Shown: piece by piece, positions 1 to 38,567 of the stretch | Layout: every line of letters begins with the position of its first letter | How positions within the stretch are numbered: position 1 is the first letter of the stretch | Source: a virus | Taxonomy: Duplodnaviria > Heunggongvirae > Uroviricota > Caudoviricetes | DNA length: 38,567 bases | IMG/VR virus record: IMGVR_UViG_2531839486_000019 | Location: 1 to 38,567 of that record | Reading direction: 5' to 3' (one strand) | Notes under the pieces: model-generated | What the model was told of the DNA's origin: nothing | Seen by the model: only the letters and a program-made list of their open reading frames with translations | Database searches by the model: none | Translations under genes and position numbers: made by a program

Positions 1-516
1 ATGAAATTTAAAAAATGTCTTCTGCCTGTGGCAATGTTAGCGTCATTCACTCTGGCAGGATGCCAGTCAAATGCTGACGATCATGCTGCCGATGTTTATC
101 AAACCGATCAACTGAATACCAAACAAGAAACTAAAACCGTTAATATTATTTCCATTCTTCCCGCAAAAGTTGCCGTAGACAACTCCCAAAATAAACGGAA
201 CGCACAAGCCTTCGGCGCGCTTATTGGCGCAGTCGCTGGCGGTGTTATCGGCCACAACGTCGGGTCTGGCAGCAATTCCGGAACGACGGCAGGGGCAGTT
301 GGCGGCGGAGCTGTAGGCGCGGCAGCGGGTTCTATGGTGAATGATAAAACCTTAGTGGAAGGTGTTTCTTTAACCTATAAGGAAGGCACCAAAGTGTATA
401 CCTCTACCCAGGTGGGTAAAGAGTGCCAGTTTACGACAGGTTTAGCCGTTGTTATTACCACGACGTATAACGAAACGCGTATTCAGCCAAATACCAAATG
501 TCCTGAAAAGAGCTAA
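1..516 (+). CDS. Gly/Ala-rich (glycine-zipper) lipoprotein, SlyB/YcfJ-like; probably host or prophage-flank gene
   Basis: ATG at 1; signal peptide with lipobox L-A-G-C; GAVAGGVIGH and GGGAVGAAAG glycine-zipper stretches; RBS not visible at window edge. Confidence 0.6.
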   Translation: MKFKKCLLPVAMLASFTLAGCQSNADDHAADVYQTDQLNTKQETKTVNIISILPAKVAVDNSQNKRNAQAFGALIGAVAGGVIGHNVGSGSNSGTTAGAVGGGAVGAAAGSMVNDKTLVEGVSLTYKEGTKVYTSTQVGKECQFTTGLAVVITTTYNETRIQPNTKCPEKS

Positions 517-531
517 TAATCAGGAGGAGTC

Positions 532-1071
532 ATGAAGAAAGTTTTTCTTTGCGCCATCTTAGCCTCCTTAAGCTATCCGGCTATCGCCTCATCATTGCAG
601 GATCAACTCTCTGCTGTCGCAGAAGCGGAACAGCAAGGTAAAAATGAAGAGCAAAGGCAGCATGACGAATGGGTCGCGGAGCGCAACAGGGAAATCCAGC
701 AAGAGAAGCAACGTCGCGCAAATGCCCAGGCCGCCGCTAACAAAAGAGCGGCAACGGCAGCGGCAAATAAGAAAGCTCGTCAGGATAAACTGGACGCCGA
801 AGCCTCTGCGGACAAAAAACGCGATCAAAGTTATGAAGATGAGCTACGCAGCTTAGAGATTCAGAAACAAAAACTGGCGCTGGCAAAAGAAGAAGCCCGC
901 GTTAAGCGAGAAAACGAATTTATCGATCAGGAACTGAAGCACAAAGCTGCGCAAACCGATGTGGTGCAATCTGAAGCTGACGCCAACAGAAATATGACTG
1001 AAGGCGGTCGCGATCTGATGAAAAGCGTGGGCAAAGCAGAAGAGAACAAATCGGACAGCTGGTTTAATTAA
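532..1071 (+). CDS. secreted Ala/Lys/Glu/Gln-rich coiled-coil protein, function unknown
   Basis: RBS caGGAGGagtc 5 nt before ATG; N-terminal signal peptide; low-complexity charged helical composition. Confidence 0.55.
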   Translation: MKKVFLCAILASLSYPAIASSLQDQLSAVAEAEQQGKNEEQRQHDEWVAERNREIQQEKQRRANAQAAANKRAATAAANKKARQDKLDAEASADKKRDQSYEDELRSLEIQKQKLALAKEEARVKRENEFIDQELKHKAAQTDVVQSEADANRNMTEGGRDLMKSVGKAEENKSDSWFN

Positions 1072-1110
1072 TCGATGTTAGTAACTTCAATCCTATAATT
1101 CTTGAAGATA

Positions 1111-1143
1111 AAAAACCCTCTGTAGTAACAGAGGGTTTTGTTC
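1111..1143. terminator. bidirectional rho-independent terminator after the flank genes
   Basis: A-run, stem aaccctctg (1114-1122) / cagagggtt (1129-1137), loop tagtaa, then T-run. Confidence 0.6.
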
Positions 1144-1265
1144 ATTCATAGTGCAGGGTCAAATCATTCCCACTCAATTATTTACGGCTTACATAACCAA
1201 TTGACTGATAACAACTTTCCGCAACCTTATTTTCACCGTACCGTTTTATATACCGTCACCGGAAA

Positions 1266-1754
1266 TCAGTGCCCCATTTTCAGGGAGTCGTACTGCCGCT
1301 CGCATGTCAGTCCTGCAGAACGATATCGCTCAGCCTCTTCTGCTGCTGCGATGTAAGCTCGGTTGCTTTCTTCAAGCATGTCGGCGAGCACACCGATGAC
1401 CTTGCTGGCTGGCGTGCCAGCGGGGAAAGATCCGGTATAGTGTTCGGCGAGTCGCTTGGTTTTGTCAAGTTCGGCGCGCAGGCCGTCAGCAGCGGTATTA
1501 GCATGCTCAGCATCAACACGCGCCACATCGATACGGGATTGTGCTTCACGTTCAATTTGTGTTTTCTCCTGATCACGTTGTGCCCTGGCCTTATCATCAG
1601 CCTGTTTCTGATCTGCCTGTGCCTGCGCATACCCCGCATCGTACTGGCGGCTGCCGTGTACATTCCAGGCAACCACACCTCCGATGACAAGAGCAGCAAG
1701 CATCAACACGATAAGCAACTTTTTCCAGTACGCTTTGACGAGTGCCCAGATCAT
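1266..1754 (-). CDS. Rz-like inner-membrane spanin (i-spanin)
   Basis: ATG at 1752-1754 overlaps endolysin stop (1751-1753); N-terminal TM (LLIVLMLAALVIGGVVAW) then charged coiled coil; the track ORF extends further 5' as an artefact. Confidence 0.65.
   Translation of the reverse strand: MIWALVKAYWKKLLIVLMLAALVIGGVVAWNVHGSRQYDAGYAQAQADQKQADDKARAQRDQEKTQIEREAQSRIDVARVDAEHANTAADGLRAELDKTKRLAEHYTGSFPAGTPASKVIGVLADMLEESNRAYIAAAEEAERYRSAGLTCERQYDSLKMGH
1307..1528 (-). CDS. Rz1-like outer-membrane lipoprotein spanin (o-spanin), nested in the +1 frame of Rz
   Basis: internal ATG at 1526-1528; lipobox LLTAC followed by Pro-rich segment (PNLTKPSDSPNTIPDLSP); nested within the i-spanin gene. Confidence 0.45.
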   Translation of the reverse strand: MWRVLMLSMLIPLLTACAPNLTKPSDSPNTIPDLSPLARQPARSSVCSPTCLKKATELTSQQQKRLSDIVLQD

Positions 1755-2377
1755 AAAAGCACCTTGCTGGCGGTAATGTACCGCGCGCGACGGTCGTCGA
1801 TACCGTTCTGCCCACCATTGATGATCTGCGTGACGCGCACCAGGTCGCCGGTGTACTTCATGCAGCCTTTGGTTGCAAAGAACCACGCCGCGCTACGGGC
1901 CGCGTATTCGTCCTGCGCCAGCAGTTCCGGTTGTTTGACCAGATCCACCTTCAGGCCGTTGCCGCAGTCCCGGTAGTTGTTCAGGCCGGTGATCTGGATA
2001 AGCCCGCGCCCGCGGTAAAACCAGCCGTCGGTCGGCCCGTTATTCCCCATGCGTTTGCTGTACACCAGGTTGGCGATCGCACGCTGGCGTTCCAGTGGCA
2101 GTGACGGCTCACCAGCACGACGGCCCAGCGCGTTGGCCTGTCCCTGAGTGAGACGCCCGGCGCGGACGAATCCTGCCAGCCCGGTAACGCTGTAGTTAAA
2201 GTTCTCCTGAAGCCGGGTAAAGCCGCCTGACTCATGCCCCGCCTGCGCGATAAACATCGCCTGGTGCAGCGGCTGCTCAATACCAAACTCTTTCATAGCC
2301 GCGGTGATATGCAGATACCAGCGCGTGGCCAGTACGTCACTGATACCAGCGGCACGCTGGAATTGTTTAATGTCCAT
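1751..2377 (-). CDS. endolysin, glycoside hydrolase family 19 (chitinase-like lysozyme)
   Basis: FIAQAGHESGGF and GRGLIQITG motifs typical of GH19 phage endolysins; sits between holin-like and spanin genes. Confidence 0.85.
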   Translation of the reverse strand: MDIKQFQRAAGISDVLATRWYLHITAAMKEFGIEQPLHQAMFIAQAGHESGGFTRLQENFNYSVTGLAGFVRAGRLTQGQANALGRRAGEPSLPLERQRAIANLVYSKRMGNNGPTDGWFYRGRGLIQITGLNNYRDCGNGLKVDLVKQPELLAQDEYAARSAAWFFATKGCMKYTGDLVRVTQIINGGQNGIDDRRARYITASKVLL

Positions 2378-2660
2378 GCTGGGACCTCGTTATCTTGAAA
2401 ATTTGTACCACGTTCCCTTTTGTCTTGATGAGCGCAGCCAGGAACACGGCTTTGATGATGACTTCTGACCAGTCGGCGCTGACGTAGTAACCGTAGAAGG
2501 TTCGGATAGGTACGCTGGCGGCCACGACGATAAGCAGGTATGCGAGCCATCCACCCCACCAGCGATGGCGTGACCCGTCACGGCGGAACAGAAGCACTCG
2601 GATTGCAATGCCGCCGCAGATAGCGGCATTAAGGATGAGAAGAAGCTCAGGACTGGTCAT
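2367..2660 (-). CDS. holin-like small membrane protein
   Basis: 97 aa, 2-3 hydrophobic helices; ATG at 2658-2660; stop overlaps endolysin start by 11 nt. Confidence 0.55.
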   Translation of the reverse strand: MTSPELLLILNAAICGGIAIRVLLFRRDGSRHRWWGGWLAYLLIVVAASVPIRTFYGYYVSADWSEVIIKAVFLAALIKTKGNVVQIFKITRSQHGH

Positions 2661-3060
2661 CGTCTTTTCTCCCCGGGATCAGGTCGCGTGGATTTCCAGA
2701 ACGGTGATACAGCCAGGTACCGATACCAACAGCCACGATTGAAGAAACAAACGCCCCTGCTGAGTACGCTACCCCTTTCTCAAACATATCTGTGGTGATA
2801 CCAGGAAAAGCGGATGCAAAGCCGATGAGAAGTGTTGCTGTCGGTTTGTAGAAGAGAACTCCGCATAGGTAGCTGAGGAACGCCAGCAGTAACCGACGTT
2901 TAATCGGATACTCTACTGCTGAGGTAACAAAAATTACCGCACCAGCAAGCGAACCTAACGCCACCTCGGGAGGGACACCGACGACAACTGAAGCCATCGC
3001 ACCCAGACTAAGCCCCTGATTGAGTGACTCCGTTGTCAGCACATGTGCCATAGTGACCAC
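2647..3060 (-). CDS. membrane protein of the lysis cassette (second holin or antiholin candidate)
   Basis: 137 aa with several TM segments; stop overlaps next gene start by 14 nt; alternative start at Met4. Confidence 0.5.
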   Translation of the reverse strand: MVTMAHVLTTESLNQGLSLGAMASVVVGVPPEVALGSLAGAVIFVTSAVEYPIKRRLLLAFLSYLCGVLFYKPTATLLIGFASAFPGITTDMFEKGVAYSAGAFVSSIVAVGIGTWLYHRSGNPRDLIPGRKDDDQS

Positions 3061-3148
3061 CGTTTAATGTGCATAAAGAACCCCCTTAGTTGGTGAGTTC
3101 ATCATACACAATAAACCATATCTGGATTAATAATCACCAGATTTATCC

Positions 3149-3177
3149 TAGTCAAATTACCTTTTGGGTGATATAGT
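3149..3177 (+). promoter_or_regulatory. candidate promoter of the acyltransferase gene with operator-like dyad in the spacer
   Basis: -35-like TAGTCA (3149-3154), 17-bp spacer containing TTACC-TTTTG-GGTGA (3157-3171), -10 TATAGT (3172-3177). Confidence 0.4.
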
Positions 3178-3204
3178 TAATTTCTATACCCCCAAACATT
3201 TACC

Positions 3205-4215
3205 ATGAACATGAAAACATTAAATGGATTAACTATTTTCAGGTTTGTAGCTGCGTTTTATGTATTTATATTTCACTGCAATATCAGATTCCCAGCAGAA
3301 ATTGGTGATTTTCTAAACAGAATTGTTAAGAATGGTGCAATTGGAATGACATTCTTTTTTGTTCTGTCTGGTTTTGTCATGGCATGGTCATCGCAAGGTG
3401 GGGTGAAGTCTGATTATTTTGCGCGTCGCTTAAGGAGAATTTACCCAGCGTATATTTTTATGGGATTGGTGAGTCTCCCATTTATTATTGATTTAAAGCC
3501 ACAGCAAATCGTTCCATCTTTATTAATGTTCATTACTGGAACTCAGGCATGGATACCTTCTTCATTTTCACTATGGAACTTCATTGGTTCGTGGTCGGTA
3601 TCGACTGAGCTATTTTTTTATGCAACGTTCCCTATCTTGTTCCCATTGATTAAGAAAAGACCAGGGGCCTTTCTTCTTTCATCATTGGCTGTAACTTCAC
3701 TGCTGGTTCCGTTCTCTATAATGCTTGGGAGCGGCTCACAGTTCCCTTTGTTCTATGTCAGCCCAATCCACCGGCTACCTGAGTTTATCATTGGCGTATG
3801 CGCTGGGGTTTACTTTACCAATGGGATAAGGTTATCGCGTCGCAATAGTGTTCTCCTTATTGCATTATCATTATTAACATTAACAGTAATATCAACAAGA
3901 ATGAATTCTGGGTTTATGACTATGAATTTATTCACAGTCCCAGCCACTGCCATACTCATTTTTTCTCTTGCATCTTTAAATGTGAGAGATGATGGATTAG
4001 CGGCGCTTCCCATATACTTTGGAAAAATTAGCTACTCTTTCTATTTGATGCAGATACCATTGATAATGTTTATCGAAAAATATCATTACCTGTTTAATGA
4101 TATGAATACGTTATCATGCTGGGTAGGCATGTTTATAGCTAACACAATAATGGCATGCATATCTTATCACTTCGTAGAAGAAGCCTTTATGAAAATGAAA
4201 TACCAATCCGCCTAA
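3205..4215 (+). CDS. acyltransferase family 3 membrane protein (OafA/Oac-like O-antigen acetyltransferase candidate); lysogenic-conversion cargo
   Basis: 336 aa multi-TM protein with N-terminal acyltransferase-3 signature (FRFVAAFYVFIFHC, FFVLSGFV); opposite strand to late genes; AT-rich; next to tailspike. Confidence 0.8.
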   Translation: MNMKTLNGLTIFRFVAAFYVFIFHCNIRFPAEIGDFLNRIVKNGAIGMTFFFVLSGFVMAWSSQGGVKSDYFARRLRRIYPAYIFMGLVSLPFIIDLKPQQIVPSLLMFITGTQAWIPSSFSLWNFIGSWSVSTELFFYATFPILFPLIKKRPGAFLLSSLAVTSLLVPFSIMLGSGSQFPLFYVSPIHRLPEFIIGVCAGVYFTNGIRLSRRNSVLLIALSLLTLTVISTRMNSGFMTMNLFTVPATAILIFSLASLNVRDDGLAALPIYFGKISYSFYLMQIPLIMFIEKYHYLFNDMNTLSCWVGMFIANTIMACISYHFVEEAFMKMKYQSA

Positions 4216-4247
4216 AGTTAACACCCCCTCAATCGAGGGGGGCAAGA

Positions 4248-6536
4248 CTACAGTACAGGGGAAAGTGATACTCTTAACCCGGATGTAGACGATAGGGTTA
4301 AAGAACCAACAGCTTTGATATTGAGAATATCTCCAGTTGTAACAAATTTAACCATGTCTACCGTCTGCCCTGCGGAAGCATTCTCCTCAGAAGCTCCATT
4401 AATGCCAAAAGTTAACGATCCCGAAGATACCCCTCTGGCAAACACAGAAATTCTTACCAGCGCTGGTGCATTGAACTGAATAGTACCTCCGGATAACGCA
4501 GCGTTTGCCGTCCCATTTAACGAAGAGAATGTCACTTCTGCTCCAGATGCGAATGATGTTCCGGTTGTTACGGTTGTCTGACCAAACCCGACCATTCGGT
4601 TTTTAAAACGGTAAGAATCAAGGCTGGTCAAGCTGATATTAGAAAGTCGCGTATTTGCTGATATGTCAAGATATCCTCCAGATTCATTTATCACTCTTGT
4701 GTTAGCCGCATCAGCCAAAATAGTAGATGGCCTCAAGTTTAGCCTTCCTCCTGAAAGAACATGAATGATCCCCTCTGATGTCGAGTCTTGTGTGACATGA
4801 AAAATAGCGCTGAGATTAACATCGATATTTGAATTTGATCCTACGCGTAATATACAAGCAGCTGAACTTTCGCAAGATACATCTCCATAAAACCAACTAT
4901 TGGTTGTCTGAAAACAAGAAGGAGTTGGGGAGGAAGCGGTGTGTTTTTTTATATTTTCAAAAGTCACGCGTTCCAGCTTGCCATTGCCAAAATACTCAAC
5001 CTGCATACCGCGAGTATAACCATTAAATGACAGACGAAACGATACTGAGTTACCACAGTCAAGAGTCGTCGAAAAATGGTCAGCCCAAAGCCCAAAAGAC
5101 AAGACAGGATCGGAGGTTTCAGCAGCCAAGCCTACATGCCTTCCAGCTAATTTACCAAGGAACGCAACGTTAAATCTAATCCCCCCATTAAACCCCCGGC
5201 TGTCGATCTCAATGTCAAAGTCTGCCATATGAGGGGCATAAATCGCCCAGTCAGATTTCATACTTGATTGCAACGTAAAACCTTTGGCTACAATCCCCCT
5301 TGCGAAGGGGGTTGCAGCATTCTGCCGCTTAATGATGACCCCAGCATCCACATCAAAGGGTACAAGGTCACCAACACCAGGATAGGCAAGAGGAGGAATG
5401 CCACTGGTAGTGTTATCAACTTTCACAAATCTGGGTGTAAAAGCTGCATCACTACCTATTGTCATTCCTTCAATGTGATTGTAGTAATCAAGTACGATCG
5501 GTTTTTTATGATAAATAACAGATGTAATGTAAACAATTGAATAACCAAACCTAGATCGGGTAACTGCCTGTGCTATAAAAGCGTCATTTTGCTCTGCAAA
5601 TGATTCATCAATAATTTTTACACCGAATTGCTGAAAATTGTATGTATCCTTCTTCATAAGCCATGCAAATTTTGTTTCGTCGATAACTACTGACCCAGCA
5701 TCCGTATAGTCCTGAAGAGGTGCACCTTCGCTAATAATGTAATCCGCGCCACCTCCGTCGTTTGGCGTATAGTAGCCCAGCGTTCTGCACACCTTCCCGA
5801 CGGCTGGTGCAGTTGAGATCATATCAGCTACGTTCTGAAAGACGTTATCCACTCCACCGATCAGCAAAGACCCATGTGTTGCAGCAAGCTGTATAAGAAC
5901 ATCAGAGGCCGAACCAGAAGGAGGCAGTACGACAAATGGATTACCCGAACTGTCGAAGGCAATCATTTTGTTTGCCCTGGTAGCCGCATCAGGTAGCTGA
6001 GATATAGGATCTGGGACTCGTAACGTGCGACTAAAATTGTTGTTCGCCAGCGTATCAACATAATTCTTGGTGGCCGCATCCTGCGGGTCGCGCGGATCTC
6101 GAAGATTACGGATGTAGTTGTTAAGGGCGTCGTACCAGTTCGCAATGCTGGACGGTTTACGCAGCGCCAGGCGAAACATACTGTAGGCCTGCTGGATCAG
6201 CATCGTCAGCTTATCGAAAGCGTCTTCATGTACCTCAGCGAAGAACTTGCCCTGATTACGCAAATCAGTTTCCTGCGTAACCGGGAGGTCTCGTGATATA
6301 GAAATCTGATAACCGTTAGCCAACGCCTTCGACAGAATTACATTACCGCCGTTGTACCCTCCCGCACCAGTTACTGTGTAATCAGTATCAAGAGCCAGCA
6401 CAGCGATATTTTCATCAAGGTCAACCACCTGAACAACCAGGTCGGATTTTTTGAAAATACGGAAGGTATACGGAAATGATGTCGTAGCGCCGTTACCGGT
6501 GTATTCGTTGTGGTCAACTTCGGTTGAGACCGTCAT
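4248..6536 (-). CDS. tailspike / tail fiber with T7 gp17-like N-terminal anchor domain and large C-terminal receptor-binding (probable depolymerase) domain
   Basis: ATG 6534-6536 with RBS GGAGA 8 nt upstream; N-terminal ~110 aa resemble podovirus tail-fiber N-domain; C-terminal two-thirds AT-rich. Confidence 0.85.
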   Translation of the reverse strand: MTVSTEVDHNEYTGNGATTSFPYTFRIFKKSDLVVQVVDLDENIAVLALDTDYTVTGAGGYNGGNVILSKALANGYQISISRDLPVTQETDLRNQGKFFAEVHEDAFDKLTMLIQQAYSMFRLALRKPSSIANWYDALNNYIRNLRDPRDPQDAATKNYVDTLANNNFSRTLRVPDPISQLPDAATRANKMIAFDSSGNPFVVLPPSGSASDVLIQLAATHGSLLIGGVDNVFQNVADMISTAPAVGKVCRTLGYYTPNDGGGADYIISEGAPLQDYTDAGSVVIDETKFAWLMKKDTYNFQQFGVKIIDESFAEQNDAFIAQAVTRSRFGYSIVYITSVIYHKKPIVLDYYNHIEGMTIGSDAAFTPRFVKVDNTTSGIPPLAYPGVGDLVPFDVDAGVIIKRQNAATPFARGIVAKGFTLQSSMKSDWAIYAPHMADFDIEIDSRGFNGGIRFNVAFLGKLAGRHVGLAAETSDPVLSFGLWADHFSTTLDCGNSVSFRLSFNGYTRGMQVEYFGNGKLERVTFENIKKHTASSPTPSCFQTTNSWFYGDVSCESSAACILRVGSNSNIDVNLSAIFHVTQDSTSEGIIHVLSGGRLNLRPSTILADAANTRVINESGGYLDISANTRLSNISLTSLDSYRFKNRMVGFGQTTVTTGTSFASGAEVTFSSLNGTANAALSGGTIQFNAPALVRISVFARGVSSGSLTFGINGASEENASAGQTVDMVKFVTTGDILNIKAVGSLTLSSTSGLRVSLSPVL

Positions 6537-6614
6537 GTTAAATCTCCAGATAGTCGCAGCACCCGTTGCGCCGCATATCTGGTTATTCTATTACCTGAAA
6601 AACCACATATGGAT

Positions 6615-6656
6615 AGACAACCCATAAATAAGAACAGATATTACCTTTCAGGTGAT
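6615..6656 (+). promoter_or_regulatory. candidate promoter plus operator-like dyad upstream of the 85-aa plus-strand gene
   Basis: -35-like TAGACA (6615-6620), 17-bp spacer, -10-like GATATT (6638-6643) overlapping dyad TTACC-TTTCA-GGTGA (6642-6656). Confidence 0.4.
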
Positions 6657-6731
6657 TCGCAAAACGTGCTGGATAGCAAACAAATTATTTGCTACTGTAT
6701 AAATATACAGTTATTGCATGGAGAAGATAAG

Positions 6732-6989
6732 ATGCAGCAGTATCACTATCCACTGGAAGACGGATTTACCGAAAGGATTCACACGCCGGGAGGCGTCAGA
6801 TCACTAGTGGAGGGATCGCACTTGATGAAATTACTCCGGGATCTCGATAAGGATGGATTTAATGTCGATGGCCCACTTGCCGAACTGACTGCACTGATTA
6901 ACTACGTCACCAGCTCACAGATGTCTATGCAGGATCTGCAAACACATCTCGACTATTGTGCCGAACAATTACGAAAACAAACTACATAA
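6732..6989 (+). CDS. hypothetical 85-aa protein (cargo gene on opposite strand to late genes)
   Basis: internal ATG at 6732 preceded by GGAGAAG; the longer track ORF from 6609 lacks an RBS; TAA at 6987-6989. Confidence 0.5.
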   Translation: MQQYHYPLEDGFTERIHTPGGVRSLVEGSHLMKLLRDLDKDGFNVDGPLAELTALINYVTSSQMSMQDLQTHLDYCAEQLRKQTT

Positions 6990-6990
6990 A

Positions 6991-7012
6991 GAAAAGGCCG
7001 CGAAAGCGGCCT
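6991..7012 (-). terminator. rho-independent terminator acting on the minus strand
   Basis: stem aggccgc / gcggcct with GAAA loop; on the minus strand it is followed by TTTTCTTT. Confidence 0.5.
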
Positions 7013-7020
7013 GTGACATG

Positions 7021-7317
7021 TCACGTTCCTTTTCTGAATGCTAGCCATTCGAAAAATGATGACATTCCACCGCAGACAATAGCAAAGATGATCCCACCAA
7101 AGAAGAGAAGGCCAGCCTGCCACCACTCCCACCGCCATACATCCACAGCGCCAACCATACCAACAATCGCTCCAACAAATGGAATATAGCTCACGATGAA
7201 AGCAATGGGGGCTGCAATTATCCAGTGCAATCCCCACCATGATTCAAGCCCAGCCATAATTGCTGCCAACTGAAAAAGACCAACGACGATATAAACAATG
7301 AATCCTATAGCTTGCAT
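7021..7317 (-). CDS. small membrane protein (3 predicted TM helices), function unknown
   Basis: ATG at 7315-7317 with RBS AGGTGA; the N-terminal extension of the track ORF is unsupported; hydrophobic, Trp-rich. Confidence 0.5.
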   Translation of the reverse strand: MQAIGFIVYIVVGLFQLAAIMAGLESWWGLHWIIAAPIAFIVSYIPFVGAIVGMVGAVDVWRWEWWQAGLLFFGGIIFAIVCGGMSSFFEWLAFRKGT

Positions 7318-7513
7318 GTAGTCACCTAATTTACCCAGTAAAAATAAGAGGCCTCCCCTCAATAAGGCTTGCAACAAGAACGACTCCCTGCACAACAAAG
7401 ATGAACCAGCAAATAGCTTGAGTCTGAGGGTTAAGAAAATATTTGTAGCGGTCAATAAATAACAATCCACCAGAAATTATCACACTCAAAATAATTAAAA
7501 ACACAACACTTCC

Positions 7514-9988
7514 TTATTGCGGAGTGACATCCTGTGGTCGCCACCAGTATGTCTGGTTAAACTCTTTCTTCGAACGTTGCTCCATTTTACGCAAATAACC
7601 TGGTGAAAAATACTCCTGCATCTGGTTAAAGATCATGTGATCGAGAGCCGCCTTTAAGTACCAGAGATTCGCACCTGGCATCAGACCTTTCCCCAGCTTA
7701 ACCAGATCACCACCAGTCTGCTCATTCTTCCCTTCCACAGCATTTAACGGTATGCCCTGAGCAATCTTCACTACGTCATCAACCAGACCAGCTACCGGGC
7801 CAAGCATCGACGCCAGCGCGCCGCTTCCGTACCTAGTGTGATCTGACAATAAAAAGTCACCGTAAAGGCCAAGACCACCACCTTTCAGTAGAGCACCAAG
7901 CCAAAATTTAGCAGCATCTTCTCCTGTCATCTCGCGAGGATTACGACCAGACGCAAGGTCGTTAAGTTGCTGCGACAAAGCGCCAAGAATGGTCGTACTG
8001 GCAATAAACGTCGCAATATATGCCGCACGCCCACCAGCCGACGGCATACCCATAGCGCGTGACCAGTGACGCATAACCACCGAGATAGGGAACGATTTAA
8101 ACAGGAAAACACTTCTCGTTAATTCACCTTTCCATGTTCCACGCTGAATACCAGAACCGGTTATCAGTTGCTCACGTGCACCCGGTGTAATAACAGCCAT
8201 ATCAACTTCTTCAGTTACGGCACCGAGCAGTTTACGCATTGCCTCAAATTTCACGCGTTCAGGCTCACCAAGATGTTTAACTGCTGAATCATGGATACGC
8301 ATAATGCTTTCCGGTGTCAGCATCGTATTATTGCCGTTCCCCCAGTCCTCCTGTTGCGCCAGCTTCCATACGCTCCAGTCTGTGTCAGTAATCCCTTTGC
8401 TTTTCAGGATACGAAAATCAGAATCATCGAGGCTACGAAGGTCTGGTGTCCGTGACACTACTTCTCCCAGGCTTCCCATCATGGTTACGCCATAGGCGCG
8501 CTTGTGCGCATCTGACCATGCTGTAAGCCCACTGGCACGCATTACCGCCGTTGCAGCCCAACGAGACACAGACGGCCCCATATTATCCATCGCCCAGCGG
8601 TTAACGCTGCCAAGTAGAGATTCCATCGCCAGACCAGCGCGGCGCGCCCGCGCAAGTTCTGTACGGTTCGTTGGGTCCATAGCTTCAAGCTGGTTGCGGA
8701 ATAACTGGTTCATTGGAAGGTTGGTAACCTTCGCAGACAGATACATGGTTCCAAGATCAGAGAACGATGACAGCAACGCGGATCCGAGTCTGCTGGCAAC
8801 CAGCCAGTTGCGGATATTGTCAGACCATCGCGCGATGTGCGGATTCGCTACAGGCTGTGTCTTTCCGGAAATAAAGTTGTACAGATTCTCTGTGTTGTTC
8901 GCCAGCCGCTCGACTTTACCGGTTTTACTCGGGTTAGCTGTTGCCGTTTCTGCCTTCACCTGATCAAGAAGAGAGCGGAAAACATGATCGGGGTTTGGGC
9001 CATATGTTTCCACCAGTGCAATATCTTTACTGATACCTTCAAGGTGACCGACCATGATTTCCCATAGAGAGCGATCGCCATAAAGTTGCTGATATTGCAG
9101 ATAGGAATCTGCATCTTTGAAATGTATCTGTCGTGATGCATTACCACGGTTAGCACGTGCGCCGGAAATTCGCATTCCGGTATCAGTAAGCTTATTCAGC
9201 CCACCAGTAGCGATCGTGTTATAAGCCTCTCCAAGAAATGCAGACAACTCGGCATCGTTCATCAGTTGTCCATCGGCTCGGGGATAATATTTGCGATCCA
9301 GCTTACCTATAACATCGCTAACCCATTTATCTTTTGATACCGCCCCAACCTTTTCCATAGAATGATGTTGAGGGATCCCCCAGTTTTCGAGATAGCCAAT
9401 GTCCCCACCAGCATCATTAAACCGGCGGCGCAGCAGCTCTGTAACTTCTCTCCACGCCTTAGCACCTTTTCTTGCTTTAGCATTGCCAGTATTTTGCCCC
9501 CGCATTTCATATACCAGGTCACGTACGCCCGCTTCATCTTCAAACAGACCAAAAAAGCGAGGATCAACTGCTTCGAATGCCTCCTGCAATTGACTCAATG
9601 CATAATCACGGGTGGCTTTTGTTCTGGATTCAACAGAGAGGAAATTCGATTTACCGTCTGCATTAAAAGCAATAGTACGGTTAAGAGCGCCAAGTTTCCC
9701 ATCAGCCCCTTGATAGCTATTGATAAATTTATCCAATCTCTGACGTGCGGCTATAGTGAGGGCCACACGACGTTTCTTTAATGCCGCTTCTCGCTGTAAT
9801 CCTTCAGATGCCAATTGTGCTGCACGATATAGCCGCTCTGATTCGGAAAGTTGTCTCCACGACATCGGGTCATCACGAGCAATGGAGCGCATATTTCGAT
9901 AAATGCGGTCTTCAATGTTCTGTATTTCTCGCGCCGTTAACGTGCGCTGCGCCGCCTGCTGGACCGCTTGTATACATTCCTGTCTCAT
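7514..9988 (-). CDS. internal virion (ejection/core) protein, T7 gp16-like by position and size
   Basis: 824-aa ORF at the end of the structural operon just before the tailspike; synteny with T7-like internal core proteins. Confidence 0.65.
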   Translation of the reverse strand: MRQECIQAVQQAAQRTLTAREIQNIEDRIYRNMRSIARDDPMSWRQLSESERLYRAAQLASEGLQREAALKKRRVALTIAARQRLDKFINSYQGADGKLGALNRTIAFNADGKSNFLSVESRTKATRDYALSQLQEAFEAVDPRFFGLFEDEAGVRDLVYEMRGQNTGNAKARKGAKAWREVTELLRRRFNDAGGDIGYLENWGIPQHHSMEKVGAVSKDKWVSDVIGKLDRKYYPRADGQLMNDAELSAFLGEAYNTIATGGLNKLTDTGMRISGARANRGNASRQIHFKDADSYLQYQQLYGDRSLWEIMVGHLEGISKDIALVETYGPNPDHVFRSLLDQVKAETATANPSKTGKVERLANNTENLYNFISGKTQPVANPHIARWSDNIRNWLVASRLGSALLSSFSDLGTMYLSAKVTNLPMNQLFRNQLEAMDPTNRTELARARRAGLAMESLLGSVNRWAMDNMGPSVSRWAATAVMRASGLTAWSDAHKRAYGVTMMGSLGEVVSRTPDLRSLDDSDFRILKSKGITDTDWSVWKLAQQEDWGNGNNTMLTPESIMRIHDSAVKHLGEPERVKFEAMRKLLGAVTEEVDMAVITPGAREQLITGSGIQRGTWKGELTRSVFLFKSFPISVVMRHWSRAMGMPSAGGRAAYIATFIASTTILGALSQQLNDLASGRNPREMTGEDAAKFWLGALLKGGGLGLYGDFLLSDHTRYGSGALASMLGPVAGLVDDVVKIAQGIPLNAVEGKNEQTGGDLVKLGKGLMPGANLWYLKAALDHMIFNQMQEYFSPGYLRKMEQRSKKEFNQTYWWRPQDVTPQ

Positions 9989-9993
9989 TTAAT

Positions 9994-11796
9994 TTAACCT
10001 CTCAAGAAACACGCCACAGCGACATCAAACAGGCTGGAATCCTGTATTGCCTGCTCACTTTCCCTGTTCGCTTCATCCAGTACTTCACGCGCGCTGCGCG
10101 ATTGTGGATTACCATCATCATCCAGCACGGTGATTATCATGTCAGGTGATTCAAGCAGCGAGTCTTCAGCTATGCGCAGATCAATATCTCCTGCCTGATC
10201 CGCCATCATTTTTTGTTCTGCCTGTTGCAATATTTTATCAGGCTCAAAAGGAGCTACTTCGTCTGGCGTCCTGACCTCTGCTGTTTTATAGAATGAAACA
10301 GCCTGAGCATTAAGTTCACTTTCAGCCTGCTGTCTCCGTGCCAGTTCTGCTCGAGCTTCAAAAAACTGACCGCCAGGCTCATGCGGTGCCAACGCGTTAC
10401 GGGAAAATTCCAGGCGTTCTTGTGCCTGCCGGATTCGTTGGTCAATATCGCGAAGTCTGACCTGTTTATCTGATCGAGCACGAGACAAAGATTTACCGCT
10501 ACCGGTTGGCTCTTCTGCAAGAATTTGTGCGCGCTGTTCAGTGAGATTTTCAATAATTCGTTGGCTATTAGCGATTTCAGACTGGTAAACCTGTCTATCG
10601 CCACGCGGCAAAAGCTGCGCGGCCTGTTCTTCAAGCAACCGATTTTCTATAGCGCGCGCCGTTACTCCATCATCTACAGATGACAGAGCCTCATTAACTG
10701 CCTGAGACAGCAGACTCTTGCGCCCAGGAATTTCACTGAAAGATGCAGACTCAACAATGCTGGCAACGTCTACAGGTCTCCCCTGGCTAACATCAGACAT
10801 AGCTTTTCGCAGAGCCTGAATGTGAGAATTGCGCGAAAGCACGTTGATCGGCACGCCGGGCGCAATATCAATTTCAGCATGATGAGCGGCATTCGCCGCC
10901 AGTGCAGCATCAACATCAACTGGTGAAAAATTTGGTGCGCTTGTAGACTCGCCGCGAGAGTTAATAAATCTGCCGACACCACCAAACGCCACTCCAAGAA
11001 CAGCATCAATAGCAATTGCCTGTCGATCCAACACATCATACTGGTTAGCCATTTCGCTATAGCCACCATCACGAAGCGTTTTTGCAGTAAGCCCACGCTG
11101 TGCCATACCGAACGCAATATTTGTACCTGCGGCATAGGCAATATCTGGCGTTGCACGTACTGCTGTTGCTGCGGCGCGTCGCACTGAACTTTCACCCGTC
11201 CGCGGAAGCTGGGCCGCCACACCTTCCGCCAGCGCACCACCAGCACGTAACCCGAGGCTCATAGGGATCAGTGTTCCGGCACCAGCAGTAATACCCTGCA
11301 CTAATCCTGCTTCCTGCGCCGTCCTAAAATCAACACCCTGTGCTGTCAGCCGTTCAAACTCAGAAAAACCCTGTAGCGAAGTTACCGCCGCTGCACCTCC
11401 GACCGGACCACCGAGCGTTGTACCGACAACAGCCTGCCCGCCCATATCGAACAACCCATAAAGAACCTGCCCGGCGGTTCCAGTTGTCGCCGCATCAGGC
11501 GTCAGCCGCTTAACCTGCTGCTCTGCTAGTTTTCTCTGCTCGGCAATGTATGAAACTGAAGTGTCATTGAGCGAGGTGTTTTCGTTAACAAACTGAGCAA
11601 TCGGGGATACGATTTTATCCATCCCTGCCCATAGCAACTGATCTGGCTTTGCCACCAGCCCGGAGTACAAACCAGACAATGCCGCTCCTACAGCATTGTC
11701 GAAAAAACCAACATCGCTGTTAAAGCCCGCTGGATTTGATGCTGCTTCGTCAAGCTGCTGATTCTGGTTTACTGGATTAAGGCCAAAGTAACTCAT
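9994..11796 (-). CDS. internal virion protein
   Basis: 600-aa ORF; its start overlaps the upstream gene stop (ATGA); Ala/Gly-rich segments. Confidence 0.6.
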   Translation of the reverse strand: MSYFGLNPVNQNQQLDEAASNPAGFNSDVGFFDNAVGAALSGLYSGLVAKPDQLLWAGMDKIVSPIAQFVNENTSLNDTSVSYIAEQRKLAEQQVKRLTPDAATTGTAGQVLYGLFDMGGQAVVGTTLGGPVGGAAAVTSLQGFSEFERLTAQGVDFRTAQEAGLVQGITAGAGTLIPMSLGLRAGGALAEGVAAQLPRTGESSVRRAAATAVRATPDIAYAAGTNIAFGMAQRGLTAKTLRDGGYSEMANQYDVLDRQAIAIDAVLGVAFGGVGRFINSRGESTSAPNFSPVDVDAALAANAAHHAEIDIAPGVPINVLSRNSHIQALRKAMSDVSQGRPVDVASIVESASFSEIPGRKSLLSQAVNEALSSVDDGVTARAIENRLLEEQAAQLLPRGDRQVYQSEIANSQRIIENLTEQRAQILAEEPTGSGKSLSRARSDKQVRLRDIDQRIRQAQERLEFSRNALAPHEPGGQFFEARAELARRQQAESELNAQAVSFYKTAEVRTPDEVAPFEPDKILQQAEQKMMADQAGDIDLRIAEDSLLESPDMIITVLDDDGNPQSRSAREVLDEANRESEQAIQDSSLFDVAVACFLRG

Positions 11797-14306
11797 TGCG
11801 GAATATCTCCGGAGAATCTCTGACGCTTCTGAGTCAGATCAAGAACAACGGGAGAACCATCATCTTTCAGCAGATAACCAGTACCAAGTTTCACCAGGTA
11901 CTGACTATCGCCGTAACTTTGCAAACCATACTGACCAGGCGGTGTTTTTATCCCTGTGCCAACAACTTGTTCATTCCAAACCTGATTAACCTGCTTATCG
12001 AATTGCTCTGCAGACATTCCCCACGGCAAAAGAACATTCCCCATTCCGTTATAGTCATGCACGCCACCTGTAGCTACGTTAACAGCCTGTTTCCAGATAT
12101 CATTGTCAATTTCGCCTGATACCACGCCTTTTTTCGCCATCACACCAGCGTAATAGTCCTTTGCGATCTCGTATGCCATTGATGCCCCCTGAGCATCACC
12201 AGCAAATGCATCCTTCACCATGTCAGAAAACTCAAGGCGAAGATCAGCATCTTTAGGCATCGGAATACCTTTCGCGTCATCAGTACCCTTACGAGCCGCC
12301 GCACCAGCAAGAATTGTCTGCGCTGCGGTTTCAGGAGACACGGAAACATCAGGATTAAACCAGTTTTTTTCTGCCAAAATACCACCAGGCTTATCCATCA
12401 GTATCCCGGCAACGGCAGCAGATGGAGCGTTGGCACTGATCTGCTGTAGTGCTGACATATACACCTGCCCACCACCAGTGCTCTGCCTGATGGTATCGAG
12501 ATATGCTGCCTGTTGGGAAACTGGAGCATCACGAAAGAAAACACCGATCTGATTGGCCTCGTCTTTGGAAAAGAACGTCAGTGGAGTGCCATATGACTTA
12601 GCAAGATCACTGACCTGAGCGGCACGCAAGGCAACGCTCTGTCCAAAGTTATCCTTATTGCTCATGTCGATAGGCTTTGCCTGTCCGGAGGCAAGAGAGA
12701 ACTGCACAGGATCCGACTGCCGCTGCTTTATCACCTGATTTGCAGCCGAAACAACGTTGTCATAAAGAGCTGCGCGTGCCGCATACCCCTCCCCTGTCTC
12801 ACCAGTATCCGGGCGTAATTGCTCAACATATGCTGTAATGCTGCTTGTCGGCATGTTGCGGAAAGAGCCTATATACTGTCCGGCGATTTGCGTATTTCTG
12901 AACTCGGTATATCGCAGGTTTCCTTCTCTTACTCCATAAGCTGCAATAAAATCAGCCTCACCAGGTGGGTTAGGAAATTCAACGCCACGCATATACGCAG
13001 CTGTCGCATCGCGAACCTGGCTGTCAATCATCGTTTTATATTCAGCCTGCTGCTGCCGACGCAGTTGATCCGCCTGTCGCATAAAACTTGCCTGCGCCTC
13101 AGGAGATGCCGCATCGAATGCTGCATTACCGGTATAGCGTTTGGTGTTGGTTGGAATTGTTGATAAACCAAGTGCTGCACTGACACCAGCAGTTAACTGC
13201 TGATCACTGTATGGCTGGCTACCGTTCTCATGATGGATAATGGCTGCACAAAGCGCCTTCAGGGTATCAGGATTAGATGCATCGAGAGGCTCATCAGCAG
13301 AAACGCCAAGTTGTTCGCACACTGCTTTGATATACGACATAGTGTCATTTTTATCAGTAGGCGGTGCCCAGCGATTAATTATCTCGCTGACGGTATCAAT
13401 ACCCTGCATCTGATACGACATCAGGTTTCGCCCTAATGCACGAATCCCGTGTTCAGGTGTTTCGAATTTAGCAAATCGACCATCATCACCGGTCTGGCCT
13501 ACCCACGGATTAGTTTTGCTGTATTCGAGATTTCCTGGGTTATTGTTGCGTATGCCACGGGCACGCTCGGAAGAGTCACTATCTGCTACAGCACGGCGAG
13601 CTCCAGCAGCAGTATCACTTAACTCGCCATTACTTTGGATGAATGCGGTCGCATTGTTTGCCGACCACTGGGACAATGCGGCATCAGCAACCTTCTCTTT
13701 AAACTCGACTTTCTTGGCCTGGATTTGCTCGTCGCTCCAGCCATGCGCAATGCCGTAATCCTCAATTTGCTGGAAAGTTTGCTTATTAGCCAATACGTAT
13801 GCGGCGTTGTCGCCATACAATGCTGCGGCATTTTTACCATTGTTCAGCAGCGTAGCCTGAAACTGGCCTTCTTCGTAGGCGTTTATTTGCCCTATCTCGT
13901 GCCGCCCGGCCTGCGTAGTGAACTGAATGCGCTGCTGCTGCGCCTGCTGCATAAAAGTATTACGAGCCTGTTCATCCGGCAGCGACATAGCCAGTTGTTC
14001 GACCTGAGCATCAAACTGCTGCGTATACTCATGGCCTTTTCCAATAGCATTTTTCCCTTTCAGGTTAAGCAACCCTGTTTCAGGGTTATTCAGCAGATCG
14101 CTGCTTATCTGACTGAGGTTAAGAGATGCCTCCTGAGCCAGAGCGATATTGGCACGCTGTTTTGCCTGACCAAAAACATCAATAGTCTCTGCCCCTGCCC
14201 GAACAAAAGCATCACCAATACCTGGCTGAGAAAACGTCTGCAAGCCTGCTGACTGAACTCCACGGCTCTCAACCTGACGTCCGGATACTGTTGGTACGAC
14301 TGGCAT
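11793..14306 (-). CDS. internal virion protein, gp15-like, with a possible muralytic domain
   Basis: start moved to ATG 14304-14306 (MPVVPT...) with RBS GGAGG 7 nt upstream, overlapping the upstream stop (TAATG); motif GIRNNNPGNL. Confidence 0.65.
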   Translation of the reverse strand: MPVVPTVSGRQVESRGVQSAGLQTFSQPGIGDAFVRAGAETIDVFGQAKQRANIALAQEASLNLSQISSDLLNNPETGLLNLKGKNAIGKGHEYTQQFDAQVEQLAMSLPDEQARNTFMQQAQQQRIQFTTQAGRHEIGQINAYEEGQFQATLLNNGKNAAALYGDNAAYVLANKQTFQQIEDYGIAHGWSDEQIQAKKVEFKEKVADAALSQWSANNATAFIQSNGELSDTAAGARRAVADSDSSERARGIRNNNPGNLEYSKTNPWVGQTGDDGRFAKFETPEHGIRALGRNLMSYQMQGIDTVSEIINRWAPPTDKNDTMSYIKAVCEQLGVSADEPLDASNPDTLKALCAAIIHHENGSQPYSDQQLTAGVSAALGLSTIPTNTKRYTGNAAFDAASPEAQASFMRQADQLRRQQQAEYKTMIDSQVRDATAAYMRGVEFPNPPGEADFIAAYGVREGNLRYTEFRNTQIAGQYIGSFRNMPTSSITAYVEQLRPDTGETGEGYAARAALYDNVVSAANQVIKQRQSDPVQFSLASGQAKPIDMSNKDNFGQSVALRAAQVSDLAKSYGTPLTFFSKDEANQIGVFFRDAPVSQQAAYLDTIRQSTGGGQVYMSALQQISANAPSAAVAGILMDKPGGILAEKNWFNPDVSVSPETAAQTILAGAAARKGTDDAKGIPMPKDADLRLEFSDMVKDAFAGDAQGASMAYEIAKDYYAGVMAKKGVVSGEIDNDIWKQAVNVATGGVHDYNGMGNVLLPWGMSAEQFDKQVNQVWNEQVVGTGIKTPPGQYGLQSYGDSQYLVKLGTGYLLKDDGSPVVLDLTQKRQRFSGDIPQ

Positions 14307-14851
14307 TATAATCCTCCGGGTAATCTGGTTCCTGCTGCTGCCCCGATTGGCGCAGGAGTGCTTTGAGTAAACGGACTCCACGTCCCACCAAACATCTGGT
14401 ACGCACCGTATGCCTTCAGAGGCGCAGTGAGCAATGTTGTTGCTGCTCCCACATTCCCCTGTTTACGGGCTGAACTGGCTTCTGCTTTATAGTTGGCAGC
14501 CTGAACCTGATAACCGTAAGCCTCGCGTTGCGCGTTATTCACCGTCGTCAGCGAATCAAGAGCGCCAAACTGGGCAGTGTCGCCAAATATATCCAGCGCG
14601 TTACCTGTAGATAAATCAGCGCCGGTAGCCCCCATTGTCGCCGCTTGTGTACCAAGCCGCTGTCGGGTCTCTCTGCGCCGTTGCTCAGCTTCAGCGTTAC
14701 CTCTGTTTATTGCATCATTTGCCTGAGCAGTGGCTATATCTGCGTTCGCTTCTGCAACCTTCGAGGCATACTTTCCCTGTTGGTACTGGGTGTATGCCTG
14801 AATGCCACTCATGGCGAGCATTGCGCCACCAGCAATAACCGGATCGCACAT
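14306..14851 (-). CDS. small internal virion protein, gp14-like by synteny
   Basis: 181 aa; start and stop both overlap neighbouring genes (translational coupling). Confidence 0.55.
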   Translation of the reverse strand: MCDPVIAGGAMLAMSGIQAYTQYQQGKYASKVAEANADIATAQANDAINRGNAEAEQRRRETRQRLGTQAATMGATGADLSTGNALDIFGDTAQFGALDSLTTVNNAQREAYGYQVQAANYKAEASSARKQGNVGAATTLLTAPLKAYGAYQMFGGTWSPFTQSTPAPIGAAAGTRLPGGL

Positions 14852-15315
14852 TATTTTCTCTCCATGTGAAATCTGTGGAAATTAAGACCAAGAGCACCAT
14901 AAGGCGCGGCTTCTTCAAGCCTGAATCCAAGCCAGTGCAGCCATGCTTTGGCAACATGGTTTCGCTCGTCGACATAGTTTTCCAGGCGCGGATAAACTGC
15001 CAGCATCTGCTGCAATACAGGGCGGCAGTGGCGAAGAAATGTCTTCTGATATTTTTCGATACGGCTGGTTCCGACCAGCCAGGGCGTACCATTGCCACCG
15101 ATCATTGACGCCGGAGATACGCCAAACATGGTTACCAGTTCTCCGTTCGCGAACCCTGACCAGGCCATAGTCGCAGTGCGAAGACCAACACGCAGCGCAT
15201 CTTCGATAGTCATCAGCGATACCGCATACAGTTCGTCAATATCAGCCTGACGAACATCCGGCAAAATCATCTGAAGATGCTCTTCGGTGGCGGGAATAAT
15301 TCGAACATCGATCAT
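14851..15315 (-). CDS. virion protein, gp13-like by synteny
   Basis: 154 aa; overlapping start/stop with both neighbours. Confidence 0.55.
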   Translation of the reverse strand: MIDVRIIPATEEHLQMILPDVRQADIDELYAVSLMTIEDALRVGLRTATMAWSGFANGELVTMFGVSPASMIGGNGTPWLVGTSRIEKYQKTFLRHCRPVLQQMLAVYPRLENYVDERNHVAKAWLHWLGFRLEEAAPYGALGLNFHRFHMERK

Positions 15316-17786
15316 CAGAATCCCCCAACAGTAAGGCGAGGAATAACGGCAAGAACAGACAGCGGCAACGGGTCAAGCTGACGGATTCTTACACGTCCGT
15401 TTTTGCCCCAATTACTGTCCAGTTTCACTTCTACTTTTCCGGTAGCGTCATCAACAGGATCATCGTAGAACTCGAATTCACGCTGTGGATATTCGTACCA
15501 TTTACCGCCTGGCGTAGTCGCCCAGATGCCGCGGCTGGCATTCACAACCAGAGTAACGGATGGGATCACCTGTTTTTTGTCCAGCAGCGTTTCCTGTCCG
15601 TTAATGTTGATATCCAGTGTTTCGAATTCAGCAGTTATTGGCAGGCCGATGTGCACTACAGCCCCCGGTGATTCCAGCGTAACGGCACCTCCGGAAACTA
15701 CTTTCTGTGGTTCCACGTTCGCATCAGAGAGGATGTTTACGGTCTGTCCTTCAAGATGAGACAGGCCTCCAAATGTCCGGCGCGCCATCTGCCAGTTCGT
15801 GGTGGCCACATTCCTGAGGAATGGCGGGACGTTCCTGTTAGCACGAACCACTACAGCGGTATTGCTGGTTACAGAAATAATGTCGCAACGTAATTCTTTT
15901 GACACCTCATCGCCAGTATCAGGATCAGTTCCGGTATAAGGGAACTGTAGTTGCGCGCCGACATCACTACTGGTGAAGTACGCACCACCAGAAACACTGA
16001 TTGTATATTCCGCGCGGTAATCCCATTCGCCAGAACCACCAGTGATGATCATCGTTCTGTCAGACGTATTTCTTCCATCATAGCTAAGGCCAGAATCAAC
16101 AAAGAAAGCATCTTCATCGCTGGTAAATAAACGGCTGGACAGTCGCTCGATGTATCTCACTGTTTGCCCGTTAACGGTTCGGTTAACGACGAAATACACC
16201 GCATCTTCATTGCCTTCGCTGATACTGCATGTGCTTTCATATTTTCCGGTACTGGATTGTGGTGCCCATGCAAAAACCTGCTGATCACGCAAATAGGTCA
16301 TCACCAGTAATTTACCGTCATCACGGATGCAGAAGGCGCTGGAGTAAGGGACTATTGAGAAGCACCAGTCAACAATGCTGTGCTTCTGAAAAAGATGATT
16401 GGCAAGGATAGTAAGGTCGTTCCCCTGATAGCCGTCAACATCGAATGAGTAGGCCAGATCACGGACAACACTGCCTTTCTCCTGGACGAACAGAGCAATA
16501 TTCGCCACGGCAATTGGTGGGACATTGCTCGAGCCATTTGATCCCTGAGAGCTGAATGCAAATGATGATGGGGTAAGCACTTTGTTCTGGTCGCCAGTGA
16601 TGACGTACTCACCTCCGGAAGTCAGCGCCACCAGCGAACCAACATCAATCAGGTGACGGATCTCATTAACCTGACGCCCGGCATAGGTGTAGATAATTCT
16701 GTCGTCATCCTGCGTAGGATTGCTTTTGCCAAAATCCTTATAATCCCCAGTACGGCTGGCCCAGATAGTCTGAGGGAACGCAGTCGATGCGGCGAAGTAA
16801 AGACGTTGTTGATAATAAACAACAGTGCCAGGATAACCATTAACACTGTTCCAGGCATATTTAGCCCATTTATAGCTGGCATTATCCTCGCCAACGACCT
16901 GCGAAGGGATATAGGAAATCACCTCGGCAGTTGCAGTAGTTCCATTTGCAGCAGAGATACGGGCAATGCCAAAACCACTGTGCAGATACTCCCACTCAAT
17001 GCCGGTATCATCATCACCGGATCCGCCCCAGCCATCCCATGATGTGCCTTCTGTATGCGAAGGGCGCAAAGTGCCTGTTTTGCCTGCTGTAACGGCGCGA
17101 TAGTAGTTACTGTCTGCACGGCGAATATCGCCAATCGACGTACTCTTACTGGTTTCCCATACCGGCACAGAATCCACTGCAGGCTGTTCCAGATAGAACA
17201 ATTTGCCTACCTGCTCCGCGCCAAAAATTGAGGCGCTTGCCGTTAACGTAATTGTCCCGGTGCTGGCGCTGGCATAAACCGTCACTGACTCGTCAATATT
17301 GATATCTTCAAATGGCCCGTTCTTCGTTACCACATCAACCAGTTGCCAGTTGTCATGCGCATAGCGGCGCAACTCTTTCGGCGGGTATGCCGGATGAACC
17401 AGCGTAAGCACGTCTGCGCTTTGCGTGAATTTAATTCGGAACAGATCGGCTTCAGTATATGGCGTGGCAATTTCATAAATAACATTGCTGCTGTTCAGCA
17501 CCAACGCACCATCTTTGATAACGCGCATGTACTGGTGTCCGAACTCCAGAGCATAAGTCTGAACCGTCGAGAACTGGAACGGGATCAGGCGGCATTTCCG
17601 ATTTGGGTATTTGGCGGCACCGACAAAACGCGTACCAGGTCGATTCTCAACGCCGCCATACTGCCGCACGATAAAGTTATCGCACTTGCGCAATGCCACC
17701 TGGTACTTCGCCATGTCGATACGACCGTACAACGACGGTCCAATCTCACCACCGGCAAAGCTGGGCTGGATCCAACTGATAGCCAT
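15315..17786 (-). CDS. tail tubular protein B-like (T7 gp12-like nozzle protein)
   Basis: 823-aa ORF directly after a ~200-aa ORF, matching the T7 gp11/gp12 arrangement; size and position. Confidence 0.65.
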   Translation of the reverse strand: MAISWIQPSFAGGEIGPSLYGRIDMAKYQVALRKCDNFIVRQYGGVENRPGTRFVGAAKYPNRKCRLIPFQFSTVQTYALEFGHQYMRVIKDGALVLNSSNVIYEIATPYTEADLFRIKFTQSADVLTLVHPAYPPKELRRYAHDNWQLVDVVTKNGPFEDINIDESVTVYASASTGTITLTASASIFGAEQVGKLFYLEQPAVDSVPVWETSKSTSIGDIRRADSNYYRAVTAGKTGTLRPSHTEGTSWDGWGGSGDDDTGIEWEYLHSGFGIARISAANGTTATAEVISYIPSQVVGEDNASYKWAKYAWNSVNGYPGTVVYYQQRLYFAASTAFPQTIWASRTGDYKDFGKSNPTQDDDRIIYTYAGRQVNEIRHLIDVGSLVALTSGGEYVITGDQNKVLTPSSFAFSSQGSNGSSNVPPIAVANIALFVQEKGSVVRDLAYSFDVDGYQGNDLTILANHLFQKHSIVDWCFSIVPYSSAFCIRDDGKLLVMTYLRDQQVFAWAPQSSTGKYESTCSISEGNEDAVYFVVNRTVNGQTVRYIERLSSRLFTSDEDAFFVDSGLSYDGRNTSDRTMIITGGSGEWDYRAEYTISVSGGAYFTSSDVGAQLQFPYTGTDPDTGDEVSKELRCDIISVTSNTAVVVRANRNVPPFLRNVATTNWQMARRTFGGLSHLEGQTVNILSDANVEPQKVVSGGAVTLESPGAVVHIGLPITAEFETLDININGQETLLDKKQVIPSVTLVVNASRGIWATTPGGKWYEYPQREFEFYDDPVDDATGKVEVKLDSNWGKNGRVRIRQLDPLPLSVLAVIPRLTVGGF

Positions 17787-18394
17787 CAGGACAACCTCGC
17801 AATGGTAAACTCGTCAACCGGTGGCTGTGGTTCCTGTGATTCATTCTGGCTATGCGAGCCAGCACTAAGAATCACGCGATTGTACATATTGAGGGCAAAC
17901 GTACCGAGGTCTGCATTCCCAGTCAGCGCCATGTTAATAGCTGCCGCAAGACGCCAGGCCAACGCCTCCATAAAAATGGCATCAAACATGTTCACATCTG
18001 AAACGCGAGAGACATACTTGAGCCATGCCTGCGGCTGGTCTGTGTAGATCAACTTTCCTGTTCCGTTGGTGTCTGCACCAACTTCGTACTGAACGCGCAT
18101 TGCTGCTGTTGGATTGCGTACACCAGGAAGCATAATTTCAGTAATGCGCAGACAATCTGACGGGTACTGGTACGCATATTCCCAGTCAGGCGGTGGATTG
18201 CTCGTATCTGCAAGCGCCACGCGTTTGGTAGCAAAGTTCCAGTCAAAATCAGAAAGAACAGCATCACGGCAGGCCTCAAAGTGCAGCGAACATTCACCCG
18301 CTTCCTTGCTGGCTTCCGTCAGGCTGTTAATACTGCGGCTGTTGCCAATATTGGACAGCGCACGATTACAGATCTCTACTACAGAGGCCATCAC
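17786..18394 (-). CDS. tail tubular protein A-like (T7 gp11-like adaptor)
   Basis: 202 aa, immediately upstream of and overlapping the gp12-like gene. Confidence 0.6.
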   Translation of the reverse strand: MMASVVEICNRALSNIGNSRSINSLTEASKEAGECSLHFEACRDAVLSDFDWNFATKRVALADTSNPPPDWEYAYQYPSDCLRITEIMLPGVRNPTAAMRVQYEVGADTNGTGKLIYTDQPQAWLKYVSRVSDVNMFDAIFMEALAWRLAAAINMALTGNADLGTFALNMYNRVILSAGSHSQNESQEPQPPVDEFTIARLS

Positions 18395-18714
18395 TCACCT
18401 CCGTTACCGTACAGAGTTTCAGCCGCTGATTTTTCTACATCCCTGGAAACAGGAGCGATCGCCATATCAGTGATCTGCAGATCGGCGCTGCGATTAACAC
18501 CATCGTCAGTTTCTCTGGCAGACAGGCCTCGAATAACAGCCTTTGCAGTTATCATCACTTCTGTTCCGACGCCCTGAGGTTGCGCCTTCAGCTTATTCAA
18601 TGTGTCGTTATTAAGAGTGATGCACAGCCCCCACGGGTATTCATCGCGAGTTCTGGTTTCTCCGCTATCATCCTGGTAGCTGTCAGTGCCGGTTTTGAGG
18701 TTTACGAGTTCCAT
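18391..18714 (-). CDS. small virion protein (head-tail joining or decoration candidate)
   Basis: ATG at 18712-18714 (MELVNL...) with RBS AGGAG; the track ORF starts two codons earlier at GTG. Confidence 0.5.
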   Translation of the reverse strand: MELVNLKTGTDSYQDDSGETRTRDEYPWGLCITLNNDTLNKLKAQPQGVGTEVMITAKAVIRGLSARETDDGVNRSADLQITDMAIAPVSRDVEKSAAETLYGNGGE

Positions 18715-18764
18715 ATACACTCCTGCAATAAAGGGGCCGAAGCCCCTTGTCGGATTCGCGAGGC

Positions 18765-19100
18765 TTACACGCCCAGTTCTTTACGCTTATCTGCGATCTT
18801 CTCGCGGAGCGTTTCGGCTTTAGCGTTATGGTGTGGCTTCTCGTTAAAGAGCAATTCGTACTCTTCACGGAGCTTATCCAGTTCACCATCATCTGACACA
18901 TCGTTGATGATTTTGGTGCTGGTTGCTGCCATAGACACCTTTCCTGCTACCTTTGCTTTTGCCTGTCTGGCTGCATCGTTAACAGGTTCCAGTGCGCTAC
19001 CAGGCTCACCTTCGTATTCGATTTCTGCCCCCTCCGGCCACAGAGTGTTATGGATATGAGAGAGGCGCAGAACGCGGTATCTTGGTTTCTCACCTGACAT
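18765..19100 (-). CDS. hypothetical virion-module protein
   Basis: ATG at 19098-19100 (MSGEKP...) with RBS GGTGA 6 nt upstream; the track start is GTG. Confidence 0.5.
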   Translation of the reverse strand: MSGEKPRYRVLRLSHIHNTLWPEGAEIEYEGEPGSALEPVNDAARQAKAKVAGKVSMAATSTKIINDVSDDGELDKLREEYELLFNEKPHHNAKAETLREKIADKRKELGV

Positions 19101-19110
19101 CGATATCACC

Positions 19111-19548
19111 TTAACCAGTTACTTTTGAGCGGATCGGATACGGCGTATTGGCATCAACATCAAGACTGATACCCGCAGTGAATTCGCCAGCCGTTAGTGG
19201 GCCAGTTGCGACGGAGTAGTTAACGCGCAGATATCGCTGAACACCGGCAGGCACCTTTGCAGAAACAACTCGTTTACCTGCTGTCAGGGCGGTCTTTGCC
19301 AGTGCGCCACTATCATAAATAGTGGTCCATGAGCTGTTATTCTCACTCGTCTGCAACTGGATGTTTACAGTTGCATCACCGCTTGCCGCGGCGGCTGTGT
19401 TAACCAGCGCCCAAAACTCAAGCGGGTAACCCACGCCGATATCACGACGTTTTCCGTCAATTGGACCGAGATCGATTACGTCAGTAGAAGCCGCGGTATT
19501 CGTAACCGCCTGAGCTTCGGAGAACATCAACAGTTTGTCGGTGATCAT
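19111..19548 (-). CDS. hypothetical structural protein (capsid decoration candidate)
   Basis: ATG 19546-19548 with RBS GGAGA; lies directly after the major capsid gene. Confidence 0.5.
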   Translation of the reverse strand: MITDKLLMFSEAQAVTNTAASTDVIDLGPIDGKRRDIGVGYPLEFWALVNTAAAASGDATVNIQLQTSENNSSWTTIYDSGALAKTALTAGKRVVSAKVPAGVQRYLRVNYSVATGPLTAGEFTAGISLDVDANTPYPIRSKVTG

Positions 19549-19599
19549 CTTCTTTCTCCATTAGTGGGTCTGTTACGACCCACAGGTTAATAACAGGCG

Positions 19600-20592
19600 T
19601 TACACCACGCGGGCTTCTGTTTCCAGAAGCGCATCAGTTTCACGGATTGGTACACCACGGAATGAAGTCCACCACTCGCCTTCTGTCTCTTTTACGCTGA
19701 TCGCCAGAGATGTTTTCTCCAGAGATTGCAGATCAAGAGCCTGGCCTACAGTGCGGTTCATGTAGAACACCGGGCGACCCATGCCACGATTTGGAATGCG
19801 ATGCAGTGCTTTAACCATCAACTTCGCAATATTTGCGGCAGAGGAAGGTTCTGAAAGATTGCTGACATCGATGTTTGCAATGCGAACAACATAACGCCAG
19901 TCACGCAGAGCAAGTCCGTTGTCCCATTTGTAATGGGTACGGTAGCCTTCGTACTTGCCGCCATTCGCATCTTCCAGTGTCACCTGGCCTTTATCTTCCA
20001 TCTGGATGCCAGCCTTCTGCCCTTTCGGGAAGATGCCATGCACGGTGTTTTCGCCCCACACCACTAACCAGATTGAGGTGTTATCTGTACCCGTGCCACC
20101 AGCATCAATGATGTTCTGAGCATTACCCGCAGACAGGCTGGAATAGCGGGAGGACAGTCCCATAAACTGCTGAGGGTTAACGCTGGAATCACCATAAAAC
20201 AGCGTCTGCGCCATCTGCTGATTCATCGCTTCAATAAATGCGCGGTCTTCAGACAGGCGGAATTCGGCGGTATTGCCGTTCAGATCAGCCAGTGACTTAT
20301 CGACTTCAGCATAGGTTTCCAGCATGCCAACGGAATCTGTTACCTGCACTGTGGTTGATTTGCTTGGCTGTACGCCATAGTTCAGCAAACGCCAGGTAGC
20401 TGAAGGTAAACCAGAACGAATGGTGGTTCGGTGTCCGGTAGGAAGGTTCCCTTCGACAAAAGGCATATCCTGAAGGATCGGGTTAGTTTGACCGAGAAGC
20501 TCGATAATCTTATCGACTTTCCCGTTTGGATCGACGCGCTTACCCCAGTCAGCCAGCGTTAGCGCAGTTAAGCCTTTAACAGCCATTGTCAT
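19600..20592 (-). CDS. major capsid protein (T7 gp10-like)
   Basis: 330 aa after the scaffold gene; RBS GAGAGG favours the start at Met3 (20584-20586). Confidence 0.8.
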   Translation of the reverse strand: MTMAVKGLTALTLADWGKRVDPNGKVDKIIELLGQTNPILQDMPFVEGNLPTGHRTTIRSGLPSATWRLLNYGVQPSKSTTVQVTDSVGMLETYAEVDKSLADLNGNTAEFRLSEDRAFIEAMNQQMAQTLFYGDSSVNPQQFMGLSSRYSSLSAGNAQNIIDAGGTGTDNTSIWLVVWGENTVHGIFPKGQKAGIQMEDKGQVTLEDANGGKYEGYRTHYKWDNGLALRDWRYVVRIANIDVSNLSEPSSAANIAKLMVKALHRIPNRGMGRPVFYMNRTVGQALDLQSLEKTSLAISVKETEGEWWTSFRGVPIRETDALLETEARVV

Positions 20593-20600
20593 TTCCTCTC

Positions 20601-21302
20601 TTATTTGCCATAGAGCACTTCGGCCGCACTACGCTGGCCTTCATTACCACCGGTGACCATGCCATCTTCAGACATCGCCTTTCCGATTTTCACGAACGTT
20701 TTGACCAGATCAGGGTGATTACCCAGCCCGGTGGTGTTCAGATATTCTTTGAGTTCAGGTGTCCCGAACTGGTCAAGCGCACGCTGTGCGGCGCTAAGGT
20801 TAGAAATCAACTTGTCGCCACCGATTTCTTTGTCAGCTTTTACATCAGCAGCCCACTGCTCGGTTGTTTTCTGCCAGGCTTCTGCCTGGCGCTGCTGCAC
20901 ACCTGCCAGAATCTTCGGATAAGCATCAACCAGCTTTTGCGCTTGCTCGTTGGTCAGGTTAAGTTCTCGCGCCACCGGCTCGAATTCCTTCAACGCTTCT
21001 GTATCCAGCTCTACGCCTTCGGCAGCCTGAAACTCGTACTTCTCAGGCGCACCCTCTGGTTTATCGCCGTCCTTTTTTTCATCCTGTTTATCGTTTTCAG
21101 GCTTTTTGTCATCAGCAGGTTTATCGCCATCAGCAACAGGTTGTGGCTTATCACCTTCCGGTTGTGATGGATCACCAACTGGAGCAGGGTTATCACCTGC
21201 AGGCGCTGACGGTTCTGACGCAGCCGGAGCTGCTCCACCATCGACTGGTTGCTCATTGCAAAGACGGCGATACAGCAAACGCTCAAATAAATTCATGATC
21301 AC
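20601..21302 (-). CDS. scaffolding protein
   Basis: acidic, Pro/Asp/Lys-rich N-terminal region then helical C-terminus; between portal and capsid genes. Confidence 0.7.
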   Translation of the reverse strand: MIMNLFERLLYRRLCNEQPVDGGAAPAASEPSAPAGDNPAPVGDPSQPEGDKPQPVADGDKPADDKKPENDKQDEKKDGDKPEGAPEKYEFQAAEGVELDTEALKEFEPVARELNLTNEQAQKLVDAYPKILAGVQQRQAEAWQKTTEQWAADVKADKEIGGDKLISNLSAAQRALDQFGTPELKEYLNTTGLGNHPDLVKTFVKIGKAMSEDGMVTGGNEGQRSAAEVLYGK

Positions 21303-21595
21303 TCCTGTTCACTGGCCTCTTTGGCCATCTTCAAATACTGTTCAGGGCAATGCGCCATAACGCGCTGAAACAGTTCCAGCGCCAGATTGCGTTGCCCCTC
21401 ATTAAATGCCATTGCCATAGCGTCCATCGGTGATATAGCGGAAAACACACGGCCTTTCTCCAGCACCGACCAGACAACGCGACGCCCCTGTTCACTGCTC
21501 ATGACAAAGCGAATGTCATCAATTTCACGCTGCGCCATGTCACGTTGCTTACGGGCGTTTTCTTCTTTCAGTTGATCGTCTTCGTAATCTGTCAT
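21299..21595 (-). CDS. hypothetical 98-aa protein between portal and scaffold genes
   Basis: ATG overlaps portal stop and its own stop overlaps the scaffold start. Confidence 0.5.
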   Translation of the reverse strand: MTDYEDDQLKEENARKQRDMAQREIDDIRFVMSSEQGRRVVWSVLEKGRVFSAISPMDAMAMAFNEGQRNLALELFQRVMAHCPEQYLKMAKEASEQE

Positions 21596-23271
21596 TGTGA
21601 TTGCCCACCCTGACCACTAACTGCATTCGCCATAGCTGACAAAACACTCGGATCCGAAGTTTTAGCTTCGCTTAGCGTCTTGGCACCCTGTGCCGCCGCC
21701 ATCCCCATCGCCATCATTTGTTGCTGCTGTTGTTGCTGTGCCCGTTGCTGGCGAGCCTGCTCAACCTGTTCCTGCGGAACAATGACGGTTGGAGACACTC
21801 CGGACATATCAGCGAATGCATCGATCGCCTGATCAACGTTGAGTTTGTCGAGAGCTTCTGGTTTCGCTTGCGCAAGTTGACCAATGAAGTTGACCGTAGA
21901 CGCCAGACTGGACAGGCCGATAGACTTCTGCGCCTGAGCCATGACGGAAATGTATTCGACCTTCAGGGGCATACCTTCCATCGCGTCAGGCGGTGGCGGC
22001 AGCATGTTTTTACGCACCATCATCGAGAAAGCGCGGTCAATGAGAGGATTAAGACATTCGTCGTTCAGACGCTCCAGAACCGGACCCAACATCAGAAGTT
22101 TTTCTTCTTTCATTTCGATCACCGCTTCAACAGGCATCGAGCGGGTATTGATGTTCTGCAACATCATGAACAGATCGACAAAGTAGGCGCTGTTAATGAT
22201 TTGACGAGTGTCCTGAATGTCTGCTACCAGATCTGCTGTACTGGGGTTAACCAGATAAGCAGGCCTGAAACCATCCTGACCAGTAATCTGATCGATATAC
22301 GTGATGTCGCCAGGAAGAAGGGAGGCGCGCTGATTCTTGAGGGAAGTCGGAGCAACCATCGGCGGATTGGTGGCTTTATCAATCAACTGCGACTTGCGCT
22401 TCTGGAGAAGCTGCAATGCCTTAACAGGTCCAAGCGCCAGCATACCCGGGCATGATGATCCATAAACATCTTCGCCGTTAACTTCCCAGCGCGGAGCCAT
22501 AATTGGAAACTCATCGAATCCGGACTCACGCAACAACTTGTCGTTATCGCCACCAACCTCGTAATAAACCGATTTGAATGGCTTGTTCTTGCTATCCAGC
22601 TTCGATGTATCGCGGTCAATGTTCGGGTAAACCGAATGCATCACTTCAATCCACTTCTCGTAGGTGCCGCTTTCCCACATGCTTTTTACGGATTCGCTGA
22701 CGTTATTTAGTCCGAATTCCTGAACAAGCTGACGAACAGTCATAGAGAACTTGCGAAAACAGGTGTCCACACTGCCACGAGGTGAGTTAGCCAGGTAGTA
22801 ACTTCCTATCGGGAATGGCATTGTACGAATGATGTCCTCGTCATCCTCCAGCACCGCCATTGCACCGGTGCTGTATGTGCCGAGGCTTCCGTATAACTGC
22901 GGCAGCGACTGATAGAGATTCGACTTATTGAACATATCGTTCATGCGGTTCTGCACTGCCTCAAGCCACAACTTAACAGGGCCATAATCCATCATTTCAG
23001 GATCTGGCGTAGCCAGGCGAAACCACGGACGCGCGGGGCTTGTGATGCCTGACATCATGCCGCTGGCGAGAGTGCGCGCCGCCATAGTCCCGGTCGAATC
23101 AATAATGCGTGTATTGCGTCGATCGTTACGGTTGACCTCAGAAGTCAGAAAGCGGGAACCACGCGGGTTGATGTAATCACTCAACTCGCGCCAGTGCGGC
23201 TCGAACGACTGACGCTCGCTTTCAAGTTGTGCGAACTGTTTGTTCAATCGCTCTTTAGTTGTTTCCGCCAT
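21592..23271 (-). CDS. portal (head-to-tail connector) protein, podovirus type
   Basis: 559 aa; ATG 23269-23271 with RBS GGAG 8 nt upstream; poly-Gln/Ala C-terminal tail; sits after the terminase genes. Confidence 0.85.
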   Translation of the reverse strand: MAETTKERLNKQFAQLESERQSFEPHWRELSDYINPRGSRFLTSEVNRNDRRNTRIIDSTGTMAARTLASGMMSGITSPARPWFRLATPDPEMMDYGPVKLWLEAVQNRMNDMFNKSNLYQSLPQLYGSLGTYSTGAMAVLEDDEDIIRTMPFPIGSYYLANSPRGSVDTCFRKFSMTVRQLVQEFGLNNVSESVKSMWESGTYEKWIEVMHSVYPNIDRDTSKLDSKNKPFKSVYYEVGGDNDKLLRESGFDEFPIMAPRWEVNGEDVYGSSCPGMLALGPVKALQLLQKRKSQLIDKATNPPMVAPTSLKNQRASLLPGDITYIDQITGQDGFRPAYLVNPSTADLVADIQDTRQIINSAYFVDLFMMLQNINTRSMPVEAVIEMKEEKLLMLGPVLERLNDECLNPLIDRAFSMMVRKNMLPPPPDAMEGMPLKVEYISVMAQAQKSIGLSSLASTVNFIGQLAQAKPEALDKLNVDQAIDAFADMSGVSPTVIVPQEQVEQARQQRAQQQQQQQMMAMGMAAAQGAKTLSEAKTSDPSVLSAMANAVSGQGGQSQ

Positions 23272-23285
23272 TTCAATGACTCCGG

Positions 23286-23492
23286 TTACTGACCAAGCAG
23301 CGTTTTACCGCTGGTATTAGCGGTTGATGTGTCGCCCTGAGAACCGGTAAGCAGCGTAGAACTACGACCAGCAGCAGCGCGACGGCGACGAGTTTCTTCG
23401 TCGCGGGCATCAACAACGGCGGCATCCTGCTCCTGTGGTGCTGCCTGAACTTCTGGTGTTGCAGGCACTGACGGTGAGCTACCCATGCACAT
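23286..23492 (-). CDS. hypothetical small acidic low-complexity protein upstream of portal
   Basis: ATG 23490-23492 with GGAG 8 nt upstream; low-complexity sequence, so weakly supported. Confidence 0.3.
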   Translation of the reverse strand: MCMGSSPSVPATPEVQAAPQEQDAAVVDARDEETRRRRAAAGRSSTLLTGSQGDTSTANTSGKTLLGQ

Positions 23493-23560
23493 ATCAATGA
23501 CTCCGTACGCAATTAAATTATTACCAATTTAACCACATATGATTTATTTATCGTAGATAG

Positions 23561-23597
23561 TTGACATTTAACGCACAAATTATTACCTTTCAGGTAA
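23561..23597 (+). promoter_or_regulatory. candidate plus-strand promoter with operator-like dyad driving the tRNA operon
   Basis: perfect -35 TTGACA (23561-23566); dyad TTACC-TTTCA-GGTAA (23583-23597) over the -10 region; exact -10 hexamer ambiguous. Confidence 0.4.
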
Positions 23598-23919
23598 GCA
23601 AAGGGTTCATTCCGGTTATTAACCTGACTGGCTTGTCGTTAAATTGAACAGGTGGAGTGAGCTTTTATTTTGAGCAGTACGGCGTATGGCACATGCGCCG
23701 ATAGCGGTCTGGATACGTTTAAGGGGCACCCTCCCTTGCTCGGGCAAACGAACCAGGTAGCCGGAATGTGCAAGTCGAGCGGTTTTATTCCGCGCACGGG
23801 GATTCACCATCCCGGCGATTCGGTGTGACACCTCGGAAGAGACGAGGGTACAACGATGAGAGCATTTATGGAGCCGCGACAAAGTGTGGCGCCTTAACAG
23901 GCTAAGTGCTCTCAGCGTT

Positions 23920-23996
23920 GTGGCATTAGCTCAGTTGGACAGAGCAACCGCCTTCTAAGCGGTTGGTCGCAGGTTCGAATCCTGCATGCCACGCCA
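23920..23996 (+). tRNA. tRNA-Arg (anticodon UCU), phage-encoded
   Basis: 77-nt cloverleaf: acceptor GTGGCAT/ATGCCAC, D-stem GCTC/GAGC, anticodon stem ACCGC/GCGGT with loop CTTCTAA, T-arm GCAGG-TTCGAAT-CCTGC, discriminator G, encoded CCA. Confidence 0.85.
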
Positions 23997-24039
23997 GAAT
24001 CACGCCTAAGGACCGTGATGCCAGAAGTTCCAGGTGCTT

Positions 24040-24081
24040 GGCGGTGATGGTTTCCCTTGAAGGACTATCACCGCCCTTTTT
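24040..24081 (+). terminator. rho-independent terminator downstream of the tRNA
   Basis: stem ggcggtgat (24040-24048) / atcaccgcc (24067-24075) followed by CTTTTT. Confidence 0.5.
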
Positions 24082-24159
24082 ACAGCAGGACGCCATTGCG
24101 ATGACTTCATGCTGTAAACCCGTACAGCCACGGAAGGCATAACTCATTGCTTCCAGTTC

Positions 24160-24183
24160 GCCCGGTTCGCCGGGCATTTTTTT
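24160..24183 (+). terminator. second terminator-like hairpin ending 12 nt before the 123-aa gene start (attenuator candidate)
   Basis: stem gcccgg / ccgggc with ttcg loop, then A + TTTTTTT (24177-24183); RBS AAGGTGAGA follows directly. Confidence 0.45.
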
Positions 24184-24194
24184 AAGGTGAGATT

Positions 24195-24566
24195 ATGAAC
24201 GACCAGCAAATCGAAAAAGAAATCGTTGAGAAAGGAAAAACGGCACCGCGCGTTACGCCAGACCATATCGAAGGCATTATTGCTCAGGAGGCATATTTCA
24301 CAGCAGAAGATGGTGCCTTTGGCAAAGCCATAAAAGCGAAACATACTGGCGGAGAGGTAAACTACCAGCCGCACGAATCACTTTCTCTGCTGACGTTCTG
24401 CGTCCTGGTACTGCGCAACGGCTTCACCGTCACCGGAGAGAGTGCCTGTGCAAGTCCGGAAAATTTTGATGCAGAAATTGGTCGGAAGATTGCCCGGCAG
24501 AATGCTGTAAACAAAATCTGGATGCTCGAAGGTTACTTGCTGAAGCAGAAGCTAAGCGAGCAATAA
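24195..24566 (+). CDS. hypothetical 123-aa protein (cargo gene co-oriented with the tRNA)
   Basis: ATG 24195 with RBS AAGGTGAG 5 nt upstream; TAA at 24564-24566; terminator downstream. Confidence 0.6.
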   Translation: MNDQQIEKEIVEKGKTAPRVTPDHIEGIIAQEAYFTAEDGAFGKAIKAKHTGGEVNYQPHESLSLLTFCVLVLRNGFTVTGESACASPENFDAEIGRKIARQNAVNKIWMLEGYLLKQKLSEQ

Positions 24567-24586
24567 CACCGTGACATGTCACAAAC

Positions 24587-24614
24587 AGCCAGCCGATGAG
24601 CTGGCTTTGTTTTA
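24587..24614 (+). terminator. rho-independent terminator of the plus-strand cargo gene
   Basis: stem agccagc / gctggct, loop cgatga, then TTGTTTTA. Confidence 0.6.
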
Positions 24615-24656
24615 TCCTCATCAGAGGATATCAACGACATTATCCCCACCAGCGGA

Positions 24657-26132
24657 TTAAGCATACGGGTCATAATCTGTGATGGCCTTGCCTTGCTGGT
24701 TCTGCTGCCCAGGAATTCGCAGACGCTTCGACACAGGGAAAGCAAACGTCAGCAGTAGCGCATCGCCTTTACCCGGCGAACGCCCAAGTCGCTCTTTGAT
24801 ATCTTCCTTCGGTTCGATAACGATTTTACCGTCCACTCGAACTTTATACTCTGCCGCCGACAGGTCGTCCGCTGTTTCCTGGTCATCCAGCATCCCGCCG
24901 AGCCTCAGCCATGTCTTACATGAGTTGAACATCTCCCCACGCTTGTTAAGCATCTGCGGGTCAGTGGACGCACCGCCGAACGGAACAAGTTGCCATGTAC
25001 GTCCCCAGCCATCACCGATTGACTTCAGACCAGTTCCGTAACCGAAGTCGATGAACACTGCGTCAGCCTGGTACTGGTCTTCAAAGTCAGCGATACGCTT
25101 CGCCATTATCAGATCGTCAGTGGTCTTGTTGCCAGTCCATAGCACCTTACTATGCAACCCCTGCCGCAGGTATATCACCGCGTCATCAACGCCTGAATAT
25201 GCCGGGTCAACACCGATTATCACCGGAGCATGTGCCACCTGCGCAGCGGTTACCACCCGTTTCATTGCCTCATCAGTAAGACCGGTAGGGATAAACTGCA
25301 ATTCAGATGCATCAGGGAATATGCCGCGCACACGGATTTTAACGAAGTCGCTGTCTTCCCCGTAGTCATCAACCCATTTCTGCAACTGCTGTTTGTTAGT
25401 ACCTTCCACCGTCCGGCTGTCTATCTGCGCACACTTCCAGCGGTGCTTGTATTTGCGGAAGCATTCACGGAATCGCCCGGTATTACGCGTCGGGTTTCCG
25501 AACGCCACCCAAATAATCTCAGTGTCTTCGTCCGTAAGCGCACCCTCAGCAACTTCCCACACCAGATCCGCAATGTTCGACGCTTCATCAAACACCACGA
25601 TGATGCGTTTGCGCTCGTTGTGTAGTCCCGCGAACGCCTCAGTGTTGTGCTCAGACCAGGGGATTGCGTCAGCTCGCCACCGCTTGTCGTGCCCAGGATC
25701 ATTGCTGTACATCGCGGTAGCGGTACAGGTAAACCAGTCTTTCGTGATAGCAAGGTTCGACCACTTGATAATTTCCGGCCAGGTCTTCGTTCGTAGCTGG
25801 TTGTCGGTGTTGGCGGTCACCACGACCTTACAATCCTCGCAAGTGGACATGCCCCAGTTGATCAGCATTGAGATGAATGCGGATTTACCAATACCGTGAC
25901 CAGAAGCGCGTGCCAGCATAAGCGGCTGATAACGCGTCTCTGGATTCTGCAGGTGATCACGTATCTCTCGGAACGCATCGGCCTGCCACTGACGTGGGCC
26001 GGTAGCATGTGCCAGTTCAGTCCCCTCTTCCCCCCACGGGAACGCATAGAGGGCATAGCCAAGCGGATCGTGAGTGAACCCTGCAATATCCTCGATTAAC
26101 TGCTCTTCAGGAGATAACGCTGTATCTGTCAC
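24657..26132 (-). CDS. terminase large subunit
   Basis: 491 aa with N-terminal ATPase (Walker A-like GHGIGKS) and C-terminal nuclease-like region; GTG start overlaps small-subunit stop (GTGA). Confidence 0.9.
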   Translation of the reverse strand: MTDTALSPEEQLIEDIAGFTHDPLGYALYAFPWGEEGTELAHATGPRQWQADAFREIRDHLQNPETRYQPLMLARASGHGIGKSAFISMLINWGMSTCEDCKVVVTANTDNQLRTKTWPEIIKWSNLAITKDWFTCTATAMYSNDPGHDKRWRADAIPWSEHNTEAFAGLHNERKRIIVVFDEASNIADLVWEVAEGALTDEDTEIIWVAFGNPTRNTGRFRECFRKYKHRWKCAQIDSRTVEGTNKQQLQKWVDDYGEDSDFVKIRVRGIFPDASELQFIPTGLTDEAMKRVVTAAQVAHAPVIIGVDPAYSGVDDAVIYLRQGLHSKVLWTGNKTTDDLIMAKRIADFEDQYQADAVFIDFGYGTGLKSIGDGWGRTWQLVPFGGASTDPQMLNKRGEMFNSCKTWLRLGGMLDDQETADDLSAAEYKVRVDGKIVIEPKEDIKERLGRSPGKGDALLLTFAFPVSKRLRIPGQQNQQGKAITDYDPYA

Positions 26133-26725
26133 TGATTACCATCCTGACGTTCTTTGAGTCGCTTCCTGGCTGCTGCTATGCGATCAGCAATTGTCACATT
26201 CACATTAACATCCAGACGTTCTTTGAACGCGTTGACATCAACATGCTTACCAATCAGCTCAAGGTTCTTCACCTTGTCCGGCCATTTGATTTTTTTGAGG
26301 ATTGTCTCTATCGAATCCTCGTTCATGTTCATGATGGTCGATGACAGATCAAAGCCGCTAAGCGTAGTGCGCCAGATTTTCGGCCACTCGCGGATTGGTT
26401 TAAGGCTCCCATCGTCGTTGAGGATGTCGATCACGTCCATCTGGTCGATCTCCACCAGGCGCATGAGAACGTAATCAGCACTGACGCGCATTCGTTTGTT
26501 GCGTTCCTCCATCAGCTCGGCAATCCGTTTCTGAATGCGTTCATCTCGCATCATGACACTGGCTTTAACTGCCGCTGTATTTGGGGAGAATCCTGCGTTA
26601 ATCGCTGCCTGAGTCTGGTTTTCAGGCGTTTTGATGTATGACTGGCAATAAGCCTCCTGCATTGCTGTTAGTGGCTTAAATTGCGTTGATTTGCGTTTAT
26701 AGGTTTTAGTTTCAGCAGGCATCAT
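26129..26725 (-). CDS. terminase small subunit
   Basis: start moved to ATG 26723-26725 (MMPAETK...); the upstream 26 track codons translate a tandem DNA repeat and are unlikely coding. Confidence 0.7.
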   Translation of the reverse strand: MMPAETKTYKRKSTQFKPLTAMQEAYCQSYIKTPENQTQAAINAGFSPNTAAVKASVMMRDERIQKRIAELMEERNKRMRVSADYVLMRLVEIDQMDVIDILNDDGSLKPIREWPKIWRTTLSGFDLSSTIMNMNEDSIETILKKIKWPDKVKNLELIGKHVDVNAFKERLDVNVNVTIADRIAAARKRLKERQDGNQ

Positions 26726-26732
26726 AACCACC

Positions 26733-26764
26733 GTGGTAATAGTTACCGTTGTGGTAATAGTACC
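26733..26764. repeat. tandem direct repeat GTGGTAATAG(T)TACC x2 immediately upstream of the terminase small gene
   Basis: copies at 26733-26747 and 26751-26764; each is itself a GGTAA...TTACC dyad. Confidence 0.6.
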
Positions 26765-26768
26765 ATGC

Positions 26769-26794
26769 AAAATAAAGCCGCCATAGTTGGCGGC
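26769..26794 (-). terminator. hairpin plus T-run (minus strand) just upstream of the terminase operon
   Basis: stem gccgcca / tggcggc with tagt loop; on the minus strand it is followed by TTTATTTT. Confidence 0.45.
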
Positions 26795-26843
26795 AGTATT
26801 CAAAACACATCAAATTCATCATGCATAATCTACTCGTGACATG

Positions 26844-27185
26844 TCACACTATTAATTTCGTTTCATGCCAGCCTTTAGTCACCCAGCATTGCGAGTCACC
26901 ATTACACGGGCATGAATTAACTGGAACTCTCTCGCCGCACTTACCGCAACGTTTTCTGCTGATCGATTTTATACGCCCGCGCACGCGTGCATCATCCTGG
27001 CGGATCAGTAACGCTATATACTCACCAAATTCGTAAGGCGCACGCCCGGGGCGACGCGTGGCACAGTTACGCTCCAGCATTTCAATTTCCTGAGCATCAA
27101 GCACAATCTCCAGCTTACGCACACCAGATGCAGCTTGTCTGGCTCTCTGAGCGGCTTTGCGCTCTGCTGCTGATTTAGCCATCAA
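26844..27185 (-). CDS. Cys-rich zinc-finger protein; candidate late-gene regulator (position of lambda Q)
   Basis: 113 aa; basic N-terminus and C-terminal cluster CGKCGERVPVNSCPCNGDSQC; last early gene before the terminases. Confidence 0.5.
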   Translation of the reverse strand: MMAKSAAERKAAQRARQAASGVRKLEIVLDAQEIEMLERNCATRRPGRAPYEFGEYIALLIRQDDARVRGRIKSISRKRCGKCGERVPVNSCPCNGDSQCWVTKGWHETKLIV

Positions 27186-27456
27186 TATTCACCTTTATCG
27201 CGTACACCTTTACCGGTTTATCGCCGAAGTGCAGATGTGTGATTGTCTTGATTTCATACCCGTCATACGGAACATCAATTCTGCGGCTGGAATCGTCGCG
27301 CTTCGGGGATCCCTTTGTGATAATCAGGCGGTCATACTCCCGGAACATAATTCGCTTATTCCAGTAGTCATTACACAGGCGATACTCTTCCGTTTTCTCT
27401 CCGCGAATCATGGCATCGAAGTATTCACCTTTGACAGCAAGTTGCAGGTTAGCCAT
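27175..27456 (-). CDS. hypothetical protein, possible ASCH/PUA-like fold
   Basis: ATG 27454-27456 (MANLQLAVKGEYFDAMIRGEKTEEYR...); overlaps upstream stop. Confidence 0.45.
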   Translation of the reverse strand: MANLQLAVKGEYFDAMIRGEKTEEYRLCNDYWNKRIMFREYDRLIITKGSPKRDDSSRRIDVPYDGYEIKTITHLHFGDKPVKVYAIKVNIDG

Positions 27457-27716
27457 TACCGCACCTCCAGTCTCCATACCGCCTGACCAATCCGGCTGGC
27501 ATAGGTATCTTTGGATACTGCTCCGTCTTTAGCCAGCTCCATAAGAATTTTGCGCAAATCTGCCGAACGCCATTCTTCATCAGGAAATTCCTTCTCCATT
27601 GCCAACCGCAGATTCCAGGTTGCTATCGTGAATGGATATTCCCCGCCGAGAGCTTTCTCTTGCAGGGCAGCACGGGAACGCATCACCTGCAAAACCTTCT
27701 CTTTTACATCCATCAT
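27456..27716 (-). CDS. hypothetical protein
   Basis: 86-aa ORF in the nin-like region; overlapping start/stop with neighbours. Confidence 0.45.
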   Translation of the reverse strand: MMDVKEKVLQVMRSRAALQEKALGGEYPFTIATWNLRLAMEKEFPDEEWRSADLRKILMELAKDGAVSKDTYASRIGQAVWRLEVR

Positions 27717-28114
27717 TTTGCCTCCTGCGGCGGTTCTGGTAGCGGCATCCAGTTAGTTACATTGCGGCTATGTGTTTCGAAAAATTCATCACCATTGCGG
27801 ACAATATCGAAAAACTCACCGTCTCGATGTTGCGCATATAGAACGAATACGCCATCACATAAAATAATTACGTGCTGACCATCATCTGGCATTCTCTCAC
27901 TACAGCTTATCCAACCATCCGGAGTTACCGGAGAGTTGCCCGACAGCTCGTTCAACTTGTAAGTTTGGCTTACAGGTTCGGCTTCCAGCGATGCCAGCGC
28001 AATCCGTGCCAGTTCTTCCGCTTCTTCTGCTGGCAGTACAACGTTGCTACCAGGTCCGTATGTTTCGCGCCACTGCTTGATTGTCAGCAGTCGCTCTTTG
28101 GTAATAGTGGTCAT
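27713..28114 (-). CDS. DUF551-like phage protein
   Basis: C-terminal WISCSERMP...HVIILCDG...TNWMPLPEPP pattern typical of DUF551. Confidence 0.65.
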   Translation of the reverse strand: MTTITKERLLTIKQWRETYGPGSNVVLPAEEAEELARIALASLEAEPVSQTYKLNELSGNSPVTPDGWISCSERMPDDGQHVIILCDGVFVLYAQHRDGEFFDIVRNGDEFFETHSRNVTNWMPLPEPPQEAK

Positions 28115-28116
28115 AG

Positions 28117-28308
28117 CTATTTCACCTTAATCTCAACATTTCGCAGCTTTAGCTCTACTGGCAGGTCTGACTTTCCTGTTAACGCTAATGCGAGATTTTC
28201 TGGAGTAATGAGAGCAGTTATTGTTTTCCCCATCGCCAGACGAATAATCAGTCGTATCTCGCGATCGTCACATGCTCCTGGTCGAACAATTGATATTTGT
28301 CCGTTCAT
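28117..28308 (-). CDS. hypothetical small protein
   Basis: ATG 28306-28308 with RBS AGGAGA 5 nt upstream; the longer track ORF overlaps the Ea22-like gene by 120 nt. Confidence 0.45.
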   Translation of the reverse strand: MNGQISIVRPGACDDREIRLIIRLAMGKTITALITPENLALALTGKSDLPVELKLRNVEIKVK

Positions 28309-28309
28309 C

Positions 28310-29131
28310 TCACTCTCCTTTGATGCGAATGCCAGCGGCGCGGATAGATTTCCATTGTTCCCACATTCGGTTGAAGTCTGTGCCTGATAAGGTTGCGTTA
28401 CGGTATCCGGTTTCGGTGCGCAATCCTTCAAGTGTCGATTTGGAAATACAAATTGAATGCATTACCCATGATTCAAACAAGTCACGCTCCCGAGCTTCGC
28501 AACTTTGTTTACTCATCTCTTCGATGCATTGTTTAGCTTCTAAATCAGCAATTCTGTCAACCACGGCATCAACGGCATCAGAAAAGTCGAACCAGTTACT
28601 CCACTCCGGCCTATCACCGGTTGCTGCAAAGTACATATCAGCTAAAGCAGACTCAGCATGGTCACGCTCGTTAATGAGTTGCTCTTCGCTTTTCTCCAGT
28701 TCAGCAATACGCTTACTTCCATCCGAGATAACACCTTCGTAATACTCGCGCTGCTCGTTGAGTTTTGATTTTGTCTCCTCAAGCTCAACACGCAGCTTCC
28801 CTACCGTTAGCGCAATATCCTCGTTCTCCTGGTCGCGGCGTTTGATGTATTGCTGGTTTCTTTCCCGTTCATCCAGCAGCGCCAGCACGGTAGCCGGATT
28901 GGCTGCGGCGATGAATTCAGCATTGGCCTGCTGTTCCATTTGGAAATCTTCATCGAAACCGCTTTCTGGATGCGCTCCTTCAATTCTGCAAATGGGAATA
29001 TATCCAGCAGCCTCGCGATGAATTAGTGCATCATCACCATCAAATCGGCCCTCTCCATATTCGAGCGACCACACACCACACGTTGCTTTTTCTGCCTTGG
29101 CACGCAGTGCCTGATAGTCAATCTTGCTCAT
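28310..29131 (-). CDS. Ead/Ea22-like protein
   Basis: N-terminus MSKIDYQALRAKAEKATCGVW and coiled-coil middle typical of lambdoid Ea22-like proteins. Confidence 0.7.
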   Translation of the reverse strand: MSKIDYQALRAKAEKATCGVWSLEYGEGRFDGDDALIHREAAGYIPICRIEGAHPESGFDEDFQMEQQANAEFIAAANPATVLALLDERERNQQYIKRRDQENEDIALTVGKLRVELEETKSKLNEQREYYEGVISDGSKRIAELEKSEEQLINERDHAESALADMYFAATGDRPEWSNWFDFSDAVDAVVDRIADLEAKQCIEEMSKQSCEARERDLFESWVMHSICISKSTLEGLRTETGYRNATLSGTDFNRMWEQWKSIRAAGIRIKGE

Positions 29132-29132
29132 G

Positions 29133-29432
29133 TCACATCACCCTGAATCCGTTGCATTTACGTAAAAAATCGCAGATATAGCCCTTCATTTTGTCGTGCC
29201 AATCTCGATCATTCCCATTGCACCAACCATCAGGTGGAGTCCAGTTTTCTATCAGAGCAGCCATTTTCTTTGCTTTCGCCGGAGTAGCTGTTGCGGTATC
29301 GCAGTAATGACGAGTGTCGATCAACGTATCCATACCATCGATATCAAGTACGCAAAACCATGTGTGATTCGGCATTTCAACAGATGGTATTTGTTGCCCA
29401 CGTCGACGTTTATCAATAAGACATACAGTCAC
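29133..29432 (-). CDS. hypothetical protein
   Basis: 99-aa ORF; overlaps upstream stop (ATGA). Confidence 0.45.
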   Translation of the reverse strand: MTVCLIDKRRRGQQIPSVEMPNHTWFCVLDIDGMDTLIDTRHYCDTATATPAKAKKMAALIENWTPPDGWCNGNDRDWHDKMKGYICDFLRKCNGFRVM

Positions 29433-30007
29433 TGGTTGCCTCCTTTGCGAAGCTGTTCAGCAATACTTACGCATATCTCTGCGCCTCTAATCAGCCCCGG
29501 AACGTTCTTGTTTGGCCCAACTTCACCATCAACAAAATCAATCATCGCGTTACGAGCCATATCCACGCCCTGCGCCCGTACTTCAGCCAGGAAAGCGTCG
29601 GTGGCTGGGGTGTCTGATTGCAGAGACTTTGCGCGATAGTCATTCCACCCCCTTGCATACATGGGATTAACTTGCACTCCATCTTTTACGCAATATGCCT
29701 GCCCTCCACGGTTGATAACCTTGATTTCGTCCATAGCGCCAGACTTCAGCCCCGCATTCTCCGCCGCCAGCGCCGAAAACTTCTCGTGTGCCAACTTAAC
29801 AGCCGCATCAGCCTGCTTAATTGACTCAATCGCTTTCTGCTGGTCTTCGGCCAGCTCATTAGCACGCACCAGTTGCACTTCCAGTTGCGTTGCCAAATCG
29901 CTGATCAGATTTGCCACACTGCGCATATCAACGGCACCACATTCTGCTTTCAGTTCCGAAGCCATCTCATGCCCGGCGGAAACTAACCCTTTGATATTAC
30001 TTTCCAT
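29429..30007 (-). CDS. hypothetical protein
   Basis: 192-aa ORF in the nin-like region. Confidence 0.5.
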   Translation of the reverse strand: MESNIKGLVSAGHEMASELKAECGAVDMRSVANLISDLATQLEVQLVRANELAEDQQKAIESIKQADAAVKLAHEKFSALAAENAGLKSGAMDEIKVINRGGQAYCVKDGVQVNPMYARGWNDYRAKSLQSDTPATDAFLAEVRAQGVDMARNAMIDFVDGEVGPNKNVPGLIRGAEICVSIAEQLRKGGNQ

Positions 30008-30068
30008 CTTTACCCTCGCTTATCCACATAACTTATTGATTACATTGATAACTAAAAAGATCGTCGAT

Positions 30069-30416
30069 TCAGAACTCTTCGATGTTCCAGCCGCCACCTG
30101 CTTTCTTTGGTTTAACCGTTACCCCGATGATTCGGAACGGATACTGATCTGCGGCTACTTTGGTTTTCACCCTGGCGTCGTCGGTCCAGAATCCCCCTTT
30201 CACTTCGTGCAGTTCCATCTCTCCGGTGGCGAGCATCACAGCGAAATCGGGCGTATAGAACGTGTTGTCAGCTAACCGCAGCTTGATACCCTCGAATCGA
30301 TACCAGGCGATTTCCCCTGCACGTTTACGCAGCTCAAGGTGCTGGCAATACGCAGATTCTGTTTTGTTCATCTGATCTGTTTTGAGTCGACCAAGAGCCT
30401 GTATCTGTTTTCTCAT
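30069..30416 (-). CDS. putative PD-(D/E)xK-type nuclease (small resolvase-like protein)
   Basis: YTPDF ... ELHEVKG motif spacing consistent with PD-(D/E)xK; ATG 30414-30416 with GAGGT SD lying inside dyad 30420-30434. Confidence 0.5.
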   Translation of the reverse strand: MRKQIQALGRLKTDQMNKTESAYCQHLELRKRAGEIAWYRFEGIKLRLADNTFYTPDFAVMLATGEMELHEVKGGFWTDDARVKTKVAADQYPFRIIGVTVKPKKAGGGWNIEEF

Positions 30417-30419
30417 GAT

Positions 30420-30496
30420 TTACCTCTGAGGTAATTAAAAACCACATAAGACACGAAATCAATAGATTTTAGAATATTTTATTACCTAACAGGTAA
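30420..30496 (+). promoter_or_regulatory. regulatory module between the P-like gene and nin genes: two operator-like dyads flanking AACCACATA
   Basis: TTACC-TCTGA-GGTAA (30420-30434); AACCACATA (30440-30448); TTACC-TAACA-GGTAA (30482-30496). Confidence 0.45.
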
Positions 30497-30533
30497 TTGT
30501 CGAGGCGTAAAAAAATGCGCTATCGCGCTGGTA

Positions 30534-31334
30534 TTACTTGATAAATCCTGCCGCCTTTCCTCGCCTGTATTCCTCCATCAGCCACTGCGCCGGTGTTATT
30601 CCACCAAGGGTGGCGGCGTTAGGCATGCACCCGAAACTTCGCCCTGGTGGATGGTAAACGTCTCTCCCTGTGTCCGGAGGTGTACTCATGGGTTCTGGCT
30701 TTGCCTGTATGCTGATCACCGGATCGGGTATCTGCTGTCCGGAAGCCACCTTTTTCGCCCAATCATCGAGCAGCCTGCGCGCGTGTTTCTCAACCTCAAT
30801 CTCGCTAAGCTGGCGCTGATACATTGCACGGCGGGTATCACATACGACCCAGTACATAACCGGATGTCGCCACGGGAATCTTTCGGGACCACCAGGATAT
30901 AAACTTTTTTCCTTGCTGTACCGGTTAAACTCCGCCATCACATCGTCAATGGTGACGCCAAGAACCATCTTGCTGTCTTTACACCACTTGATGAATTGCC
31001 CAGGCGACGGCCAGAACGGAGATTCACTGGCGCGGGCGTGGCGCATACCAGCAGAAACCTGTTCACGGGTTCGGATCCCCCCTTCGGCAAACGCAGCAAT
31101 CCACTGCTGTTTTGCAGCAACTTCCTGCTCTGGCGTCTTCAGGTTGGTTACCACTGCCGCCGGAAACAGTTGTTTCAGCTGTTTGAAAAGGGCATCAACA
31201 AGCCTCTCTGCTGACATGTTCACCACGTTATCATTGTTGGTGTACTGATGCTCATAACCTGACATGCGAGAAAGGGCTTCTCCGTCACGGTTTTGTATCG
31301 CGGTAAAAACGTTGTTCACAAGAAATCCTCCCAT
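30534..31334 (-). CDS. replication protein P-like (lambda P family helicase loader)
   Basis: QQWIAAFAEGGIRTREQVSAGMRHARASESPFWPSPGQFIKWCKD closely matches remembered lambda P region RQWVLAFRENGITTMEQVNAGMRVARRQNRPFLPSPGQFVAWCRE. Confidence 0.8.
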   Translation of the reverse strand: MGGFLVNNVFTAIQNRDGEALSRMSGYEHQYTNNDNVVNMSAERLVDALFKQLKQLFPAAVVTNLKTPEQEVAAKQQWIAAFAEGGIRTREQVSAGMRHARASESPFWPSPGQFIKWCKDSKMVLGVTIDDVMAEFNRYSKEKSLYPGGPERFPWRHPVMYWVVCDTRRAMYQRQLSEIEVEKHARRLLDDWAKKVASGQQIPDPVISIQAKPEPMSTPPDTGRDVYHPPGRSFGCMPNAATLGGITPAQWLMEEYRRGKAAGFIK

Positions 31335-32131
31335 GCTTCAGGGCTGTTCCAGTGCGGAACGTTGTTATCAGGTAATGTTGATTGCTTCTGTCTGCTAATC
31401 TGCAGCCTCCTTGCCAGCTTCTGCTCCCACTGTGCCTGATGGTATGCCTTACCCTCAGCCATCCAGTAAATTCTGAACTCTGCAAGTTCCTGTGCCGTTG
31501 GCAGACTGTCCAGGTAGATCCCCTGCAATGAGCTTTTCCGAAGAAAGTCATCTGATGGCTGCCATTGTTCATGCATGACAAATTTGCCTAATTGCCCTGG
31601 CCCACCAGGAGGAACAAAGTTATTCATCACGGCGTTGTTTGCGCCGGGGTCATGAGGCACAGAATCCCCGCTTTTTGTCCTGCTCTCCCTCTCTTGGTTA
31701 AATGACTGGTTATATGACTGGTTCTGGATCCCGTTTTTGGGATCATTCAACATCCCGTTTTTGGGATCATTCAACATCCCGTTTTTGGGTATATTCCCGT
31801 TTTCGGGTATATTCCCGTTTTCTGGTTCATTGCCCCCCTCCCGGTTGCCTTTAATGTTCCCGTTTTTGGTTATATTAAGAGAGAAAACCCGCACTCTTTT
31901 TGTCGCTCCCTTTCTATCTCCGGTATCTGAAATAAGCCCCATTTTCATGAGCGATATAAGCCCGGCCTGCACGGTTTTTTTATTCAGGCAAGTGTCTTTA
32001 ACGAGTCGTTCTATGCTGGGGTAGCAGAGGTTATATTCATCGGCTCTGTCAGCCATCGAGAGCAGTATGAGCTTTAATGATGAGCTGCCTGGATCTGTCT
32101 CCCAGGCCCAATCTGTTGCATGTCTGCTCAT
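31316..32131 (-). CDS. replication initiator (lambda O-like) with origin iterons inside the gene
   Basis: N-terminal HTH-like domain, central peptide repeats (NGNIPENGNIPKNGMLNDPKNGMLNDP) encoded by DNA iterons, followed by the P-like gene. Confidence 0.7.
   Translation of the reverse strand: MSRHATDWAWETDPGSSSLKLILLSMADRADEYNLCYPSIERLVKDTCLNKKTVQAGLISLMKMGLISDTGDRKGATKRVRVFSLNITKNGNIKGNREGGNEPENGNIPENGNIPKNGMLNDPKNGMLNDPKNGIQNQSYNQSFNQERESRTKSGDSVPHDPGANNAVMNNFVPPGGPGQLGKFVMHEQWQPSDDFLRKSSLQGIYLDSLPTAQELAEFRIYWMAEGKAYHQAQWEQKLARRLQISRQKQSTLPDNNVPHWNSPEAWEDFL
31703..31890. repeat. putative origin of replication: iteron array plus AT-rich tract
   Basis: ATGACTGGTT x2 (31703-31724); GGATCATTCAACATCCCGTTTTTG x2 (31741-31788) with partial copy at 31727-31740; GGTATATTCCCGTTTTC x2 (31789-31825); CCCGTTTT core six times; AT-rich 31871-31890. 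Confidence 0.65.
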
Positions 32132-32146
32132 GATTAATCTCCGCTA

Positions 32147-32347
32147 TCAGCTTGAATGTTGTGGGGGGGAATTAATCATGATCTGCTTAATCTCTGCCCT
32201 GATGCGACGGTTTGATTCCATGGTGCACTCAACACAGTGTCCGTTGTAAACCCAGCGTTCACTGTCATGTCCGTGCTTACATGGTTTTCCGGTGTAGTAG
32301 CGTTTAAGTCCGCGCTTTGCGGCATCAATACGTGTAATGATTTCCAT
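32147..32347 (-). CDS. small zinc-ribbon protein (position of lambda cII; function unknown)
   Basis: ATG 32345-32347 (MEIITRIDAAKRGLKRYYTGKPCKHGHDSERWVYNGHCVEC); my reading of the displayed bases at 32402-32410 does not reproduce the first three residues of the track ORF, so the longer start is not used. Confidence 0.4.
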   Translation of the reverse strand: MEIITRIDAAKRGLKRYYTGKPCKHGHDSERWVYNGHCVECTMESNRRIRAEIKQIMINSPPQHSS

Positions 32348-32426
32348 GGTAAGCCCTGTTATTAGTATTGGGATTACGGTTATTTTGTGCTGACACAAAA
32401 AAAAGATCAACCAAATTTGGTTTTTT

Positions 32427-32441
32427 ATTACCTTTGAGGTG
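32427..32441. promoter_or_regulatory. operator-like dyad between the Cro-like gene and the next early gene
   Basis: TTACC-TTTGA-GGTGA; preceded by perfect palindrome AACCAAATTTGGTT. Confidence 0.4.
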
Positions 32442-32497
32442 AGAATAGATATGAAAAGACCGCCGGATGACGGTCTACAGAGGGTTGTGGCTGGATA

Positions 32498-32728
32498 TCA
32501 TGAGTAGAAGAAGTATGCCAGTTCTGCTTTTGAGCGCAGCCATTGTCTTGTTTTACAGGCTTTAAAAAGCCCATTCATCAATACCTTACCTGGCATTTTG
32601 CGCTTACCTGTTAAGTGAGTCTGGATATAGTGACTCGTCGTTCCGGCTTCCTGTGCGAAGGCTTCACGCTCATCCGGAGTAAGTGCAAGCCAGTGCTTTT
32701 TGAAATCGAAATGTCCGTTATCGCTCAT
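32498..32728 (-). CDS. Cro-like HTH regulator (YdaS/Cro family)
   Basis: 76 aa, ATG 32726-32728; HTH-like segment DEREAFAQEAGTTSHYIQTHLTGKR; divergent from the CI-like gene. Confidence 0.6.
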   Translation of the reverse strand: MSDNGHFDFKKHWLALTPDEREAFAQEAGTTSHYIQTHLTGKRKMPGKVLMNGLFKACKTRQWLRSKAELAYFFYS

Positions 32729-32773
32729 AGCTATTGCCTGATATTTATTTCAGATAATAAATATTCACCCATA

Positions 32774-32827
32774 AGGTAACAAAAATCAAGGATAGTTACC
32801 TATGGGGTGCATTTACCTGTTGGGTAA
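32774..32827. promoter_or_regulatory. right operator-like region between the divergent Cro-like and CI-like genes
   Basis: inverted repeat AGGTAAC-N14-GTTACCT (32774-32801) and dyad TTACC-TGTTG-GGTAA (32813-32827). Confidence 0.45.
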
Positions 32828-32882
32828 TATTGCTTTAAATTGAATCATCTACTGATTCATATATGAGGCGATTTTCCAGAAA

Positions 32883-33467
32883 ATGAAAAGTATCCAGGAC
32901 GTCCGCAGGCAAAATCTCAACGACTTGATCGACCGTGAATTCAATGGTGTTCAGACGCGGATGGCAGAAAAACTTGGAACTCAGGCAAATCTGGTAAACC
33001 GCTGGGCTCTTGGCAAGAAGGTTATCGGCGACCAGGTTGCGCGAAAAATTGAAGCTGCCGCCAATAAACCCCGTAACTGGCTTGATATCGATCGCTCGCT
33101 TTCTCAGGAAGGTTTTCAGCCTGTCGGCCCAAGCGACATTGGTCAGCTGGCGGCTCACAACCTGGAACGCTGGATGAGCGAAAGCCGCGACCTTTCAACA
33201 CAGGGAAAACTTCACCGCGCATCCGGCGTCGCCCAGGTGACAATCAGCCGCCTGTTAAACAATGAGGTCAGCGTTTCCATTTCCACCCTGGAGAATGTTG
33301 CATCTGCATTCGGGCGTCACGGATATGAACTACTGATTCACCCGCACGACCCTGCAACTATCAACTATGACCGCTCGCGCTACGCATTATTACCTGAAAC
33401 CGAGAAAGCAAAGATCGAAAGTTACATTGAATTTGTCATCAACCAGAACGAAAAAAACAAACAATAA
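32883..33467 (+). CDS. CI-like repressor candidate with HTH domain(s) and no recognisable LexA/S24 cleavage domain
   Basis: XRE-type HTH (GVQTRMAEKLGTQANLVNRWALGKK) and a second HTH-like stretch; no Ala-Gly/Ser-Lys peptidase motifs seen; divergent from Cro-like gene. Confidence 0.55.
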   Translation: MKSIQDVRRQNLNDLIDREFNGVQTRMAEKLGTQANLVNRWALGKKVIGDQVARKIEAAANKPRNWLDIDRSLSQEGFQPVGPSDIGQLAAHNLERWMSESRDLSTQGKLHRASGVAQVTISRLLNNEVSVSISTLENVASAFGRHGYELLIHPHDPATINYDRSRYALLPETEKAKIESYIEFVINQNEKNKQ

Positions 33468-33488
33468 AATCATATTTTTCAGTAAGTA

Positions 33489-33512
33489 AGCCGCCAAATG
33501 GCGGCTTTTTTT
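33489..33512 (+). terminator. rho-independent terminator after the CI-like gene
   Basis: stem agccgcc / ggcggct with aaat loop, then TTTTTT. Confidence 0.65.
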
Positions 33513-33525
33513 ATTGTCTTTTTAA

Positions 33526-33602
33526 TTACCTTACAGGTAATTTTTTTAACTCATATCTATTGACATCAAACCAAATACGCATAATTATTACCTCAACGGT
33601 AA
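33526..33602 (+). promoter_or_regulatory. pL-like early-left promoter with two operator-like dyads
   Basis: dyad TTACC-TTACA-GGTAA (33526-33540); -35 TTGACA (33560-33565); 17-bp spacer; -10 AATTAT (33583-33588) overlapped by dyad TTACC-TCAAC-GGTAA (33588-33602). Confidence 0.5.
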
Positions 33603-33621
33603 CAAGCCGAGGTAACAAGTT

Positions 33622-33774
33622 ATGCAGTGGAAAATCATCAACGGTTGGTACTGCGTTACTGCATGCGGATTCATGAGCTGGAAGTTCCGCACCTTACAGG
33701 AAGGCATTAAGTGGGCTTTCGTCAGCAAAGAAGCTCGCGATGTGGCCAACGATAACGAGATATGGGAGGGCTGA
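33622..33774 (+). CDS. hypothetical 50-aa protein, first gene of the early-left operon (not in ORF track)
   Basis: ATG 33622 with GAGGT 8 nt upstream; TGA 33772-33774; reads MQWKIINGWYCVTACGFMSWKFRTLQEGIKWAFVSKEARDVANDNEIWEG. Confidence 0.3.
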   Translation: MQWKIINGWYCVTACGFMSWKFRTLQEGIKWAFVSKEARDVANDNEIWEG

Positions 33775-33776
33775 TA

Positions 33777-34076
33777 ATGAACGTTAATCAGCAGAAAAAT
33801 CTTCAAAAAATCATGCTGGCATTCGACAAGGACTACCGCCTGTCAGAACAGCTATATGACCGACAAGTTGAACTGATTGAGAGCATCCGACTTCATCAAC
33901 TGTCCTCAACTTTCGACGTTGTAACAGGCAAAGGCGTTCGTCAGGAAGTACTGGAGGCTGCTAAAGACAGCCCTGAGTTCGAAGAACTGATGGATGCCTA
34001 TCGGCGAGAGGCAATGGCAATTATCGCCCGCTGGGATCTGGCGGATCAGATTGATGGACAGAGGGACGCGGCATGA
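33777..34076 (+). CDS. hypothetical protein
   Basis: ATG 33777 with RBS GGGAGGG; the earlier track start lacks an RBS. Confidence 0.5.
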   Translation: MNVNQQKNLQKIMLAFDKDYRLSEQLYDRQVELIESIRLHQLSSTFDVVTGKGVRQEVLEAAKDSPEFEELMDAYRREAMAIIARWDLADQIDGQRDAA

Positions 34077-34894
34077 AACCGGGAATTTATTTCGACATCA
34101 GCAACGAAGACTACCACGCCGGTGACGGAGTGAGTAAGTCGCAACTAGACATGGTTGCCAAGAATCCGGCGCTTCTTAAATGGGTTCAGGCAGCACCAGA
34201 AGACGAAGAGAAAAAGTCTGCACTGGATATGGGAACCGCATTGCACTGTCTGCTTCTGGAGCCTGGAGAGTTCGACAAACGCTTCATTGTTTCACCGAAA
34301 TTCGATCGTCGGACGAAACAAGGTAAAGCTGACGAAGAGGCATTTCTTCGTGATGTGGCGGATATGGGGATTACGGTACTTGATGCCGAGCAGTGGCGGA
34401 AACTGGAGCTGATGCGTGATAGCGCAATGGCTCACCCGGCGGCACGCTGGATGCTGGAAGCACCTGGTTACTGCGAAGCATCAATGTACTGGAACGATGA
34501 AGATACTGGTGAGTTGTGCCGAATTCGTCCAGACAAATGGCTGAACGAGCACAACGTGATCGTCGACGTGAAAAAGGTTGCAGATATGGACCGTTTTGCA
34601 CGCCACATCGAGGAATTCCGCTACCACGTGCAGGACGCAATGTACCGCGAAGGCGCAATGAGGGTTACTGGTCAGCCGCATGGTTTTTTCTTTCTTGCCG
34701 TGAGCGAAAGCATTGATTGTGGTCGATATCCGGTACGCGTGTTCGAGCTGGATGCGACGGATGTCGATGCCGGGCACGCTCTGTTCCGCCGGGATCTGAA
34801 TACCTATCACGAATGCCGCATCAACGATGAGTGGGGCGGAGTGGAAATTATTAAACGCCCTGACTGGGCACGTAAACAGGATATGTACGTATGA
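34073..34894 (+). CDS. putative exonuclease (RecE/YqaJ-like PD-(D/E)xK recombination exonuclease)
   Basis: N-terminal IYFDISNEDYHAGDGVSKSQL pattern typical of phage recombination exonucleases; paired with a downstream RecT-like gene. Confidence 0.65.
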   Translation: MKPGIYFDISNEDYHAGDGVSKSQLDMVAKNPALLKWVQAAPEDEEKKSALDMGTALHCLLLEPGEFDKRFIVSPKFDRRTKQGKADEEAFLRDVADMGITVLDAEQWRKLELMRDSAMAHPAARWMLEAPGYCEASMYWNDEDTGELCRIRPDKWLNEHNVIVDVKKVADMDRFARHIEEFRYHVQDAMYREGAMRVTGQPHGFFFLAVSESIDCGRYPVRVFELDATDVDAGHALFRRDLNTYHECRINDEWGGVEIIKRPDWARKQDMYV

Positions 34895-35772
34895 GCAACG
34901 ACATCGCAATCACATCGCAGCCCGGCGCCACTGTAGGAACCGCCGCTGCAATCTTCAGCCCGGAGGGCATGAATCAACTGGTGCGCTTCGCTGATCTGAT
35001 GGCACAGAGCAAAGCCACCGTTCCGGCACACCTGGCTGGCAAGCCGGCAGACTGCCTGGCCGTGACCATGCAGGCGGCACAGTGGGGAATGAACCCTTTC
35101 GCCGTGGCGCAGAAAACGCATGTGGTAAACGGAACGTTAGGCTACGAAGCACAGTTGGTAAACGCGGTCGTATCCTCTTCCAGCCTGCTAGCGACACGCC
35201 TGAATTATCGCTGGAGCGGTGACTGGTCGAATGTTAACGGCAAAACAGATAAATCACCGAATCTGACGGTAACTGTGTCAGCAGTTCTTAAAGGAGAAGC
35301 AGAACCCCGTGAGCTTACCATCAGTATGGCGCAAGCCGGAGTGCGTAACTCTCCATTGTGGGAACAGGATCCGCGCCAGCAGCTTGCCTATCTTTGCACG
35401 AAACGATGGGCTCGCCTGCACGCTCCTGATGTACTTCTCGGTGTTTACACCCCTGACGAATTACAGGAAACGGCACCGCGCGTTGAGCGAGACATTACTC
35501 CGCAAACAACTACGGCTGCGGGAATGAATAGTCTGATCAACGCTAAAACAGTGAAAAAGCCTGATGAGCAAACGCGTAAAGCGGATAGCCGTGATCCAGA
35601 AGAAATGCTGATGGCCTTTACCAGCGCAGCGATGAATTACAGCACTGTCTCCGAACTGGATAAGGCTTACAAATACATTGCACAAAAACTTTCAGATGAT
35701 GACGAACTGCTGGCAAAAGCCACCGACGTTTACAGCGTTCGTCGGGAAGAATTAAACGAAACATCTATGTAA
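34891..35772 (+). CDS. RecT-like single-strand annealing recombinase
   Basis: 293 aa; core region (AQWGMNPFAVAQKTHVVNGTLGYEAQLVNAVV) resembles the RecT/Red-beta family; overlaps exonuclease stop. Confidence 0.65.
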   Translation: MSNDIAITSQPGATVGTAAAIFSPEGMNQLVRFADLMAQSKATVPAHLAGKPADCLAVTMQAAQWGMNPFAVAQKTHVVNGTLGYEAQLVNAVVSSSSLLATRLNYRWSGDWSNVNGKTDKSPNLTVTVSAVLKGEAEPRELTISMAQAGVRNSPLWEQDPRQQLAYLCTKRWARLHAPDVLLGVYTPDELQETAPRVERDITPQTTTAAGMNSLINAKTVKKPDEQTRKADSRDPEEMLMAFTSAAMNYSTVSELDKAYKYIAQKLSDDDELLAKATDVYSVRREELNETSM

Positions 35773-35821
35773 CCACCACCGCGGCGCCACGCGCGCCGCA
35801 CTGCAACCAAGAGAGGTATTT

Positions 35822-36070
35822 ATGAAAGGTGCATTAGGTAAGAAGGAACTCCTGGCGGTGGTGCCACTGTCATGGAGCACTATCGACCGTATGGAGCGCG
35901 CAGGGGAATTTCCTAAACGCTGGTATATCACCGATAAACGCTGCGCATGGAACCGTGACGAAGTTGAGCGTTGGCTTGATGAACGTCAAGCAGCAAGCCC
36001 GGCAGAGTTCCAGGGTAAAAAACCTCCTGTTCAGCAACGTGTATATCGTCCCGTGAGCAACGCTGCATGA
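35822..36070 (+). CDS. AlpA/excisionase-like winged-helix DNA-binding protein
   Basis: LLAVVPLSWSTIDRMERAGEFPKRWYITDKRCAWNRDEVERWLDE matches the AlpA/Xis-type HTH pattern. Confidence 0.6.
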   Translation: MKGALGKKELLAVVPLSWSTIDRMERAGEFPKRWYITDKRCAWNRDEVERWLDERQAASPAEFQGKKPPVQQRVYRPVSNAA

Positions 36071-36179
36071 GTGCGCTGCTAAGGCACTGGAGCAAATGGT
36101 CAGGATGGTACTTATTCCTGGCCTCTGTTTCAGCATGGCTTTATCTGCTGGCATTAATTTTCAGAGAGGGTTGGATTAA

Positions 36180-36479
36180 GTGAGAAAGTTAAGCCGACTT
36201 GAAAAATATCACATGAATAAGGTTTCAATGCGCAGCCCTTCAAAGGTTGTTGCCGTTACTCCTGCGGCGATAGAGATCGAAAAACGCGCGATTGAAAGAG
36301 AGAAAAAAGGGCAGTTCCGCATTGCCGCCCACCTTTGGCTTCAGTGTATGGATGTTGCTTCTGGTGATGTTGAGCGTGCAAGGATCGCGGTTCGCAGGGA
36401 CCAATGTATCACAAAAGGTAACGGCCTTCGCCGTGGCGACTATAGCGGCATAGGATGTTGTGGGGTGGTTTATGAATAA
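36180..36479 (+). CDS. hypothetical protein (small regulator-like)
   Basis: GTG start at 36180 with RBS GAGAGGG; alternative ATG starts at 36213 and 36228. Confidence 0.4.
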   Translation: MRKLSRLEKYHMNKVSMRSPSKVVAVTPAAIEIEKRAIEREKKGQFRIAAHLWLQCMDVASGDVERARIAVRRDQCITKGNGLRRGDYSGIGCCGVVYE

Positions 36480-37122
36480 GAAATACACACTAATCTATGC
36501 AGATCCACCCTGGGTATACCGGGACAAAGCCGCAGATGGTAATCGCGGTGCAGGTTTTAAATATCCGGTTATGAGTGTGCTGGATATCTGCCGCCTTCCT
36601 GTGTGGGACTTGGCCGATAAAAACTGTCTGTTGGCCATGTGGTGGGTGCCAACACAACCACTCGAAGCACTAAAAGTTGTTGAAGCCTGGGGATTCCGTC
36701 TGATGACCATGAAGGGCTTCACGTGGATAAAATGTGGTAGTCGACAACCAGATAAACTGGTTATGGGTATGGGACACATGACTCGCGCCAATAGTGAAGA
36801 TTGCCTGTTTGCGGTAAAGGGAAAACTACCTACGCGCATTAATGCAGGGATCGTTCAGTCATTTACCGCACCGCGGCTTGAGCATTCAAGAAAACCAGAT
36901 GTCGTTCGTGAAAAACTTGTGCAATTGTTAGGCGATGTTTCTCGCATTGAACTGTTCGCCCGCCAGTCGTCTCATGGCTTCGATGTTTGGGGGAATCAGT
37001 GCGAAGACCCGGCAGTGCAACTACACCCTGGATACGCGTTGGATATTGGCGGATTAACAAATGCATTCAGCAATGCTCCGCTGTCACCAACAGACAACCA
37101 GGGGCGGGAGCGTGCAGCATGA
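36472..37122 (+). CDS. MT-A70 family DNA N6-adenine methyltransferase (orphan)
   Basis: catalytic DPPW motif (LIYADPPWVY) near N-terminus; ATG 36472 with RBS GGGGTGG; no adjacent restriction gene. Confidence 0.8.
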   Translation: MNKKYTLIYADPPWVYRDKAADGNRGAGFKYPVMSVLDICRLPVWDLADKNCLLAMWWVPTQPLEALKVVEAWGFRLMTMKGFTWIKCGSRQPDKLVMGMGHMTRANSEDCLFAVKGKLPTRINAGIVQSFTAPRLEHSRKPDVVREKLVQLLGDVSRIELFARQSSHGFDVWGNQCEDPAVQLHPGYALDIGGLTNAFSNAPLSPTDNQGRERAA

Positions 37123-37313
37123 ACAGGGCATCACCAGCAGATTTAAGGAAATGCCTTGAAACTGCAAACATGCTTGCACACAGCGGGATCAGGTTTGTTC
37201 CAATTCCCGCTGTCACTGATGCTGAATTTGCAACACTGTCAGCAATATTCGCAGATAAAATTGAATCACTGGCAGCAGAAGCCGAGATGGAAGAAAATCA
37301 GCAGAATAATTAA
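37119..37313 (+). CDS. hypothetical 64-aa protein adjacent to the integrase
   Basis: ATG 37119-37121 overlaps methylase stop (ATGA); the longer track ORF 36987 overlaps the methylase. Confidence 0.45.
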   Translation: MNRASPADLRKCLETANMLAHSGIRFVPIPAVTDAEFATLSAIFADKIESLAAEAEMEENQQNN

Positions 37314-37316
37314 ACG

Positions 37317-38567
37317 TTATTCCCCCGCCATCCATTTCTCAAACTTCGACGGGGAGAACGGAATCAGATCCGTATGCTCCCCGTCAATCCAGGAATCAAT
37401 CATATCGGCCCACTGCTGCAACATCCAGGCGCGCTGTCTGGCGTATTCCGCTTTGTTATATACGGCGCGCACACCTTTCTGCTCATGTGCCAGAGCCTTT
37501 TCAATCCAGTCTGAAGGATAACCAGCCTCATGCAATAACGTACTGGCTGTACGGCGCATATCGTGTACGGTGAAGTCCTGAATATGCTCACCATTTTCAT
37601 TTATTATTTTCACCGTTCTGTCGATCAGAGAGTTCAGCGCGGCATTAGATAATGGCTTCCGGAAGTTGTAACGACCAGGAACCAGATATTCACTTCCACC
37701 AGCGCACATCTGCAGCCCGACCAATATATCCTGTGCCTGTTTAGGCAGGTAAATAACGTGCGCCCGGCTTCCCTTCATGCGGTCTGAAGGAATTGTCCAT
37801 GTCCATTTTTTAAAATCTATTTCATCCCACGTTGCGTTGGTGAATTCGCCTTTACGAACCATAGTGATAAGCACCAGCTTTAAAGCCATTTTCATAGTGC
37901 CCATAGCACCAATGGCATCCAGCGTGCGGAAGAACAGGCCAATTTCTTCTGGTGTCAGTGTTCGCTCTCTTGGTTTAAATATGGCGATAGACGAAGGTTT
38001 AATGTCAGCCGCAGGATTAAACAAACCATGACCACGGTCATTGGCGTGACGGTATACGCTGCTGATGATCTCCCTTGCCTGTACTGCTGTTGCCCGACCA
38101 CCGCGTTCGACAATCCGGTCACACAAATCACGAACCATCGATGTGGTAATTTCAGTCATCATTTTGTTGCCAAGAACCGGAAGTATGTCACGGTCGATCA
38201 CCGCCTGCTTCATTGCGCGGGTACTGTCAGCCAGGATGACGTGTTTCATATAACTGTCGGTATGTACCGTAAACGTCTCGGCACCACGAATCTTTTTGAT
38301 ACCGTCACGTTTAGCCGCAGCCGGTGACTGGCCTGCTTTAAGCAGCTTCTTTGCAGCAATCAGTTCTTCTCGCGCTTCTGCCAGGCTGATACCGTCACGC
38401 CCATACTGCCCGATTACCAGTGTTTCGCGGCGACCGTTGATACGGTAGTCATAGCGAAACGAGACCGTACCTGACGTAAGCACAGCTACATACAGCCCGT
38501 CACGATCGGAAACTTTGTACAGTTTGTCCTGTGGCTTGAGGTTCTTTAATTTTGTATCGGTAAGCAC
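37317..38567 (-). CDS. int: tyrosine site-specific integrase (P4-like); 5' end at or just beyond the window edge
   Basis: 416 aa; N-terminus LTDTKLKNLKPQDKLYKVSDRDGLYV typical of integrase arm-binding domain; C-terminal catalytic region with HDMRRT and conserved Tyr; first codon GTG at window edge. Confidence 0.85.
   Translation of the reverse strand: MLTDTKLKNLKPQDKLYKVSDRDGLYVAVLTSGTVSFRYDYRINGRRETLVIGQYGRDGISLAEAREELIAAKKLLKAGQSPAAAKRDGIKKIRGAETFTVHTDSYMKHVILADSTRAMKQAVIDRDILPVLGNKMMTEITTSMVRDLCDRIVERGGRATAVQAREIISSVYRHANDRGHGLFNPAADIKPSSIAIFKPRERTLTPEEIGLFFRTLDAIGAMGTMKMALKLVLITMVRKGEFTNATWDEIDFKKWTWTIPSDRMKGSRAHVIYLPKQAQDILVGLQMCAGGSEYLVPGRYNFRKPLSNAALNSLIDRTVKIINENGEHIQDFTVHDMRRTASTLLHEAGYPSDWIEKALAHEQKGVRAVYNKAEYARQRAWMLQQWADMIDSWIDGEHTDLIPFSPSKFEKWMAGE

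What the first reader, a model, noticed from the sequence alone, without database searches (positions are those of the whole stretch)
3157..33602. Fifteen-bp dyad TTACC-N5-GGT(A/G)A at nine intergenic sites, including the immunity region and cargo-gene promoters
The same dyad geometry occurs at 3157-3171, 6642-6656, 23583-23597, 30420-30434, 30482-30496, 32427-32441, 32813-32827, 33526-33540 and 33588-33602. Every copy is intergenic and several overlap candidate -35/-10 elements. Two flank the CI-like gene on either side, as lambda oR and oL do, so the simplest reading is the operator of this prophage's repressor or Cro. What is unusual is that the same element also sits in the promoters of plus-strand cargo genes inside the late region (acyltransferase, 85-aa gene, tRNA operon), which would tie them to the immunity circuit.
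Basis: partly seen in the sequence, partly recalled or inferred. Interest (0 to 1): 0.72.

Follow-up and report, generated by a model that had tools for sequence, protein, structure and literature searches.

The report
Repressor operators of a phiV10-like prophage
The repeated 15-bp palindrome is real and is almost certainly the binding site of this prophage's own repressor, but the same sites are already annotated in the sister phage epsilon15 and the repressor/antirepressor pair has been solved structurally in Salmonella phage SPC32H, so this is a known immunity circuit and not a new element.

Summary
TTACC-N5-GGT(A/G)A occurs at 11 exact sites, not 9, against 0.03 expected. Two degenerate copies abut exact ones. 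All exact sites lie in the 6.4% of the window that is non-coding.

The window is a phiV10/epsilon15-like (Uetakevirus) prophage, about 98% identical to sequenced phages. The epsilon15 GenBank record already annotates this dyad as "protein_bind: repressor" at orthologous positions. The 194-aa repressor is a homologue of SPC32H Rep (PDB 5D50). It is 100% identical to the vB_EcoP_ZX5 repressor, whose overexpression shuts off lytic transcription.

The same sites, in the same places and with the same 17/18-bp and 62-bp spacings, recur in eight lineages from Escherichia, Salmonella, Enterobacter, Klebsiella and Serratia.

The "cargo promoter" idea is only partly right. The 85-aa gene is the Ant antirepressor, preceded by a perfect LexA box. 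The acyltransferase site does sit inside an extended -10 promoter, and the tRNA site follows an invariant TTGAC.

Verdict: a real, well-conserved Rep operator regulon that is already known in kind. Low novelty.

The parts
32883..33467 (+). rep: a 194-aa repressor with two HTH domains and no S24 peptidase domain.
   Evidence: phmmer E 4e-42 to SPC32H Rep, PDB 5D50_A. Pfam finds HTH families only. It is 100% identical to the phiV10 and ZX5 repressors. The recognition helix NLVNRW is invariant.
32498..32728 (-). A 76-aa cro-like gene, divergent from rep. It is a possible second binder of the same dyad.
   Evidence: It is 58-84% identical across the genus, with an invariant HTH-like segment AGTTSHYIQ.HLT. 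It has no Pfam hit.
32765..32779 (.). O_R1-like operator (TCACC...GGTAA), inside the spacer of the minus-strand promoter for the cro-like gene.
   Evidence: Exact match. The promoter scan finds TTGTTA-17-TATTAT at 32782-32754. The site and the adjacent AAAAATCAA (TTGATT on the minus strand) are invariant in six genomes.
32796..32810 (.). O_R2-like degenerate operator (TTACCTATGGGGTGC), 17 bp from O_R3.
   Evidence: One mismatch to the pattern. It is a perfect site in epsilon15, SPC32H and BUCT711 at the same 17-bp spacing.
32813..32827 (.). O_R3-like operator next to rep. It overlaps the candidate rep promoter -35 (TTTACC at 32812-32817).
   Evidence: Exact match. The TTTACC, GGTAATAT and TTTAAATT blocks are invariant. 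The promoter assignment is inferred.
33588..33602 (.). O_L1-like operator covering the +1 position of the rightward early promoter P_L.
   Evidence: The promoter scan finds TTGACA-17-AATTAT at 33560-33588. The CTATTGAC block and the operator are invariant in six genomes.
33526..33540 (.). O_L2-like operator, 62 bp upstream of O_L1, just after the rep terminator (33488-33507).
   Evidence: The spacing is 62 bp in five genomes and 63 bp in BUCT711.
32428..32442 (.). An isolated operator after the cro-like gene's terminator (32476-32457) and before the next early gene.
   Evidence: Orthologous copies with 1-2 mismatches occur in phiV10 (33112), epsilon15 (33729), Tyrion (35365) and BUCT711 (6032). 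No sigma-70 promoter was found here.
30482..30496 (.). An operator that fills the spacer of the minus-strand promoter TCGACA-16-TAAAAT.
   Evidence: The promoter scan scores 10 of 12 matches at 30503-30476. GGTAATAAAAT is invariant in six genomes.
30420..30434 (.). An operator at the +1 position of a second minus-strand promoter (TTGATT 30462-30457, TTTAAT 30439-30434). Its GAGG also serves as the ribosome-binding site of the DUF1064 gene (ATG at 30416).
   Evidence: Sequence. CTATTGA, the operator and ATCATG are invariant. The 62-bp spacing to 30482 holds in all six genomes.
26743..26757 (.). An operator between the terminator of the early-right operon (26794-26777) and terS.
   Evidence: It is orthologous to the epsilon15 site at 12-27, which is annotated 'protein_bind repressor'.
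26725..26739 (.). A degenerate partner operator 18 bp away, abutting the terS ATG (26725/26722).
   Evidence: The same 18-bp pair occurs in phiV10 (87/105), epsilon15 (12/30) and Tyrion (67/85).
23583..23597 (.). An operator in the divergent region between the portal operon (minus strand, ATG at 23492) and the tRNA unit (plus strand). It lies 16 nt downstream of an invariant TTGACA (23561-23566).
   Evidence: It is orthologous to the epsilon15 site at 2931-2947, which is annotated as repressor binding.
23920..23996 (+). tRNA-Arg(TCT), the likely product of the plus-strand unit that starts at the 23561 promoter.
   Evidence: ARAGORN and Rfam at 73 bits. A terminator lies at 24040-24075.
6641..6655 (.). 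An operator in the middle of the divergent region between the tailspike gene (minus strand) and ant (plus strand).
   Evidence: It is orthologous to the epsilon15 site at 19895-19911, which is annotated as repressor binding.
6693..6711 (.). LexA (SOS) box TACTGTATAAATATACAGT upstream of ant.
   Evidence: It is unique in the window, with 0 expected. CTGT...ACAG is conserved in six genomes. SPC32H and SPC32N differ by a G-to-T change in this box.
   Evidence: phmmer E 1.3e-47 to PDB 5D50 chain E, 'Anti-repressor protein'.
3157..3171 (.). An operator in the divergent region between the lysis cassette (minus strand) and oac (plus strand). Its GGTGA half supplies the TG of an extended -10 (TG-a-TATAGT, 3169-3177) that reads toward oac.
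   Evidence: The arrangement of operator, then TGA, then a -10-like hexamer is kept in four of five genomes even though the conversion genes differ.
3205..4215 (+). oac: the O-antigen acyltransferase (lysogenic conversion gene).
   Evidence: Pfam Acyl_transf_3, E 1e-27. The phiV10 record annotates it as 'O-acetyltransferase ... superinfection immunity'.

Best explanation
The dyads are the operators of the Uetakevirus (epsilon15, phiV10, SPC32H) repressor Rep, encoded at 32883-33467. Two HTH N-terminal domains would contact the TTACC and GGTAA half-sites, whose centres are 10 bp, or one helical turn, apart.

In the lysogen, Rep sits on sites that overlap promoters:
- the leftward early promoter P_L, with the operator at +1;
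- the cro-side promoter P_R, with the operator in the spacer;
- two tandem promoters of the distal early-right operon at 30434-30503, one with the operator in the spacer and one with it at +1.

Rep also sits on accessory sites that overlap no promoter. These lie just after terminators (before terS, and after the cro-like gene) or about 62-77 bp upstream of transcription starts.

Rep of SPC32H is reported to bind DNA as a tetramer in which each palindrome is read by domains from different dimers. The recurrent pairs, 17-18 bp apart or exactly 62 bp (about six turns) apart, therefore probably let one tetramer hold two operators and clamp the promoter between them. This step is inferred.

Induction works through Ant (6732-6989), which LexA represses via the SOS box at 6693-6711. 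DNA damage removes LexA, Ant is made, and Ant dismantles the Rep tetramer.

The three late-region sites lie in divergent regions. The oac site should make the conversion promoter Rep-sensitive, because the operator lies in the spacer of an extended -10 promoter. The tRNA site probably occludes a TTGACA promoter. The ant/tailspike site overlaps neither core promoter and is probably an auxiliary anchoring site.

Shown here: the sites, their positions, their conservation, and the protein homologies. Inferred: actual binding, which promoters fire, and looping.
For: 1. Enrichment and placement. There are 11 exact sites against 0.03 expected, and all are non-coding.

2. Prior annotation. The epsilon15 GenBank record annotates the identical 17-bp dyad as 'protein_bind, repressor, lysogeny' at seven places. 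These coincide with motif hits and are orthologous to window sites 26743, 23583, 6641, 33526/33588 and 30482.

3. Protein identity. Rep matches SPC32H Rep, PDB 5D50_A, at E 4e-42. The 85-aa protein matches Ant, 5D50_E, at E 1.3e-47.

4. Published behaviour of SPC32H Rep. PMC9638917 summarises it as binding palindromic sites as a tetramer, with the DNA-binding pairs coming from different dimers, and with tetrameric Ant breaking the tetramer.

5. Experiment on the identical protein. The ZX5 repressor is 100% identical to the window's. Its overexpression abolished free phage and cut holin and endolysin mRNA by 99.97-99.99%. Antirepressor overexpression lowered rep mRNA by 75% (PMC9782041).

6. 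Phylogenetic footprint. In six genomes whose Reps are down to 42% identical, the half-sites are invariant, the spacers vary, and the positions and the 17/18/62-bp spacings are kept. The same holds next to Serratia and variant E. coli Rep homologues.

7. Recognition helix. N-L-V/I-N/S-R-W is conserved in all 86 homologues found.

8. Promoter overlap.
Against: - No binding experiment could be read or run. The primary papers (Kropinski 2007; Kim & Ryu 2013; Kim et al. 2016) are not in the held library.
- The Cro-like protein is at least as conserved as Rep and could be the binder, or a co-binder, at some sites.
- Neither helix nor half-site varies anywhere in the family, so covariation cannot assign the dyad to Rep rather than Cro.
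- An operator inside the oac promoter predicts repression in lysogens. Yet the phiV10 record says Oac acts in superinfection immunity, which implies lysogenic expression. This is unresolved.
- SPC32H and SPC32N differ only by a change in the LexA box and one tailspike base. If SPC32N is the non-lysogenising variant, as I recall but could not check, then the Rep site upstream of ant does not suffice to silence ant.
- No sigma-70 promoter was found at the terS site or the 32428 site, so their role (roadblock or looping anchor) is a guess.
Confidence: 0.85

Rival explanations
1. The dyad is primarily the site of the 76-aa Cro-like protein (32498-32728), which shuts down transcription units during lytic growth. 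On this reading Rep recognises something else, or only the subset of sites around its own gene.
For: The Cro-like protein is more conserved than Rep (58-84% against 43-78% identity to the window protein). It carries an invariant HTH-like segment. In lambdoid phages Cro and CI share operators, which is established knowledge. Covariation cannot separate the two proteins.
Against: The epsilon15 record assigns the sites to the repressor. SPC32H Rep is reported to bind palindromic operators as a tetramer. The paired-site geometry fits a tetramer with two DNA-binding units. Overexpressing Rep alone silences lysis genes. The Cro-like protein has no Pfam hit, so its DNA binding is only inferred.
Confidence: 0.07
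2. The late-region copies (3157, 6641, 23583, 26743) regulate the minus-strand late operons (lysis, tailspike, portal/head, terminase), not the plus-strand oac, ant and tRNA units. Rep would then silence late genes directly, as a second lock.
For: Each copy sits about 70-77 bp upstream of the inferred start of a conserved late promoter. That promoter has a CATATGTGGTT box followed 7 nt later by a -10-like element. The geometry resembles O_L2, which lies 62 bp upstream of the P_L start. The terS pair precedes a minus-strand gene only. BUCT711 lacks both the conversion gene and a separate lysis promoter, and it also lacks this site. Rep overexpression removes holin and endolysin mRNA, although that could be indirect.
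Against: None of these operators overlaps the late -10 or the box. The oac copy overlaps a plus-strand extended -10 precisely, and does so in four of five genomes with different cargo. The tRNA copy follows an invariant TTGAC on the plus strand. The distances from the operators to the half-site-bearing late promoters are 49, 53 and 61 bp, which is not one helical phase.
Confidence: 0.3
3. The dyad is not a protein operator. It would instead be an RNA hairpin (a 5-6 bp stem with a 5-nt loop) acting in transcripts, or the site of a host factor.
For: Two copies would be transcribed: 33588 at the +1 of P_L, and 30420, which covers the ribosome-binding site. The epsilon15 record places IHF and RNase III sites near some copies.
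Against: Most copies lie upstream of, or within, promoter spacers and occur in both orientations. The stem is too short to be stable. Conservation falls on the half-sites with a free spacer apart from a central A/T, which is typical of a DNA dyad read by an HTH dimer. The motif does not match any E. coli regulator site that I can recall (own knowledge). Rfam finds nothing but the tRNA.
Confidence: 0.02

Closest known systems
Repressor-binding sites of Salmonella phage epsilon15 (GenBank AY150271, 'protein_bind ... repressor ... lysogeny'; Kropinski et al. 2007, Virology 369:234, not readable here)
   Same: The half-sites, the 5-bp spacer and the A/T flanks are identical. The positions are orthologous: upstream of terS, upstream of gp3/portal, between gp19 (ant) and the tailspike gene, downstream of rep, and upstream of the distal early-right operon. 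The 62-bp pairing is the same.
   Different: The host and the cargo differ. Rep is only 42-43% identical. The epsilon15 record annotates 7 of its 12 exact sites and omits the O_R triplet, the conversion/lysis site and the second site of the 35907/35969 pair. epsilon15 has three O_L sites where the window has two.
Rep-Ant-LexA antirepression switch of Salmonella phage SPC32H (PDB 5D50 and 5D4Z; Kim & Ryu 2013 J Virol; Kim et al. 2016 PNAS)
   Same: The window has homologous Rep (E 4e-42) and Ant (E 1.3e-47, nearly identical over 84 residues). An SOS box lies upstream of ant. Rep has no S24 autocleavage domain. The same dyads occur at the same places in the SPC32H genome.
   Different: The window's Rep is about 42% identical to SPC32H Rep, although Ant is highly conserved. 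I could not read which operators were tested experimentally in SPC32H.
Lambda O_R/O_L operators with CI and Cro
   Same: The repressor and cro-like genes are divergent, with a three-site operator region between them. A second operator set lies on the other side of the repressor gene at the leftward early promoter. The operators overlap -35/-10 elements.
   Different: Rep is not a CI/LexA-type protein, because it has no S24 peptidase domain. Induction is by an antirepressor, not by RecA-stimulated cleavage. The operator is 15 bp with 17-bp site spacing. Additional operators are scattered over the whole genome.
Dispersed operators of other temperate phages: the P1 C1 operators and the mycobacteriophage L5 gp71 'stoperators' (own knowledge, not tested here)
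   Same: One repressor has many sites spread through the genome. Some sites lie away from the immunity region, and some are not in promoters. Here those are the sites just after terminators, at terS and at 32428.
   Different: The P1 and L5 sites are asymmetric, and L5 stoperators depend on orientation. Here the site is a symmetric dyad, only about 13 sites exist, and most overlap or flank promoters.

Membership tests
Uetakevirus (epsilon15/SPC32H-type) Rep operator regulon | A Rep homologue with an N-terminal HTH DNA-binding domain and a C-terminal HTH-like oligomerisation domain | tested here: met
   E 4e-42 over residues 1-190 to PDB 5D50_A. Pfam finds HTH_3 at residues 106-147 and a YdaS-like HTH at 21-61.
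Uetakevirus (epsilon15/SPC32H-type) Rep operator regulon | The dyad (A)TTACC-N5-GGTAA(T), identical to the sites annotated as repressor-binding in epsilon15 | tested here: met
   The annotated epsilon15 features at 12-27, 2931-2947, 19895-19911, 32479-32494, 32554-32570, 32616-32632 and 35906-35922 coincide with motif hits. The window has 11 exact copies.
Uetakevirus (epsilon15/SPC32H-type) Rep operator regulon | Sites at orthologous genome positions with conserved spacing (17/18 bp and 62 bp) | tested here: met
   Six genomes were compared site by site (alignments). Two further prophages agree.
Uetakevirus (epsilon15/SPC32H-type) Rep operator regulon | An Ant antirepressor under LexA control | tested here: met
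   The Ant homologue matches at E 1.3e-47. A perfect SOS box lies at 6693-6711 and is conserved in six genomes.
Uetakevirus (epsilon15/SPC32H-type) Rep operator regulon | Physical binding of Rep to the dyads | not testable with these tools
   Only indirect support is available: the annotation, a secondary literature summary, and repression by overexpressing the identical protein.
Lambda CI-type repressor/operator system | A repressor with a C-terminal S24 (LexA-like) autocleavage domain | tested here: not met
   Pfam finds only HTH families in the 194-aa protein. The best solved relative is SPC32H Rep, not CI.
Lambda CI-type repressor/operator system | A tripartite operator between divergent repressor and cro genes, plus a second operator set at the leftward promoter | tested here: met
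   Sites 32765, 32796 and 32813 lie between the cro-like gene and rep. Sites 33526 and 33588 lie at P_L.
L5-type stoperators | Asymmetric, orientation-dependent sites inside transcription units that block elongation | tested here: not met
   The sites are symmetric dyads and all are intergenic. Only the terS pair and 32428 lie downstream of terminators without a promoter, and elongation block was not testable.

The most novel reading that the evidence does not exclude
Rep may be a whole-genome gatekeeper in which one tetramer bridges two operators. Two spacings would serve this: 62 bp, about six helical turns, clamping a promoter between the sites, or 17-18 bp. A conserved operator built into an extended -10 promoter would form a fixed 'regulatory socket' into which different lysogenic-conversion genes have been swapped: oac here, other acyltransferases, a gtrA-like gene, and epsilon15 genes 21/22. 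Surface-modifying cargo, the tRNA and the antirepressor would then all be tuned directly by the immunity repressor. The whole family, across five host genera, would share a single operator specificity and so be mutually immune. The evidence shows the geometry and its conservation. It does not show binding, looping, or the direction of regulation.
Probability: 0.3. Interest if true: 0.45.

Novelty: already known. Interest (0 to 1): 0.17.

Why it matters
This finding mainly shows that the first-stage reader can recover a true operator regulon from raw sequence. It does not reveal a new kind of element. The prophage is about 98% identical to sequenced phages. Its repressor is identical to that of phiV10 and ZX5. 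The dyad is already annotated as the repressor site in epsilon15.

A few modest, testable points remain:
- whether the conversion gene (oac), the tRNA unit and ant respond directly to Rep;
- whether the strictly conserved 62-bp operator pairs reflect bridging by a single tetramer;
- whether all Uetakeviruses share one immunity specificity.

These points matter to people who engineer phiV10 or SPC32H reporter phages, or who study O-antigen conversion. They would not change general understanding.

Tried and rejected
1. Primary literature. Kropinski 2007 (PMC2698709), Kim & Ryu 2013, Kim et al. 2016 (PMC4983836) and Perry 2009 are not held. Full-text searches found no paper that describes these operators. 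What I say about those papers is from memory or from secondary citations.

2. Covariation between the Rep recognition helix and the half-site, to decide between Rep and Cro. All 86 homologues keep N-L-V/I-N/S-R-W. The two most divergent loci fetched (Serratia L087, E. coli variant L088) keep TTACC-N5-GGTAA. The test is therefore uninformative.

3. A viral-contig scan for diverse relatives. It returned 80 loci that all encode the 100% identical Rep. That shows the prophage is common, but it adds no diversity.

4. The idea that the half-site-bearing late promoters act as pseudo-operators paired with the full operators. Their distances are 49, 53 and 61 bp, which is not one helical phase, so I dropped it.

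5. Sigma-70 promoters at the terS pair and at 32428. None is convincing.

6. The plus-strand promoter TAGACA-17-GATATT at 6614-6642, which would put the ant-side operator at +1. Its -35 is not conserved in relatives, so I rejected it.

7. Rfam. It finds only the tRNA.

8. A genome-wide count in the host. This was not possible, because the motif has too few specified bases for collection scans.

Full report
**Observation.** A search for TTACCNNNNNGGTRA finds 18 strand matches, which are 11 distinct sites. Shuffled sequence gives a mean of 0.03. Seven coordinates are exact, and two are off by one base (6641-6655 and 32428-32442). Two exact sites were missed (26743-26757 and 32765-32779).

Allowing one mismatch adds two copies that sit right beside exact ones. 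One is 26725-26739, 18 bp from 26743. The other is 32796-32810, 17 bp from 32813.

I built a gene map from the phiV10, epsilon15 and SPC32H annotations. On that map all 11 exact sites lie in the 2,463 non-coding bases, 6.4% of the window, with none in coding DNA. The probability is about 7e-14, and shuffling the non-coding DNA alone gives 0.0065 sites.

Two sites needed a check on gene starts:
- Site 6641 lies inside a mechanical ORF (6609-6989), but upstream of the real start at 6732.
- Sites 26743 and 26725 lie inside the terS CDS as drawn in the phiV10 record (a TTG start). They are upstream of the ATG used in epsilon15, SPC32H and Tyrion.

Pooling 43 sites from four genomes, the half-sites are invariant apart from T/C at position 2. 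The central base is A or T in 84 of 86 symmetrised observations.

**What the window is.** Bases 1 to about 1100 are E. coli chromosome (yfgH, yfgI). The rest is a phiV10/epsilon15-like podovirus prophage of the genus Uetakevirus, in the opposite orientation to the phiV10 record. It is 96.8-98% identical to phages PAS61, phiV10 and phiv142-3 across the immunity region.

The 194-aa protein at 32883-33467 is 100% identical to the repressors of phiV10, ZX5 and many others, and to at least 80 IMG/VR contigs. It is a clear homologue of Rep of Salmonella phage SPC32H, PDB 5D50 chain A (E 4e-42). It has HTH domains only and no S24 peptidase domain.

**Prior knowledge.** The epsilon15 GenBank record (AY150271) carries seven 'protein_bind / repressor / lysogeny' features. 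Each coincides with a hit of this same dyad. They lie upstream of terS, upstream of gp3/portal, between gp19 and the tailspike gene, downstream of the repressor gene (three sites), and upstream of the distal early-right operon. These are the orthologues of window sites 26743, 23583, 6641, 33526/33588 and 30482. So both the element and its scattering into the late region have already been described for the sister phage.

A secondary source (PMC9638917) summarises the SPC32H work. Rep binds palindromic sites as a tetramer, the two DNA-binding domains on each palindrome come from different dimers, and tetrameric Ant breaks the tetramer.

The ZX5 paper (PMC9782041) used the identical repressor. 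Overexpression abolished free phage and cut holin and endolysin mRNA by 99.97-99.99%. Antirepressor overexpression lowered rep mRNA by 75%.

The primary papers themselves could not be read.

**Conservation.** I compared the window with phiV10, epsilon15, SPC32H, Enterobacter phage Tyrion and Klebsiella phage BUCT711. Their Reps are 100, 43, 43, 78 and 44% identical to the window's. The dyad is enriched in each, and it falls into the same classes:
- a pair 18 bp apart before terS;
- one site between the portal operon and the tRNA/ncRNA unit;
- one site between tailspike and ant;
- one site between the lysis cassette and the conversion gene, absent only in BUCT711, which has neither a conversion gene nor a separate lysis promoter;
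- two or three sites downstream of rep;
- three sites between rep and the cro-like gene, spaced 17 and 30-31 bp;
- one site after the cro-like terminator;
- a pair before the distal early-right operon;
- a one-mismatch site about 45 bp upstream of int, which lies just outside this window.

The pair downstream of rep and the early-right pair are 62 bp apart in every genome, with 63 bp in one case.

The alignments show invariant half-sites with freely varying spacers and flanks. Two further prophages show the same dyads and the same spacings. One is from Serratia (Rep 54% identical, recognition helix NLISRW). The other is an E. coli variant (helix NLVSRW).

The recognition helix N-L-V/I-N/S-R-W is kept in all 86 homologues found. 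This ties the dyad to the Rep/Cro module very tightly. It also means there is no covariation with which to separate Rep from the equally conserved Cro-like protein.

**Anatomy of the early-region sites.**
- P_L. The promoter is TTGACA (33560) -17- AATTAT. The operator at 33588 starts at the last base of the -10 and covers +1. Its partner at 33526 is 62 bp upstream, just after the rep terminator.
- P_R, on the minus strand. The operator at 32765 fills the spacer, with either TTGTTA-17-TATTAT or the invariant TTGATT as the -35.
- The rep side. The operator at 32813 overlaps an invariant TTTACC, a candidate -35. The degenerate site at 32796 would be centred near -45, which resembles lambda P_RM. 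This is inference.
- The distal early-right operon has two tandem minus-strand promoters. One is TCGACA-16-TAAAAT, with the operator at 30482 as its spacer. The other is TTGATT-17-TTTAAT, with the operator at 30420 at +1. That operator's GAGG also serves as the ribosome-binding site of the DUF1064 gene.
- Sites 32428 and 26743/26725 follow terminators and have no recognisable promoter. They may be roadblocks or looping anchors. This is a guess.

**The 'cargo' sites.**

1. The 85-aa gene at 6732-6989 is the Ant antirepressor (E 1.3e-47 to 5D50 chain E). A perfect SOS box, TACTGTATAAATATACAGT, lies at 6693-6711 and is conserved in all six genomes. The dyad lies 38 bp upstream of the box and overlaps neither the ant core promoter nor the tailspike core promoter. 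SPC32H and SPC32N differ only by a G-to-T change in the CTGT of this box and by one tailspike base. I recall, but could not verify, that SPC32N is the variant that does not lysogenise. If so, LexA and not Rep is the effective lock on ant.

2. The oac site at 3157 supplies the TG of an extended -10 (TG-a-TATAGT, 3169-3177) that reads toward oac. The same arrangement of operator, then TGA, then a -10-like hexamer is present in phiV10, SPC32H and Tyrion. In epsilon15 a TAAAAT overlaps the half-site instead. The downstream conversion genes differ throughout. It also predicts repression of a gene that the phiV10 record says works in lysogens. Partial occupancy of an isolated, imperfect site is one way out, and this point is unresolved.

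3. The tRNA site at 23583 lies 16 nt after an invariant TTGAC. It is upstream of a 320-nt structured leader and tRNA-Arg(TCT). The implied -10 is weak.

All three sites also lie 70-77 bp upstream of the inferred starts of conserved late promoters on the other strand. The target strand therefore cannot be settled by sequence alone.

**Mechanism.** The best-supported reading, at about 0.85, is that Rep, probably with the Cro-like protein sharing the sites, binds these dyads. Rep would silence P_L, P_R and the distal early-right promoters by occlusion. Paired sites would give a tetramer two contacts. LexA-controlled Ant would dismantle Rep on SOS induction.

What is shown: the motif statistics, the placement, the conservation, and the protein homologies. 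What is inferred: binding, promoter identities, bridging across 62 bp, and the direction of control at the divergent late regions.

**Comparison and novelty.** The element works like lambda O_R/O_L in layout, but Rep is not a CI-family protein, because it has no S24 domain and is induced by an antirepressor. It is a member of the epsilon15/SPC32H Rep-Ant-LexA system on every feature I could test. Its dispersed sites recall the P1 C1 operators and the L5 stoperators. They differ from both in being symmetric and mostly associated with promoters.

The same dyad is already annotated in epsilon15, and the proteins are structurally characterised. I therefore rate the finding as already known, with low interest.

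The residual open points are direct Rep control of the conversion promoter, the fixed 62-bp clamp, and a single operator specificity across five host genera. They are modest, and they are listed with the experiments that would decide them.

Noticed in passing
window 31695-31826: There is an iteron-like array inside the DnaT-like replication gene (31316-32131). About five copies of the palindromic unit TCCCGTTTT(T/C)GGGAT/TAT occur with 24- and 18-bp periods. They are preceded by 2.4 copies of TGGTTAAATGAC. This is probably the phage replication origin.
   Followed up: partly
window 6601-6611, 23531-23541, 3114-3124 (read on the minus strand): A conserved 'late box', CATATGTGGTT followed 7 nt later by a -10-like hexamer, lies upstream of the tailspike gene, the portal operon and, more loosely, the lysis cassette. 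In the first two the downstream part contains an invariant Rep half-site, GGTAAT. This is probably the target of an unidentified late activator.
   Followed up: partly
window 6693-6711: A perfect LexA box lies upstream of the antirepressor gene. In Salmonella phages SPC32H and SPC32N the only differences in 38,689 bp are a G-to-T change in the CTGT of this box and one base in the tailspike gene.
   Followed up: yes
window 23598-24177: A 320-nt leader before tRNA-Arg(TCT) (23920-23996) folds better than shuffled sequence (z -3.2), but Rfam finds no family in it. The phiV10p04-like ORF (23926-24177, minus strand) is antisense to the tRNA and is probably not a gene.
   Followed up: partly
window 26129-26803: The phiV10 record starts terS at a TTG, which puts two operator copies inside the CDS. 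The ATG at 26725/26722 gives a protein of about 198 aa that matches the starts annotated in epsilon15, SPC32H and Tyrion, so the phiV10 start looks too far upstream.
   Followed up: partly
window 32409-32422: A perfect 14-bp palindrome, AACCAAATTTGGTT, lies five bases from the operator at 32428. Related AACCA motifs lie near other operators, in the P_L spacer at 33569 and at 30440. Their function is unknown.
   Followed up: no
L001 26870-26884; L002 26882-26896; L003 26960-26974; L004 28568-28582 (just beyond the window's right end): A conserved one-mismatch copy, TTACCTTAAAGGTAT, lies about 45 bp upstream of the integrase start codon in all relatives. The integrase promoter is therefore probably part of the same regulon. 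The window ends at the int start codon, so this copy is not in it.
   Followed up: no
window 3052-3125: The 5' leader of the lysis cassette is almost invariant across five genomes, more conserved than the neighbouring coding sequence. It corresponds to an 'RNaseIII, mRNA processing' feature in the epsilon15 record.
   Followed up: no
window 1-1100: The left end of the window is host chromosome (yfgH, yfgI), present in 5,422 of 5,426 complete E. coli genomes. The prophage junction lies between about 1100 and 1266.
   Followed up: partly
Rep family (P0001-P0086; L087, L088): The recognition helix and the operator half-sites are unchanged in all homologues, down to 42-54% identity, from Escherichia, Salmonella, Enterobacter, Klebsiella, Citrobacter and Serratia. 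The whole family appears to share one operator specificity, unlike the hypervariable immunity regions of lambdoid phages.
   Followed up: partly

What the first reader, a model, noticed from the sequence alone, without database searches (positions are those of the whole stretch)
3205..6536. AT-rich receptor-specificity locus: tailspike C-terminal domain plus a divergent acyltransferase-3 gene
The tailspike keeps a conserved T7 gp17-like N-terminal anchor (about 6200-6536) but its C-terminal two-thirds are markedly more AT-rich than the rest of the prophage. The divergently oriented acyltransferase-3 gene is also AT-rich. Together they look like a horizontally exchanged cassette in which the phage both recognises a surface polysaccharide and modifies it in the lysogen, as described for O-antigen acetyltransferases of epsilon15/phiV10-type phages.
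Basis: partly seen in the sequence, partly recalled or inferred. Interest (0 to 1): 0.5.

Follow-up and report, generated by a model that had tools for sequence, protein, structure and literature searches.

The report
Prophage tailspike plus O-antigen acetyltransferase cassette
An E. coli prophage related to phage phiV10 has swapped in a foreign two-gene unit, a sugar-cutting tailspike tip and a membrane acetyltransferase, that most likely lets the phage recognise one rare O-antigen and then alter it in the host it occupies; this is a new example of a well-known arrangement.

Summary
Window 3183-6053 has the lowest G+C in the window (0.42 against about 0.50). It is also the only stretch of this region that has no DNA homology to phiV10, in a prophage otherwise about 96% identical to it. 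The stretch holds a complete AT3-only acyltransferase (3205-4215, +) and the receptor-binding part of the tailspike (aa ~217-762 of 4248-6536, -). The two genes are convergent, not divergent. The gene order holin | oac | tailspike is exactly that of phiV10, but both swapped parts are unrelated to the phiV10 ones. The same two genes, in the same tail-to-tail order and also AT-rich, occur as one colinear 2.7-kb block (72% nt; 84% and 76% aa) in P22-like prophages of E. albertii and E. coli. The tailspike tip models confidently as a beta-helix depolymerase. Its family tracks a rare O-antigen gene cluster (E. albertii type EAOg37): five of the six complete E. coli genomes with that cluster carry it. 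The best reading is an O-antigen-specific tailspike paired with a seroconverting O-acetyltransferase that excludes superinfection, as in phiV10 and Sf6. The biochemistry is untested. This is a new member of a known kind, of moderate interest.

The parts
3061..3204 (+). AT-rich (0.34 G+C) intergenic region between the holin start and the acyltransferase start. It holds a candidate sigma-70 promoter, TAGTCA-17-TATAGT with an upstream TG, at 3149-3177. The left recombination boundary lies here: phiV10 homology ends at 3182.
   Evidence: The promoter match is 9 of 12 and is not more frequent than in shuffles, so it is only a candidate.
3205..4215 (+). AT3-only membrane acyltransferase (336 aa), a putative O-antigen O-acetyltransferase ('oac'). 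G+C is 0.375.
   Evidence: PF01757 at 97.5 bits, covering aa 7-321. phrog_3333 'O-acetyltransferase', E 9e-39. Conserved motifs R13-x10-H24, F51-F52-x-L54-S55-G56-F57, R75-x-x-R78 and W130/S131/E135 (motif definitions in PMC9558356). No similarity to phiV10 Oac. 76% identical to the acyltransferase next to the related tailspike in P22-like prophages.
4224..4241 (.). G+C-rich hairpin CCCCCTC-AATC-GAGGGGG between the two convergent stop codons. It is a candidate bidirectional terminator.
   Evidence: The E. coli P22-like version has a hairpin of different sequence (CCACCACCTC...GAGGTGGTGG) at the same place. Neither strand has a good T-run, so function is inferred.
4248..4640 (-). C-terminal domain of the tailspike (about aa 633-762), a C1q/TNF/BclA-like jelly roll. 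Boundaries are approximate.
   Evidence: The AlphaFold model matches BclA and C1q globular domains in Foldseek over about 130 residues, target TM 0.63-0.66.
4641..5888 (-). Receptor-binding and enzymatic body of the tailspike (about aa 217-632), a right-handed parallel beta-helix. G+C of the whole tip is 0.435 and GC3 is 0.36.
   Evidence: Model pLDDT 93.6, pTM 0.86. Best PDB matches are the Acinetobacter phage AS12 gp42 (6eu4) and Belisarius gp86 depolymerases, E about 2e-12, TM 0.59. Homology to the P22-like tailspike P0002 begins at aa 217. 24 homologues sit on P22-like, T7-like, TSP1-N-type and other anchors.
5889..6536 (-). Tailspike N-terminal anchor (aa 1-216), the particle-binding module conserved among phiV10/epsilon15-like phages.
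   Evidence: 74% identical to phiV10 gp25 aa 1-233. DNA matches in 552 of 5426 E. coli genomes are mostly to this part. Some E. coli prophages match down to 5872 (H29). PF03906 is below threshold. PDB Dpo31/Dpo36 N-termini, E 4e-27.
3183..6053 (.). The exchanged segment. It has no blastn homology to phiV10 and the lowest G+C in the window (0.419). Positions 3230-5876 inside it are colinear with the acyltransferase-tailspike block of P22-like prophages.

Best explanation
The locus is the host-specificity and seroconversion module of a phiV10-like (Uetakevirus) prophage integrated next to yfgI in E. coli.

The tailspike has two parts. A genus-conserved N-terminal anchor (aa 1-216) fixes it to the virion. 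A foreign beta-helix depolymerase body with a C-terminal jelly-roll domain (aa 217-762) binds and probably cleaves one particular O-antigen. That O-antigen is most likely made by the rare EAOg37-type gene cluster shared by E. coli and E. albertii.

The adjacent convergent gene encodes a 336-aa AT3-only membrane acyltransferase. Inference: it is transcribed on its own from the opposite strand in the lysogen. It carries an acetyl group across the inner membrane onto a sugar of that same O-antigen. The modified O-antigen is no longer a substrate for this tailspike, so further phages of the same specificity cannot adsorb (superinfection exclusion and serotype conversion).

The two genes were inherited as one AT-rich block. 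That block also occurs, diverged by about 28% in DNA, behind the tailspike anchor of P22-like prophages. Recombination took place at the anchor/receptor-binding junction (about aa 217) and upstream of the acyltransferase.

Shown: gene identities, mosaic breakpoints, composition, the shared block on two phage backbones, the predicted fold, and the association with the O-antigen cluster.

Inferred: enzymatic cleavage, acetylation of the O-antigen, expression in the lysogen, and exclusion.
For: Context:
- The flank is 99.9% identical to E. coli yfgH-yfgI.
- The prophage is about 96% identical to phiV10 over 80% of 25 kb.
- Gene order is identical to phiV10, whose oac is annotated as acetylating the host O-antigen and functioning in superinfection immunity (literature).

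Mosaic and composition:
- Breakpoints lie at 3182 and 6054.
- Composition shifts across the segment.

Shared block:
- A single colinear alignment, 3230-5876, matches P22-like prophages.
- Identity is even across both genes, 0.65-0.80 per 150 nt.
- The block is equally low in G+C in those hosts.

Proteins:
- The acyltransferase has a full-length PF01757 match and all published AT3 motifs.
- Relatives at about 53% identity sit convergent to tail-fibre genes in P2-like and Mu-like prophages.
- The tailspike tip models at pLDDT 93.6 and matches beta-helix depolymerases.

O-antigen link:
- Only 6 of 5426 complete E. coli genomes carry a given O-antigen wzx-wzy region, and 5 of these are among the 6 genomes carrying this receptor-binding family (Fisher p = 9e-16).
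- That cluster gives the EAOg37 in-silico PCR product of the expected 502 bp.
- The EAOg37 reference strain, E. albertii B156 (ADJH01), carries another member of the family in a P22-like prophage.
Against: - No experiment exists. Neither cleavage, acetylation nor exclusion was or could be tested here.
- The O-type of the window's own host is unknown, because the O-antigen cluster is outside the window.
- The O-antigen association was measured on relatives 65-84% identical in protein, not on this exact tailspike, and the E. coli carriers may be partly clonal.
- One carrier (JCKP02) lacks the cluster by megablast.
- Members of the family occur without any acyltransferase: PM4-5, B156, and T7-like and other lytic phages. 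The pairing is therefore not obligatory.
- The promoter-like site upstream of the acyltransferase is no better than chance, and there is no obvious Shine-Dalgarno sequence.
- AT3 enzymes also modify ECA, capsules and peptidoglycan, and the closest solved folds are capsule depolymerases.
Confidence: 0.7

Rival explanations
1. The acyltransferase is a lysogenic-conversion gene, but it acts on a different glycan or for a different purpose than blocking its own tailspike. Candidate targets are enterobacterial common antigen, a group 1/4 capsule, colanic acid or LPS core. Candidate purposes are defence against unrelated phages, or serum or immune evasion.
For: AT3-only proteins modify many substrates, for example WecH on ECA and IcaC on PNAG. 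There is no NCBIfam equivalog and no close characterised relative, at most 36% identity to any deposited phage gene. The receptor-binding family often occurs without an acyltransferase.
Against: The gene stays next to the same tailspike family across two unrelated phage backbones. Relatives sit next to tail-fibre genes in P2-like and Mu-like prophages. The same slot in phiV10 holds an O-antigen acetylase shown to give immunity.
Confidence: 0.15
2. The tailspike targets a capsule or another exopolysaccharide rather than the O-antigen. The link with the O-antigen cluster would then reflect clonal descent of the carrier strains.
For: The best structural matches are Acinetobacter and Klebsiella capsule depolymerases. 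The E. coli carriers were not tested for independence. PMC10408124 notes Uetakevirus receptor-binding proteins found across several serogroups.
Against: The association recurs with three different variants of the family and in two species. These are the 72%-nt variant with acyltransferase in four E. coli genomes, the 65%-nt variant in PM4-5, and the variant in E. albertii B156, the EAOg37 reference strain. Characterised Uetakevirus and Lederbergvirus tailspikes are O-antigen specific. Fold similarity among beta-helix depolymerases does not indicate substrate.
Confidence: 0.1
3. The tailspike tip and the acyltransferase were acquired separately. Their adjacency in two phage lineages would then be convergence on a favoured insertion slot, not inheritance as a unit.
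For: The slot between holin and tailspike is variable. It is empty in three E. coli prophages, holds an integrase fragment in ETEC4090, and holds an AT3-SGNH acetylase on the other strand in PAS61. The upstream regions of the acyltransferase are not homologous between the two backbones.
Against: One uninterrupted alignment spans both genes and the spacer with even divergence. Orientation and spacing are the same, and the hairpin position is the same. Both genes share the low G+C.
Confidence: 0.15
4. The low G+C is not a sign of foreign origin. It would follow from amino-acid composition (a membrane protein) or local mutation bias.
For: The acyltransferase is rich in Phe, Ile, Leu and Asn, whose codons are AT-rich. 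Codon positions 1 and 2 are also low, 0.365 and 0.383.
Against: Third positions are equally low (0.377, and 0.36 in the tailspike tip) against 0.51 in the anchor of the same gene. The boundaries coincide with loss of homology to sister phages. The homologous block is AT-rich in other backbones as well.
Confidence: 0.03

Closest known systems
Escherichia phage phiV10: tail fibre gp25 plus Oac (PhiV10p25 and PhiV10p26)
   Same: Same genus-level backbone, about 96% nt over most of the genome. Same gene order and orientations: holin (-), oac (+), tailspike (-). The tailspike anchor is 74% identical. The neighbour is an AT3-only acyltransferase of the same size, 338 against 336 aa.
   Different: The receptor-binding part is unrelated, and the acyltransferase shows no BLASTP similarity (E 4.9; 15% identity in the alignment). 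phiV10 is specific for O157. This locus tracks an EAOg37-type O-antigen cluster instead.
P22-like (Lederbergvirus-type) prophages at argW in E. coli E21845/O/A, JCKP02, fS25a, PRO_A-1443 and OU342919, and in E. albertii GCA_037910825.1
   Same: They carry the homologous two-gene block, colinear at 72% nt, with the tailspike tip 84% and the acyltransferase 76% identical in protein. The arrangement is the same convergent one, with a hairpin between the stops and the same low G+C.
   Different: The N-terminal anchor is a P22 head-binding domain (PF09008). The acyltransferase lies next to the integrase rather than next to a holin. The E. albertii copy has an in-frame stop at Q283.
Shigella phage Sf6 Oac and Salmonella BTP1 GtrC (seroconverting acetyltransferases that block the phage's own tailspike)
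   Same: Each is an AT3-family enzyme encoded beside a beta-helix O-antigen-cleaving tailspike in a temperate podovirus. Acetylation sterically hinders the tailspike and gives immunity to superinfection (literature quoted). The RXXR and R/K-x10-H motifs are present here.
   Different: No close sequence relationship was found, at most 36% identity to any AT3 in deposited phages. The substrate sugar and position are unknown here, and the activity is untested.
Acinetobacter phage AS12 gp42 (PDB 6eu4) and Belisarius gp86 tailspike depolymerases
   Same: They are the best structural matches to the modelled tip, E about 2e-12, TM 0.59, rmsd 4.4 A over 443 columns for 6eu4. AS12's depolymerase is a hydrolytic glycosidase.
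   Different: Only 16% sequence identity. They are capsule-specific, come from lytic Friunavirus phages and use a different anchor.

Membership tests
Acyltransferase-3 (AT3, PF01757), AT3-only O-antigen acetyltransferases | Full-length match to PF01757 above the gathering score | tested here: met
   97.5 bits against 31, aa 7-321 on profile positions 2-325 of 326.
Acyltransferase-3 (AT3, PF01757), AT3-only O-antigen acetyltransferases | R/K-x10-H motif in the first transmembrane helix | tested here: met
   R13 and H24 are invariant in a 40-sequence alignment that includes phiV10 Oac. The motif is as described in PMC9558356.
Acyltransferase-3 (AT3, PF01757), AT3-only O-antigen acetyltransferases | RXXR motif in the first cytoplasmic loop and the V-x-x-F-F-x-(I/V/L)-S-G-(F/W/Y) motif | tested here: met
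   R75 is invariant and R78 is conserved in at least 90% of sequences. The sequence reads M48-T-F-F51-F52-V-L54-S55-G56-F57, so only the first V is replaced by M.
Acyltransferase-3 (AT3, PF01757), AT3-only O-antigen acetyltransferases | About ten transmembrane helices and no fused SGNH domain | tested here: inconclusive
   The protein is 336 aa with no second domain. A crude hydropathy scan gives seven clear hydrophobic peaks plus weaker ones. No dedicated topology predictor was available.
Acyltransferase-3 (AT3, PF01757), AT3-only O-antigen acetyltransferases | O-acetylation of the O-antigen repeat unit | not testable with these tools
   Needs NMR or mass spectrometry of LPS from the lysogen and from a deletion mutant.
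Orthologue of phiV10 Oac | Detectable sequence similarity to PhiV10p26 | tested here: not met
   Best BLASTP E-value is 4.9, and identity in the multiple alignment is 15%. It occupies the same slot but is a different AT3 lineage.
Uetakevirus (phiV10/epsilon15-like) tailspike | N-terminal anchor homologous to phiV10 gp25 / epsilon15 gp20, in the conserved position after the virion genes | tested here: met
   74% identity over aa 1-233. Synteny is shown. Phage and E. coli prophage matches to this part are.
Phage T7 gp17 N-terminal domain (PF03906) | Match above Pfam's gathering score | tested here: inconclusive
   19.4 bits against a cut-off of 25.2, although the match covers profile positions 9-155 of 157. 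A T7-like phage tailspike of the same receptor-binding family (P0008) does carry PF03906.
Right-handed parallel beta-helix tailspike depolymerases | Beta-helix fold of the receptor-binding body | tested here: met
   Model pLDDT 93.6 and pTM 0.86. 47 PDB matches at E <= 1e-3; apart from hits to the C-terminal jelly-roll domain these are phage tailspikes or depolymerases, with 6eu4 and 24qi on top. This rests on prediction, not on a solved structure.
Right-handed parallel beta-helix tailspike depolymerases | Trimeric assembly and glycan-cleaving activity with identified catalytic acids | not tested
   Only a monomer was modelled. Invariant acidic residues exist (model numbering D162, D164, D206, E294, E323), but none was mapped to an active site.
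Prophage seroconversion / superinfection-exclusion modules (phiV10 oac, Sf6 oac, BTP1 gtrC) | O-antigen-modifying gene encoded next to the tailspike of a temperate phage | tested here: met
   The arrangement is described as recurrent in Lederbergviruses and Uetakeviruses in PMC10408124.
Prophage seroconversion / superinfection-exclusion modules (phiV10 oac, Sf6 oac, BTP1 gtrC) | Expression in the lysogen and loss of adsorption of the same phage | not testable with these tools
   Only a chance-level promoter-like site was found.

The most novel reading that the evidence does not exclude
The tailspike tip and its matching acetyltransferase form a mobile 'specificity plus immunity' unit. The unit moves as one piece between unrelated temperate phage genera (P22-like and phiV10-like) and between E. 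coli and E. albertii, following one rare shared O-antigen (EAOg37 type). If so, the acetyltransferase's sugar specificity is co-adapted to the neighbouring tailspike. It also means prophage tailspike-acetylase pairs could be read as predictors of both the O-antigen type and its modified form.
Probability: 0.5. Interest if true: 0.45.

Novelty: new member of a known kind. Interest (0 to 1): 0.35.

Why it matters
Tailspike-plus-acetylase modules decide which strains a temperate phage can infect, and they change the serotype of the lysogen. This one is absent from about 50,700 deposited phage genomes, apart from a 49%-identical Aeromonas tailspike. It is also rare in complete E. coli genomes.

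It appears to mark an O-antigen type (EAOg37-like) that Ooka et al. (2019) found had no counterpart among the E. coli and Shigella O-serotypes known to them. If the assignment is confirmed:
- The tailspike would be a ready-made probe or depolymerase for that O-type.
- The acetyltransferase would define a modified sub-serotype.
- The shared block on two phage backbones would be a clean example of a receptor-recognition gene and a receptor-masking gene travelling together.

None of this changes current understanding of how such systems work.

Tried and rejected
- A scan of genome contigs (one genome per species) with the receptor-binding alignment found nothing.
- Viral contigs gave only the window's own sequence and one 63% relative in a lytic-type phage without an acyltransferase.
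- NCBIfam has no model for either protein. PDB sequence search finds nothing for the acyltransferase and only the anchor for the tailspike.
- Naming the O-serogroup failed by three routes: strain-name literature search (noise only), the E. coli O-antigen review, and source names of Wzx, Wzy and a glycosyltransferase. It succeeded only through the E. albertii O-genotyping primers.
- Promoter and terminator scans gave nothing above chance for promoters. The hairpin between the genes lacks a T-run.
- I rejected the idea that the low G+C is compositional only.
- I also rejected orthology with phiV10 Oac.


Full report
**What is there**

The finding's coordinates are exactly two ORFs: 3205-4215 (+, 336 aa) and 4248-6536 (-, 762 aa). 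Their stop codons face each other across 32 bp, so the genes are convergent. The acyltransferase is divergent only from the holin gene that starts at 3060. The first protein matches Pfam Acyl_transf_3 over its whole length (97.5 bits, cut-off 31) and PHROG 'O-acetyltransferase'. The second matches many PHROG tail-protein families through its first 160-290 residues. It also matches one 762-residue PHROG of unknown function over its full length (1820 bits), so this exact protein has been seen in a phage or prophage set before.

**Composition**

| Segment | G+C | GC3 |
|---|---|---|
| Acyltransferase | 0.375 | 0.377 |
| Tailspike aa 234-762 | 0.435 | 0.36 |
| Tailspike aa 1-233 | 0.491 | 0.51 |
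| Rest of prophage | 0.50 | n/a |

The acyltransferase is low at all three codon positions. The segment 3183-6053 scores 0.419 and contains the minimum of the whole window. Eleven non-overlapping windows of the same size elsewhere lie between 0.470 and 0.524. It is strong for the acyltransferase and moderate for the tailspike tip.

**Context**

- Bases 1-1150 are 99.9% identical to E. coli yfgH-yfgI.
- The rest is a prophage about 96% identical to phiV10 and its relatives (genus Uetakevirus) over about 80% of the first 25 kb.
- phiV10 has the same order and orientations: holins (-), oac (+), tail fibre (-). Its oac is annotated as acetylating the host O-antigen and acting in superinfection immunity.
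- The arrangement is recognised in the literature. [quoted passage not shown]

**Mosaic breakpoints**

- Blastn against phiV10 gives 75% identity for the lysis genes up to 3182, nothing from 3183 to 6053, 88% for 6054-6989 and 98% for the virion genes beyond 7511.
- The window acyltransferase has no BLASTP similarity to phiV10 Oac.
- The tailspikes are 74% identical over aa 1-233 and unrelated afterwards.
- Among 5426 complete E. coli genomes, 552 match parts of 3000-6700. These matches are essentially to the anchor and the holin side, and none covers 80% of the query.
- The slot between holin and tailspike is variable. It is empty in three prophages, holds an integrase fragment in ETEC4090, and holds an AT3-SGNH acetylase on the tailspike strand in phage PAS61.

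**The same two genes on another backbone**

- The tailspike tip has only 24 homologues among 5.8 billion clusters. The closest (84%) is a P22-like tailspike of E. albertii carrying a head-binding domain. Others carry Tail_spike_N or T7-type anchors, and one is from an Aeromonas phage.
- In the E. albertii prophage, the gene immediately after the tailspike, and convergent to it, is an AT3 acyltransferase 76% identical to the window's.
- At DNA level one uninterrupted alignment (window 3230-5876, 72%) spans the acyltransferase, the spacer and the tailspike tip.
- Five complete E. coli genomes have the same P22-like version with an intact 344-aa acyltransferase, integrated at argW.
- Identity is even across the block (0.65-0.80 per 150 nt) and collapses at both ends.
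- The block is AT-rich in those hosts too: acyltransferase 0.35-0.36 and tip 0.395, against a backbone of 0.50.
- Homology with the P22-like tailspike starts at aa 217, which is where similarity to phiV10 fades.
- Both versions have a G+C-rich hairpin of different sequence between the stop codons.
- The E. albertii copy carries an in-frame stop at the nearly invariant Q283.
- More distant members of the family in lytic or other prophage contexts have no acyltransferase.

**The proteins**

Tailspike tip:
- AlphaFold2 on a 23-sequence alignment gives a confident model (pLDDT 93.6, pTM 0.86): a right-handed beta-helix followed by a jelly-roll domain.
- Foldseek against the PDB puts the Acinetobacter phage depolymerases AS12 gp42 (6eu4) and Belisarius gp86 first (E about 2e-12, TM 0.59). 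Klebsiella, CBA120 and Sf6 tailspikes follow. The C-terminal ~130 residues match BclA/C1q-type domains.
- AS12's enzyme is a hydrolytic glycosidase (PMC8092837). This suggests a mechanism but does not show one.

Acyltransferase:
- It keeps the motifs described for functional AT3 enzymes: R13-x10-H24, FFxLSGF at 51-57, R75-x-x-R78, and W130/S131/E135.
- Its relatives at about 53% identity lie convergent to tail-fibre genes in P2-like and Mu-like prophages and in a prophage remnant. This AT3 lineage is therefore phage-borne and tail-gene-associated.
- No deposited phage has a copy above 36% identity.

**Which receptor**

- In E. coli E21845/O/A the O-antigen cluster between galF and gnd encodes rmlBDAC, a 3,4-ketoisomerase/acetylase/aminotransferase set (predicting L-Rha and Fuc3NAc or Qui3NAc), wzx, a wzy-like gene and glycosyltransferases.
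- Its wzx-to-glycosyltransferase segment occurs in only 6 of 5426 complete genomes. Five of those six are among the six genomes that carry this receptor-binding family (Fisher p = 9e-16). Clonality was not controlled for.
- The exceptions are EC100, which has the cluster but no such prophage, and JCKP02, which has the prophage but no cluster match.
- The published E. albertii O-genotyping primers for EAOg37 hit this wzx with 0 and 2 mismatches and give the expected 502-bp product. None of the other 36 primer pairs tested hits.
- EAOg37 had no counterpart among the E. coli and Shigella O-serotypes known in 2019.
- Its reference strain, E. albertii B156 (ADJH01), is the genome in which a further member of the family (65%) sits in a P22-like prophage.
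- The O-antigen cluster has 0.35 G+C, similar to the cassette.
- The link between this tailspike family and the EAOg37-type O-antigen therefore recurs with three sequence variants and in two species. This argues for the O-antigen as receptor. The O-type of the window's own host could not be checked.

**Mechanism**

Shown:
- A phiV10-type prophage carries a foreign, AT-rich block.
- The block encodes a beta-helix tailspike tip and an intact AT3 acyltransferase.
- The same block is shared with P22-like prophages.

Inferred:
- The tip binds and cleaves the EAOg37-type O-antigen during adsorption.
- In the lysogen the acyltransferase is transcribed from the AT-rich region 3061-3204, independently of the late operon on the other strand.
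- It O-acetylates a sugar of the same O-antigen.
- This blocks the tailspike and so prevents superinfection, as documented for phiV10 Oac, Sf6 Oac and BTP1 GtrC.

I put this at about 0.7. Three rivals remain open at 0.1-0.15 each: another glycan target for the acyltransferase, a capsule receptor, and separate acquisition of the two genes. A purely compositional explanation of the low G+C is effectively excluded.

**Comparison and novelty**

- It works like the phiV10 oac-tailspike pair and sits in the same place, but neither swapped part is an orthologue of the phiV10 one.
- It is a member of the AT3 family and of the beta-helix tailspike class. T7 gp17-type membership of the anchor is below Pfam's threshold.
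- The kind of system is well known. What is new is this particular pair, its likely receptor, and evidence that tip and acetylase are inherited together across two phage genera. The call is 'new member of a known kind', with interest about 0.35.

**Limits**

- All functional statements are inferences from homology, predicted structure and genomic association.
- The association was measured on relatives of the window's tailspike.
- Independence of the E. coli carriers was not established.
- No promoter could be supported statistically.

Noticed in passing
window 1266-3060: The lysis cassette (spanin, GH19 endolysin, two holins) is G+C-rich (endolysin 0.60, GC3 0.73). It is only about 75% identical to phiV10, while the virion genes beyond 7511 are 98% identical. 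This is a second mosaic block, skewed the opposite way from the cassette.
   Followed up: partly
window 6989-7510: phiV10's Bro-N antirepressor-type genes (p21-p23) are absent here. Instead there is a 149-aa ORF (7021-7470, phrog_3075, unknown function). The upstream ORF 6609-6989 is 126 aa by the ORF lister against 85 aa annotated in phiV10 and its relatives.
   Followed up: no
L005:10050-11081 (E. albertii GCA_037910825.1): The homologous acyltransferase next to the 84%-identical tailspike has a single in-frame stop at the nearly invariant Q283 and is otherwise colinear to the last residue. It may be a recently inactivated seroconversion gene.
   Followed up: yes
L024 (E. coli E21845/O/A, NZ_CP076272.1 2320345-2332343): E. 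coli genomes carry an O-antigen cluster that types as E. albertii EAOg37 by in-silico PCR. Ooka et al. (2019) reported EAOg37 as having no E. coli counterpart. It is present in only 6 of 5426 complete E. coli genomes.
   Followed up: partly
NZ_CP195759.1 (JCKP02) and NZ_CP182308.1 (EC100): These are the two exceptions to the tailspike/O-antigen link. JCKP02 has the P22-like tailspike-acyltransferase block but no megablast match to the EAOg37-like cluster. EC100 has the cluster but no such prophage, which makes it a possible indicator strain.
   Followed up: no
window 4224-4241 and L022 about 5990-6040: The hairpin between the convergent stop codons keeps its position, but its sequence differs completely between the phiV10-like and P22-like versions (CCCCCTC/GAGGGGG against CCACCACCTC/GAGGTGGTGG). 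This suggests selection for the structure.
   Followed up: partly
window 23920-23996: A single tRNA-Arg (anticodon TCT) lies inside the prophage, as annotated in related O157 typing phages.
   Followed up: no
window 1072-1265: The prophage end abuts yfgI, at the same chromosomal site as the phiV10-like prophage of E. coli ETEC4090. The integrase-like ORF at 37317-38567 reaches the right-hand end of the window.
   Followed up: no

Follow-up and report, generated by a model that had tools for sequence, protein, structure and literature searches.

The window, the whole stretch of 38,567 nucleotides analysed here, is almost certainly an integrated, apparently complete Uetakevirus prophage (phiV10/epsilon15 type) that sits in an E. 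coli chromosome at the 3' end of guaA, and 4248–26803 is its late region, the block of virion genes. It is an ordinary prophage of a type that is already well described as a group, and its sole unusual part is a rare cassette of tailspike and O-antigen acetyltransferase.

Identity and integration site

Positions 7511–26843 form one colinear block of 19.3 kb with phiV10 at 97.8% DNA identity, which argues that the gene arrangement is not a chance pattern. Against phiV10, phiv142-3 and other Uetakevirus records, the structural region shows 97–98% DNA identity over about 90% of its length, and every structural protein is 96–100% identical to its phiV10 counterpart in per-protein comparison. The whole-genome comparison with epsilon15-like phages proposed in a preliminary description gave 79.7% similarity to phiV10 and approximately 38% to epsilon15. 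That description had suggested a temperate epsilon15/phiV10-type podovirus with an integrase and a GH19 endolysin, and this is borne out at the sequence level by the DNA and protein identity with phiV10 and by the genes for both enzymes (Table 1). Although similarity to epsilon15 is this low, taxonomy lines place epsilon15 and phiV10 in one genus.

Bases 1–1161 (1.16 kb) are host DNA to the left of the prophage; 1–1071 has 99.8% identity to K-12-type E. coli chromosomes, in which this stretch adjoins guaA. The core at the left junction, ATTGAGTGGGAATGATT, has been reported as attP/attB of phiV10, epsilon15 and ZX5 (PMC9782041). The source contig, identical to the window over 4,251 nt, carries guaA beyond the window, with a second att core 191 bp past the window end, where guaA has its stop codon. 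The integrase, 98% identical to phiV10 int, adjoins guaA on this contig.

Table 1. Features of the prophage and its left flank, in order of position
Feature	Position	Strand	Evidence or remark
Host yfgH	1-516	+	Pfam Gly-zipper
Host yfgI	532-1071	+	Pfam DUF5384
att core ATTGAGTGGGAATGATT, left prophage junction	1162-1178	-	one exact match; chance expectation 0
Rz-like spanin	1266-1886 (longest ORF)	-	Pfam DUF2514
GH19 endolysin	1751-2377	-	PF00182 Glyco_hydro_19, 36.7 bits (cut-off 25.5)
Holin	2367-2660	-	Pfam holin family
Holin-like membrane protein	2647-3060	-	Pfam holin family
O-antigen acyltransferase (Oac-type serotype-conversion gene)	3205-4215	+	PF01757, 97.5 bits; PHROG O-acetyltransferase
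Tailspike	4248-6536	-	N-terminal anchor ~aa 1-230; receptor-binding domain aa 233-762
LexA-box-like site TACTGTATAAATATACAGTT	6693-6712	+	~20 bp upstream of p24-like gene
p24/gp19-family protein, 85 aa	6732-6989	+	97.6% identical to phiV10 p24
Predicted internal/ejection-type protein, 824 aa	7514-9988	-	position, PHROG label
Predicted internal/ejection-type protein, 600 aa	9994-11796	-	position, PHROG label
Internal/ejection-type protein, 837 aa	11793-14306	-	lysozyme/transglycosylase-like domain aa 250-399
Small internal virion proteins, 154 aa and 181 aa	14306-15315	-	PHROG internal virion protein, both
Tail nozzle, functional counterpart of T7 gp12	15315-17786	-	PDB
Head-to-tail adaptor, T7 gp11 fold	17786-18391	-	AF2, Foldseek
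gp10-like staple protein	18391-18714	-	Pfam Gp10-like, 172 bits
Small head protein, 111 aa	18765-19100	-	head shell gene group 18391-20592
Bbp16-like cement protein	19111-19548	-	Pfam Bbp16, 160 bits
Major capsid protein	19600-20592	-	Pfam GP7, 497 bits
231-aa protein, scaffold position	20601-21296	-	PHROG 458 'protease'
Bbp19-like protein, 98 aa	21299-21595	-	PF25181
Portal, T7 gp8 family	21592-23271	-	PF12236 Head-tail_con, 624 bits
gp3-like protein, 68 aa	23286-23492	-	in 21299-23492 group
tRNA-Arg(UCU)	23920-23996	+	ARAGORN
gp49/gp66-family protein	24195-24566	+	PF13876, 119.5 bits
Terminase large subunit, terL	24657-26132	-	PHROG 2, E 9e-53
Terminase small subunit, terS	26129-26803	-	PF03592, 104 bits
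Regulator, 113 aa	26844-27185	-	
Lambda-P homologue	30534-31334	-	190 bits
DnaT/HTH initiator	31316-32131	-	
cro-like gene	32498-32728	-	
Three operator-like sites	32767-32827		between cro-like and repressor genes; TTACC-N4-RGGT core of ATTACC-N5-GGTAAT
Immunity repressor, 194 aa	32883-33467	+	PF01381 and related HTH families; HTH domains only
Two operator-like sites	33526-33602		flank sigma-70-like promoter of leftward early operon
RecE-like PDDEXK nuclease	34073-34894	+	
RecT	34891-35772	+	
AlpA/Xis-like	35822-36070	+	
PerC-like	36180-36479	+	
MT-A70 methyltransferase	36460-37122	+	PADLOC type II methyltransferase
Tyrosine integrase, 416 aa	37317-38567	-	PF13356 (Arm-DNA-bind_3, N-terminal), PF22022, PF00589

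Virion genes

The virion block runs on the minus strand in the order terS, terL, portal, 231-aa scaffold-like protein, capsid, adaptor, nozzle, internal/ejection proteins and tailspike. This had been described as T7 gene order, and from portal to fibre it is, but the terminases stand first here, whereas T7 genes 18 and 19 follow the tail fibre. Is the element then a recent hybrid, unique of its kind, in which the virion module of a lytic T7-type phage (Autographiviridae) came under lambdoid prophage control? The stretch from portal to fibre does parallel T7 genes 8–17, the Pfam family of the portal is that of T7 gp8, and there are a T7_gp14 match and a gp11-fold adaptor as well. However, no protein is significantly similar to its T7 counterpart in pairwise comparison, shallow profiles run against T7 gp11 and gp9 gave no match, and among the non-structural genes no ORF reaches the size of a phage RNA polymerase, the integrase being the largest in the early region. 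Moreover, the same arrangement is colinear in phiV10 and common to epsilon15, which marks it as an old, genus-wide architecture. A hybrid origin is effectively refuted by this colinearity and is very improbable. The T7-order and lambdoid combination that had been called mosaic is present, but as a fixed feature of the genus that has long been described and is not peculiar to this element. The likeness to T7 is genuine but remote, at the level of synteny, profile and fold.

The six start/stop overlaps noted in the preliminary description were all found when the junctions were read directly. The junction at 11793 is ATGA (4-bp overlap); those at 14306, 14851, 15315, 17786 and 18391 are TAATG or TGATG (1-bp overlaps), with 14306 and 18391 requiring an ATG start instead of the longest ORF. 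phiV10 is annotated with overlaps at all six junctions, and epsilon15 has most of them. Two or three more occur, at terS/terL, portal/Bbp19-like and possibly Bbp19-like/231-aa. Such overlaps would couple translation, so that the parts would be produced in fixed proportions.

Both terminase subunits are 99% identical to those of phiV10. Between terL and the portal operon, the tRNA-Arg and gp49/gp66-family genes form an antisense insert (23920–24566). Homology suggests that the terminase would package DNA via the T7-family portal into an HK97-type capsid, reinforced by the cement and staple proteins. The best solved relatives of the portal are the podoviruses Carin-1 (E 6e-179) and cyanophage P-SCSP1u, and the best PDB matches of the capsid are likewise all podoviruses (BPP-1 1e-128, Carin-1 1e-87, epsilon15 gp7 2e-85) rather than siphoviruses or myoviruses, which leaves the identification unrefuted. 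The 231-aa protein has the position of the scaffold, as it had been named, and that role is plausible. No Pfam, PDB or NCBIfam family was found for it; its N-terminal third is of low complexity (Pro/Ala/Asp/Lys) and variable length, and its low-confidence AF2 model (pLDDT 44) is all helices with no strands. The protease and peptidase labels that databases give this protein rest on weak grounds.

The AF2 model of the adaptor (pLDDT 85) matched the Carin-1 connector in Foldseek (E 2.7e-16, TM 0.82), as well as T7 gp11 (7box, 7ey7, 6r21; E 4e-6 to 9e-5, TM 0.53–0.59) and KP32 tail tubular protein A. The nozzle matched 8ck1_A, the 'Tail Nozzle' of Carin-1 (E 1e-216), and LME-1 orf18, and its family profile aligned colinearly with T7 gp12 (E 3e-4, probability 40%). 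By homology, a dodecameric adaptor and a hexameric nozzle would make up the short tail. Of the small internal proteins, the 181-aa one belongs to the T7 gp14 family (PF24072 T7_gp14, 31.2 bits; cut-off 27) and the 154-aa one sits at the gp13 position. The 837-, 600- and 824-aa genes are placed where T7 has gp15/gp16; their products are 98–99% identical to phiV10 p18–p20 and carry PHROG labels of head protein or virion structural protein. Residues 250–399 of the 837-aa protein matched Gp29 of 9vvp and an endolysin in the PDB. Internal proteins, small and large, would be ejected to span the periplasm, one of them bringing a cell-wall-cutting domain.

Tailspike, serotype conversion and lysis genes

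The N-terminus of the tailspike is 74–80% identical to Uetakevirus tailspikes and also matches the Carin-1 tailspike in the PDB, while the C-terminus has its best match, at 49%, in an Aeromonas phage. Against PF03906, the T7 fibre N-terminal domain, the protein scored 19.4 bits, under the cut-off. Its exact sequence belongs to a 3-member cluster and the receptor-binding domain is rare. The acyltransferase had no tblastn similarity to phiV10 Oac, and the oac region no megablast match among phage or E. coli collections; to judge by these searches, oac is a divergent allele. Six tailspikes would, by homology, bind and cut O-antigen, and the acyltransferase encoded beside them would change the host O-antigen and so block superinfection. 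Judged from the sequence, the true mosaic joints are the accessory cassettes, notably the low-GC oac and tailspike receptor-domain swap at 3183–6053, and it is chiefly in these exchanged cassettes, above all the receptor domain and acyltransferase, that the prophage differs from phiV10. The lysis cassette (1266–3060), in which the two holin-type genes belong to Phage_holin_8 and Phage_holin_3_7, has merely 74.8% nucleotide identity to phiV10.

Immunity and early operons

The immunity region had been described as lambda-like. Its layout fits, but the induction switch and late-gene control do not: the repressor has no peptidase S24 (self-cleavage) match in the Pfam search, a small antirepressor-like gene has a LexA box, and operators stand before each of the late operons too. 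The repressor is 100% identical to that of phiV10, which is ORF21 of ZX5 and has been experimentally tested; overexpression demonstrated the repressor and antirepressor roles in ZX5 (PMC9782041). The operator motif has 16 matches against 0.2 expected, all of them intergenic and at operon starts, and the epsilon15 record lists the same motif as repressor sites. A sigma-70-like promoter (32782–32754, minus strand) overlaps one site, and the leftward early promoter is TTGACA-17-AATTAT (33560–33588, 10/12 matches). At the portal and tailspike sites no sigma-70-like promoter was found, and Pfam and PHROG searches detected no N or Q homologue.

phiV10 p24 and epsilon15 gp19 are each preceded, at a distance of approximately 22 bp, by an equivalent LexA box. 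The p24-like protein weakly matches the C-terminal part of a PHROG anti-repressor and of phiV10 Bro-N p23, and is a candidate SOS-controlled small antirepressor; an SOS-antirepressor scheme has been summarised for such Salmonella prophages (PMC7380047). A non-cleavable double-HTH repressor would bind ATTACC-N5-GGTAAT operators on either side of its own gene and before other operons, and induction would probably proceed via the LexA-controlled antirepressor and not by repressor self-cleavage. As the prophage lacks the phiV10 Bro-N antirepressor, this route rests on the role proposed for the p24-like protein.

The absence of Bro-N and of the small membrane protein p21, with a right-hand att copy that lies beyond the window, might also indicate a defective or non-inducible Uetakevirus remnant, a reading compatible with the main identification. 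We consider it unlikely: structural, lysis, replication and integration ORFs are all full length against phiV10 (96–100% coverage and identity), both att cores and the LexA-boxed gene are intact, and the functional phage PAS61 likewise has no annotated Bro-type gene at that position.

The rightward early operon (26844–32728, minus strand; Pfam, PHROG) includes nin-type genes (DUF1064, DUF7739, Ead/Ea22, DUF551), and the leftward one (33762–37122, plus strand; Pfam) the recombination genes. Of the lambda-like replication and recombination previously proposed, the P-like replication and nin-type genes fit, but the recombination genes are of RecE/RecT type. Positions 27456–29849 are not phiV10-like and share patches of 94–95% nucleotide identity with P22-like, Stx and P1 phages.

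P22-like phages are the other common temperate, tailspike-bearing podoviruses of enterobacteria. Could this be such a prophage (Lederbergvirus)? A tailspike with an O-antigen modification gene after it, early genes of Ead/Ea22, DUF551 and Eae type, and 94% patches common to ST160 and SE1 would agree with this. These patches, however, lie solely in 27456–29849; the portal is of T7 type (PF12236), the capsid of the epsilon15 gp7/BPP-1 family, the adaptor and nozzle match Carin-1, LME-1 and T7, and no P22-type record is among the best structural-region matches. Such an origin is scarcely credible beside the Uetakevirus assignment.

Comparison with known phages

With T7 the prophage shares the order of portal, scaffold position, capsid, adaptor, nozzle, small then large internal proteins and fibre or spike, together with the portal Pfam family, gp14 family, gp11 fold and weak colinear gp12 profile match. 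It differs in its overlapping junctions, the equivalents of which do not overlap in T7, in being temperate with an integrase and no phage RNA polymerase, in having a tailspike instead of a fibre, and in its extra cement and staple proteins. Here the 837-aa protein holds the wall-cutting domain, whereas T7 has it at the N-terminus of the gp16-sized protein.

Lambdoid features are the repressor gene between operator clusters, divergent promoters, cro-like gene, initiator and loader replication pair with a lambda-P homologue, integrase beside att, and nin-type patches exchanged with P22-like and Stx phages. Besides its induction switch and late-gene control, the prophage differs from lambda in having RecE/RecT instead of Exo/Beta, and an integrase with an Arm-DNA-bind_3 type N-terminus (annotated P4 integrase family in the phiV10 record).

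The marine phage Carin-1 has sequence homologues of the portal (6e-179), connector (3e-26), nozzle (1e-216) and tailspike N-terminus (4e-27); for the Legionella phage LME-1, sequence matches are limited to the adaptor (4e-5) and nozzle (2e-15). Both differ in hosts and early regions, and their receptor-binding parts are unrelated. Their portal-tail proteins, from solved complexes, have been described as T7-like in architecture (PMC12407071).

The Salmonella phage epsilon15 shares the module order, the operator motif, the LexA box before gp19, the att core and the integrase, with 80–94% amino acid identity in portal, adaptor, nozzle and terL. It is the type member and a cryo-EM model system. 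Its capsid, cement and staple proteins are merely 35–43% identical, its repressor 42% and the 600- and 824-aa proteins 27–32%; replication genes differ, and its serotype conversion is by polymerase genes, not an acyltransferase.

Compared with phiV10, the prophage has another receptor domain in its tailspike and an Oac allele that is unrelated (3183–6053), lacks Bro-N and p21, differs in the nin-type genes, and has RecE-like and RecT as separate ORFs where a fused recET is annotated in phiV10. Gene order throughout is that of phiV10 and its relatives phiv142-3, PAS61, ZX5 and TL-2011b, which also share the att core, guaA integration, GH19 endolysin, tRNA-Arg insert, and tailspike anchor domain followed by an O-antigen acyltransferase.

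A Uetakevirus prophage at guaA

The element is best filed as a Uetakevirus integrated at guaA and, judged by nucleotide similarity, is probably a new species. It is 97–98% identical over ~90% of the region length to phages phiV10, phiv142-3, HEMP4, PAS61 and ZX5 and to O157 typing phages 9 and 10, and 76–81% identical across 42–81% of that length to Enterobacter phage Tyrion and Salmonella phage epsilon15. From 7511 to 26843 the match to phiV10 is one colinear 19.3-kb block of 97.8% identity. Every structural protein shares 96–100% identity with its phiV10 counterpart from end to end, and the two repressors are the same (100%). The ICTV guideline places a phage in a genus when its nucleotide similarity to some recognised member, taken across the whole genome, reaches about 70% or more. 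A VIRIDIC-style calculation gave 79.7% for phiV10, though just 37.5% for epsilon15; since the former value lies above about 70% and below 95%, the element belongs to the genus of phiV10 and is probably a distinct species.

The organization is also that of Uetakevirus. The terS-terL pair, the genes from portal to tailspike, the conversion gene, the lysis cassette, att-int, the leftward recombination genes, the repressor and the rightward replication genes are colinear with the phiV10 and epsilon15 annotations after allowing for circular permutation at att. The signature virion proteins of the genus are all present, these being the gp7-type capsid, the gp10 staple, the Bbp16-like cement and the T7-family portal. 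The best solved relatives of the portal (Carin-1, 6e-179, and cyanophage P-SCSP1u) and of the capsid protein (BPP-1, 1e-128, Carin-1 and epsilon15) are podoviruses, rather than members of siphovirus or myovirus lineages. The preliminary description, which had called this a temperate podovirus of the epsilon15/phiV10 type, was right in its main point, given the DNA and protein identity to phiV10. The architecture is the standard one, published for a known phage genus.

The window is prophage plus host DNA. The 17-nt att core ATTGAGTGGGAATGATT, as reported for phiV10, epsilon15 and ZX5 (PMC9782041), occurs once in it, adjoining host yfgI. Positions 1–1178 are 99.8% identical to K-12-type chromosomes, in which guaA ends next to yfgH and yfgI. 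At the other side, an E. coli draft contig of 198 kb (GCA_000357025.2) matches 34317–38567 with zero mismatches. It carries guaB and guaA, and another copy of the att core lies at the stop codon of guaA, 191 bp past the integrase start at which the window ends. Integration at the 3' end of guaA through this core is thus seen from both sides. The exact tailspike sequence has been recorded from E. coli P0299438.10.

Host chromosome with yfgH and yfgI makes up the first 1.16 kb, and the prophage att core comes next. The phage TL-2011b record contains the genes of 1–1071, which raised the idea that they are phage cargo; this was ruled out, as they are host chromosomal genes. The TL-2011b record probably includes host flank, because the same host genes are present in it, annotated 'putative outer membrane lipoprotein'.

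The late region

A late operon set is densely packed on the minus strand of 4248–26803. The six stop/start overlaps that had been named for it are real, each junction having been read directly: the one at 11793 is ATGA, and those at 14306, 14851, 15315, 17786 and 18391 are TAATG or TGATG. The same overlaps recur in the phiV10 annotation, and the epsilon15 annotation has most of them. An NCBIfam search with ten structural proteins gave no family for any, and PDB sequence searches with the terL, 231-aa, 600-aa and 824-aa proteins gave no relative.

Features of the window
Feature	Position	Strand	Basis or remark
att core	1162–1178		
Lysis cassette	1266–3182		75% nucleotide identity to phiV10
Acyltransferase and tailspike residues 233–762	3183–6053		2.9 kb
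Tailspike N-terminus, weakly like T7 fibre N-terminal domain			19.4 bits, under 25.2 cut-off
LexA box	6693–6712		near-consensus
85-aa protein gene, p24/gp19 family	6732–6989		
98-aa protein, function unassigned	7021–7317		PHROG 3075
837-, 600- and 824-aa internal/ejection-type proteins	7514–14306		
181-aa protein, T7_gp14 family	4248–26803 block	minus	31.2 bits vs cut-off 27
Nozzle	15315–17786		
Adaptor	17786–18391		
Staple protein, gp10-type	4248–26803 block	minus	PF21628, 172 bits
Cement protein, Bbp16-like	4248–26803 block	minus	PF21190, 160 bits
Capsid protein, epsilon15 gp7-type	4248–26803 block	minus	PF20911, 497 bits
231-aa protein	20601–21296	minus	without family
Bbp19-like protein	4248–26803 block	minus	family search
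Portal, T7 gp8 family	4248–26803 block	minus	PF12236, 624 bits
terL	4248–26803 block	minus	PHROG 2, E 9e-53
terS	4248–26803 block	minus	PF03592
tRNA-Arg(UCU) and gp49/gp66-family gene	23920–24566	antisense	several terminator-like hairpins
nin-type region	27456–29849		
Operator-like sites (starts)	3157, 6641, 23583, 30420, 30482, 32428, 32767, 32796, 32813, 33526, 33590		motif scan
RecE-like and RecT genes	34073–35772		two overlapping ORFs

Is the 231-aa protein, which sits between the portal and capsid genes, a protease or a scaffold? It is called a protease or peptidase by PHROGs, RefSeq and NCBI, and the epsilon15 record bases its protease label on similarity to a Salmonella 'putative endoprotease'. 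No Pfam, NCBIfam or PDB relative of the protein was found. Its N-terminal third is of low complexity, rich in Pro, Ala, Asp and Lys, and variable in length, and its AF2 model, of low confidence (pLDDT 44), is all helix with zero strands. Homologues among the matches listed are at least 82% identical throughout. From its sequence and this model, the protein would plausibly fit a scaffolding protein, as the preliminary description had it, better than the protease folds known to us, which is not proof of that role; the 'protease' label is unsupported.

Between terL and the portal operon lies an antisense insert holding a tRNA gene. In the phiV10 record a CDS, PhiV10p04, overlaps the position of this tRNA-Arg on the opposite strand, and is probably spurious.

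Differences from phiV10 and epsilon15

No mosaicism relative to phiV10 is seen in the structural block. The one rare feature of the element is the tailspike/acyltransferase cassette. Its GC content is about 0.40, against about 0.50 elsewhere, and megablast against 50,697 phage records and 5,426 complete E. coli genomes gave no match to it. The best phage relative of the tailspike receptor domain, from an Aeromonas phage, is 49% identical; the cluster of the exact tailspike protein has three members; and the acyltransferase has no similarity to phiV10 Oac. Replacement of the receptor domain behind a conserved anchor, together with an adjoining modification gene, is a documented habit of Uetakevirus, and tailspike/acyltransferase pairs serve to predict or engineer O-serogroup specificity (PMC10408124). 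A tentative but quite possible reading is that the cassette came from a source beyond the known coliphages and pairs recognition with conversion, the two being matched to an E. coli O-antigen that no characterised phage covers so far.

Further differences from phiV10 are found on both sides of the structural block. The lysis cassette is much more diverged than the flanking structural genes, with protein identities of 38% for Rz and 63% for holin, and still 85% for the endolysin. In 6990–7510 there is no counterpart of the phiV10 Bro-N antirepressor (p23), p22 and the small membrane protein p21, which are replaced by the gene of the 98-aa protein; this protein is common in E. coli, with a cluster of 229 members. 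Two nin-type stretches, 27456–28694 and 28928–29849, are unlike phiV10, and the nin-type region has patches of 94–95% nucleotide identity in common with P22-like and Stx-converting phages, a sign of sequence exchange with other lambdoid phages. The RecE-like and RecT genes are also separate ORFs in epsilon15 and PAS61, whereas the phiV10 annotation has one fused recET. The stretch 35169–35346, which does not align to phiV10, coincides with the junction at about 34876. Among the accessory genes PADLOC flagged the methyltransferase and otherwise no defence system.

The head-shell proteins (18391–20592: capsid, cement, a 111-aa protein and staple) are only 35–43% identical to those of epsilon15; the portal, adaptor, nozzle and terL are 80–94% identical. 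The capsid protein is closer to that of Bordetella phage BPP-1 (1e-128) than to epsilon15 gp7 (2e-85). Read from these identities, the divergence of the head shell looks like an old module swap, inside one genus according to the taxonomy lines of the records.

The element adds little as biology. For this group of phages the genome layout, the site of integration, the operators and the tail parts resembling T7 had already been described or annotated. The practical value is modest, and lies in documenting a probable new species-level Uetakevirus that carries a rare tailspike/acyltransferase pair, in questioning the 'protease' label of the 231-aa protein and in showing how loosely 'lambdoid regulation' fits.

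Operators and the LexA box

The operator motif ATTACC-N5-GGTAAT, scanned as TTACC-N4-RGGT, gave 16 matches against 0.2 expected, which amount to about 11 distinct palindromic sites, every one of them intergenic. Three lie at 32767–32827, in the gap between the cro-like and repressor genes, and two at 33526–33602, beyond the repressor gene; these immunity-region sites overlap or flank sigma-70-like promoters. Elsewhere the motif precedes the portal operon, the tailspike gene, the lysis cassette/oac and the nin-type genes, and the distribution in phiV10 is the same. At the portal and tailspike sites a sigma-70-like promoter was searched for and none was found. The motif was considered as possibly new. 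This was dropped because the epsilon15 RefSeq record already annotates it as repressor sites, including those before terS, the portal operon and the tailspike.

The repressor, of 194 aa, has no S24 self-cleavage domain; at E ≤ 0.01 it matches HTH families and no others. About 20 bp upstream of the gene for the 85-aa protein there is a LexA box, TACTGTATAAATATACAGTT, which is kept before the homologous genes of phiV10 (20822) and epsilon15 (19841). The 85-aa protein has a weak resemblance to the C-terminal part of an antirepressor, and together these features suggest that it may be the SOS-controlled antirepressor of the genus. The arrangement matches the scheme of SOS-controlled antirepression in the related Salmonella phage SPC32H, in the summary given in PMC7380047. 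Overexpression data for the ZX5 repressor, which is identical to the one here, agree with it too (PMC9782041). The switch looks like one that pairs a non-cleavable repressor with an SOS-controlled antirepressor.

Comparison with T7 and lambda

The structural genes had been described as standing in T7 order, terminases first. The part from portal to spike parallels T7 genes 8 to 17; the 'terminases first' part is not T7 order, because the T7 terminase genes sit after the fibre. The equivalent T7 junctions are also without overlap, unlike those of the window.

Direct sequence comparison shows little of this likeness. When 17 window proteins were compared pairwise with 14 T7 proteins by phmmer and blastp, nothing significant came up; the positional counterpart was the top or joint-top match, in no case significant, for the portal, the 231-aa protein and two small internal virion proteins (154 and 181 aa). 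No similarity of the 837-, 600- and 824-aa proteins to T7 gp15 or gp16 was detectable pairwise, and shallow family alignments compared by hhalign with T7 gp11 and gp9 (Neff 2.0 and 1.2) likewise gave nothing.

Folds, profiles and families are more informative. The adaptor (201 aa, model pLDDT 85) matches the adaptor of phage Carin-1 (E 2.7e-16, TM 0.82) and those of LME-1 and PhiM1, and its fold matches three independent entries of T7 gp11 (E 4e-6 to 9e-5, TM 0.53–0.59, probability 1.00) as well as KP32 tail tubular protein A. The nozzle (823 aa) is clearly homologous to its counterparts in Carin-1 ('Tail Nozzle', 1e-216) and LME-1; its profile of 22 members aligns with T7 gp12 colinearly and weakly (E 3e-4, probability 40%). 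The LME-1 portal, adaptor, nozzle and fibre anchor are structurally T7-like and nearest to those of Carin-1, another T7-like virus (PMC12407071). Homologues of the portal, adaptor (gp11) and nozzle (gp12) are present in T7 order. Among the internal proteins, the 181-aa protein scores above the cut-off of the gp14 family, and a lysozyme/transglycosylase-like domain lies at aa 250–399 of the 837-aa one. On this evidence the labels gp11-like, gp12-like and gp13-16-like were reasonable, and were already known for the phage group: the epsilon15 RefSeq record annotates gp11 as HHpred-similar to T7 tail tubular protein A, and gp14-, gp15- and gp16-like ejection proteins of epsilon15 were identified bioinformatically in a review (PMC8954989).

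The nozzle family is very large in public data: at E ≤ 0.001 it has 18,316 representative clusters, of which 9,160 are still found at E ≤ 1e-30. Many members exceed the nozzle of the window by 100–300 residues and carry insertions that follow residue ~100 or ~300.

'Lambdoid regulation', the other half of the earlier picture, is a loose description of the switch, and stood in part. The cro-like and repressor genes are divergent with operator-like sites at both sides of the repressor gene, so that at the sequence level a repressor flanked by putative operator/promoter clusters accompanies a divergent cro-like gene, as in lambda. The replication module is lambda-like as well: a strong lambda P homologue (PF06992, 190.6 bits) adjoins an initiator that has HTH_36 and DnaT domains and matches PHROG replication initiation/O-like families. 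Together with the nin-type genes, these parts of the description hold; it does not suit the repressor, with its lack of a self-cleavage domain, or the recombination genes. Operator-like sites, moreover, stand in front of several late operons. No Pfam or PHROG match to an N- or Q-type antiterminator was found among the early ORFs, where a small divergent one is possible.

The element thus differs from both models. No phage single-subunit RNA polymerase was found, the ORFs outside the structural block being all of at most 416 aa and the main ones assigned elsewhere. T7-type phages (Autographiviridae) have their terminases at the end of the late region and are strictly lytic, whereas here the terminases precede the portal and an integrase and att are present. 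Unlike lambda, the element has recombination genes of the RecE/RecT type and an integrase whose N-terminal domain is of the Arm-DNA-bind_3 type.

What the first reader, a model, noticed from the sequence alone, without database searches (positions are those of the whole stretch)
6732..7317. Convergent pair of small genes between the ejection-protein and tailspike genes
An 85-aa soluble protein on the plus strand, with its own dyad-containing promoter, converges on a 98-aa three-helix membrane protein on the minus strand. The terminator and the GTGACATGTCAC palindrome lie between them. Neither gene has a T7-module counterpart. The position and architecture fit cargo such as superinfection exclusion or an immunity-type function.
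Basis: inference. Interest (0 to 1): 0.5.

Follow-up and report, generated by a model that had tools for sequence, protein, structure and literature searches.

The report
LexA-controlled antirepressor beside accessory membrane gene
The plus-strand gene is the already characterised SOS-triggered antirepressor that wakes up epsilon15/phiV10-type prophages. The gene facing it is an unrelated, optional small membrane protein of unknown function, so the two are neighbours rather than a working pair.

Summary
The sequence features are real and at the stated coordinates. The window is a Uetakevirus (epsilon15/phiV10-like) E. coli phage.

- **ORF A (6732-6989, +).** It is 88% identical to Ant of Salmonella phage SPC32H and matches PDB 5D50 at E 1e-47. 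A near-consensus LexA box (6693-6712) lies 39 nt upstream of its ATG. The box aligns with the base whose mutation separates SPC32N from SPC32H. The cognate repressor Rep is at 32883-33467. ORF A is therefore the core lysis-lysogeny switch antirepressor, not cargo.
- **ORF B (7021-7317, -).** It is a genuine gene (dN/dS 0.03) for a helical membrane protein. It sits with an overlooked 57-aa ORF C (7331-7504) at the end of the ejection-protein unit. Relatives carry other small membrane proteins in this slot. ORF B matches no named family or fold. Entry exclusion is plausible by analogy with P22 SieA but untested.
- **Hairpin (6995-7012).** It has a U-tract only on the ORF B strand.
- **GTGACATGTCAC.** It occurs three times in the window. 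A GTGAC-NN-GTCAC dyad sits at the stop codon of a conserved regulator gene (26844-27185) in four further phage lineages, so it is probably that regulator's operator.

Overall the finding is mostly known biology with two open side questions.

The parts
6640..6656 (.). Rep-operator-like dyad ATTACCTTTCAGGTGAT in the ant-tailspike intergenic region
   Evidence: The motif ATTACC-N5-GGTAAT with up to 2 mismatches occurs 13 times in the window against 1.08 expected. The homologous epsilon15 site (19895-19911) is annotated 'repressor' in GenBank AY150271. It is conserved in alignment A1.
6693..6712 (+). LexA (SOS) box TACTGTATAAATATACAGTT overlapping the ant promoter
   Evidence: It matches 18 of 20 positions of the consensus TACTGTATATATATACAGTA (consensus taken from established knowledge). 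It lies 39 nt upstream of the ATG. The same box is at -39 or -42 in phiV10, phiv142-3, TL-2011b, SPC32H, 65FD and epsilon15, and is broken (ACAG to AAAG) in SPC32N.
6732..6989 (+). ant: 85-aa antirepressor (ORF A)
   Evidence: 88.1% identical to SPC32H/SPC32N 'ant'. Matches PDB 5D50 chain E 'Anti-repressor protein' at E 1.3e-47. Hits phrog_450. dN/dS 0.043. UniRef names the exact sequence 'Anti-repressor protein'.
6995..7012 (-). Intrinsic terminator hairpin of the late ejection-protein unit (U-tract 6994 to 6985 on the minus strand)
   Evidence: 7 pairs, 6 of them G-C, loop of 4, tail TTTTCTTTAT, called on the minus strand only. RNA folding gives -17.3 kcal/mol, z -2.8. Conserved in phiV10, SPC32H, epsilon15 and BUCT711.
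7013..7024 (.). GTGACATGTCAC, one of three identical 12-bp palindromes; it contains the ORF B stop codon
   Evidence: Three exact copies in the window, and it is the only 12-nt perfect palindrome present more than once. It is the only fully invariant block in alignment A3. It sits at syntenic places in epsilon15, SPC32H and phiV10.
7021..7317 (-). ORF B: 98-aa accessory helical membrane protein, function unknown
   Evidence: Hits phrog_3075. The family has 736 representatives and no named Pfam, NCBIfam or PADLOC family. AlphaFold2 pLDDT is 90.7. dN/dS 0.027. Present in 7 phage records.
7331..7504 (-).
   Evidence: Found in 6 phage records, all of which also carry ORF B. Its reading frame is conserved in BUCT711, where it is unannotated. 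dN/dS 0.155.
7514..9988 (-). gp17-type internal virion / ejection protein, the last large gene of the late unit
   Evidence: phrog_684 'virion structural protein', E 0. Syntenic with epsilon15 gp17 and phiV10 p20.
4248..6536 (-). Tailspike, a separate late unit downstream of ant
   Evidence: Hits phrog_32960 and phrog_1640 'tail protein' and has a T7-tail-like N-terminal domain. A Rep-operator-like site lies about 105 nt upstream.
32883..33467 (+). rep: 194-aa repressor, the target of Ant
   Evidence: Matches PDB 5D50 chain A 'Repressor' at E 4e-42 over residues 1-190. Pfam HTH_3.
24571..24582 (.). Second copy of GTGACATGTCAC, abutting the terminator between terL and an antisense gp49_66-family gene
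26836..26847 (.). Third copy of GTGACATGTCAC, containing the stop codon of the 113-aa regulator gene and lying upstream of terS
26844..27185 (-). 113-aa regulator (epsilon15 gp49 / N15 gp46 family), candidate binder of the palindrome
   Evidence: phrog_536 'transcriptional regulator', E 8e-55. The homologous genes in ZF40, a Yersinia P2-like phage, N15 and phiKO2 all end in or next to GTGAC-NN-GTCAC.

Best explanation
The two genes are neighbours that belong to different functional modules of an epsilon15/phiV10-type temperate podovirus.

**ORF A is Ant.**
- In the lysogen, host LexA sits on the SOS box that overlaps the ant promoter and keeps ant silent.
- DNA damage leads to RecA-stimulated LexA self-cleavage, and Ant is then made.
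- As shown for the SPC32H ortholog, an Ant tetramer binds two Rep dimers and breaks up the DNA-binding Rep tetramer.
- This frees the ATTACC-N5-GGTAAT operators that sit at the early promoters and at each late unit, and the prophage enters lytic growth.
- For this window, sequence identity, the box position and the presence of Rep are shown. The biochemistry is inferred from the ortholog.

**ORF B and ORF C.**
- They are the last two genes of the late unit that encodes the internal ejection proteins. This unit ends at the hairpin and U-tract at 7012 to 6985.
- They occupy a slot where related phages carry other, unrelated small membrane proteins.
- ORF B is therefore an exchangeable accessory inner-membrane protein.
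- My best guess for its role, held at about 0.3, is interference with DNA entry by incoming related phages at the inner membrane, as P22 SieA does. This step is inference only.

**The palindrome.** GTGACATGTCAC is neither a private feature of this junction nor part of the hairpin. It is one of three copies of a site that probably binds the 113-aa regulator encoded at 26844-27185.
For: **Ant identity.**
- tblastn gives 88.1% identity to the annotated ant of SPC32H and SPC32N.
- PDB 5D50 Ant matches at E 1.3e-47 and Rep at E 4e-42.
- The gene order gp17 / small membrane gene / ant / tailspike is the same as in SPC32H.
- ant is present in all 35 related phage records.

**LexA control.**
- TACTGTATAAATATACAGTT aligns column for column with the SPC32H box.
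- SPC32N differs from SPC32H there by a single C-to-A change in the ACAG half.
- The mechanism as described in the literature is that LexA-controlled Ant inhibits the repressor by protein-protein contact, and that an Ant tetramer binds two Rep dimers.

**Rep operators.** The motif occurs 13 times against 1.08 expected, including sites upstream of terS, the portal unit, the tailspike and the lysis genes. The epsilon15 GenBank annotation marks the equivalent sites.

**ORF B as late-unit accessory gene.**
- No sigma70-like site was found on its strand in 7000-8200.
- The ORF C stop codon is 13 nt from the ORF B start.
- In Cronobacter and Kosakonia prophages the homolog starts 1 nt after the gp17 stop.
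- The slot is variable: phiV10 p21 and SPC32H 019 are 46 aa, epsilon15 gp18 is 64 aa, and here it holds ORF C plus ORF B.
- ORF B is in 7 phage records against 35 for ant.

**Sie analogy.** P22 has, between its ejection genes and its tailspike, a three-TM inner-membrane SieA and an antirepressor. SieA blocks injection through ejection proteins gp16 and gp20.

**Palindrome.**
Against: **Ant.** Nothing was found against the assignment. No experiment exists on this E. coli ortholog, the promoter hexamers are not obvious, and the original SPC32H papers could not be read here.

**ORF B as an exclusion factor.**
- It has no similarity to SieA (hhalign probability 0.3%) or to any PADLOC defence model.
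- No promoter was found that would express it in a lysogen.
- Homologs also occur outside phage structural modules. Examples are downstream of umuDC in Buttiauxella, next to DUF6804 genes in alphaproteobacteria, and fused to DUF805, RDD or MORN domains.

**Palindrome as operator.** The evidence is co-occurrence only. In ZF40 the other two copies lie inside genes, not at unit ends.
Confidence: 0.8

Rival explanations
1. The two genes form one cargo cassette that acts together in superinfection exclusion or as an immunity/toxin-type pair.
For: They are adjacent and convergent, and they share one hairpin. ORF B is accessory.
Against: ORF A is the experimentally characterised Ant family with its Rep partner elsewhere in the genome. 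ant occurs without ORF B in phiV10, SPC32H, epsilon15, 65FD and TL-2011b. ORF B homologs occur without an ant homolog nearby in a Salmonella prophage, a lambdoid prophage and non-phage loci.
Confidence: 0.04
2. ORF B (with ORF C) is a lysis-timing protein, such as a holin, antiholin or pinholin-like protein, made late with the structural genes.
For: It gives a weak Pfam hit to Phage_holin_5_2 (E 0.027, 15.2 bits). It is a small, very hydrophobic helical protein with a basic C-terminus. It appears to be co-transcribed with late genes.
Against: The Pfam score is far below the 29.2-bit cutoff. The phage has a complete lysis cassette elsewhere (ORFs at 1266-3060, assigned by analogy with the annotated lysis genes of phiV10, epsilon15 and SPC32H). 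ORF B is missing from most relatives that lyse normally. Fold searches gave no significant holin hit. Loci that carry an ORF B homolog also carry their own holins.
Confidence: 0.12
3. ORF B and ORF C are helpers of the ejection apparatus. They could be virion-borne, or membrane chaperones that help gp15-gp17 assemble or insert.
For: The homolog abuts or overlaps the last ejection-protein gene in three podovirus lineages. Every Uetakevirus examined has some small membrane protein in this slot.
Against: The slot occupants do not align with each other in the nucleotide alignment A3 and their translations show no evident similarity, while the ejection proteins are conserved. ORF B also sits at prophage ends and in non-phage loci far from any ejection genes.
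Confidence: 0.12
4. ORF B is a general-purpose membrane moron that alters host physiology (envelope stress, transport, tolerance) and has no phage-specific target.
For: The family has 736 representatives, including chromosomal and integrative-element contexts and fusions to other membrane domains. It sits at moron positions near integrase or attachment ends.
Against: Its position directly after the ejection genes recurs in podoviruses. No functional clue came from any neighbour or domain.
Confidence: 0.3
5. The GTGACATGTCAC palindrome is only an extension of the terminator or a chance repeat, with no separate function.
For: Two of the three copies directly abut terminator hairpins. On the plus strand it can form a small second hairpin.
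Against: There are three exact copies, and only 3 of 100 shuffles reached the observed 5 matches even when 2 mismatches were allowed. The 12-mer is invariant while its flanks vary. Its position relative to the hairpin differs between copies. The same 12-mer occurs three times in the unrelated myovirus ZF40. GTGAC-NN-GTCAC sits at the stop codon of the homologous regulator gene in four further lineages.
Confidence: 0.08

Closest known systems
SPC32H Ant / Rep / LexA antirepression switch (Kim & Ryu 2013, doi 10.1128/JVI.02173-13; Kim et al. 2016, doi 10.1073/pnas.1602618113; PDB 5D50)
   Same: ORF A is 88% identical over its full length. The LexA box is at the same position relative to the start codon. 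The gene order and orientation between the gp17 homolog and the tailspike are the same. A Rep homolog with the same two-domain layout is present.
   Different: The host is E. coli rather than Salmonella. Rep is much more diverged than Ant (E 4e-42, with many substitutions). Here a two-gene membrane cassette (ORF C plus ORF B) replaces the single 46-aa gene 019 opposite ant. Nothing has been tested experimentally on this ortholog.
Coliphage 186 Tum and the Gifsy/Fels-2 antirepressors (Shearwin 1998; Lemire 2011)
   Same: The logic is the same: a LexA-repressed small antirepressor inactivates a repressor that RecA cannot cleave, by protein-protein contact.
   Different: There is no detectable sequence relationship, and Pfam DinI and other families gave no hit. 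From my own recollection of the Kim & Ryu abstract, Ant of SPC32H was described as a structurally distinct class.
P22 region between gene 16 and gene 9: sieA plus the mnt/arc/ant immI module
   Same: The position is the same, between ejection-protein genes and the tailspike. The two functional classes are the same: a small three-TM inner-membrane protein and an antirepressor.
   Different: SieA and ORF B share no homology, and P22 Ant (300 aa) is unrelated in size to the 85-aa Ant. The orientations are swapped. sieA has its own prophage promoter, whereas none was found for ORF B. P22 ant is controlled by Mnt, Arc and sar, not by LexA.
phiV10 p21 / SPC32H gene 019 (46 aa) and epsilon15 gp18 (64 aa)
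   Same: Each is a small hydrophobic protein encoded as the last gene before the GTGACATGTCAC-plus-hairpin unit end, directly after the gp17 homolog.
   Different: They are unrelated in sequence and length to ORF B and ORF C, and all are uncharacterised.

Membership tests
SPC32H-type Ant (LexA-controlled small antirepressor) | Full-length sequence homology to the characterised Ant | tested here: met
   88.1% identity over residues 2-85. PDB 5D50_E matches at E 1.3e-47.
SPC32H-type Ant (LexA-controlled small antirepressor) | LexA box overlapping the ant promoter | tested here: met
   TACTGTATAAATATACAGTT lies at -39. It aligns with the SPC32H box and with the SPC32N C-to-A mutation site. LexA binding itself was not tested.
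SPC32H-type Ant (LexA-controlled small antirepressor) | Cognate Rep repressor encoded in the same genome | tested here: met
   Window 32883-33467 matches PDB 5D50_A 'Repressor' at E 4e-42 over nearly the full length.
SPC32H-type Ant (LexA-controlled small antirepressor) | Conserved genomic position: divergent from the tailspike and convergent with the end of the gp17 unit | tested here: met
   The order is the same in SPC32H, 65FD, epsilon15 and phiV10.
SPC32H-type Ant (LexA-controlled small antirepressor) | Ant binds Rep and dissociates its tetramer; ant is required for SOS induction | not testable with these tools
   Known for SPC32H only. Needs biochemistry and genetics.
P22 SieA-type superinfection exclusion protein (for ORF B) | Sequence or profile homology to SieA | tested here: not met
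   hhalign of family alignment A2 against P22 SieA gives probability 0.3%. There is no PADLOC hit.
P22 SieA-type superinfection exclusion protein (for ORF B) | Small polytopic inner-membrane protein encoded beside the ejection-protein genes | tested here: met
   AlphaFold2 gives an all-helical hydrophobic model with pLDDT 90.7. The gene directly follows the gp17-type gene here and. Membrane location is predicted, not shown.
P22 SieA-type superinfection exclusion protein (for ORF B) | Expressed from the prophage through its own promoter | tested here: inconclusive
   No sigma70-consensus site was found on the minus strand in 7000-8200. A consensus scan cannot exclude weak or non-canonical promoters.
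P22 SieA-type superinfection exclusion protein (for ORF B) | Blocks DNA injection of related phages | not testable with these tools
   Needs plating efficiency, K+ efflux and DNA-entry assays.
Holins (Pfam Phage_holin_5_2) (for ORF B) | Score above the family gathering threshold | tested here: not met
   15.2 bits against a cutoff of 29.2, E 0.027.
Holins (Pfam Phage_holin_5_2) (for ORF B) | Linked to endolysin and spanin genes | tested here: not met
   By analogy with annotated relatives, the lysis cassette lies at about 1266-3060, beyond the tailspike and an acyltransferase-like gene.
Intrinsic (rho-independent) terminator | G+C-rich hairpin immediately followed by a U-tract on the transcribed strand | tested here: met
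   Met on the minus strand, the ORF B unit: 7 pairs followed by TTTTCTTTAT. Not met on the plus strand, where the hairpin is followed by GTGACATGTCAC.

The most novel reading that the evidence does not exclude
The GTGAC-NN-GTCAC dyad is the operator of an uncharacterised regulator family (epsilon15 gp49 / N15 gp46, phrog_536). The family has an N-terminal region with only a sub-threshold resemblance to a LexA-regulated-protein model and a cysteine-rich C-terminus. Its gene carries one copy of the site at its own stop codon in podo-, myo-, P2-like and N15-like phages. In Uetakeviruses two further copies sit at the ends of the terminase unit and the ejection-protein unit. Bound regulator could gate transcription across these boundaries, for example by insulating ant from the late unit or licensing read-through into the tailspike. 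ORF B would be an exclusion factor aimed at incoming ejection proteins.
Probability: 0.35. Interest if true: 0.55.

Novelty: new member of a known kind. Interest (0 to 1): 0.3.

Why it matters
**Practical value.** The antirepressor in this prophage type is labelled 'hypothetical protein' in RefSeq, as seen in all 12 listed complete E. coli genomes. About one in ten of those genomes (545 of 5426) carry part of this stretch, including O26 and O157 lineages. Recognising the gene as the LexA-controlled Ant tells us that SOS-inducing antibiotics will induce these prophages through antirepression rather than repressor cleavage.

**Open questions that are now concrete.**
- What does the exchangeable small membrane protein at the end of the ejection-protein unit do? 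The family is widespread and has no name.
- Is GTGAC-NN-GTCAC the operator of a conserved but unstudied phage regulator?

Neither question is a major surprise, but both are cheaply testable.

Tried and rejected
**Family and structure searches on ORF B and ORF C.**
- Pfam, NCBIfam and PADLOC gave nothing above threshold.
- Foldseek of the ORF B model against PDB and BFVD gave no match with E below 3. The AFDB library was not available.
- hhalign of the ORF B family against P22 SieA showed no relationship.

**Looking for function through partners and neighbours.**
- Fusion partners of ORF B-family domains were only further membrane domains (DUF805, RDD) or MORN repeats, which are uninformative.
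- I asked whether the 47-aa ORF preceding the ORF B homolog in a lambdoid prophage resembles ORF C. It does not; that ORF is hydrophilic.
- I asked whether a DUF6804 gene is a constant partner. It appears only in two alphaproteobacterial loci.

**Other sites examined and rejected.**
- A second CTGT-N8-ACAG at 24112, upstream of the gp49_66-family gene, has a GC-rich spacer and non-consensus flanks. I rejected it as a LexA box.
- The hairpin at 7361 to 7345 inside ORF C has only 3 G-C pairs and is not conserved in BUCT711. I rejected it as a terminator.
- The AT-rich dyad at 6674-6694 is not conserved outside the phiV10 lineage and is weakened in phiv142-3. It is probably incidental.

**Literature.**
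- The original SPC32H and epsilon15 papers are not held in the library.
- No paper in the library contains the 12-mer.
Full report
**What is there**

- ORF A runs from ATG 6732 to TAA 6989 on the plus strand. It is 85 aa and has a GGAG 8 nt upstream.
- ORF B runs from ATG 7317 to TGA 7021 on the minus strand. It is 98 aa and has AGGTGA 5 nt upstream.
- Between them lie a G+C-rich hairpin (6995-7012) and the perfect palindrome GTGACATGTCAC (7013-7024).
- The flanks are a 762-aa tailspike (4248-6536, minus) and an 824-aa gp17-type internal virion protein (7514-9988, minus; phrog_684).
- A third small gene was missed. ORF C (7331-7504, minus, 57 aa, GTG start) sits between ORF B and the 824-aa gene.
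- All three small genes are under purifying selection. dN/dS is 0.043 for ORF A against SPC32H, 0.027 for ORF B against Klebsiella phage BUCT711, and 0.155 for ORF C.

**Where the window comes from**

- Megablast places the region in Uetakevirus, the epsilon15/phiV10 group of temperate podoviruses.
- The gene order of the whole window matches phiV10, epsilon15 and SPC32H.
- Part of the stretch 6500-7550 is found in 545 of 5426 complete E. coli genomes. The full arrangement is found in 47. In the records listed, all three small genes are annotated 'hypothetical protein'.

**ORF A is the antirepressor Ant**

- tblastn finds ORF A in 35 phage records. It is 88.1% identical to the gene annotated 'ant: anti-repressor protein' in Salmonella phages SPC32H and SPC32N.
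- Against the PDB it matches chain E of 5D50, 'Anti-repressor protein', at E 1.3e-47.
- The 194-aa ORF at 32883-33467 matches chain A of the same entry, 'Repressor', at E 4e-42. Both partners of the solved complex are therefore encoded in the window.
- Immediately upstream of ORF A, 6693-6712 reads TACTGTATAAATATACAGTT. This matches 18 of 20 positions of the LexA consensus, and both the CTGT and ACAG halves are intact.
- In the alignment with relatives, this box lines up with TACTGTATGTTTATACAGTG of SPC32H. SPC32N differs from SPC32H there by one base, ACAG to AAAG.
- From my recollection of the Kim & Ryu 2013 abstract (doi 10.1128/JVI.02173-13, reference seen), that is the LexA-site mutation that makes Ant constitutive. 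The paper itself could not be opened.
- The box lies 39-42 nt upstream of the ant start in every E. coli and Salmonella relative fetched. A one-mismatch variant is present in the Klebsiella and Cronobacter homologs.
- The published mechanism, as quoted in papers I could read, has two parts. After LexA self-cleavage, Ant is made and inhibits the repressor by protein-protein contact. The SPC32H Ant tetramer binds two Rep dimers and breaks the DNA-binding tetramer.
- I conclude with high confidence that ORF A is the core induction switch of this phage and not cargo.

**The other dyads in the intergenic region**

- 6640-6656 (ATTACCTTTCAGGTGAT) matches the motif that the epsilon15 GenBank record marks as 'repressor' binding sites, ATTACC-N5-GGTAAT.
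- With up to 2 mismatches this motif occurs 13 times in the window against 1.08 expected. Sites lie near rep and upstream of terS, the portal unit, the lysis genes and the tailspike.
- The tailspike therefore very probably has its own Rep-controlled promoter, facing away from ant.
- The AT-rich dyad at 6674-6694 is not conserved in the Salmonella phages and is weakened in phiv142-3, so I treat it as incidental.

**The hairpin**

- The scan calls the terminator only on the minus strand: 7 pairs followed by TTTTCTTTAT.
- On the plus strand the hairpin is followed by the palindrome, not by a U-tract.
- The same hairpin follows the last gene of the ejection-protein unit in phiV10, SPC32H, epsilon15 and BUCT711.
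- It is therefore the end of the late unit that contains ORF B. Termination of ant transcripts there is at best weaker.

**ORF B**

- *Family.*
  - ORF B is phrog_3075 (unknown function). It has no Pfam, NCBIfam or PADLOC family, and the only Pfam hit is a sub-threshold holin match (E 0.027, 15.2 bits against a 29.2 cutoff).
  - A word-indexed search found 52 clusters in Enterobacterales. A profile search found 736 representatives, 301 of them with E of 1e-10 or better.
  - Conserved motifs are ESWWG, YIPxxGxxxGxxGA and WxWxWWQA..LFFG.
- *Structure.* AlphaFold2 gives a confident all-helical model (pLDDT 90.7; helices 2-28, 32-42, 46-59, 65-97). It has no significant structural neighbour in PDB or BFVD. 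Every database name for the protein is 'hypothetical'.
- *Distribution.* ORF B is in only 7 phage records. ORF C is in 6 records, all of which also carry ORF B.
- *Podovirus contexts.*
  - In Cronobacter and Kosakonia prophages the homolog starts 1 nt after the gp17-type gene.
  - In a different Salmonella podovirus-like prophage it follows the last of the large internal-protein genes.
  - In a Yersinia prophage it sits between the large internal-protein genes and a Bro-N gene, an Ant homolog and the tailspike.
- *Other contexts.*
  - It is found at prophage ends near integrase.
  - It follows the tail fibres in a lambdoid prophage.
  - It lies downstream of umuDC in Buttiauxella and beside DUF6804 genes in alphaproteobacteria.
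- *The slot.* Alignment of the slot between the gp17 homolog and the palindrome shows different occupants. phiV10 and SPC32H have a 46-aa protein, epsilon15 has a 64-aa protein, this window has ORF C plus ORF B, and Cronobacter has ORF B alone.
- *Expression.* No sigma70-like site was found on the ORF B strand within 1.2 kb, so co-transcription with the late unit is the simplest reading.
- *Conclusion.* ORF B is a real, exchangeable accessory membrane protein.

**What ORF B might do**

- The best analogy is P22. Between its ejection genes 7-20-16 and tailspike gene 9, P22 carries sieA and the mnt/arc/ant module.
- SieA is a three-TM inner-membrane protein that blocks DNA injection through ejection proteins gp16 and gp20.
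- The same two functional classes sit in the same place here, but ORF B has no homology to SieA and the orientations are swapped.
- My estimates are about 0.3 for an entry-exclusion role, about 0.3 for a general membrane moron, and about 0.12 each for a lysis-timing role and an ejection-helper role.
- A functional pairing of ORF A with ORF B is essentially excluded by their independent distributions.

**The palindrome**

- GTGACATGTCAC occurs exactly three times in the window (7013, 24571, 26836). It is the only 12-nt perfect palindrome present more than once.
- epsilon15 and SPC32H have it at the same three places and phiV10 at two of them (the third was not found in the linear record): after the last early-right gene and upstream of terS, after terL, and after the last gene of the ejection unit.
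- It is the only invariant block in the slot alignment.
- Copy 26836 contains the stop codon of a 113-aa gene (26844-27185), which is phrog_536 'transcriptional regulator' of the epsilon15 gp49 / N15 gp46 family.
- The unrelated Pectobacterium myovirus ZF40 has a 66.7%-identical homolog. It also has exactly three copies of the same 12-mer, one of them 3 nt after that gene's stop.
- In other lineages the homolog's stop codon lies inside a related dyad. A Yersinia P2-like phage has GTGACGCGTCAC, and N15 and phiKO2 have GTGACTGGTCAC.
- A Vibrio phage has GTGACACGTCAC 226 nt downstream of the stop. The Aeromonas homolog has only a degenerate version at its stop codon.
- No paper in the library contains the 12-mer.
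- The most economical reading is that the dyad is this regulator's binding site. What it does at the ant / ORF B boundary is unknown. A transcriptional roadblock, a boundary element or an upstream activating site for the next late unit are all possible.

**Verdict**

Two side questions are worth a cheap experiment: the function of the ORF B family, and the link between the regulator and the dyad.

Noticed in passing
window 7013-7024, 24571-24582, 26836-26847; regulator gene 26844-27185 (-); L033 (ZF40) 5125, 7622, 14944; L034 7292; L035 1767; L038 667: The 12-bp palindrome GTGACATGTCAC occurs three times in the window. A GTGAC-NN-GTCAC dyad sits in or next to the stop codon of the phrog_536 regulator gene (epsilon15 gp49 / N15 gp46 family) in podo-, myo-, P2-like and N15-like phages. 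It is a likely operator and appears to be undescribed.
   Followed up: partly
window 3156, 6640, 23582, 26724, 26742, 30419, 30481, 32427, 32812, 33525, 33587 (17-nt sites): The Rep-operator-like motif ATTACC-N5-GGTAAT occurs 13 times against about 1 expected. Sites lie not only around rep but upstream of each late unit (terS, portal unit, tailspike, lysis genes). This suggests that Rep represses the late units directly.
   Followed up: partly
L001 5250-5455, L004 2273-2494, L005 5585-5818 and 7036-7251, L010-L012 6937-7182, L016 8416-8655: In relatives, the Bro-N 'anti-repressor' genes in the variable region next to ant carry a C-terminal domain 37-45% identical to Ant. This explains the phrog_1760 hit and suggests second, fused antirepressor paralogs.
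   Followed up: partly
window 7331-7504 (-); L008 3815-3988: ORF C (57 aa, two hydrophobic helices) is conserved and under purifying selection. It is unannotated in Klebsiella phage BUCT711 and YDC107_2, and it always accompanies ORF B in phage records.
   Followed up: yes
L030 6294-6305: In a lambdoid prophage the ORF B homolog ends in GTGATATATCAC. This is a still-perfect palindrome that differs from GTGACATGTCAC by a symmetric pair of substitutions, as if palindromy itself were selected or the site moved with the gene.
   Followed up: no
window 23920-23996 (+) and 24195-24566 (+): A tRNA-Arg(TCT) gene and a gene of the N4 gp49 / Sf6 gene 66 family (Pfam PF13876) are inserted antisense between terL and the portal unit. 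This second plus-strand island in the late region is bounded by the same palindrome plus a terminator.
   Followed up: no
L021 5146-7285; L018 7001-7646; L020 7001-7594: Distant ORF B homologs lie directly downstream of umuD-umuC in a Buttiauxella MAG. In two alphaproteobacterial loci they lie directly upstream of a DUF6804 membrane-protein gene.
   Followed up: partly
L002 3231-3484 (YDC107_2): The ant gene of Escherichia phage YDC107_2 is split into two tblastn pieces and annotated as a truncated 51-aa ORF. This points to a frameshift or a sequencing error in that record.
   Followed up: no

What the first reader, a model, noticed from the sequence alone, without database searches (positions are those of the whole stretch)
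7013..26847. Perfect 12-bp palindrome GTGACATGTCAC at three late-operon junctions
Identical copies lie at 7013-7024, 24571-24582 and 26836-26847. Each is intergenic or overlaps a stop codon, and each is within 0-40 bp of a terminator-like hairpin. In the minus (late) direction they sit ahead of the tailspike/lysis block, the portal-to-tail block and the terminase block respectively. Three exact copies of a 12-mer at gene-block boundaries in 38 kb are unlikely by chance, so this may be a binding site for a late-gene regulator such as the Cys-rich protein at 26844-27185.
Basis: seen in the sequence. Interest (0 to 1): 0.6.

Follow-up and report, generated by a model that had tools for sequence, protein, structure and literature searches.

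The report
Phage regulator's conserved 12-bp binding site
The three identical 12-base palindromes are real, and are most likely the docking sites of a small, uncharacterised DNA-binding protein encoded right beside one of them; the same protein-and-site pair turns up in many unrelated temperate phages, and the site has the same half-sites as the bacterial chromosome-organising site matS.

Summary
Observation confirmed. GTGACATGTCAC occurs exactly three times (7013, 24571, 26836), against 0.01 expected. The window is an epsilon15/phiV10-like (Uetakevirus) prophage. The same 12-mer sits at the same three places in phages of E. coli, Salmonella, Enterobacter and Klebsiella, and stays invariant while its flanks diverge.

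The key result is comparative. The Cys-rich ORF at 26844-27185 belongs to a small family (epsilon15 gp49, N15 gp46, PHROG 536). Almost every genome or locus examined that carries this family also carries several copies of GTGAC-N2-GTCAC or a lineage-specific variant. This holds in a myovirus, telomere phages, P2-like phages, and Vibrio, Aeromonas, Serratia and Pseudomonas elements. One copy often overlaps the gene's own TGA stop. Two genomes without the gene gave one relaxed-pattern match against 0.27 expected and no exact GTGAC-N2-GTCAC site.

An AlphaFold model (pLDDT 94) has a ribbon-helix-helix fold followed by a zinc knuckle, and MatP is among the structural matches. The half-sites equal those of matS, but the site is 12 bp rather than 13.

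So "binding site of that protein" is strongly supported, by inference only. "Late-gene activator" is not supported. In this genus each site lies at the end of a transcription unit, 0-41 bp before an intrinsic terminator. I favour a repressor or roadblock-insulator role. Antitermination and a MatP-like architectural role remain open.

The parts
26836..26847 (.). Site A: GTGACATGTCAC. It overlaps the TGA stop of the family gene. On the - strand it reads G-TGA-CATGTCAC.
   Evidence: Syntenic copies are present in epsilon15, SPN1S, Tyrion and BUCT711; phiV10 has a 1-mismatch copy.
24571..24582 (.). Site B: GTGACATGTCAC. It lies between the terminase large subunit stop and the stop of the convergent gene.
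   Evidence: The site is invariant in 5 genomes (12/12 columns, against 9/30 and 3/30 in the flanks). In Tyrion it stays with the convergent gene rather than with terL, and it is absent in BUCT711.
7013..7024 (.). Site C: GTGACATGTCAC. It overlaps the TGA stop of the last ORF of the structural operon.
   Evidence: Invariant columns are 12/12 in the site against 2/30 and 0/30 in the flanks, across 6 genomes.
2570..2581 (.). Possible fourth site, GTGACCCGTCAC: same arms, different centre, inside a lysis-region ORF. Status uncertain.
   Evidence: This 120-bp region has no nucleotide match in 5 relatives. The chance expectation for GTGAC-N2-GTCAC is about 0.04 per genome (my estimate: window length divided by 4^10).
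26844..27185 (-). Gene for the candidate binder, 112-113 aa. It has a basic N-terminal helix, a ribbon-helix-helix domain, a long helix and a C-terminal Cys knuckle (C80, C83, C92/C94, C100). It is a homolog of epsilon15 gp49 and N15 gp46, in PHROG 536.
26777..26794 (-). Intrinsic terminator 41 bp downstream of site A in the late direction, ahead of the small terminase gene.
   Evidence: The counterpart in epsilon15 is annotated as a terminator.
24587..24606 (+). Terminator hairpin 4 bp from site B. The good T-run is in the + direction, that of the convergent gene; the - direction has only a weak T-run.
   Evidence: phiV10 annotates a terminator at this position.
6995..7012 (-). Intrinsic terminator directly abutting site C in the late direction.
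   Evidence: phiV10 and epsilon15 annotate terminators here.
24195..24566 (+). Convergent accessory gene (Pfam PF13876, N4 gp49 / Sf6 gene 66 family). Its 3' end abuts site B.
   Evidence: E 8.6e-35.
6609..6989 (+). Convergent ORF of unknown function. Its 3' end faces terminator C and site C.
26743..26757 (.). Context only: TTACC-N5-GGTAA, a different motif (epsilon15 'repressor' site type), between terminator A and the small terminase gene.

Best explanation
GTGACATGTCAC is the recognition site (operator) of the small ribbon-helix-helix plus zinc-knuckle protein encoded at 26844-27185, a member of the epsilon15 gp49 / N15 gp46 family (PHROG 536).

Inferred binding mode: a dimer places its two-stranded beta-ribbon in the major groove at the dyad, over the variable central dinucleotide. 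The conserved basic N-terminal helices (R9, R14) read the invariant GTGAC arms. I recall MatP sitting on matS as a single dimer in a similar way, but I could not retrieve that structure paper. matS has the same arms and a centre one base longer.

Inferred function in this prophage: the protein is made from the last gene of the early-right operon. It then occupies three sites that mark the ends of transcription units, each 0-41 bp upstream of an intrinsic terminator. I think it most likely acts as ribbon-helix-helix proteins usually do, as a repressor. Here that would mean a bidirectional roadblock or insulator with three effects:
- It limits read-through from its own operon into the terminase operon. 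A site on its own stop codon would also give negative feedback.
- It limits read-through between the late operons.
- It limits read-through into and out of the convergent accessory genes.

Shown: the sites, their conservation, their co-occurrence with the gene, the fold, and the neighbouring terminators. Inferred: binding itself, the binding mode, and the direction of the regulatory effect.
For: 1. Significance and conservation. There are 3 exact copies against 0.01 expected. The same 12-mer sits at the same three places in epsilon15, SPN1S and Tyrion. phiV10 has two exact copies plus a 1-mismatch copy at site A. BUCT711 keeps sites A and C. The site is invariant while the flanks diverge: for site C, 12/12 invariant columns against 2/30 and 0/30. 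It is also essentially invariant in 80 close IMG/VR loci.

2. Co-occurrence with the gene in unrelated phages.
- ZF40 myovirus: 3 exact copies, one 3 bp after the gene's stop.
- N15 and phiKO2: the variant GTGACTGGTCAC, 3 copies at syntenic places, one overlapping the gene's stop.
- Vibrio K233 and PE002B: GTGAC(A/G)CGTCAC and GTGACAGGTCAC.
- Aeromonas phages: GTGACCGGACAC, 3 or more copies.
- Yersinia P2-like phage: one exact copy plus one 1-mismatch copy 33 bp away.
- Pseudomonas-type loci: GTGAC-SG-GTAAC, several per 20 kb in most loci, often including the gene's stop. Serratia-type loci carry pairs of GTGACGCGTCAC.
- Totals: 31 observed against 1.5 expected in 13 genomes, and 57 against 0.8 in 20 loci. 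Genomes without the gene (Ab31, lambda) gave 1 against 0.27.

4. Placement. Terminators adjoin all three sites. In the Aeromonas phage all three sites lie 13-16 bp upstream of start codons, including that of the family gene itself, which is the usual layout for autorepression. As I recall it, LacI bound at an operator over the 3' end of lacI truncates its own transcript (Abo et al. 2000, from memory); that would be a precedent for a roadblock on a regulator's own gene.
Against: - No binding experiment exists, and I found no paper mentioning any variant of the motif.
- Terminator adjacency is specific to the Uetakevirus genus. It does not hold in ZF40, N15, K233 or the Aeromonas phages.
- The distance from site to terminator varies from 0 to 41 bp, and the order is reversed at site B in the late direction, so there is no fixed geometry.
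- Some sites lie inside essential genes: repA in N15 and phiKO2, structural genes in BUCT711, and an ORF I take to be terL in the Pseudomonas-type loci. That is awkward for a simple insulator.
- The residues on the DNA-facing side of the beta-strand differ (K-E-V against T-T-R) between phages that use the same AT-centred site, so the recognition code is not explained.
- Individual family members hit Pfam ribbon-helix-helix models only weakly: 2 of 57 hit RHH_5 and 1 hit RHH_1.
Confidence: 0.5

Rival explanations
1. Late-gene switch by antitermination, which is. The protein binds the DNA site just upstream of each terminator, transfers to or modifies the passing RNA polymerase, and lets it read through. 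Early transcription would then extend into the terminase, structural and lysis operons. This is functionally like lambda Q.
For: - The gene occupies the 'Q position': it is the last gene of the early-right operon, directly before a terminator and the packaging genes. Uetakevirus records annotate no Q homolog.
- Sites A and C precede terminators in the late direction.
- The C-terminal helix plus Cys knuckle gives weak sequence matches to the RNA-polymerase-binding proteins TraR and YbiI (PDB hmmsearch E 0.025-0.04; hhalign probability 73.6%).
- The first half of site A doubles as a -35-like hexamer of a predicted promoter pointing at terminator A.
Against: - At site B the order in the late direction is terminator first, then site.
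- N15, phiKO2 and ZF40 carry the family and also a Q-like protein.
- In the window and epsilon15 the terminase and portal operons have their own upstream TTACC-N5-GGTAA sites, so they need not depend on read-through; epsilon15 also has one upstream of the tail fibre gene.
- From general knowledge, ribbon-helix-helix proteins are nearly always repressors.
Confidence: 0.2
2. A MatP-like architectural system. The protein binds its roughly three dispersed matS-like sites to bridge, loop or mark the phage genome. It might also manipulate host SMC complexes (MukBEF, or Wadjet-type defence) on phage or phage-plasmid DNA. It would not be controlling particular promoters or terminators.
For: - The half-sites are identical to matS, GTGAC[AG]N[TC]GTCAC (PMC3603311).
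- The number of sites per genome is fairly constant, mostly 2-5 counting near-copies. Their positions turn over: BUCT711 lost site B and gained two sites inside structural genes.
- Many family members sit on stand-alone 38-46 kb contigs, which look like phage-plasmids or telomere phages.
- Dispersed palindromic partition sites are already annotated in phiKO2.
Against: - The spacing is 12 bp, not 13.
- No MatP N-terminal four-helix bundle or C-terminal coiled coil is present.
- The profile comparison with MatP is not significant (probability 0.9%).
- The family also occurs in Pseudomonas and Shewanella elements. From memory, Pseudomonas lacks MatP and MukBEF.
- Within lineages the positions are strongly conserved at gene boundaries, which suggests local functions.
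Confidence: 0.12
3. A host protein, such as MatP, binds the palindromes rather than the phage protein. The link to the phage gene would then be coincidental or indirect.
For: The arms equal those of matS. The enterobacterial, Vibrio and Aeromonas hosts encode MatP (from memory).
Against: - The motif tracks presence of the phage gene and changes its centre or one arm by lineage. This includes Pseudomonas-type elements, whose hosts lack MatP as far as I recall.
- The sites are 12 bp. No 13-bp matS is present in the window or its relatives.
- One site is physically fused to the phage gene's stop codon in several lineages.
Confidence: 0.03
4. The 12-mer is a recombination or mosaic-junction signal, or an RNA-level element such as part of the terminators or a 3'-end processing site. 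It would not be a protein operator on DNA.
For: Homology among relatives breaks at about 6987-7013, at site C. All three sites border variable accessory regions and terminators.
Against: - 12 bp is too short for homologous exchange, and no recombinase is linked to the sites.
- As RNA the palindrome can form only a 4-bp stem, and it has no complementarity to the neighbouring hairpins (read directly from the sequence).
- In other lineages the sites are not at terminators.
- These ideas do not explain the co-variation with a ribbon-helix-helix protein.
Confidence: 0.05

Closest known systems
Ribbon-helix-helix repressors and their palindromic operators (Arc and Mnt of P22, CopG, MetJ, PutA, antitoxins such as MazE, ParD and TacA)
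   Same: The strand-helix-helix fold is predicted with high confidence and is the top structural match. The target is a short two-fold symmetric DNA site. The protein is small and phage-encoded. Autoregulatory placement is seen in some lineages.
   Different: It carries an extra basic N-terminal helix, a long helix and a Cys knuckle. Pfam gives no reliable ribbon-helix-helix match. The sites lie at 3' ends of genes and before terminators, or inside genes, rather than over promoters. There are about three dispersed single sites per genome instead of tandem operators.
MatP / matS, the organiser of the Ter macrodomain in E. coli
   Different: The site is 12 bp, not 13. The four-helix bundle (PF06303) and the coiled-coil tail are absent. 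Sequence similarity is not significant. The system is phage-borne. The family also occurs in Pseudomonas and Shewanella elements.
Lambda Q-type late antiterminators
   Same: The gene position is the same: end of the early operon, just before a terminator and the late genes. Both recognise a site on DNA, and both contain cysteines.
   Different: There is no homology to Q families. The sites are not embedded in a late promoter with a pause site. The family coexists with Q-like proteins in N15, phiKO2 and ZF40.
TraR / DksA C4 zinc-finger proteins that bind the RNA polymerase secondary channel
   Same: The C-terminal half (long helix, CxxC...C knuckle, short helix) aligns weakly with TraR and YbiI. 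As I recall, TraR-like genes are common in phage early regions.
   Different: The fourth Cys is displaced. There is no Pfam PF01258 match. A fold search with the C-terminal model gave no TraR or DksA hit. The helix that would enter the channel is here part of the ribbon-helix-helix core.

Membership tests
PHROG 536 / N15 gp46 / epsilon15 gp49 family | Significant full-length profile match | tested here: met
   phrog_536 E 8.3e-55 over residues 2-112. tblastn finds homologs in 154 phage records. The family spans 154 clusters at 50% identity.
Ribbon-helix-helix (CopG/Arc/MetJ) superfamily | Beta-strand, helix, helix fold | tested here: met
Ribbon-helix-helix (CopG/Arc/MetJ) superfamily | Sequence-profile match to a curated ribbon-helix-helix family | tested here: inconclusive
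   Hits are weak only: RHH_5 in 2 of 57 members (best E 0.013), RepB-RCR_reg in 2 of 57, RHH_1 in 1 of 57. NCBIfam gives the YbiE-like 'LexA regulated protein' model at E 0.053.
Ribbon-helix-helix (CopG/Arc/MetJ) superfamily | Dimer that binds a symmetric or repeated DNA operator | not testable with these tools
   The evidence is indirect: the 12-bp palindrome co-occurs with the gene. Neither oligomeric state nor binding was measured.
MatP / matS | 13-bp site GTGAC[AG]N[TC]GTCAC | tested here: not met
   The sites are 12 bp with a 2-bp centre. No 13-bp matS occurs in the window or in Uetakevirus relatives. The consensus is taken from PMC3603311.
MatP / matS | MatP domain set: N-terminal four-helix bundle (PF06303), then ribbon-helix-helix plus coiled coil (PF17414) | tested here: not met
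   There are no Pfam hits. The protein is 113 aa with a Cys knuckle in place of the coiled coil. hhalign against E. coli MatP gives probability 0.9%.
MatP / matS | Ribbon-helix-helix core that recognises GTGAC half-sites | tested here: inconclusive
TraR / DksA C4-type zinc finger | CxxC-x17-CxxC zinc finger after a long helix, detectable by profile | tested here: inconclusive
   PDB hmmsearch hits TraR at E 0.025 and YbiI at E 0.04. hhalign gives probability 73.6%. Three of the four Cys align. There is no PF01258 hit.
TraR / DksA C4-type zinc finger | Fold match of the helix plus zinc module | tested here: not met
Lambda Q-like antiterminators | Homology to a Q family, and a binding element inside a late promoter with a promoter-proximal pause | tested here: not met
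   There is no Q-family hit in Pfam or PHROGs. Only site A overlaps a weak predicted promoter; sites B and C do not. Pausing is not testable here.

The most novel reading that the evidence does not exclude
The protein and its sites form a phage-borne counterpart of MatP/matS. A ribbon-helix-helix protein would read GTGAC half-sites at a few dispersed positions in order to fold or mark the phage or phage-plasmid genome, or to control host SMC complexes on it. MatP/matS of enterobacteria and vibrios may share ancestry with this mobile module.
Probability: 0.12. Interest if true: 0.85.

Novelty: new variant of a known kind. Interest (0 to 1): 0.62.

Why it matters
If correct, this links an unannotated small protein family to a precise DNA motif and a defined set of target positions. 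The family is found in epsilon15/phiV10-type phages, including phiV10, which is used as an O157 reporter phage. It is also found in N15-type telomere phages, P2-like phages and many phage-plasmids.

That makes the regulatory logic at operon boundaries in these phages directly testable with three point-mutable sites and one small gene. It also offers a compact, orthogonal protein/operator pair with natural specificity variants: centre AT, TG, AC, AG or CG, and one altered arm.

The match to the matS half-sites raises a concrete and testable question about how MatP-type recognition arose.

Tried and rejected
- **CRP/FNR-type, LexA or CI operator.** Rejected by eye for the host factors, from remembered consensus sequences. 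The epsilon15-type 'repressor' motif is a different sequence, TTACC-N5-GGTAA.
- **Genome terminus or pac signal.** The phiV10 record starts at site A. This is only because the depositors cut the record after the last gene.
- **HNH endonuclease next to terminase.** No support from Pfam or PHROGs.
- **Promoter -35 element.** This works only for site A, weakly (plus my reading).
- **Homology to MatP.** hhalign is not significant. A homolog search meant to build a MatP profile returned only near-identical E. coli sequences. The MatP-matS structure paper could not be retrieved.
- **TraR-like module.** There is a sequence hint, but a fold search on a separately modelled C-terminal half gave nothing. 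Foldseek against PDB with the full model also gave nothing.
- **Recognition code.** Comparing the centre dinucleotide with beta-strand residues gave no clear code.
- **Stop-codon use.** I tested whether the site's TGA systematically closes ORFs in the Pseudomonas-type loci (31 of 48). This is uninterpretable because GC-rich DNA has long open frames in every frame.


Full report
**1.
GTGACATGTCAC occurs exactly three times in the 38.6-kb window, at 7013, 24571 and 26836. Dinucleotide-preserving shuffles give an expectation of 0.01. There are no 1-mismatch copies. Of the two 2-mismatch copies, the one at 2570 (GTGACCCGTCAC) keeps both 5-bp arms.

- Copy 26836 overlaps the TGA stop of ORF 26844-27185(-).
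- Copy 7013 overlaps the TGA stop of ORF 7021-7470(-).
- Copy 24571 is intergenic, between ORF 24195-24566(+) and the terminase large subunit gene.

Terminator-like hairpins with T-runs lie 41, 4 and 0 bp away.

**2. What the window is.**
The window is nearly a whole prophage of the epsilon15/phiV10 type (genus Uetakevirus). The late genes are on the minus strand.

The same 12-mer is at the same three syntenic places in several relatives.
- Salmonella phages epsilon15 and SPN1S and Enterobacter phage Tyrion carry all three copies.
- Klebsiella phage BUCT711 keeps two of the three places.
- phiV10 has two exact copies plus a 1-mismatch copy that is split by the ends of the record.

I anchored 5-6 of these genomes on the site without gaps and counted invariant columns. 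The site itself scored 11/12, 12/12 and 12/12. The 30-bp flanks scored as low as 2/30 and 0/30. In 80 close IMG/VR relatives the motif is essentially invariant. This points to purifying selection on the 12 bases themselves.

**3. The site travels with a protein family.**
The Cys-rich ORF at 26844-27185 has no Pfam family. It matches PHROG 536 at E 8e-55 and has homologs in 154 phage records of very different kinds. The family is small, with 154 clusters at 50% identity.

Almost every genome or locus I examined that carries a family member also carries multiple copies of GTGAC-N2-GTCAC or a lineage-specific variant.

| Lineage | Protein identity to window | Site variant and copies |
|---|---|---|
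| Pectobacterium myovirus ZF40 | 67% | The identical 12-mer, 3 copies; one lies 3 bp after the gene's stop |
| Telomere phages N15 and phiKO2 | about 35% | GTGACTGGTCAC, 3 copies at syntenic places; one overlaps the gene's stop, one is inside repA at the same codon position |
| Vibrio phages K233 and PE002B | 31-35% | GTGAC(A/G)CGTCAC and GTGACAGGTCAC |
| Two Aeromonas phages | 29-32% | GTGACCGGACAC, 3 or more copies |
| Yersinia P2-like phage | 39% | One exact copy plus a 1-mismatch copy 33 bp away |
| Serratia-type loci | not measured | Pairs of GTGACGCGTCAC 23 bp apart |
| Pseudomonas-type loci | about 29% | Asymmetric GTGAC-(G/C)G-GTAAC, several copies per 20 kb in most loci, often one on the gene's stop codon |

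With a relaxed pattern I counted 31 sites against 1.5 expected in 13 family-positive genomes. I counted 57 against 0.8 expected in 20 Pseudomonas- and Serratia-type loci. Two genomes without the gene served as controls: lambda, and Pseudomonas phage Ab31, which is a structural relative. Together they gave 1 against 0.27 expected.

Three features are what a cognate protein/operator pair would show: co-occurrence, lineage-specific variants, and a site fused to the gene's own stop codon in several lineages. The family also occurs in Pseudomonas and Shewanella, so a host factor such as MatP cannot be the general binder.

**4. What the protein looks like.**
I aligned 57 diverse members. C80 and C83 are invariant. 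R9, R14, E55, L60, P88, G96 and C100 are nearly invariant.

The AlphaFold model (pLDDT 93.7) has these elements in order:
- a basic helix (residues 6-20);
- an extended segment (21-30);
- two helices (31-43 and 53-75);
- a Cys knuckle;
- a short helix (101-108).

That hit prompted a comparison with matS, whose consensus is GTGAC[AG]N[TC]GTCAC (quoted in PMC3603311). The phage site has the same 5-bp arms, but its centre is 2 bp instead of 3. Sequence-level homology to MatP is not detectable (hhalign probability 0.9%). The protein also lacks MatP's other domains. It is therefore not a MatP family member. It may still recognise DNA in a similar way.

The C-terminal half gives weak matches to TraR and YbiI (E 0.025-0.04; hhalign probability 73.6%). 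Neither a fold search on a separate C-terminal model nor Pfam confirmed this. I treat it as a lead only.

**5. Where the sites sit, and what that suggests.**
In Uetakevirus the sites lie at the ends of transcription units.
- Site A follows the family gene, which is the last gene of the early-right operon. It precedes a terminator, then a TTACC-N5-GGTAA site, then the small terminase gene.
- Site C follows the last gene of the structural operon and abuts a terminator that faces a convergent accessory gene.
- Site B lies at the 3' end of another convergent accessory gene (PF13876), 4 bp before that gene's terminator. In Tyrion site B stays with that gene rather than with terL. In BUCT711 it is missing, and two extra sites lie inside structural genes.

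The distances to the next late gene start are about 100 bp, about 1 kb and about 0.5 kb. That does not fit a conventional upstream activator.

The separate TTACC-N5-GGTAA motif is annotated as repressor sites in epsilon15. It occurs seven times in the window, including directly upstream of the terminase and portal operons. Those two late operons may therefore have their own repressor-controlled promoters.

Elsewhere the placement varies.
- In Aeromonas phage 85AhydR10PP all three sites lie 13-16 bp upstream of start codons, including that of the family gene itself.
- In N15 and phiKO2 one site lies 12 bp upstream of the next gene's ATG, one is inside repA, and one is between the repA operon and the terminator ahead of the anti-repressor operon.
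- Terminator adjacency is not general.

**6. The mechanism I commit to.**
The palindrome is the operator of the ribbon-helix-helix plus zinc-knuckle protein. I put this at about 0.85.

On the functional output I am less sure, and give the full explanation 0.5. Three points favour a repressive, roadblock-type action:
- the family prior, since ribbon-helix-helix proteins are almost always repressors;
- the autoregulatory placements, on the gene's own stop codon or just 5' of its own ribosome-binding site;
- the presence of sites within transcribed regions.

In this prophage that role amounts to a bidirectional insulator. It would sharpen three operon boundaries and feed back on its own operon's read-through into the packaging genes.

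The rivals, in order:
- a Q-like antitermination switch (0.2);
- a MatP-like architectural role (0.12);
- a recombination or RNA-level element (0.05);
- a host binder (0.03).

All functional statements are inferences. No binding or expression data exist, and none of the motif variants appears in the searchable literature.

**7.
The guess that the neighbouring Cys-rich protein binds the site is strongly supported by comparative evidence. The guess that these are late-gene activator sites is not supported.

**8. Novelty.**
Ribbon-helix-helix regulators with palindromic operators are a known kind. Four things appear to be undescribed, which makes this a new variant of that kind:
- this domain architecture;
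- the dispersed sites at gene ends;
- the conservation of the pair across many phage and phage-plasmid lineages;
- the matS-type half-sites.

Noticed in passing
window 23583, 26743, 30420, 30482, 32813, 33526, 33588: A second, unrelated motif, TTACC-N5-GGTAA, occurs seven times. It matches the sites annotated 'repressor / lysogeny' in the epsilon15 RefSeq record. Two copies lie just upstream of late operons (small terminase, and gp3/portal). This suggests direct repressor control of late operons, which would be unusual.
   Followed up: partly
window 2570-2581: GTGACCCGTCAC has the same arms and a different centre, and lies inside a lysis-region ORF. The surrounding 120 bp have no nucleotide match in five relatives. 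It could be a fourth site or a chance match.
   Followed up: partly
window about 6987-7013: Nucleotide homology to different relatives breaks at site C and its terminator. Some phages match only to the left and others only to the right. This is a mosaic junction between the structural operon and the variable tailspike/accessory module.
   Followed up: partly
window 26818-26847 (- strand); L002 39612-39646: The first half of site A (GTGACA) is the -35-like hexamer of a predicted promoter pointing at terminator A. The window has GTGACA-N18-CATGAT. In epsilon15 I read GTGACA-N17-TAAATT by eye. If real, it would make only a very short terminated transcript.
   Followed up: partly
window 26847-27044 (- strand; C-terminal half of the protein): The long helix plus Cys knuckle gives weak sequence matches to the RNA-polymerase-binding proteins TraR and YbiI. 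A fold search did not confirm this.
   Followed up: yes
L005 (N15) 33237 and L115 (phiKO2) 13664: One copy of the N15-type variant lies inside the replication gene repA, exactly 623 bp from its start in both phages. Synonymous differences flank it, but there are none within the 12-mer.
   Followed up: partly
L092 (Vibrio phage PE002B) 5212, 19261, 20691, 26390, 29735, 36539, 39287: Clusters of an 8-bp-period repeat (GAAAGCACGAAAG...) recur at seven or more places in the genome, mostly between genes. They are unrelated to the palindrome.
   Followed up: no
L093 (Aeromonas phage 59.1) 28528, 28588, 28674: Three copies of another perfect 12-bp palindrome, AGGAATATTCCT, are spaced 60 and 86 bp apart. 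They are probably an operator set of a different regulator.
   Followed up: no
protein clusters of P0183, P0218, P0253, P0255: Many distant family members sit on stand-alone contigs of 38-46 kb in Serratia, Vibrio, Shewanella and Pseudomonas assemblies; one is labelled plasmid. This suggests the family is common in phage-plasmids.
   Followed up: partly
L001 (phiV10) 39101-39104 joined to 1-8: In the phiV10 record, site A is split by the record ends and carries one mismatch (GTGACATGTTAC).
   Followed up: yes

What the first reader, a model, noticed from the sequence alone, without database searches (positions are those of the whole stretch)
11793..14306. Internal virion protein with a possible cell-wall hydrolase motif
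The gp15-like protein contains GIRNNNPGNLEYSKTNPWVGQ, which I recall as a signature of virion-associated muralytic domains in some phage structural proteins. Podoviruses usually carry a peptidoglycan-degrading activity among ejection proteins (T7 gp16 has a transglycosylase domain). I cannot confirm the family from memory.
Basis: inference. Interest (0 to 1): 0.35.

Follow-up and report, generated by a model that had tools for sequence, protein, structure and literature searches.

The report
Cell-wall-cutting domain in phage injection protein
A large virion protein of this epsilon15-like E. coli phage carries an inserted cell-wall-degrading domain of the recently characterised Enc34 endolysin type, most likely used to open the host cell wall when the phage injects its DNA; this is real but an ordinary member of a known kind.

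Summary
An 837-aa gene on the minus strand (14306→11793) contains GIRNNNPGNLEYSKTNPWVGQ at aa 251-271 (nt 13494-13556).

The window is 99% identical to phage phiv142-3 (Uetakevirus), and the protein is the orthologue of epsilon15 gp15. It sits in a T7-like order: nozzle, gp13, gp14, this gene, then two large proteins. A separate holin/GH19 endolysin/spanin cassette handles lysis. A Pseudomonas relative has the same scaffold without the domain, so it is an optional inserted module.

The family is Enc34-type, not the SLT fold of T7 gp16. Bond specificity and activity of this protein are untested. Verdict: new member of a known kind, low to moderate interest.

The parts
11793..14306 (-). Gene for the 837-aa virion protein in the gp15 position, orthologue of epsilon15 gp15. 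Its start overlaps the stop of the gp14-like gene (TAATG) and its stop overlaps the start of the next gene (ATGA).
13587..14306 (-). N-terminal region, aa 1-240. Long helices at aa ~33-227 with pLDDT ~75-85, followed by a disordered linker at aa 218-249. Aa 49-199 are conserved in the domain-less Pseudomonas homologue.
13113..13562 (-). Enc34-type (PHA02564) peptidoglycan-hydrolase domain, aa 249-398.
13494..13556 (-). The reported motif GIRNNNPGNLEYSKTNPWVGQ, aa 251-271. It is the N-terminal family signature RGIRNNNPGN plus the conserved W268 and G270.
13368..13370 (-). W313 codon (in RWAPP), equivalent of Enc34 Trp79.
13332..13334 (-). Y325 codon, equivalent of Enc34 Tyr95.
13221..13232 (-). 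HENG motif, aa 359-362. E360 (nt 13227-13229) is the predicted catalytic glutamate, equivalent of Enc34 Glu131.
12702..13112 (-). Helical middle region, aa 399-535, 79% identical to epsilon15 gp15.
11796..12701 (-). Variable C-terminal region, aa 536-837. Only 22% identical to epsilon15 gp15, yet aa 466-824 are homologous to the Pseudomonas phage scaffold protein.
14306..14851 (-). Upstream gene, a T7 gp14-family internal virion protein of 181 aa.
14851..15315 (-). gp13-like internal virion protein, 154 aa.
15315..17786 (-). Tail nozzle, the T7 gp12 equivalent, 823 aa.
9994..11796 (-). Downstream 600-aa protein in the epsilon15 gp16 position. It has Gly/Ala-rich hydrophobic stretches and no known domain.
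7514..9988 (-). Downstream 824-aa virion structural protein in the epsilon15 gp17 position.
1266..3060 (-). Separate lysis cassette: two holin-family ORFs (2647-3060, 2367-2660), a GH19 endolysin (1751-2377) and an Rz-like spanin (1266-1886). This shows the domain in gp15 is not the phage's lysis enzyme.

Best explanation
The gene encodes the epsilon15-gp15-type virion protein of a phiV10/epsilon15-like temperate podovirus. A ~150-aa Enc34-type (PHA02564) peptidoglycan glycosidase domain is inserted between flexible linkers into its helical scaffold.

Proposed mechanism, all of it inferred. After adsorption the protein leaves the particle with the gp14-like and the two downstream large proteins and helps build the trans-envelope DNA conduit. 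In the periplasm its enzymatic domain cleaves glycan strands of the murein sacculus locally, with Glu360 as general acid and W313 and Y325 positioning the sugar. This widens the mesh so the conduit and DNA can pass. That is the job done by the SLT domain of gp16 in T7 and by a T4-lysozyme-type domain of gp35 in K1E. By analogy with its characterised relatives, the bond cut is most likely GlcNAc-beta-1,4-MurNAc (N-acetylglucosaminidase), but this is not established. Lysis at the end of infection is done by a separate GH19 endolysin.

Shown here: the motif, family membership, conserved catalytic residues, predicted fold, gene context, and modular presence or absence of the domain. Inferred: ejection, periplasmic site of action, bond specificity, and activity of this protein.
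For: Sequence:
- aa 249-398 match 9vvp_L Gp29 residues 3-146 (E=2.6e-37) and the Enc34 catalytic domain 7q47 (E=5.4e-17).
- BLASTP to native Enc34 ORF39 gives E=9e-28.

Fold:
- The AF2 model of aa 240-400 has pLDDT 88.

Catalytic residues:
- Enc34 Glu131, Trp79 and Tyr95 map to E360, W313 and Y325.
- E360 is invariant in 155/155 domains, including 60 from proteins of at least 550 aa.

Family activity:
- Enc34 ORF39ΔC lyses outer-membrane-permeabilised E. coli, P. aeruginosa and H. alvei (PMC8943055).
- M4LysΔTMD degrades purified peptidoglycan and releases GlcNAc (PMC7143992).

Context:
- The genes are translationally coupled in the order gp11-like, nozzle, gp13-like, gp14-family, this gene, 600 aa, 824 aa. 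This mirrors T7 genes 11-16.
- The protein is the orthologue of epsilon15 gp15 at 59% identity, 85% in the domain. RefSeq calls gp15 a head protein with an HHpred lytic-transglycosylase hit, and it is cited as part of the packaging/injection device (PMC12391199).
- The same domain sits at the N-terminus of the Kayfunavirus gp16 homologue, where T7 gp16 has its SLT domain.
- A separate lysis cassette is present.
- The domain is modular. A Pseudomonas phage homologue aligns on both sides of it but lacks it.
Against: - No enzymatic assay exists for this protein or for epsilon15 gp15 in anything I could read.
- The catalytic role of the Glu in Enc34 was inferred by superposition, not by mutagenesis.
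- Pfam and NCBIfam give no hit.
- Homology of the scaffold to T7 gp15 is not shown by sequence: BLASTP E=0.05 and hhalign probability 0.2%. It is only hinted at by Foldseek on a low-confidence model (E 0.012-0.12).
- Secondary literature assigns epsilon15 gp15 to the tail hub rather than the internal core, so the location in the particle is unsettled.
- A related phage manages without the domain, so it may be dispensable under many conditions.
- M4Lys data also suggested endopeptidase activity, so specificity is uncertain.
Confidence: 0.78

Rival explanations
1. The domain is a lytic transglycosylase, like T7 gp16 and as many database records name it. It would cleave MurNAc-GlcNAc bonds with formation of 1,6-anhydroMurNAc rather than hydrolysing as a glucosaminidase.
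For: - The epsilon15 gp15 RefSeq note cites an HHpred hit to SltB (4anr).
- Several phage records and NCBI fragments call homologues 'peptidoglycan transglycosylase' or 'Lytic transglycosylase, catalytic'.
- The Enc34 paper finds distant structural kinship to GH23 enzymes as well as GH73.
Against: - There is no Pfam SLT hit, while the T7 gp16 control scores E=7e-31.
- M4Lys digestion products lacked GlcNAc, which points to glucosaminidase activity.
- The closest structural relative named by the Enc34 authors is a GH73 glucosaminidase.
Confidence: 0.15
2. The protein is an external tail-hub or tube component rather than an internal core/ejection protein. The enzyme would be presented at the tail tip and act from outside once the outer membrane is breached.
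For: A 2025 paper, citing Guichard 2013, lists the epsilon15 injection device as portal, tailspike, hub and core, 'corresponding to gp4, gp20, gp15 and gp17/16'.
Against: - The phage encodes T7-type tail tubular A and nozzle proteins that would form the hub.
- The gene follows a T7 gp14-family gene in the ejection-protein position.
- After 7q47, the best structural matches of the full-length model are three T7 gp15 entries, though weak.
- RefSeq labels gp15 'head protein'.
Confidence: 0.15
3. The domain is a degenerate or non-catalytic module that only binds peptidoglycan, for example to anchor the conduit, or is purely structural.
For: - No activity data exist for this protein.
- A related phage lacks the domain entirely.
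- Soaking experiments in the Enc34 study never showed bound sugar.
Against: - All family-invariant residues are kept, including the proposed catalytic Glu. It is present in 155/155 domains, among them all 60 domains from proteins of at least 550 aa.
- The domain is the best conserved part of the protein between the window and epsilon15, at 85% against 22% for the C-terminus.
Confidence: 0.07
4. It is the phage's endolysin, or a second one, acting from within at the end of infection.
For: - PHROG families sharing the domain are labelled 'endolysin'.
- In Enc34, chi-like and some Pseudomonas phages the domain is the true endolysin.
Against: - The window has a complete holin/GH19 endolysin/spanin cassette elsewhere, and the epsilon15 orthologue of that endolysin has been characterised.
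- This gene lies in the structural operon.
- The 837-aa protein has no hydrophobic or signal segment.
Confidence: 0.03

Closest known systems
Catalytic domain of Hafnia phage Enc34 endolysin ORF39 (PDB 7Q47) and Salmonella phage BSPM4 M4Lys; CDD family PHA02564
   Different: Those are 240-aa lysis-cassette endolysins with a C-terminal transmembrane domain. Here the domain is embedded at aa 249-398 of an 837-aa soluble virion protein in the structural operon, and the phage has a different (GH19) endolysin.
Salmonella phage epsilon15 gp15 (NP_848223)
   Same: Orthologue with the same length class (842 aa), the same gene position and 59% identity overall, 85% in the enzymatic domain.
   Different: The C-terminal 300 aa are only 22% identical, so the tail is mosaic. 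RefSeq flags gp15 only through an HHpred lytic-transglycosylase hit, not as Enc34-type.
Kayfunavirus (K1F-like, T7 relatives) internal virion protein D / Gp29 of PDB 9VVP
   Same: Same enzymatic domain, ~55% identical (E=2.6e-37), in an ejection/core protein of a podovirus. The entry also contains the T7 gp15 homologue Gp28.
   Different: There the domain is at the extreme N-terminus of the 1295-aa gp16 homologue. Here it is internal to the protein in the gp15 position.
T7 gp16 N-terminal SLT domain and K1E gp35 C-terminal phage-lysozyme domain
   Same: Same role expected: a muralytic module carried by an ejection protein. A published review notes that the module can move between gp16 and gp15 homologues (PMC8954989).
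   Different: Different folds and families: Pfam SLT in T7 gp16 and Pfam Phage_lysozyme in K1E gp35. Neither is detected here.
Pseudomonas phage vB_Pae_HB2107-3I 678-aa protein (UVD41337)
   Same: Homologous scaffold on both sides of the domain (E=4e-11 and 4e-35) and the same gene order after a T7_gp14-family gene.
   Different: It lacks the enzymatic domain. No copy exists anywhere in that genome.

Membership tests
Enc34-type / PHA02564 peptidoglycan hydrolase domain | Significant sequence similarity over the whole catalytic domain to an experimentally characterised member | tested here: met
   phmmer E=5.4e-17 to 7q47_A. BLASTP E=9e-28 and 37% identity to native Enc34 ORF39.
Enc34-type / PHA02564 peptidoglycan hydrolase domain | Family signature motifs (RGIRNNNPGN at the start; RWAPP; HENG) | tested here: met
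   All are present. The motif residues are invariant or nearly so in 50- and 155-sequence alignments.
Enc34-type / PHA02564 peptidoglycan hydrolase domain | Proposed catalytic Glu131 plus Trp79 and Tyr95 | tested here: met
   They map to E360, W313 and Y325. The paper's numbering is uniformly one less than the native ORF. E is 155/155, W 142/155 (the rest Y), and Y 151/155.
Enc34-type / PHA02564 peptidoglycan hydrolase domain | Distinctive mainly helical fold resembling the alpha-lobe of lysozyme | tested here: met
Enc34-type / PHA02564 peptidoglycan hydrolase domain | Peptidoglycan-degrading activity | not testable with these tools
   Shown for Enc34 ORF39ΔC and M4LysΔTMD only (PMC8943055, PMC7143992).
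T7 gp15-type periplasmic-tunnel ejection protein | Gene immediately downstream of a gp14-family gene within the order tail tubular A, nozzle, gp13, gp14, gp15, gp16 | tested here: met
T7 gp15-type periplasmic-tunnel ejection protein | Detectable sequence homology to T7 gp15 | tested here: not met
   BLASTP best E=0.05 over aa 75-184. hhalign of a shallow profile gives probability 0.2%. No PDB gp15 hit by phmmer.
T7 gp15-type periplasmic-tunnel ejection protein | Structural similarity to solved gp15 | tested here: inconclusive
   The full-length model is poor (pLDDT 62.7, pTM 0.30). Even so, ranks 3-5 of 350,542 chains are T7 gp15 entries 7k5c_A, 9jyy_G and 6yt5_A, with E 0.012-0.12, probability 0.35-0.66 and TM below 0.2.
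T7 gp15-type periplasmic-tunnel ejection protein | Packaged in the virion and ejected into the cell envelope | not testable with these tools
   Only indirect support. Epsilon15 gp15 is annotated as a head protein and cited as part of the injection device.
GH23 SLT lytic transglycosylase (as in T7 gp16) | Pfam SLT domain (PF01464) | tested here: not met
   No hit at E<=0.1. The T7 gp16 N-terminus control gives E=7.4e-31.
GH24 phage lysozyme (as in K1E gp35) | Pfam Phage_lysozyme domain (PF00959) | tested here: not met
   No hit. The K1E gp35 control gives E=3.9e-10.
GH73 N-acetylglucosaminidases | Fold-level similarity with the catalytic Glu superposed | tested here: inconclusive
Canonical lysis-cassette endolysin | Encoded with holin and spanin genes; small soluble or SAR/TMD protein | tested here: not met
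   The gene is in the structural operon. The lysis cassette with a GH19 endolysin lies at 1266-3060.

The most novel reading that the evidence does not exclude
The scaffold is a true but very diverged homologue of the T7 gp15 periplasmic-tunnel protein. In epsilon15-like phages the glycosidase has been spliced into the middle of the tunnel subunit itself. The assembled conduit would then carry a ring of six to nine enzyme domains at a fixed height facing the murein layer. This would be an optional add-on: present in enterobacterial members, extended by a further 98-aa module of unknown function in most E. coli prophage copies, and absent in a Pseudomonas relative. It could tune host range or growth-phase dependence of infection.
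Probability: 0.3. Interest if true: 0.4.

Novelty: new member of a known kind. Interest (0 to 1): 0.25.

Why it matters
The result gives a specific, testable annotation to a protein left as 'hypothetical' in the matching phage record and in thousands of E. coli prophage copies: an Enc34-type muralytic domain with catalytic Glu360.

It adds a third fold and a third position to the set of cell-wall-cutting modules carried by podovirus injection proteins. T7 gp16 has SLT at its N-terminus, K1E gp35 has a T4-type lysozyme at its C-terminus, and here an Enc34-type domain sits mid-chain in gp15.

It also shows that a family of about 19,000 protein clusters still has no Pfam or NCBIfam model, which explains why routine annotation misses it. 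The naturally domain-less Pseudomonas homologue offers a ready comparison for asking when such an enzyme is needed for infection. None of this changes current understanding of phage entry.

Tried and rejected
- Pfam and NCBIfam scans of the protein found nothing. This reflects the missing family model and is not evidence against the claim.
- BLASTP and hhalign against T7 gp15 found no usable signal. BLASTP against K1E gp35 found none either.
- PDB sequence searches of the gp14-like protein and the two downstream large proteins gave only noise.
- The full-length AlphaFold model was low confidence (pLDDT 62.7), so its T7 gp15 matches are treated only as a hint.
- Full-length and N-terminal homologue searches returned almost only near-identical enterobacterial prophage copies or fragments. 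They could not deepen the alignment of the scaffold.
- Papers describing PDB 9VVP and 8CK1 were not found.
- The primary epsilon15 papers (Jiang 2006, Chang 2010, Guichard 2013) are not held. Virion location therefore rests on secondary statements.
- The 98-aa insertion seen in the 935-aa prophage variants has no Pfam or PDB match.
- I considered and rejected the idea that this is the phage's lysis endolysin, because a separate cassette exists.
- I also rejected the SLT or T4-lysozyme domain reading. Controls were positive and the query negative.


Full report
**Observation.** The coordinates 11793-14306 delimit an ORF on the minus strand. Translating the plus strand gives only stop-ridden sequence. 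The gene starts at ATG 14306, seven bases after GGAGG, and encodes 837 aa. An in-frame upstream GTG at 14381 would overlap the preceding gene and is not used in the matching GenBank record. The string GIRNNNPGNLEYSKTNPWVGQ occurs once, at aa 251-271, which is nt 13494-13556 on the minus strand.

**Identity of the window.** The protein is 99% identical to Orf15 ('hypothetical protein') of Escherichia phage phiv142-3, genus Uetakevirus. It is 59% identical over its full length to gp15 of Salmonella phage epsilon15. Identity by region is as follows:

| Region (aa) | Identity to epsilon15 gp15 |
|---|---|
| 1-240 | 77% |
| 249-398 | 85% |
| 399-535 | 79% |
| 536-837 | 22% |

Near-identical copies are very common in E. 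coli prophages; one 837-aa cluster alone has 4,311 member sequences.

**What the motif belongs to.**
- Pfam and NCBIfam find nothing in the protein.
- PHROGs places the whole protein in phrog_992. It also shows that aa ~245-395 are shared with families labelled endolysin, tail injection transglycosylase and tape measure.
- A sequence search of the PDB gives two strong hits confined to aa 249-398. One is 9vvp_L 'Gp29' residues 3-146 (E=2.6e-37). The other is 7q47_A, the catalytic domain of the phage Enc34 endolysin (E=5.4e-17).
- BLASTP to the native Enc34 ORF39 gives 37% identity and E=9e-28.
- An AlphaFold2 model of aa 240-400, built on 50 homologues, has mean pLDDT 88 and pTM 0.81.
- Foldseek against the PDB returns only 7q47 as significant (E=2e-10, TM 0.72; next E=0.59).

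**What is known about that family.**
- Cernooka et al. (PMC8943055) showed that the PHA02564 domain of Enc34 ORF39 lyses outer-membrane-permeabilised E. coli, P. aeruginosa and H. alvei.
- By superposition on GH73 and GH23 enzymes they proposed Glu131 as catalytic, with Trp79 and Tyr95 in support. They concluded the family are probably beta-N-acetylglucosaminidases.
- Neither the original structure paper nor the 2024 follow-up I checked reports mutagenesis.
- Bai et al. (PMC7143992) showed that the same domain of M4Lys degrades purified peptidoglycan and releases GlcNAc, with possible endopeptidase products as well.
- CDD's name for the family is 'V virion protein'.
- A non-tailed vibriophage, NO16, has a virion-detected protein with the same predicted fold (PMC13552765).

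**Catalytic residues here.** Enc34 Glu131, Trp79 and Tyr95 align with E360 (in HHENGS), W313 (in RWAPP) and Y325. In the native ORF the Enc34 residues are numbered 132, 80 and 96, a uniform offset of one from the paper. A profile search of 1.84 billion representative proteins found 18,967 clusters at E<=1e-3 and 3,538 at E<=1e-30. In the top 150 representatives, which hold 155 domains, the conservation is as follows:

| Residue | Conservation |
|---|---|
| E360 | 155/155 |
| N256, N259 | 155/155 each |
| W313 | 142 W, 13 Y |
| Y325 | 151/155 |

The values are the same in the 60 domains that sit in proteins of at least 550 aa.

**Architectures in the family.** The 150 best representatives divide as follows:
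- 66 are stand-alone proteins of at most 260 aa. Several have an N-terminal hydrophobic anchor like SAR endolysins.
- 17 carry the domain at the N-terminus of a larger protein.
- 46 carry it internally.
- 21 carry it at the C-terminus.
- 12 share the layout seen here: 700-1000 aa with the domain starting at about aa 235-270.
- Two carry tandem copies, four in P0279.

**Genomic context.** On the minus strand, with overlapping stop and start codons (TGATG, TAATG, ATGA), lie these genes in order:
- a gp11-like protein;
- an 823-aa tail nozzle (E=1e-216 to PDB 8ck1 'Tail Nozzle');
- a gp13-like protein;
- a 181-aa protein that passes Pfam's T7_gp14 threshold (31.2 bits against 27);
- this gene;
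- a 600-aa protein and then an 824-aa protein.

This reproduces the T7 order 11-12-13-14-15-16. The protein has no hydrophobic segment. Elsewhere in the window is a complete lysis cassette with two holin-family ORFs, a GH19 endolysin and an Rz-like spanin. The epsilon15 orthologue of that endolysin has been studied as LysSA05. The Enc34-type domain is therefore not the enzyme of lysis from within.

**Is the scaffold a T7 gp15 homologue?**
- Sequence methods say no or cannot tell: BLASTP E=0.05 over aa 75-184 and hhalign probability 0.2% with a shallow profile.
- The full-length AF2 model is poor (pLDDT 62.7, pTM 0.30). It predicts long helices at aa 33-227, a disordered linker at 218-249, the enzymatic domain, more helices at 402-530 and a low-confidence C-terminus.
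- After 7q47, however, the next three Foldseek hits among 350,542 chains are all T7 gp15 entries: 7k5c_A, 9jyy_G and 6yt5_A (E 0.012-0.12, probability 0.35-0.66).
- I treat this as a hint only. I file the protein as 'in the gp15 position', not as a proven gp15 family member.

**Comparisons that bear on function.**
- PDB 9vvp contains Gp28, a clear T7 gp15 homologue (E=3e-211, eight chains), and Gp29 (four chains). Gp29's N-terminal fragment is 98-99% identical to the 'internal virion protein D / DNA ejectosome component' of Kayfunavirus phages. So in those T7 relatives the Enc34-type domain occupies the N-terminus of the gp16 homologue, where T7 gp16 has its SLT domain (Pfam SLT E=7e-31).
- K1E gp35, in the gp15 position, carries a Pfam Phage_lysozyme domain at aa 776-910.
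- A review already notes that the hydrolase module moves between gp16 and gp15 homologues (PMC8954989).
- The temperate Pseudomonas phage vB_Pae_HB2107-3I has the same gene order: nozzle, a small gene, a T7_gp14-family gene, then proteins of 678, 640 and 847 aa.
- Its 678-aa protein aligns colinearly with aa 49-199 (E=4e-11) and aa 466-824 (E=4e-35) of the window protein. It is about 160 residues shorter in between.
- The domain profile finds no copy anywhere in that genome in six frames, against exactly one each in the window and in epsilon15.
- The enzymatic domain is thus a self-contained module inserted into a conserved scaffold.

**Mechanism proposed.** Shown here are membership of a peptidoglycan-hydrolase family with intact active-site residues, location in the structural/ejection gene block, and modularity. 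The rest is inferred from T7 and from the literature on epsilon15. [quoted passage not shown] On that basis the protein leaves the particle at infection and its domain locally cleaves murein glycan strands so that the conduit can cross the wall. Bond specificity is most likely N-acetylglucosaminidase but is unproven. The lytic-transglycosylase labels in databases are not supported by any SLT signature. Whether the protein resides in the internal core or the tail hub before infection is unsettled.

**Novelty and score.** Virion-borne muralytic modules in podovirus ejection proteins are textbook knowledge. This domain family was characterised in 2020-2022, and RefSeq already hints at a cell-wall enzyme in epsilon15 gp15. 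What is added is the correct family assignment, the predicted catalytic residues, the mid-chain insertion in the gp15-position protein and the natural domain-less relative. This is a new member of a known kind. The interest score is 0.25.

Noticed in passing
Not in the window; proteins P0121-P0240 (e.g. P0128), insertion between window aa 248 and 249 (nt ~13562/13563): Most E. coli prophage copies of this protein are 935 aa. They equal the window protein plus a 98-aa insertion (KSTKGMVVQGNINLFNRPSV...HEQQDQYYVKGG) exactly in the linker before the enzymatic domain. The insert has no Pfam or PDB sequence match.
   Followed up: partly
L006:5083-7119 (+) and whole genome L007 (Pseudomonas phage vB_Pae_HB2107-3I): An epsilon15-like gene cluster whose gp15-position protein (678 aa) matches both flanks of the window protein but lacks the muralytic domain. 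No copy of the domain exists anywhere in that genome. The nozzle gene there is annotated 'portal protein' although it hits Pfam Phage_nozzle.
   Followed up: yes
Proteins P0279 (762 aa) and P0280 (1259 aa): Representatives carrying four and two tandem copies of the Enc34-type domain in one polypeptide.
   Followed up: no
window 13113-13562 (-) and family-wide: The domain family has about 19,000 clusters at 50% identity, yet no Pfam-A or NCBIfam model matches. All precomputed Pfam fields of the homologues are empty. Routine annotation therefore calls these proteins hypothetical or mislabels them 'lytic transglycosylase'.
   Followed up: partly
window 11796-12701 (-), aa 536-837: The C-terminal 300 aa are only 22% identical to epsilon15 gp15, while the rest is 77-85% identical. 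This mosaic tail may co-vary with the downstream 600-aa and 824-aa proteins.
   Followed up: no
window 3205-4215 (+): An ORF with a strong Pfam Acyl_transf_3 hit (E=1e-27) lies beside the tail-fibre gene, on the opposite strand. It is a candidate O-antigen acetyltransferase for lysogenic serotype conversion. The Pseudomonas relative also has an acyltransferase next to its tail fibre gene.
   Followed up: no
window 15315-17786 (-): The 823-aa tail protein matches PDB 8ck1 'Tail Nozzle' at E=1e-216, so a close relative's nozzle structure is solved. I found no paper for that entry.
   Followed up: partly
Literature: PMC8954989, Table 1: The review's row for 'Epsilon 15' lists gp11 (229 aa), gp12 (499 aa) and gp13 as the gp14/15/16 homologues. 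These do not match the epsilon15 genome, where by CDS length gp11 is 201 aa, gp12 is 825 aa, and gp14, gp15 and gp16 are 180, 842 and 634 aa. The row seems to describe a P22-like phage. Its statement that epsilon15 has 'small' gp15 and gp16 should be treated with caution.
   Followed up: partly
window 9994-11796 (-) and 7514-9988 (-): The two large downstream proteins (600 and 824 aa, together about the size of T7 gp16) have no Pfam, NCBIfam or PDB sequence match. The 600-aa protein has Gly/Ala-rich hydrophobic stretches, with a hydropathy peak at aa ~260-280.
   Followed up: partly
window 14851-15315 (-): The gp13-like protein gives only a sub-threshold Pfam Phage_T7_Gp13 hit (E=0.089). RefSeq's note on its epsilon15 orthologue cites a GNAT acetyltransferase fold.
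   Followed up: no
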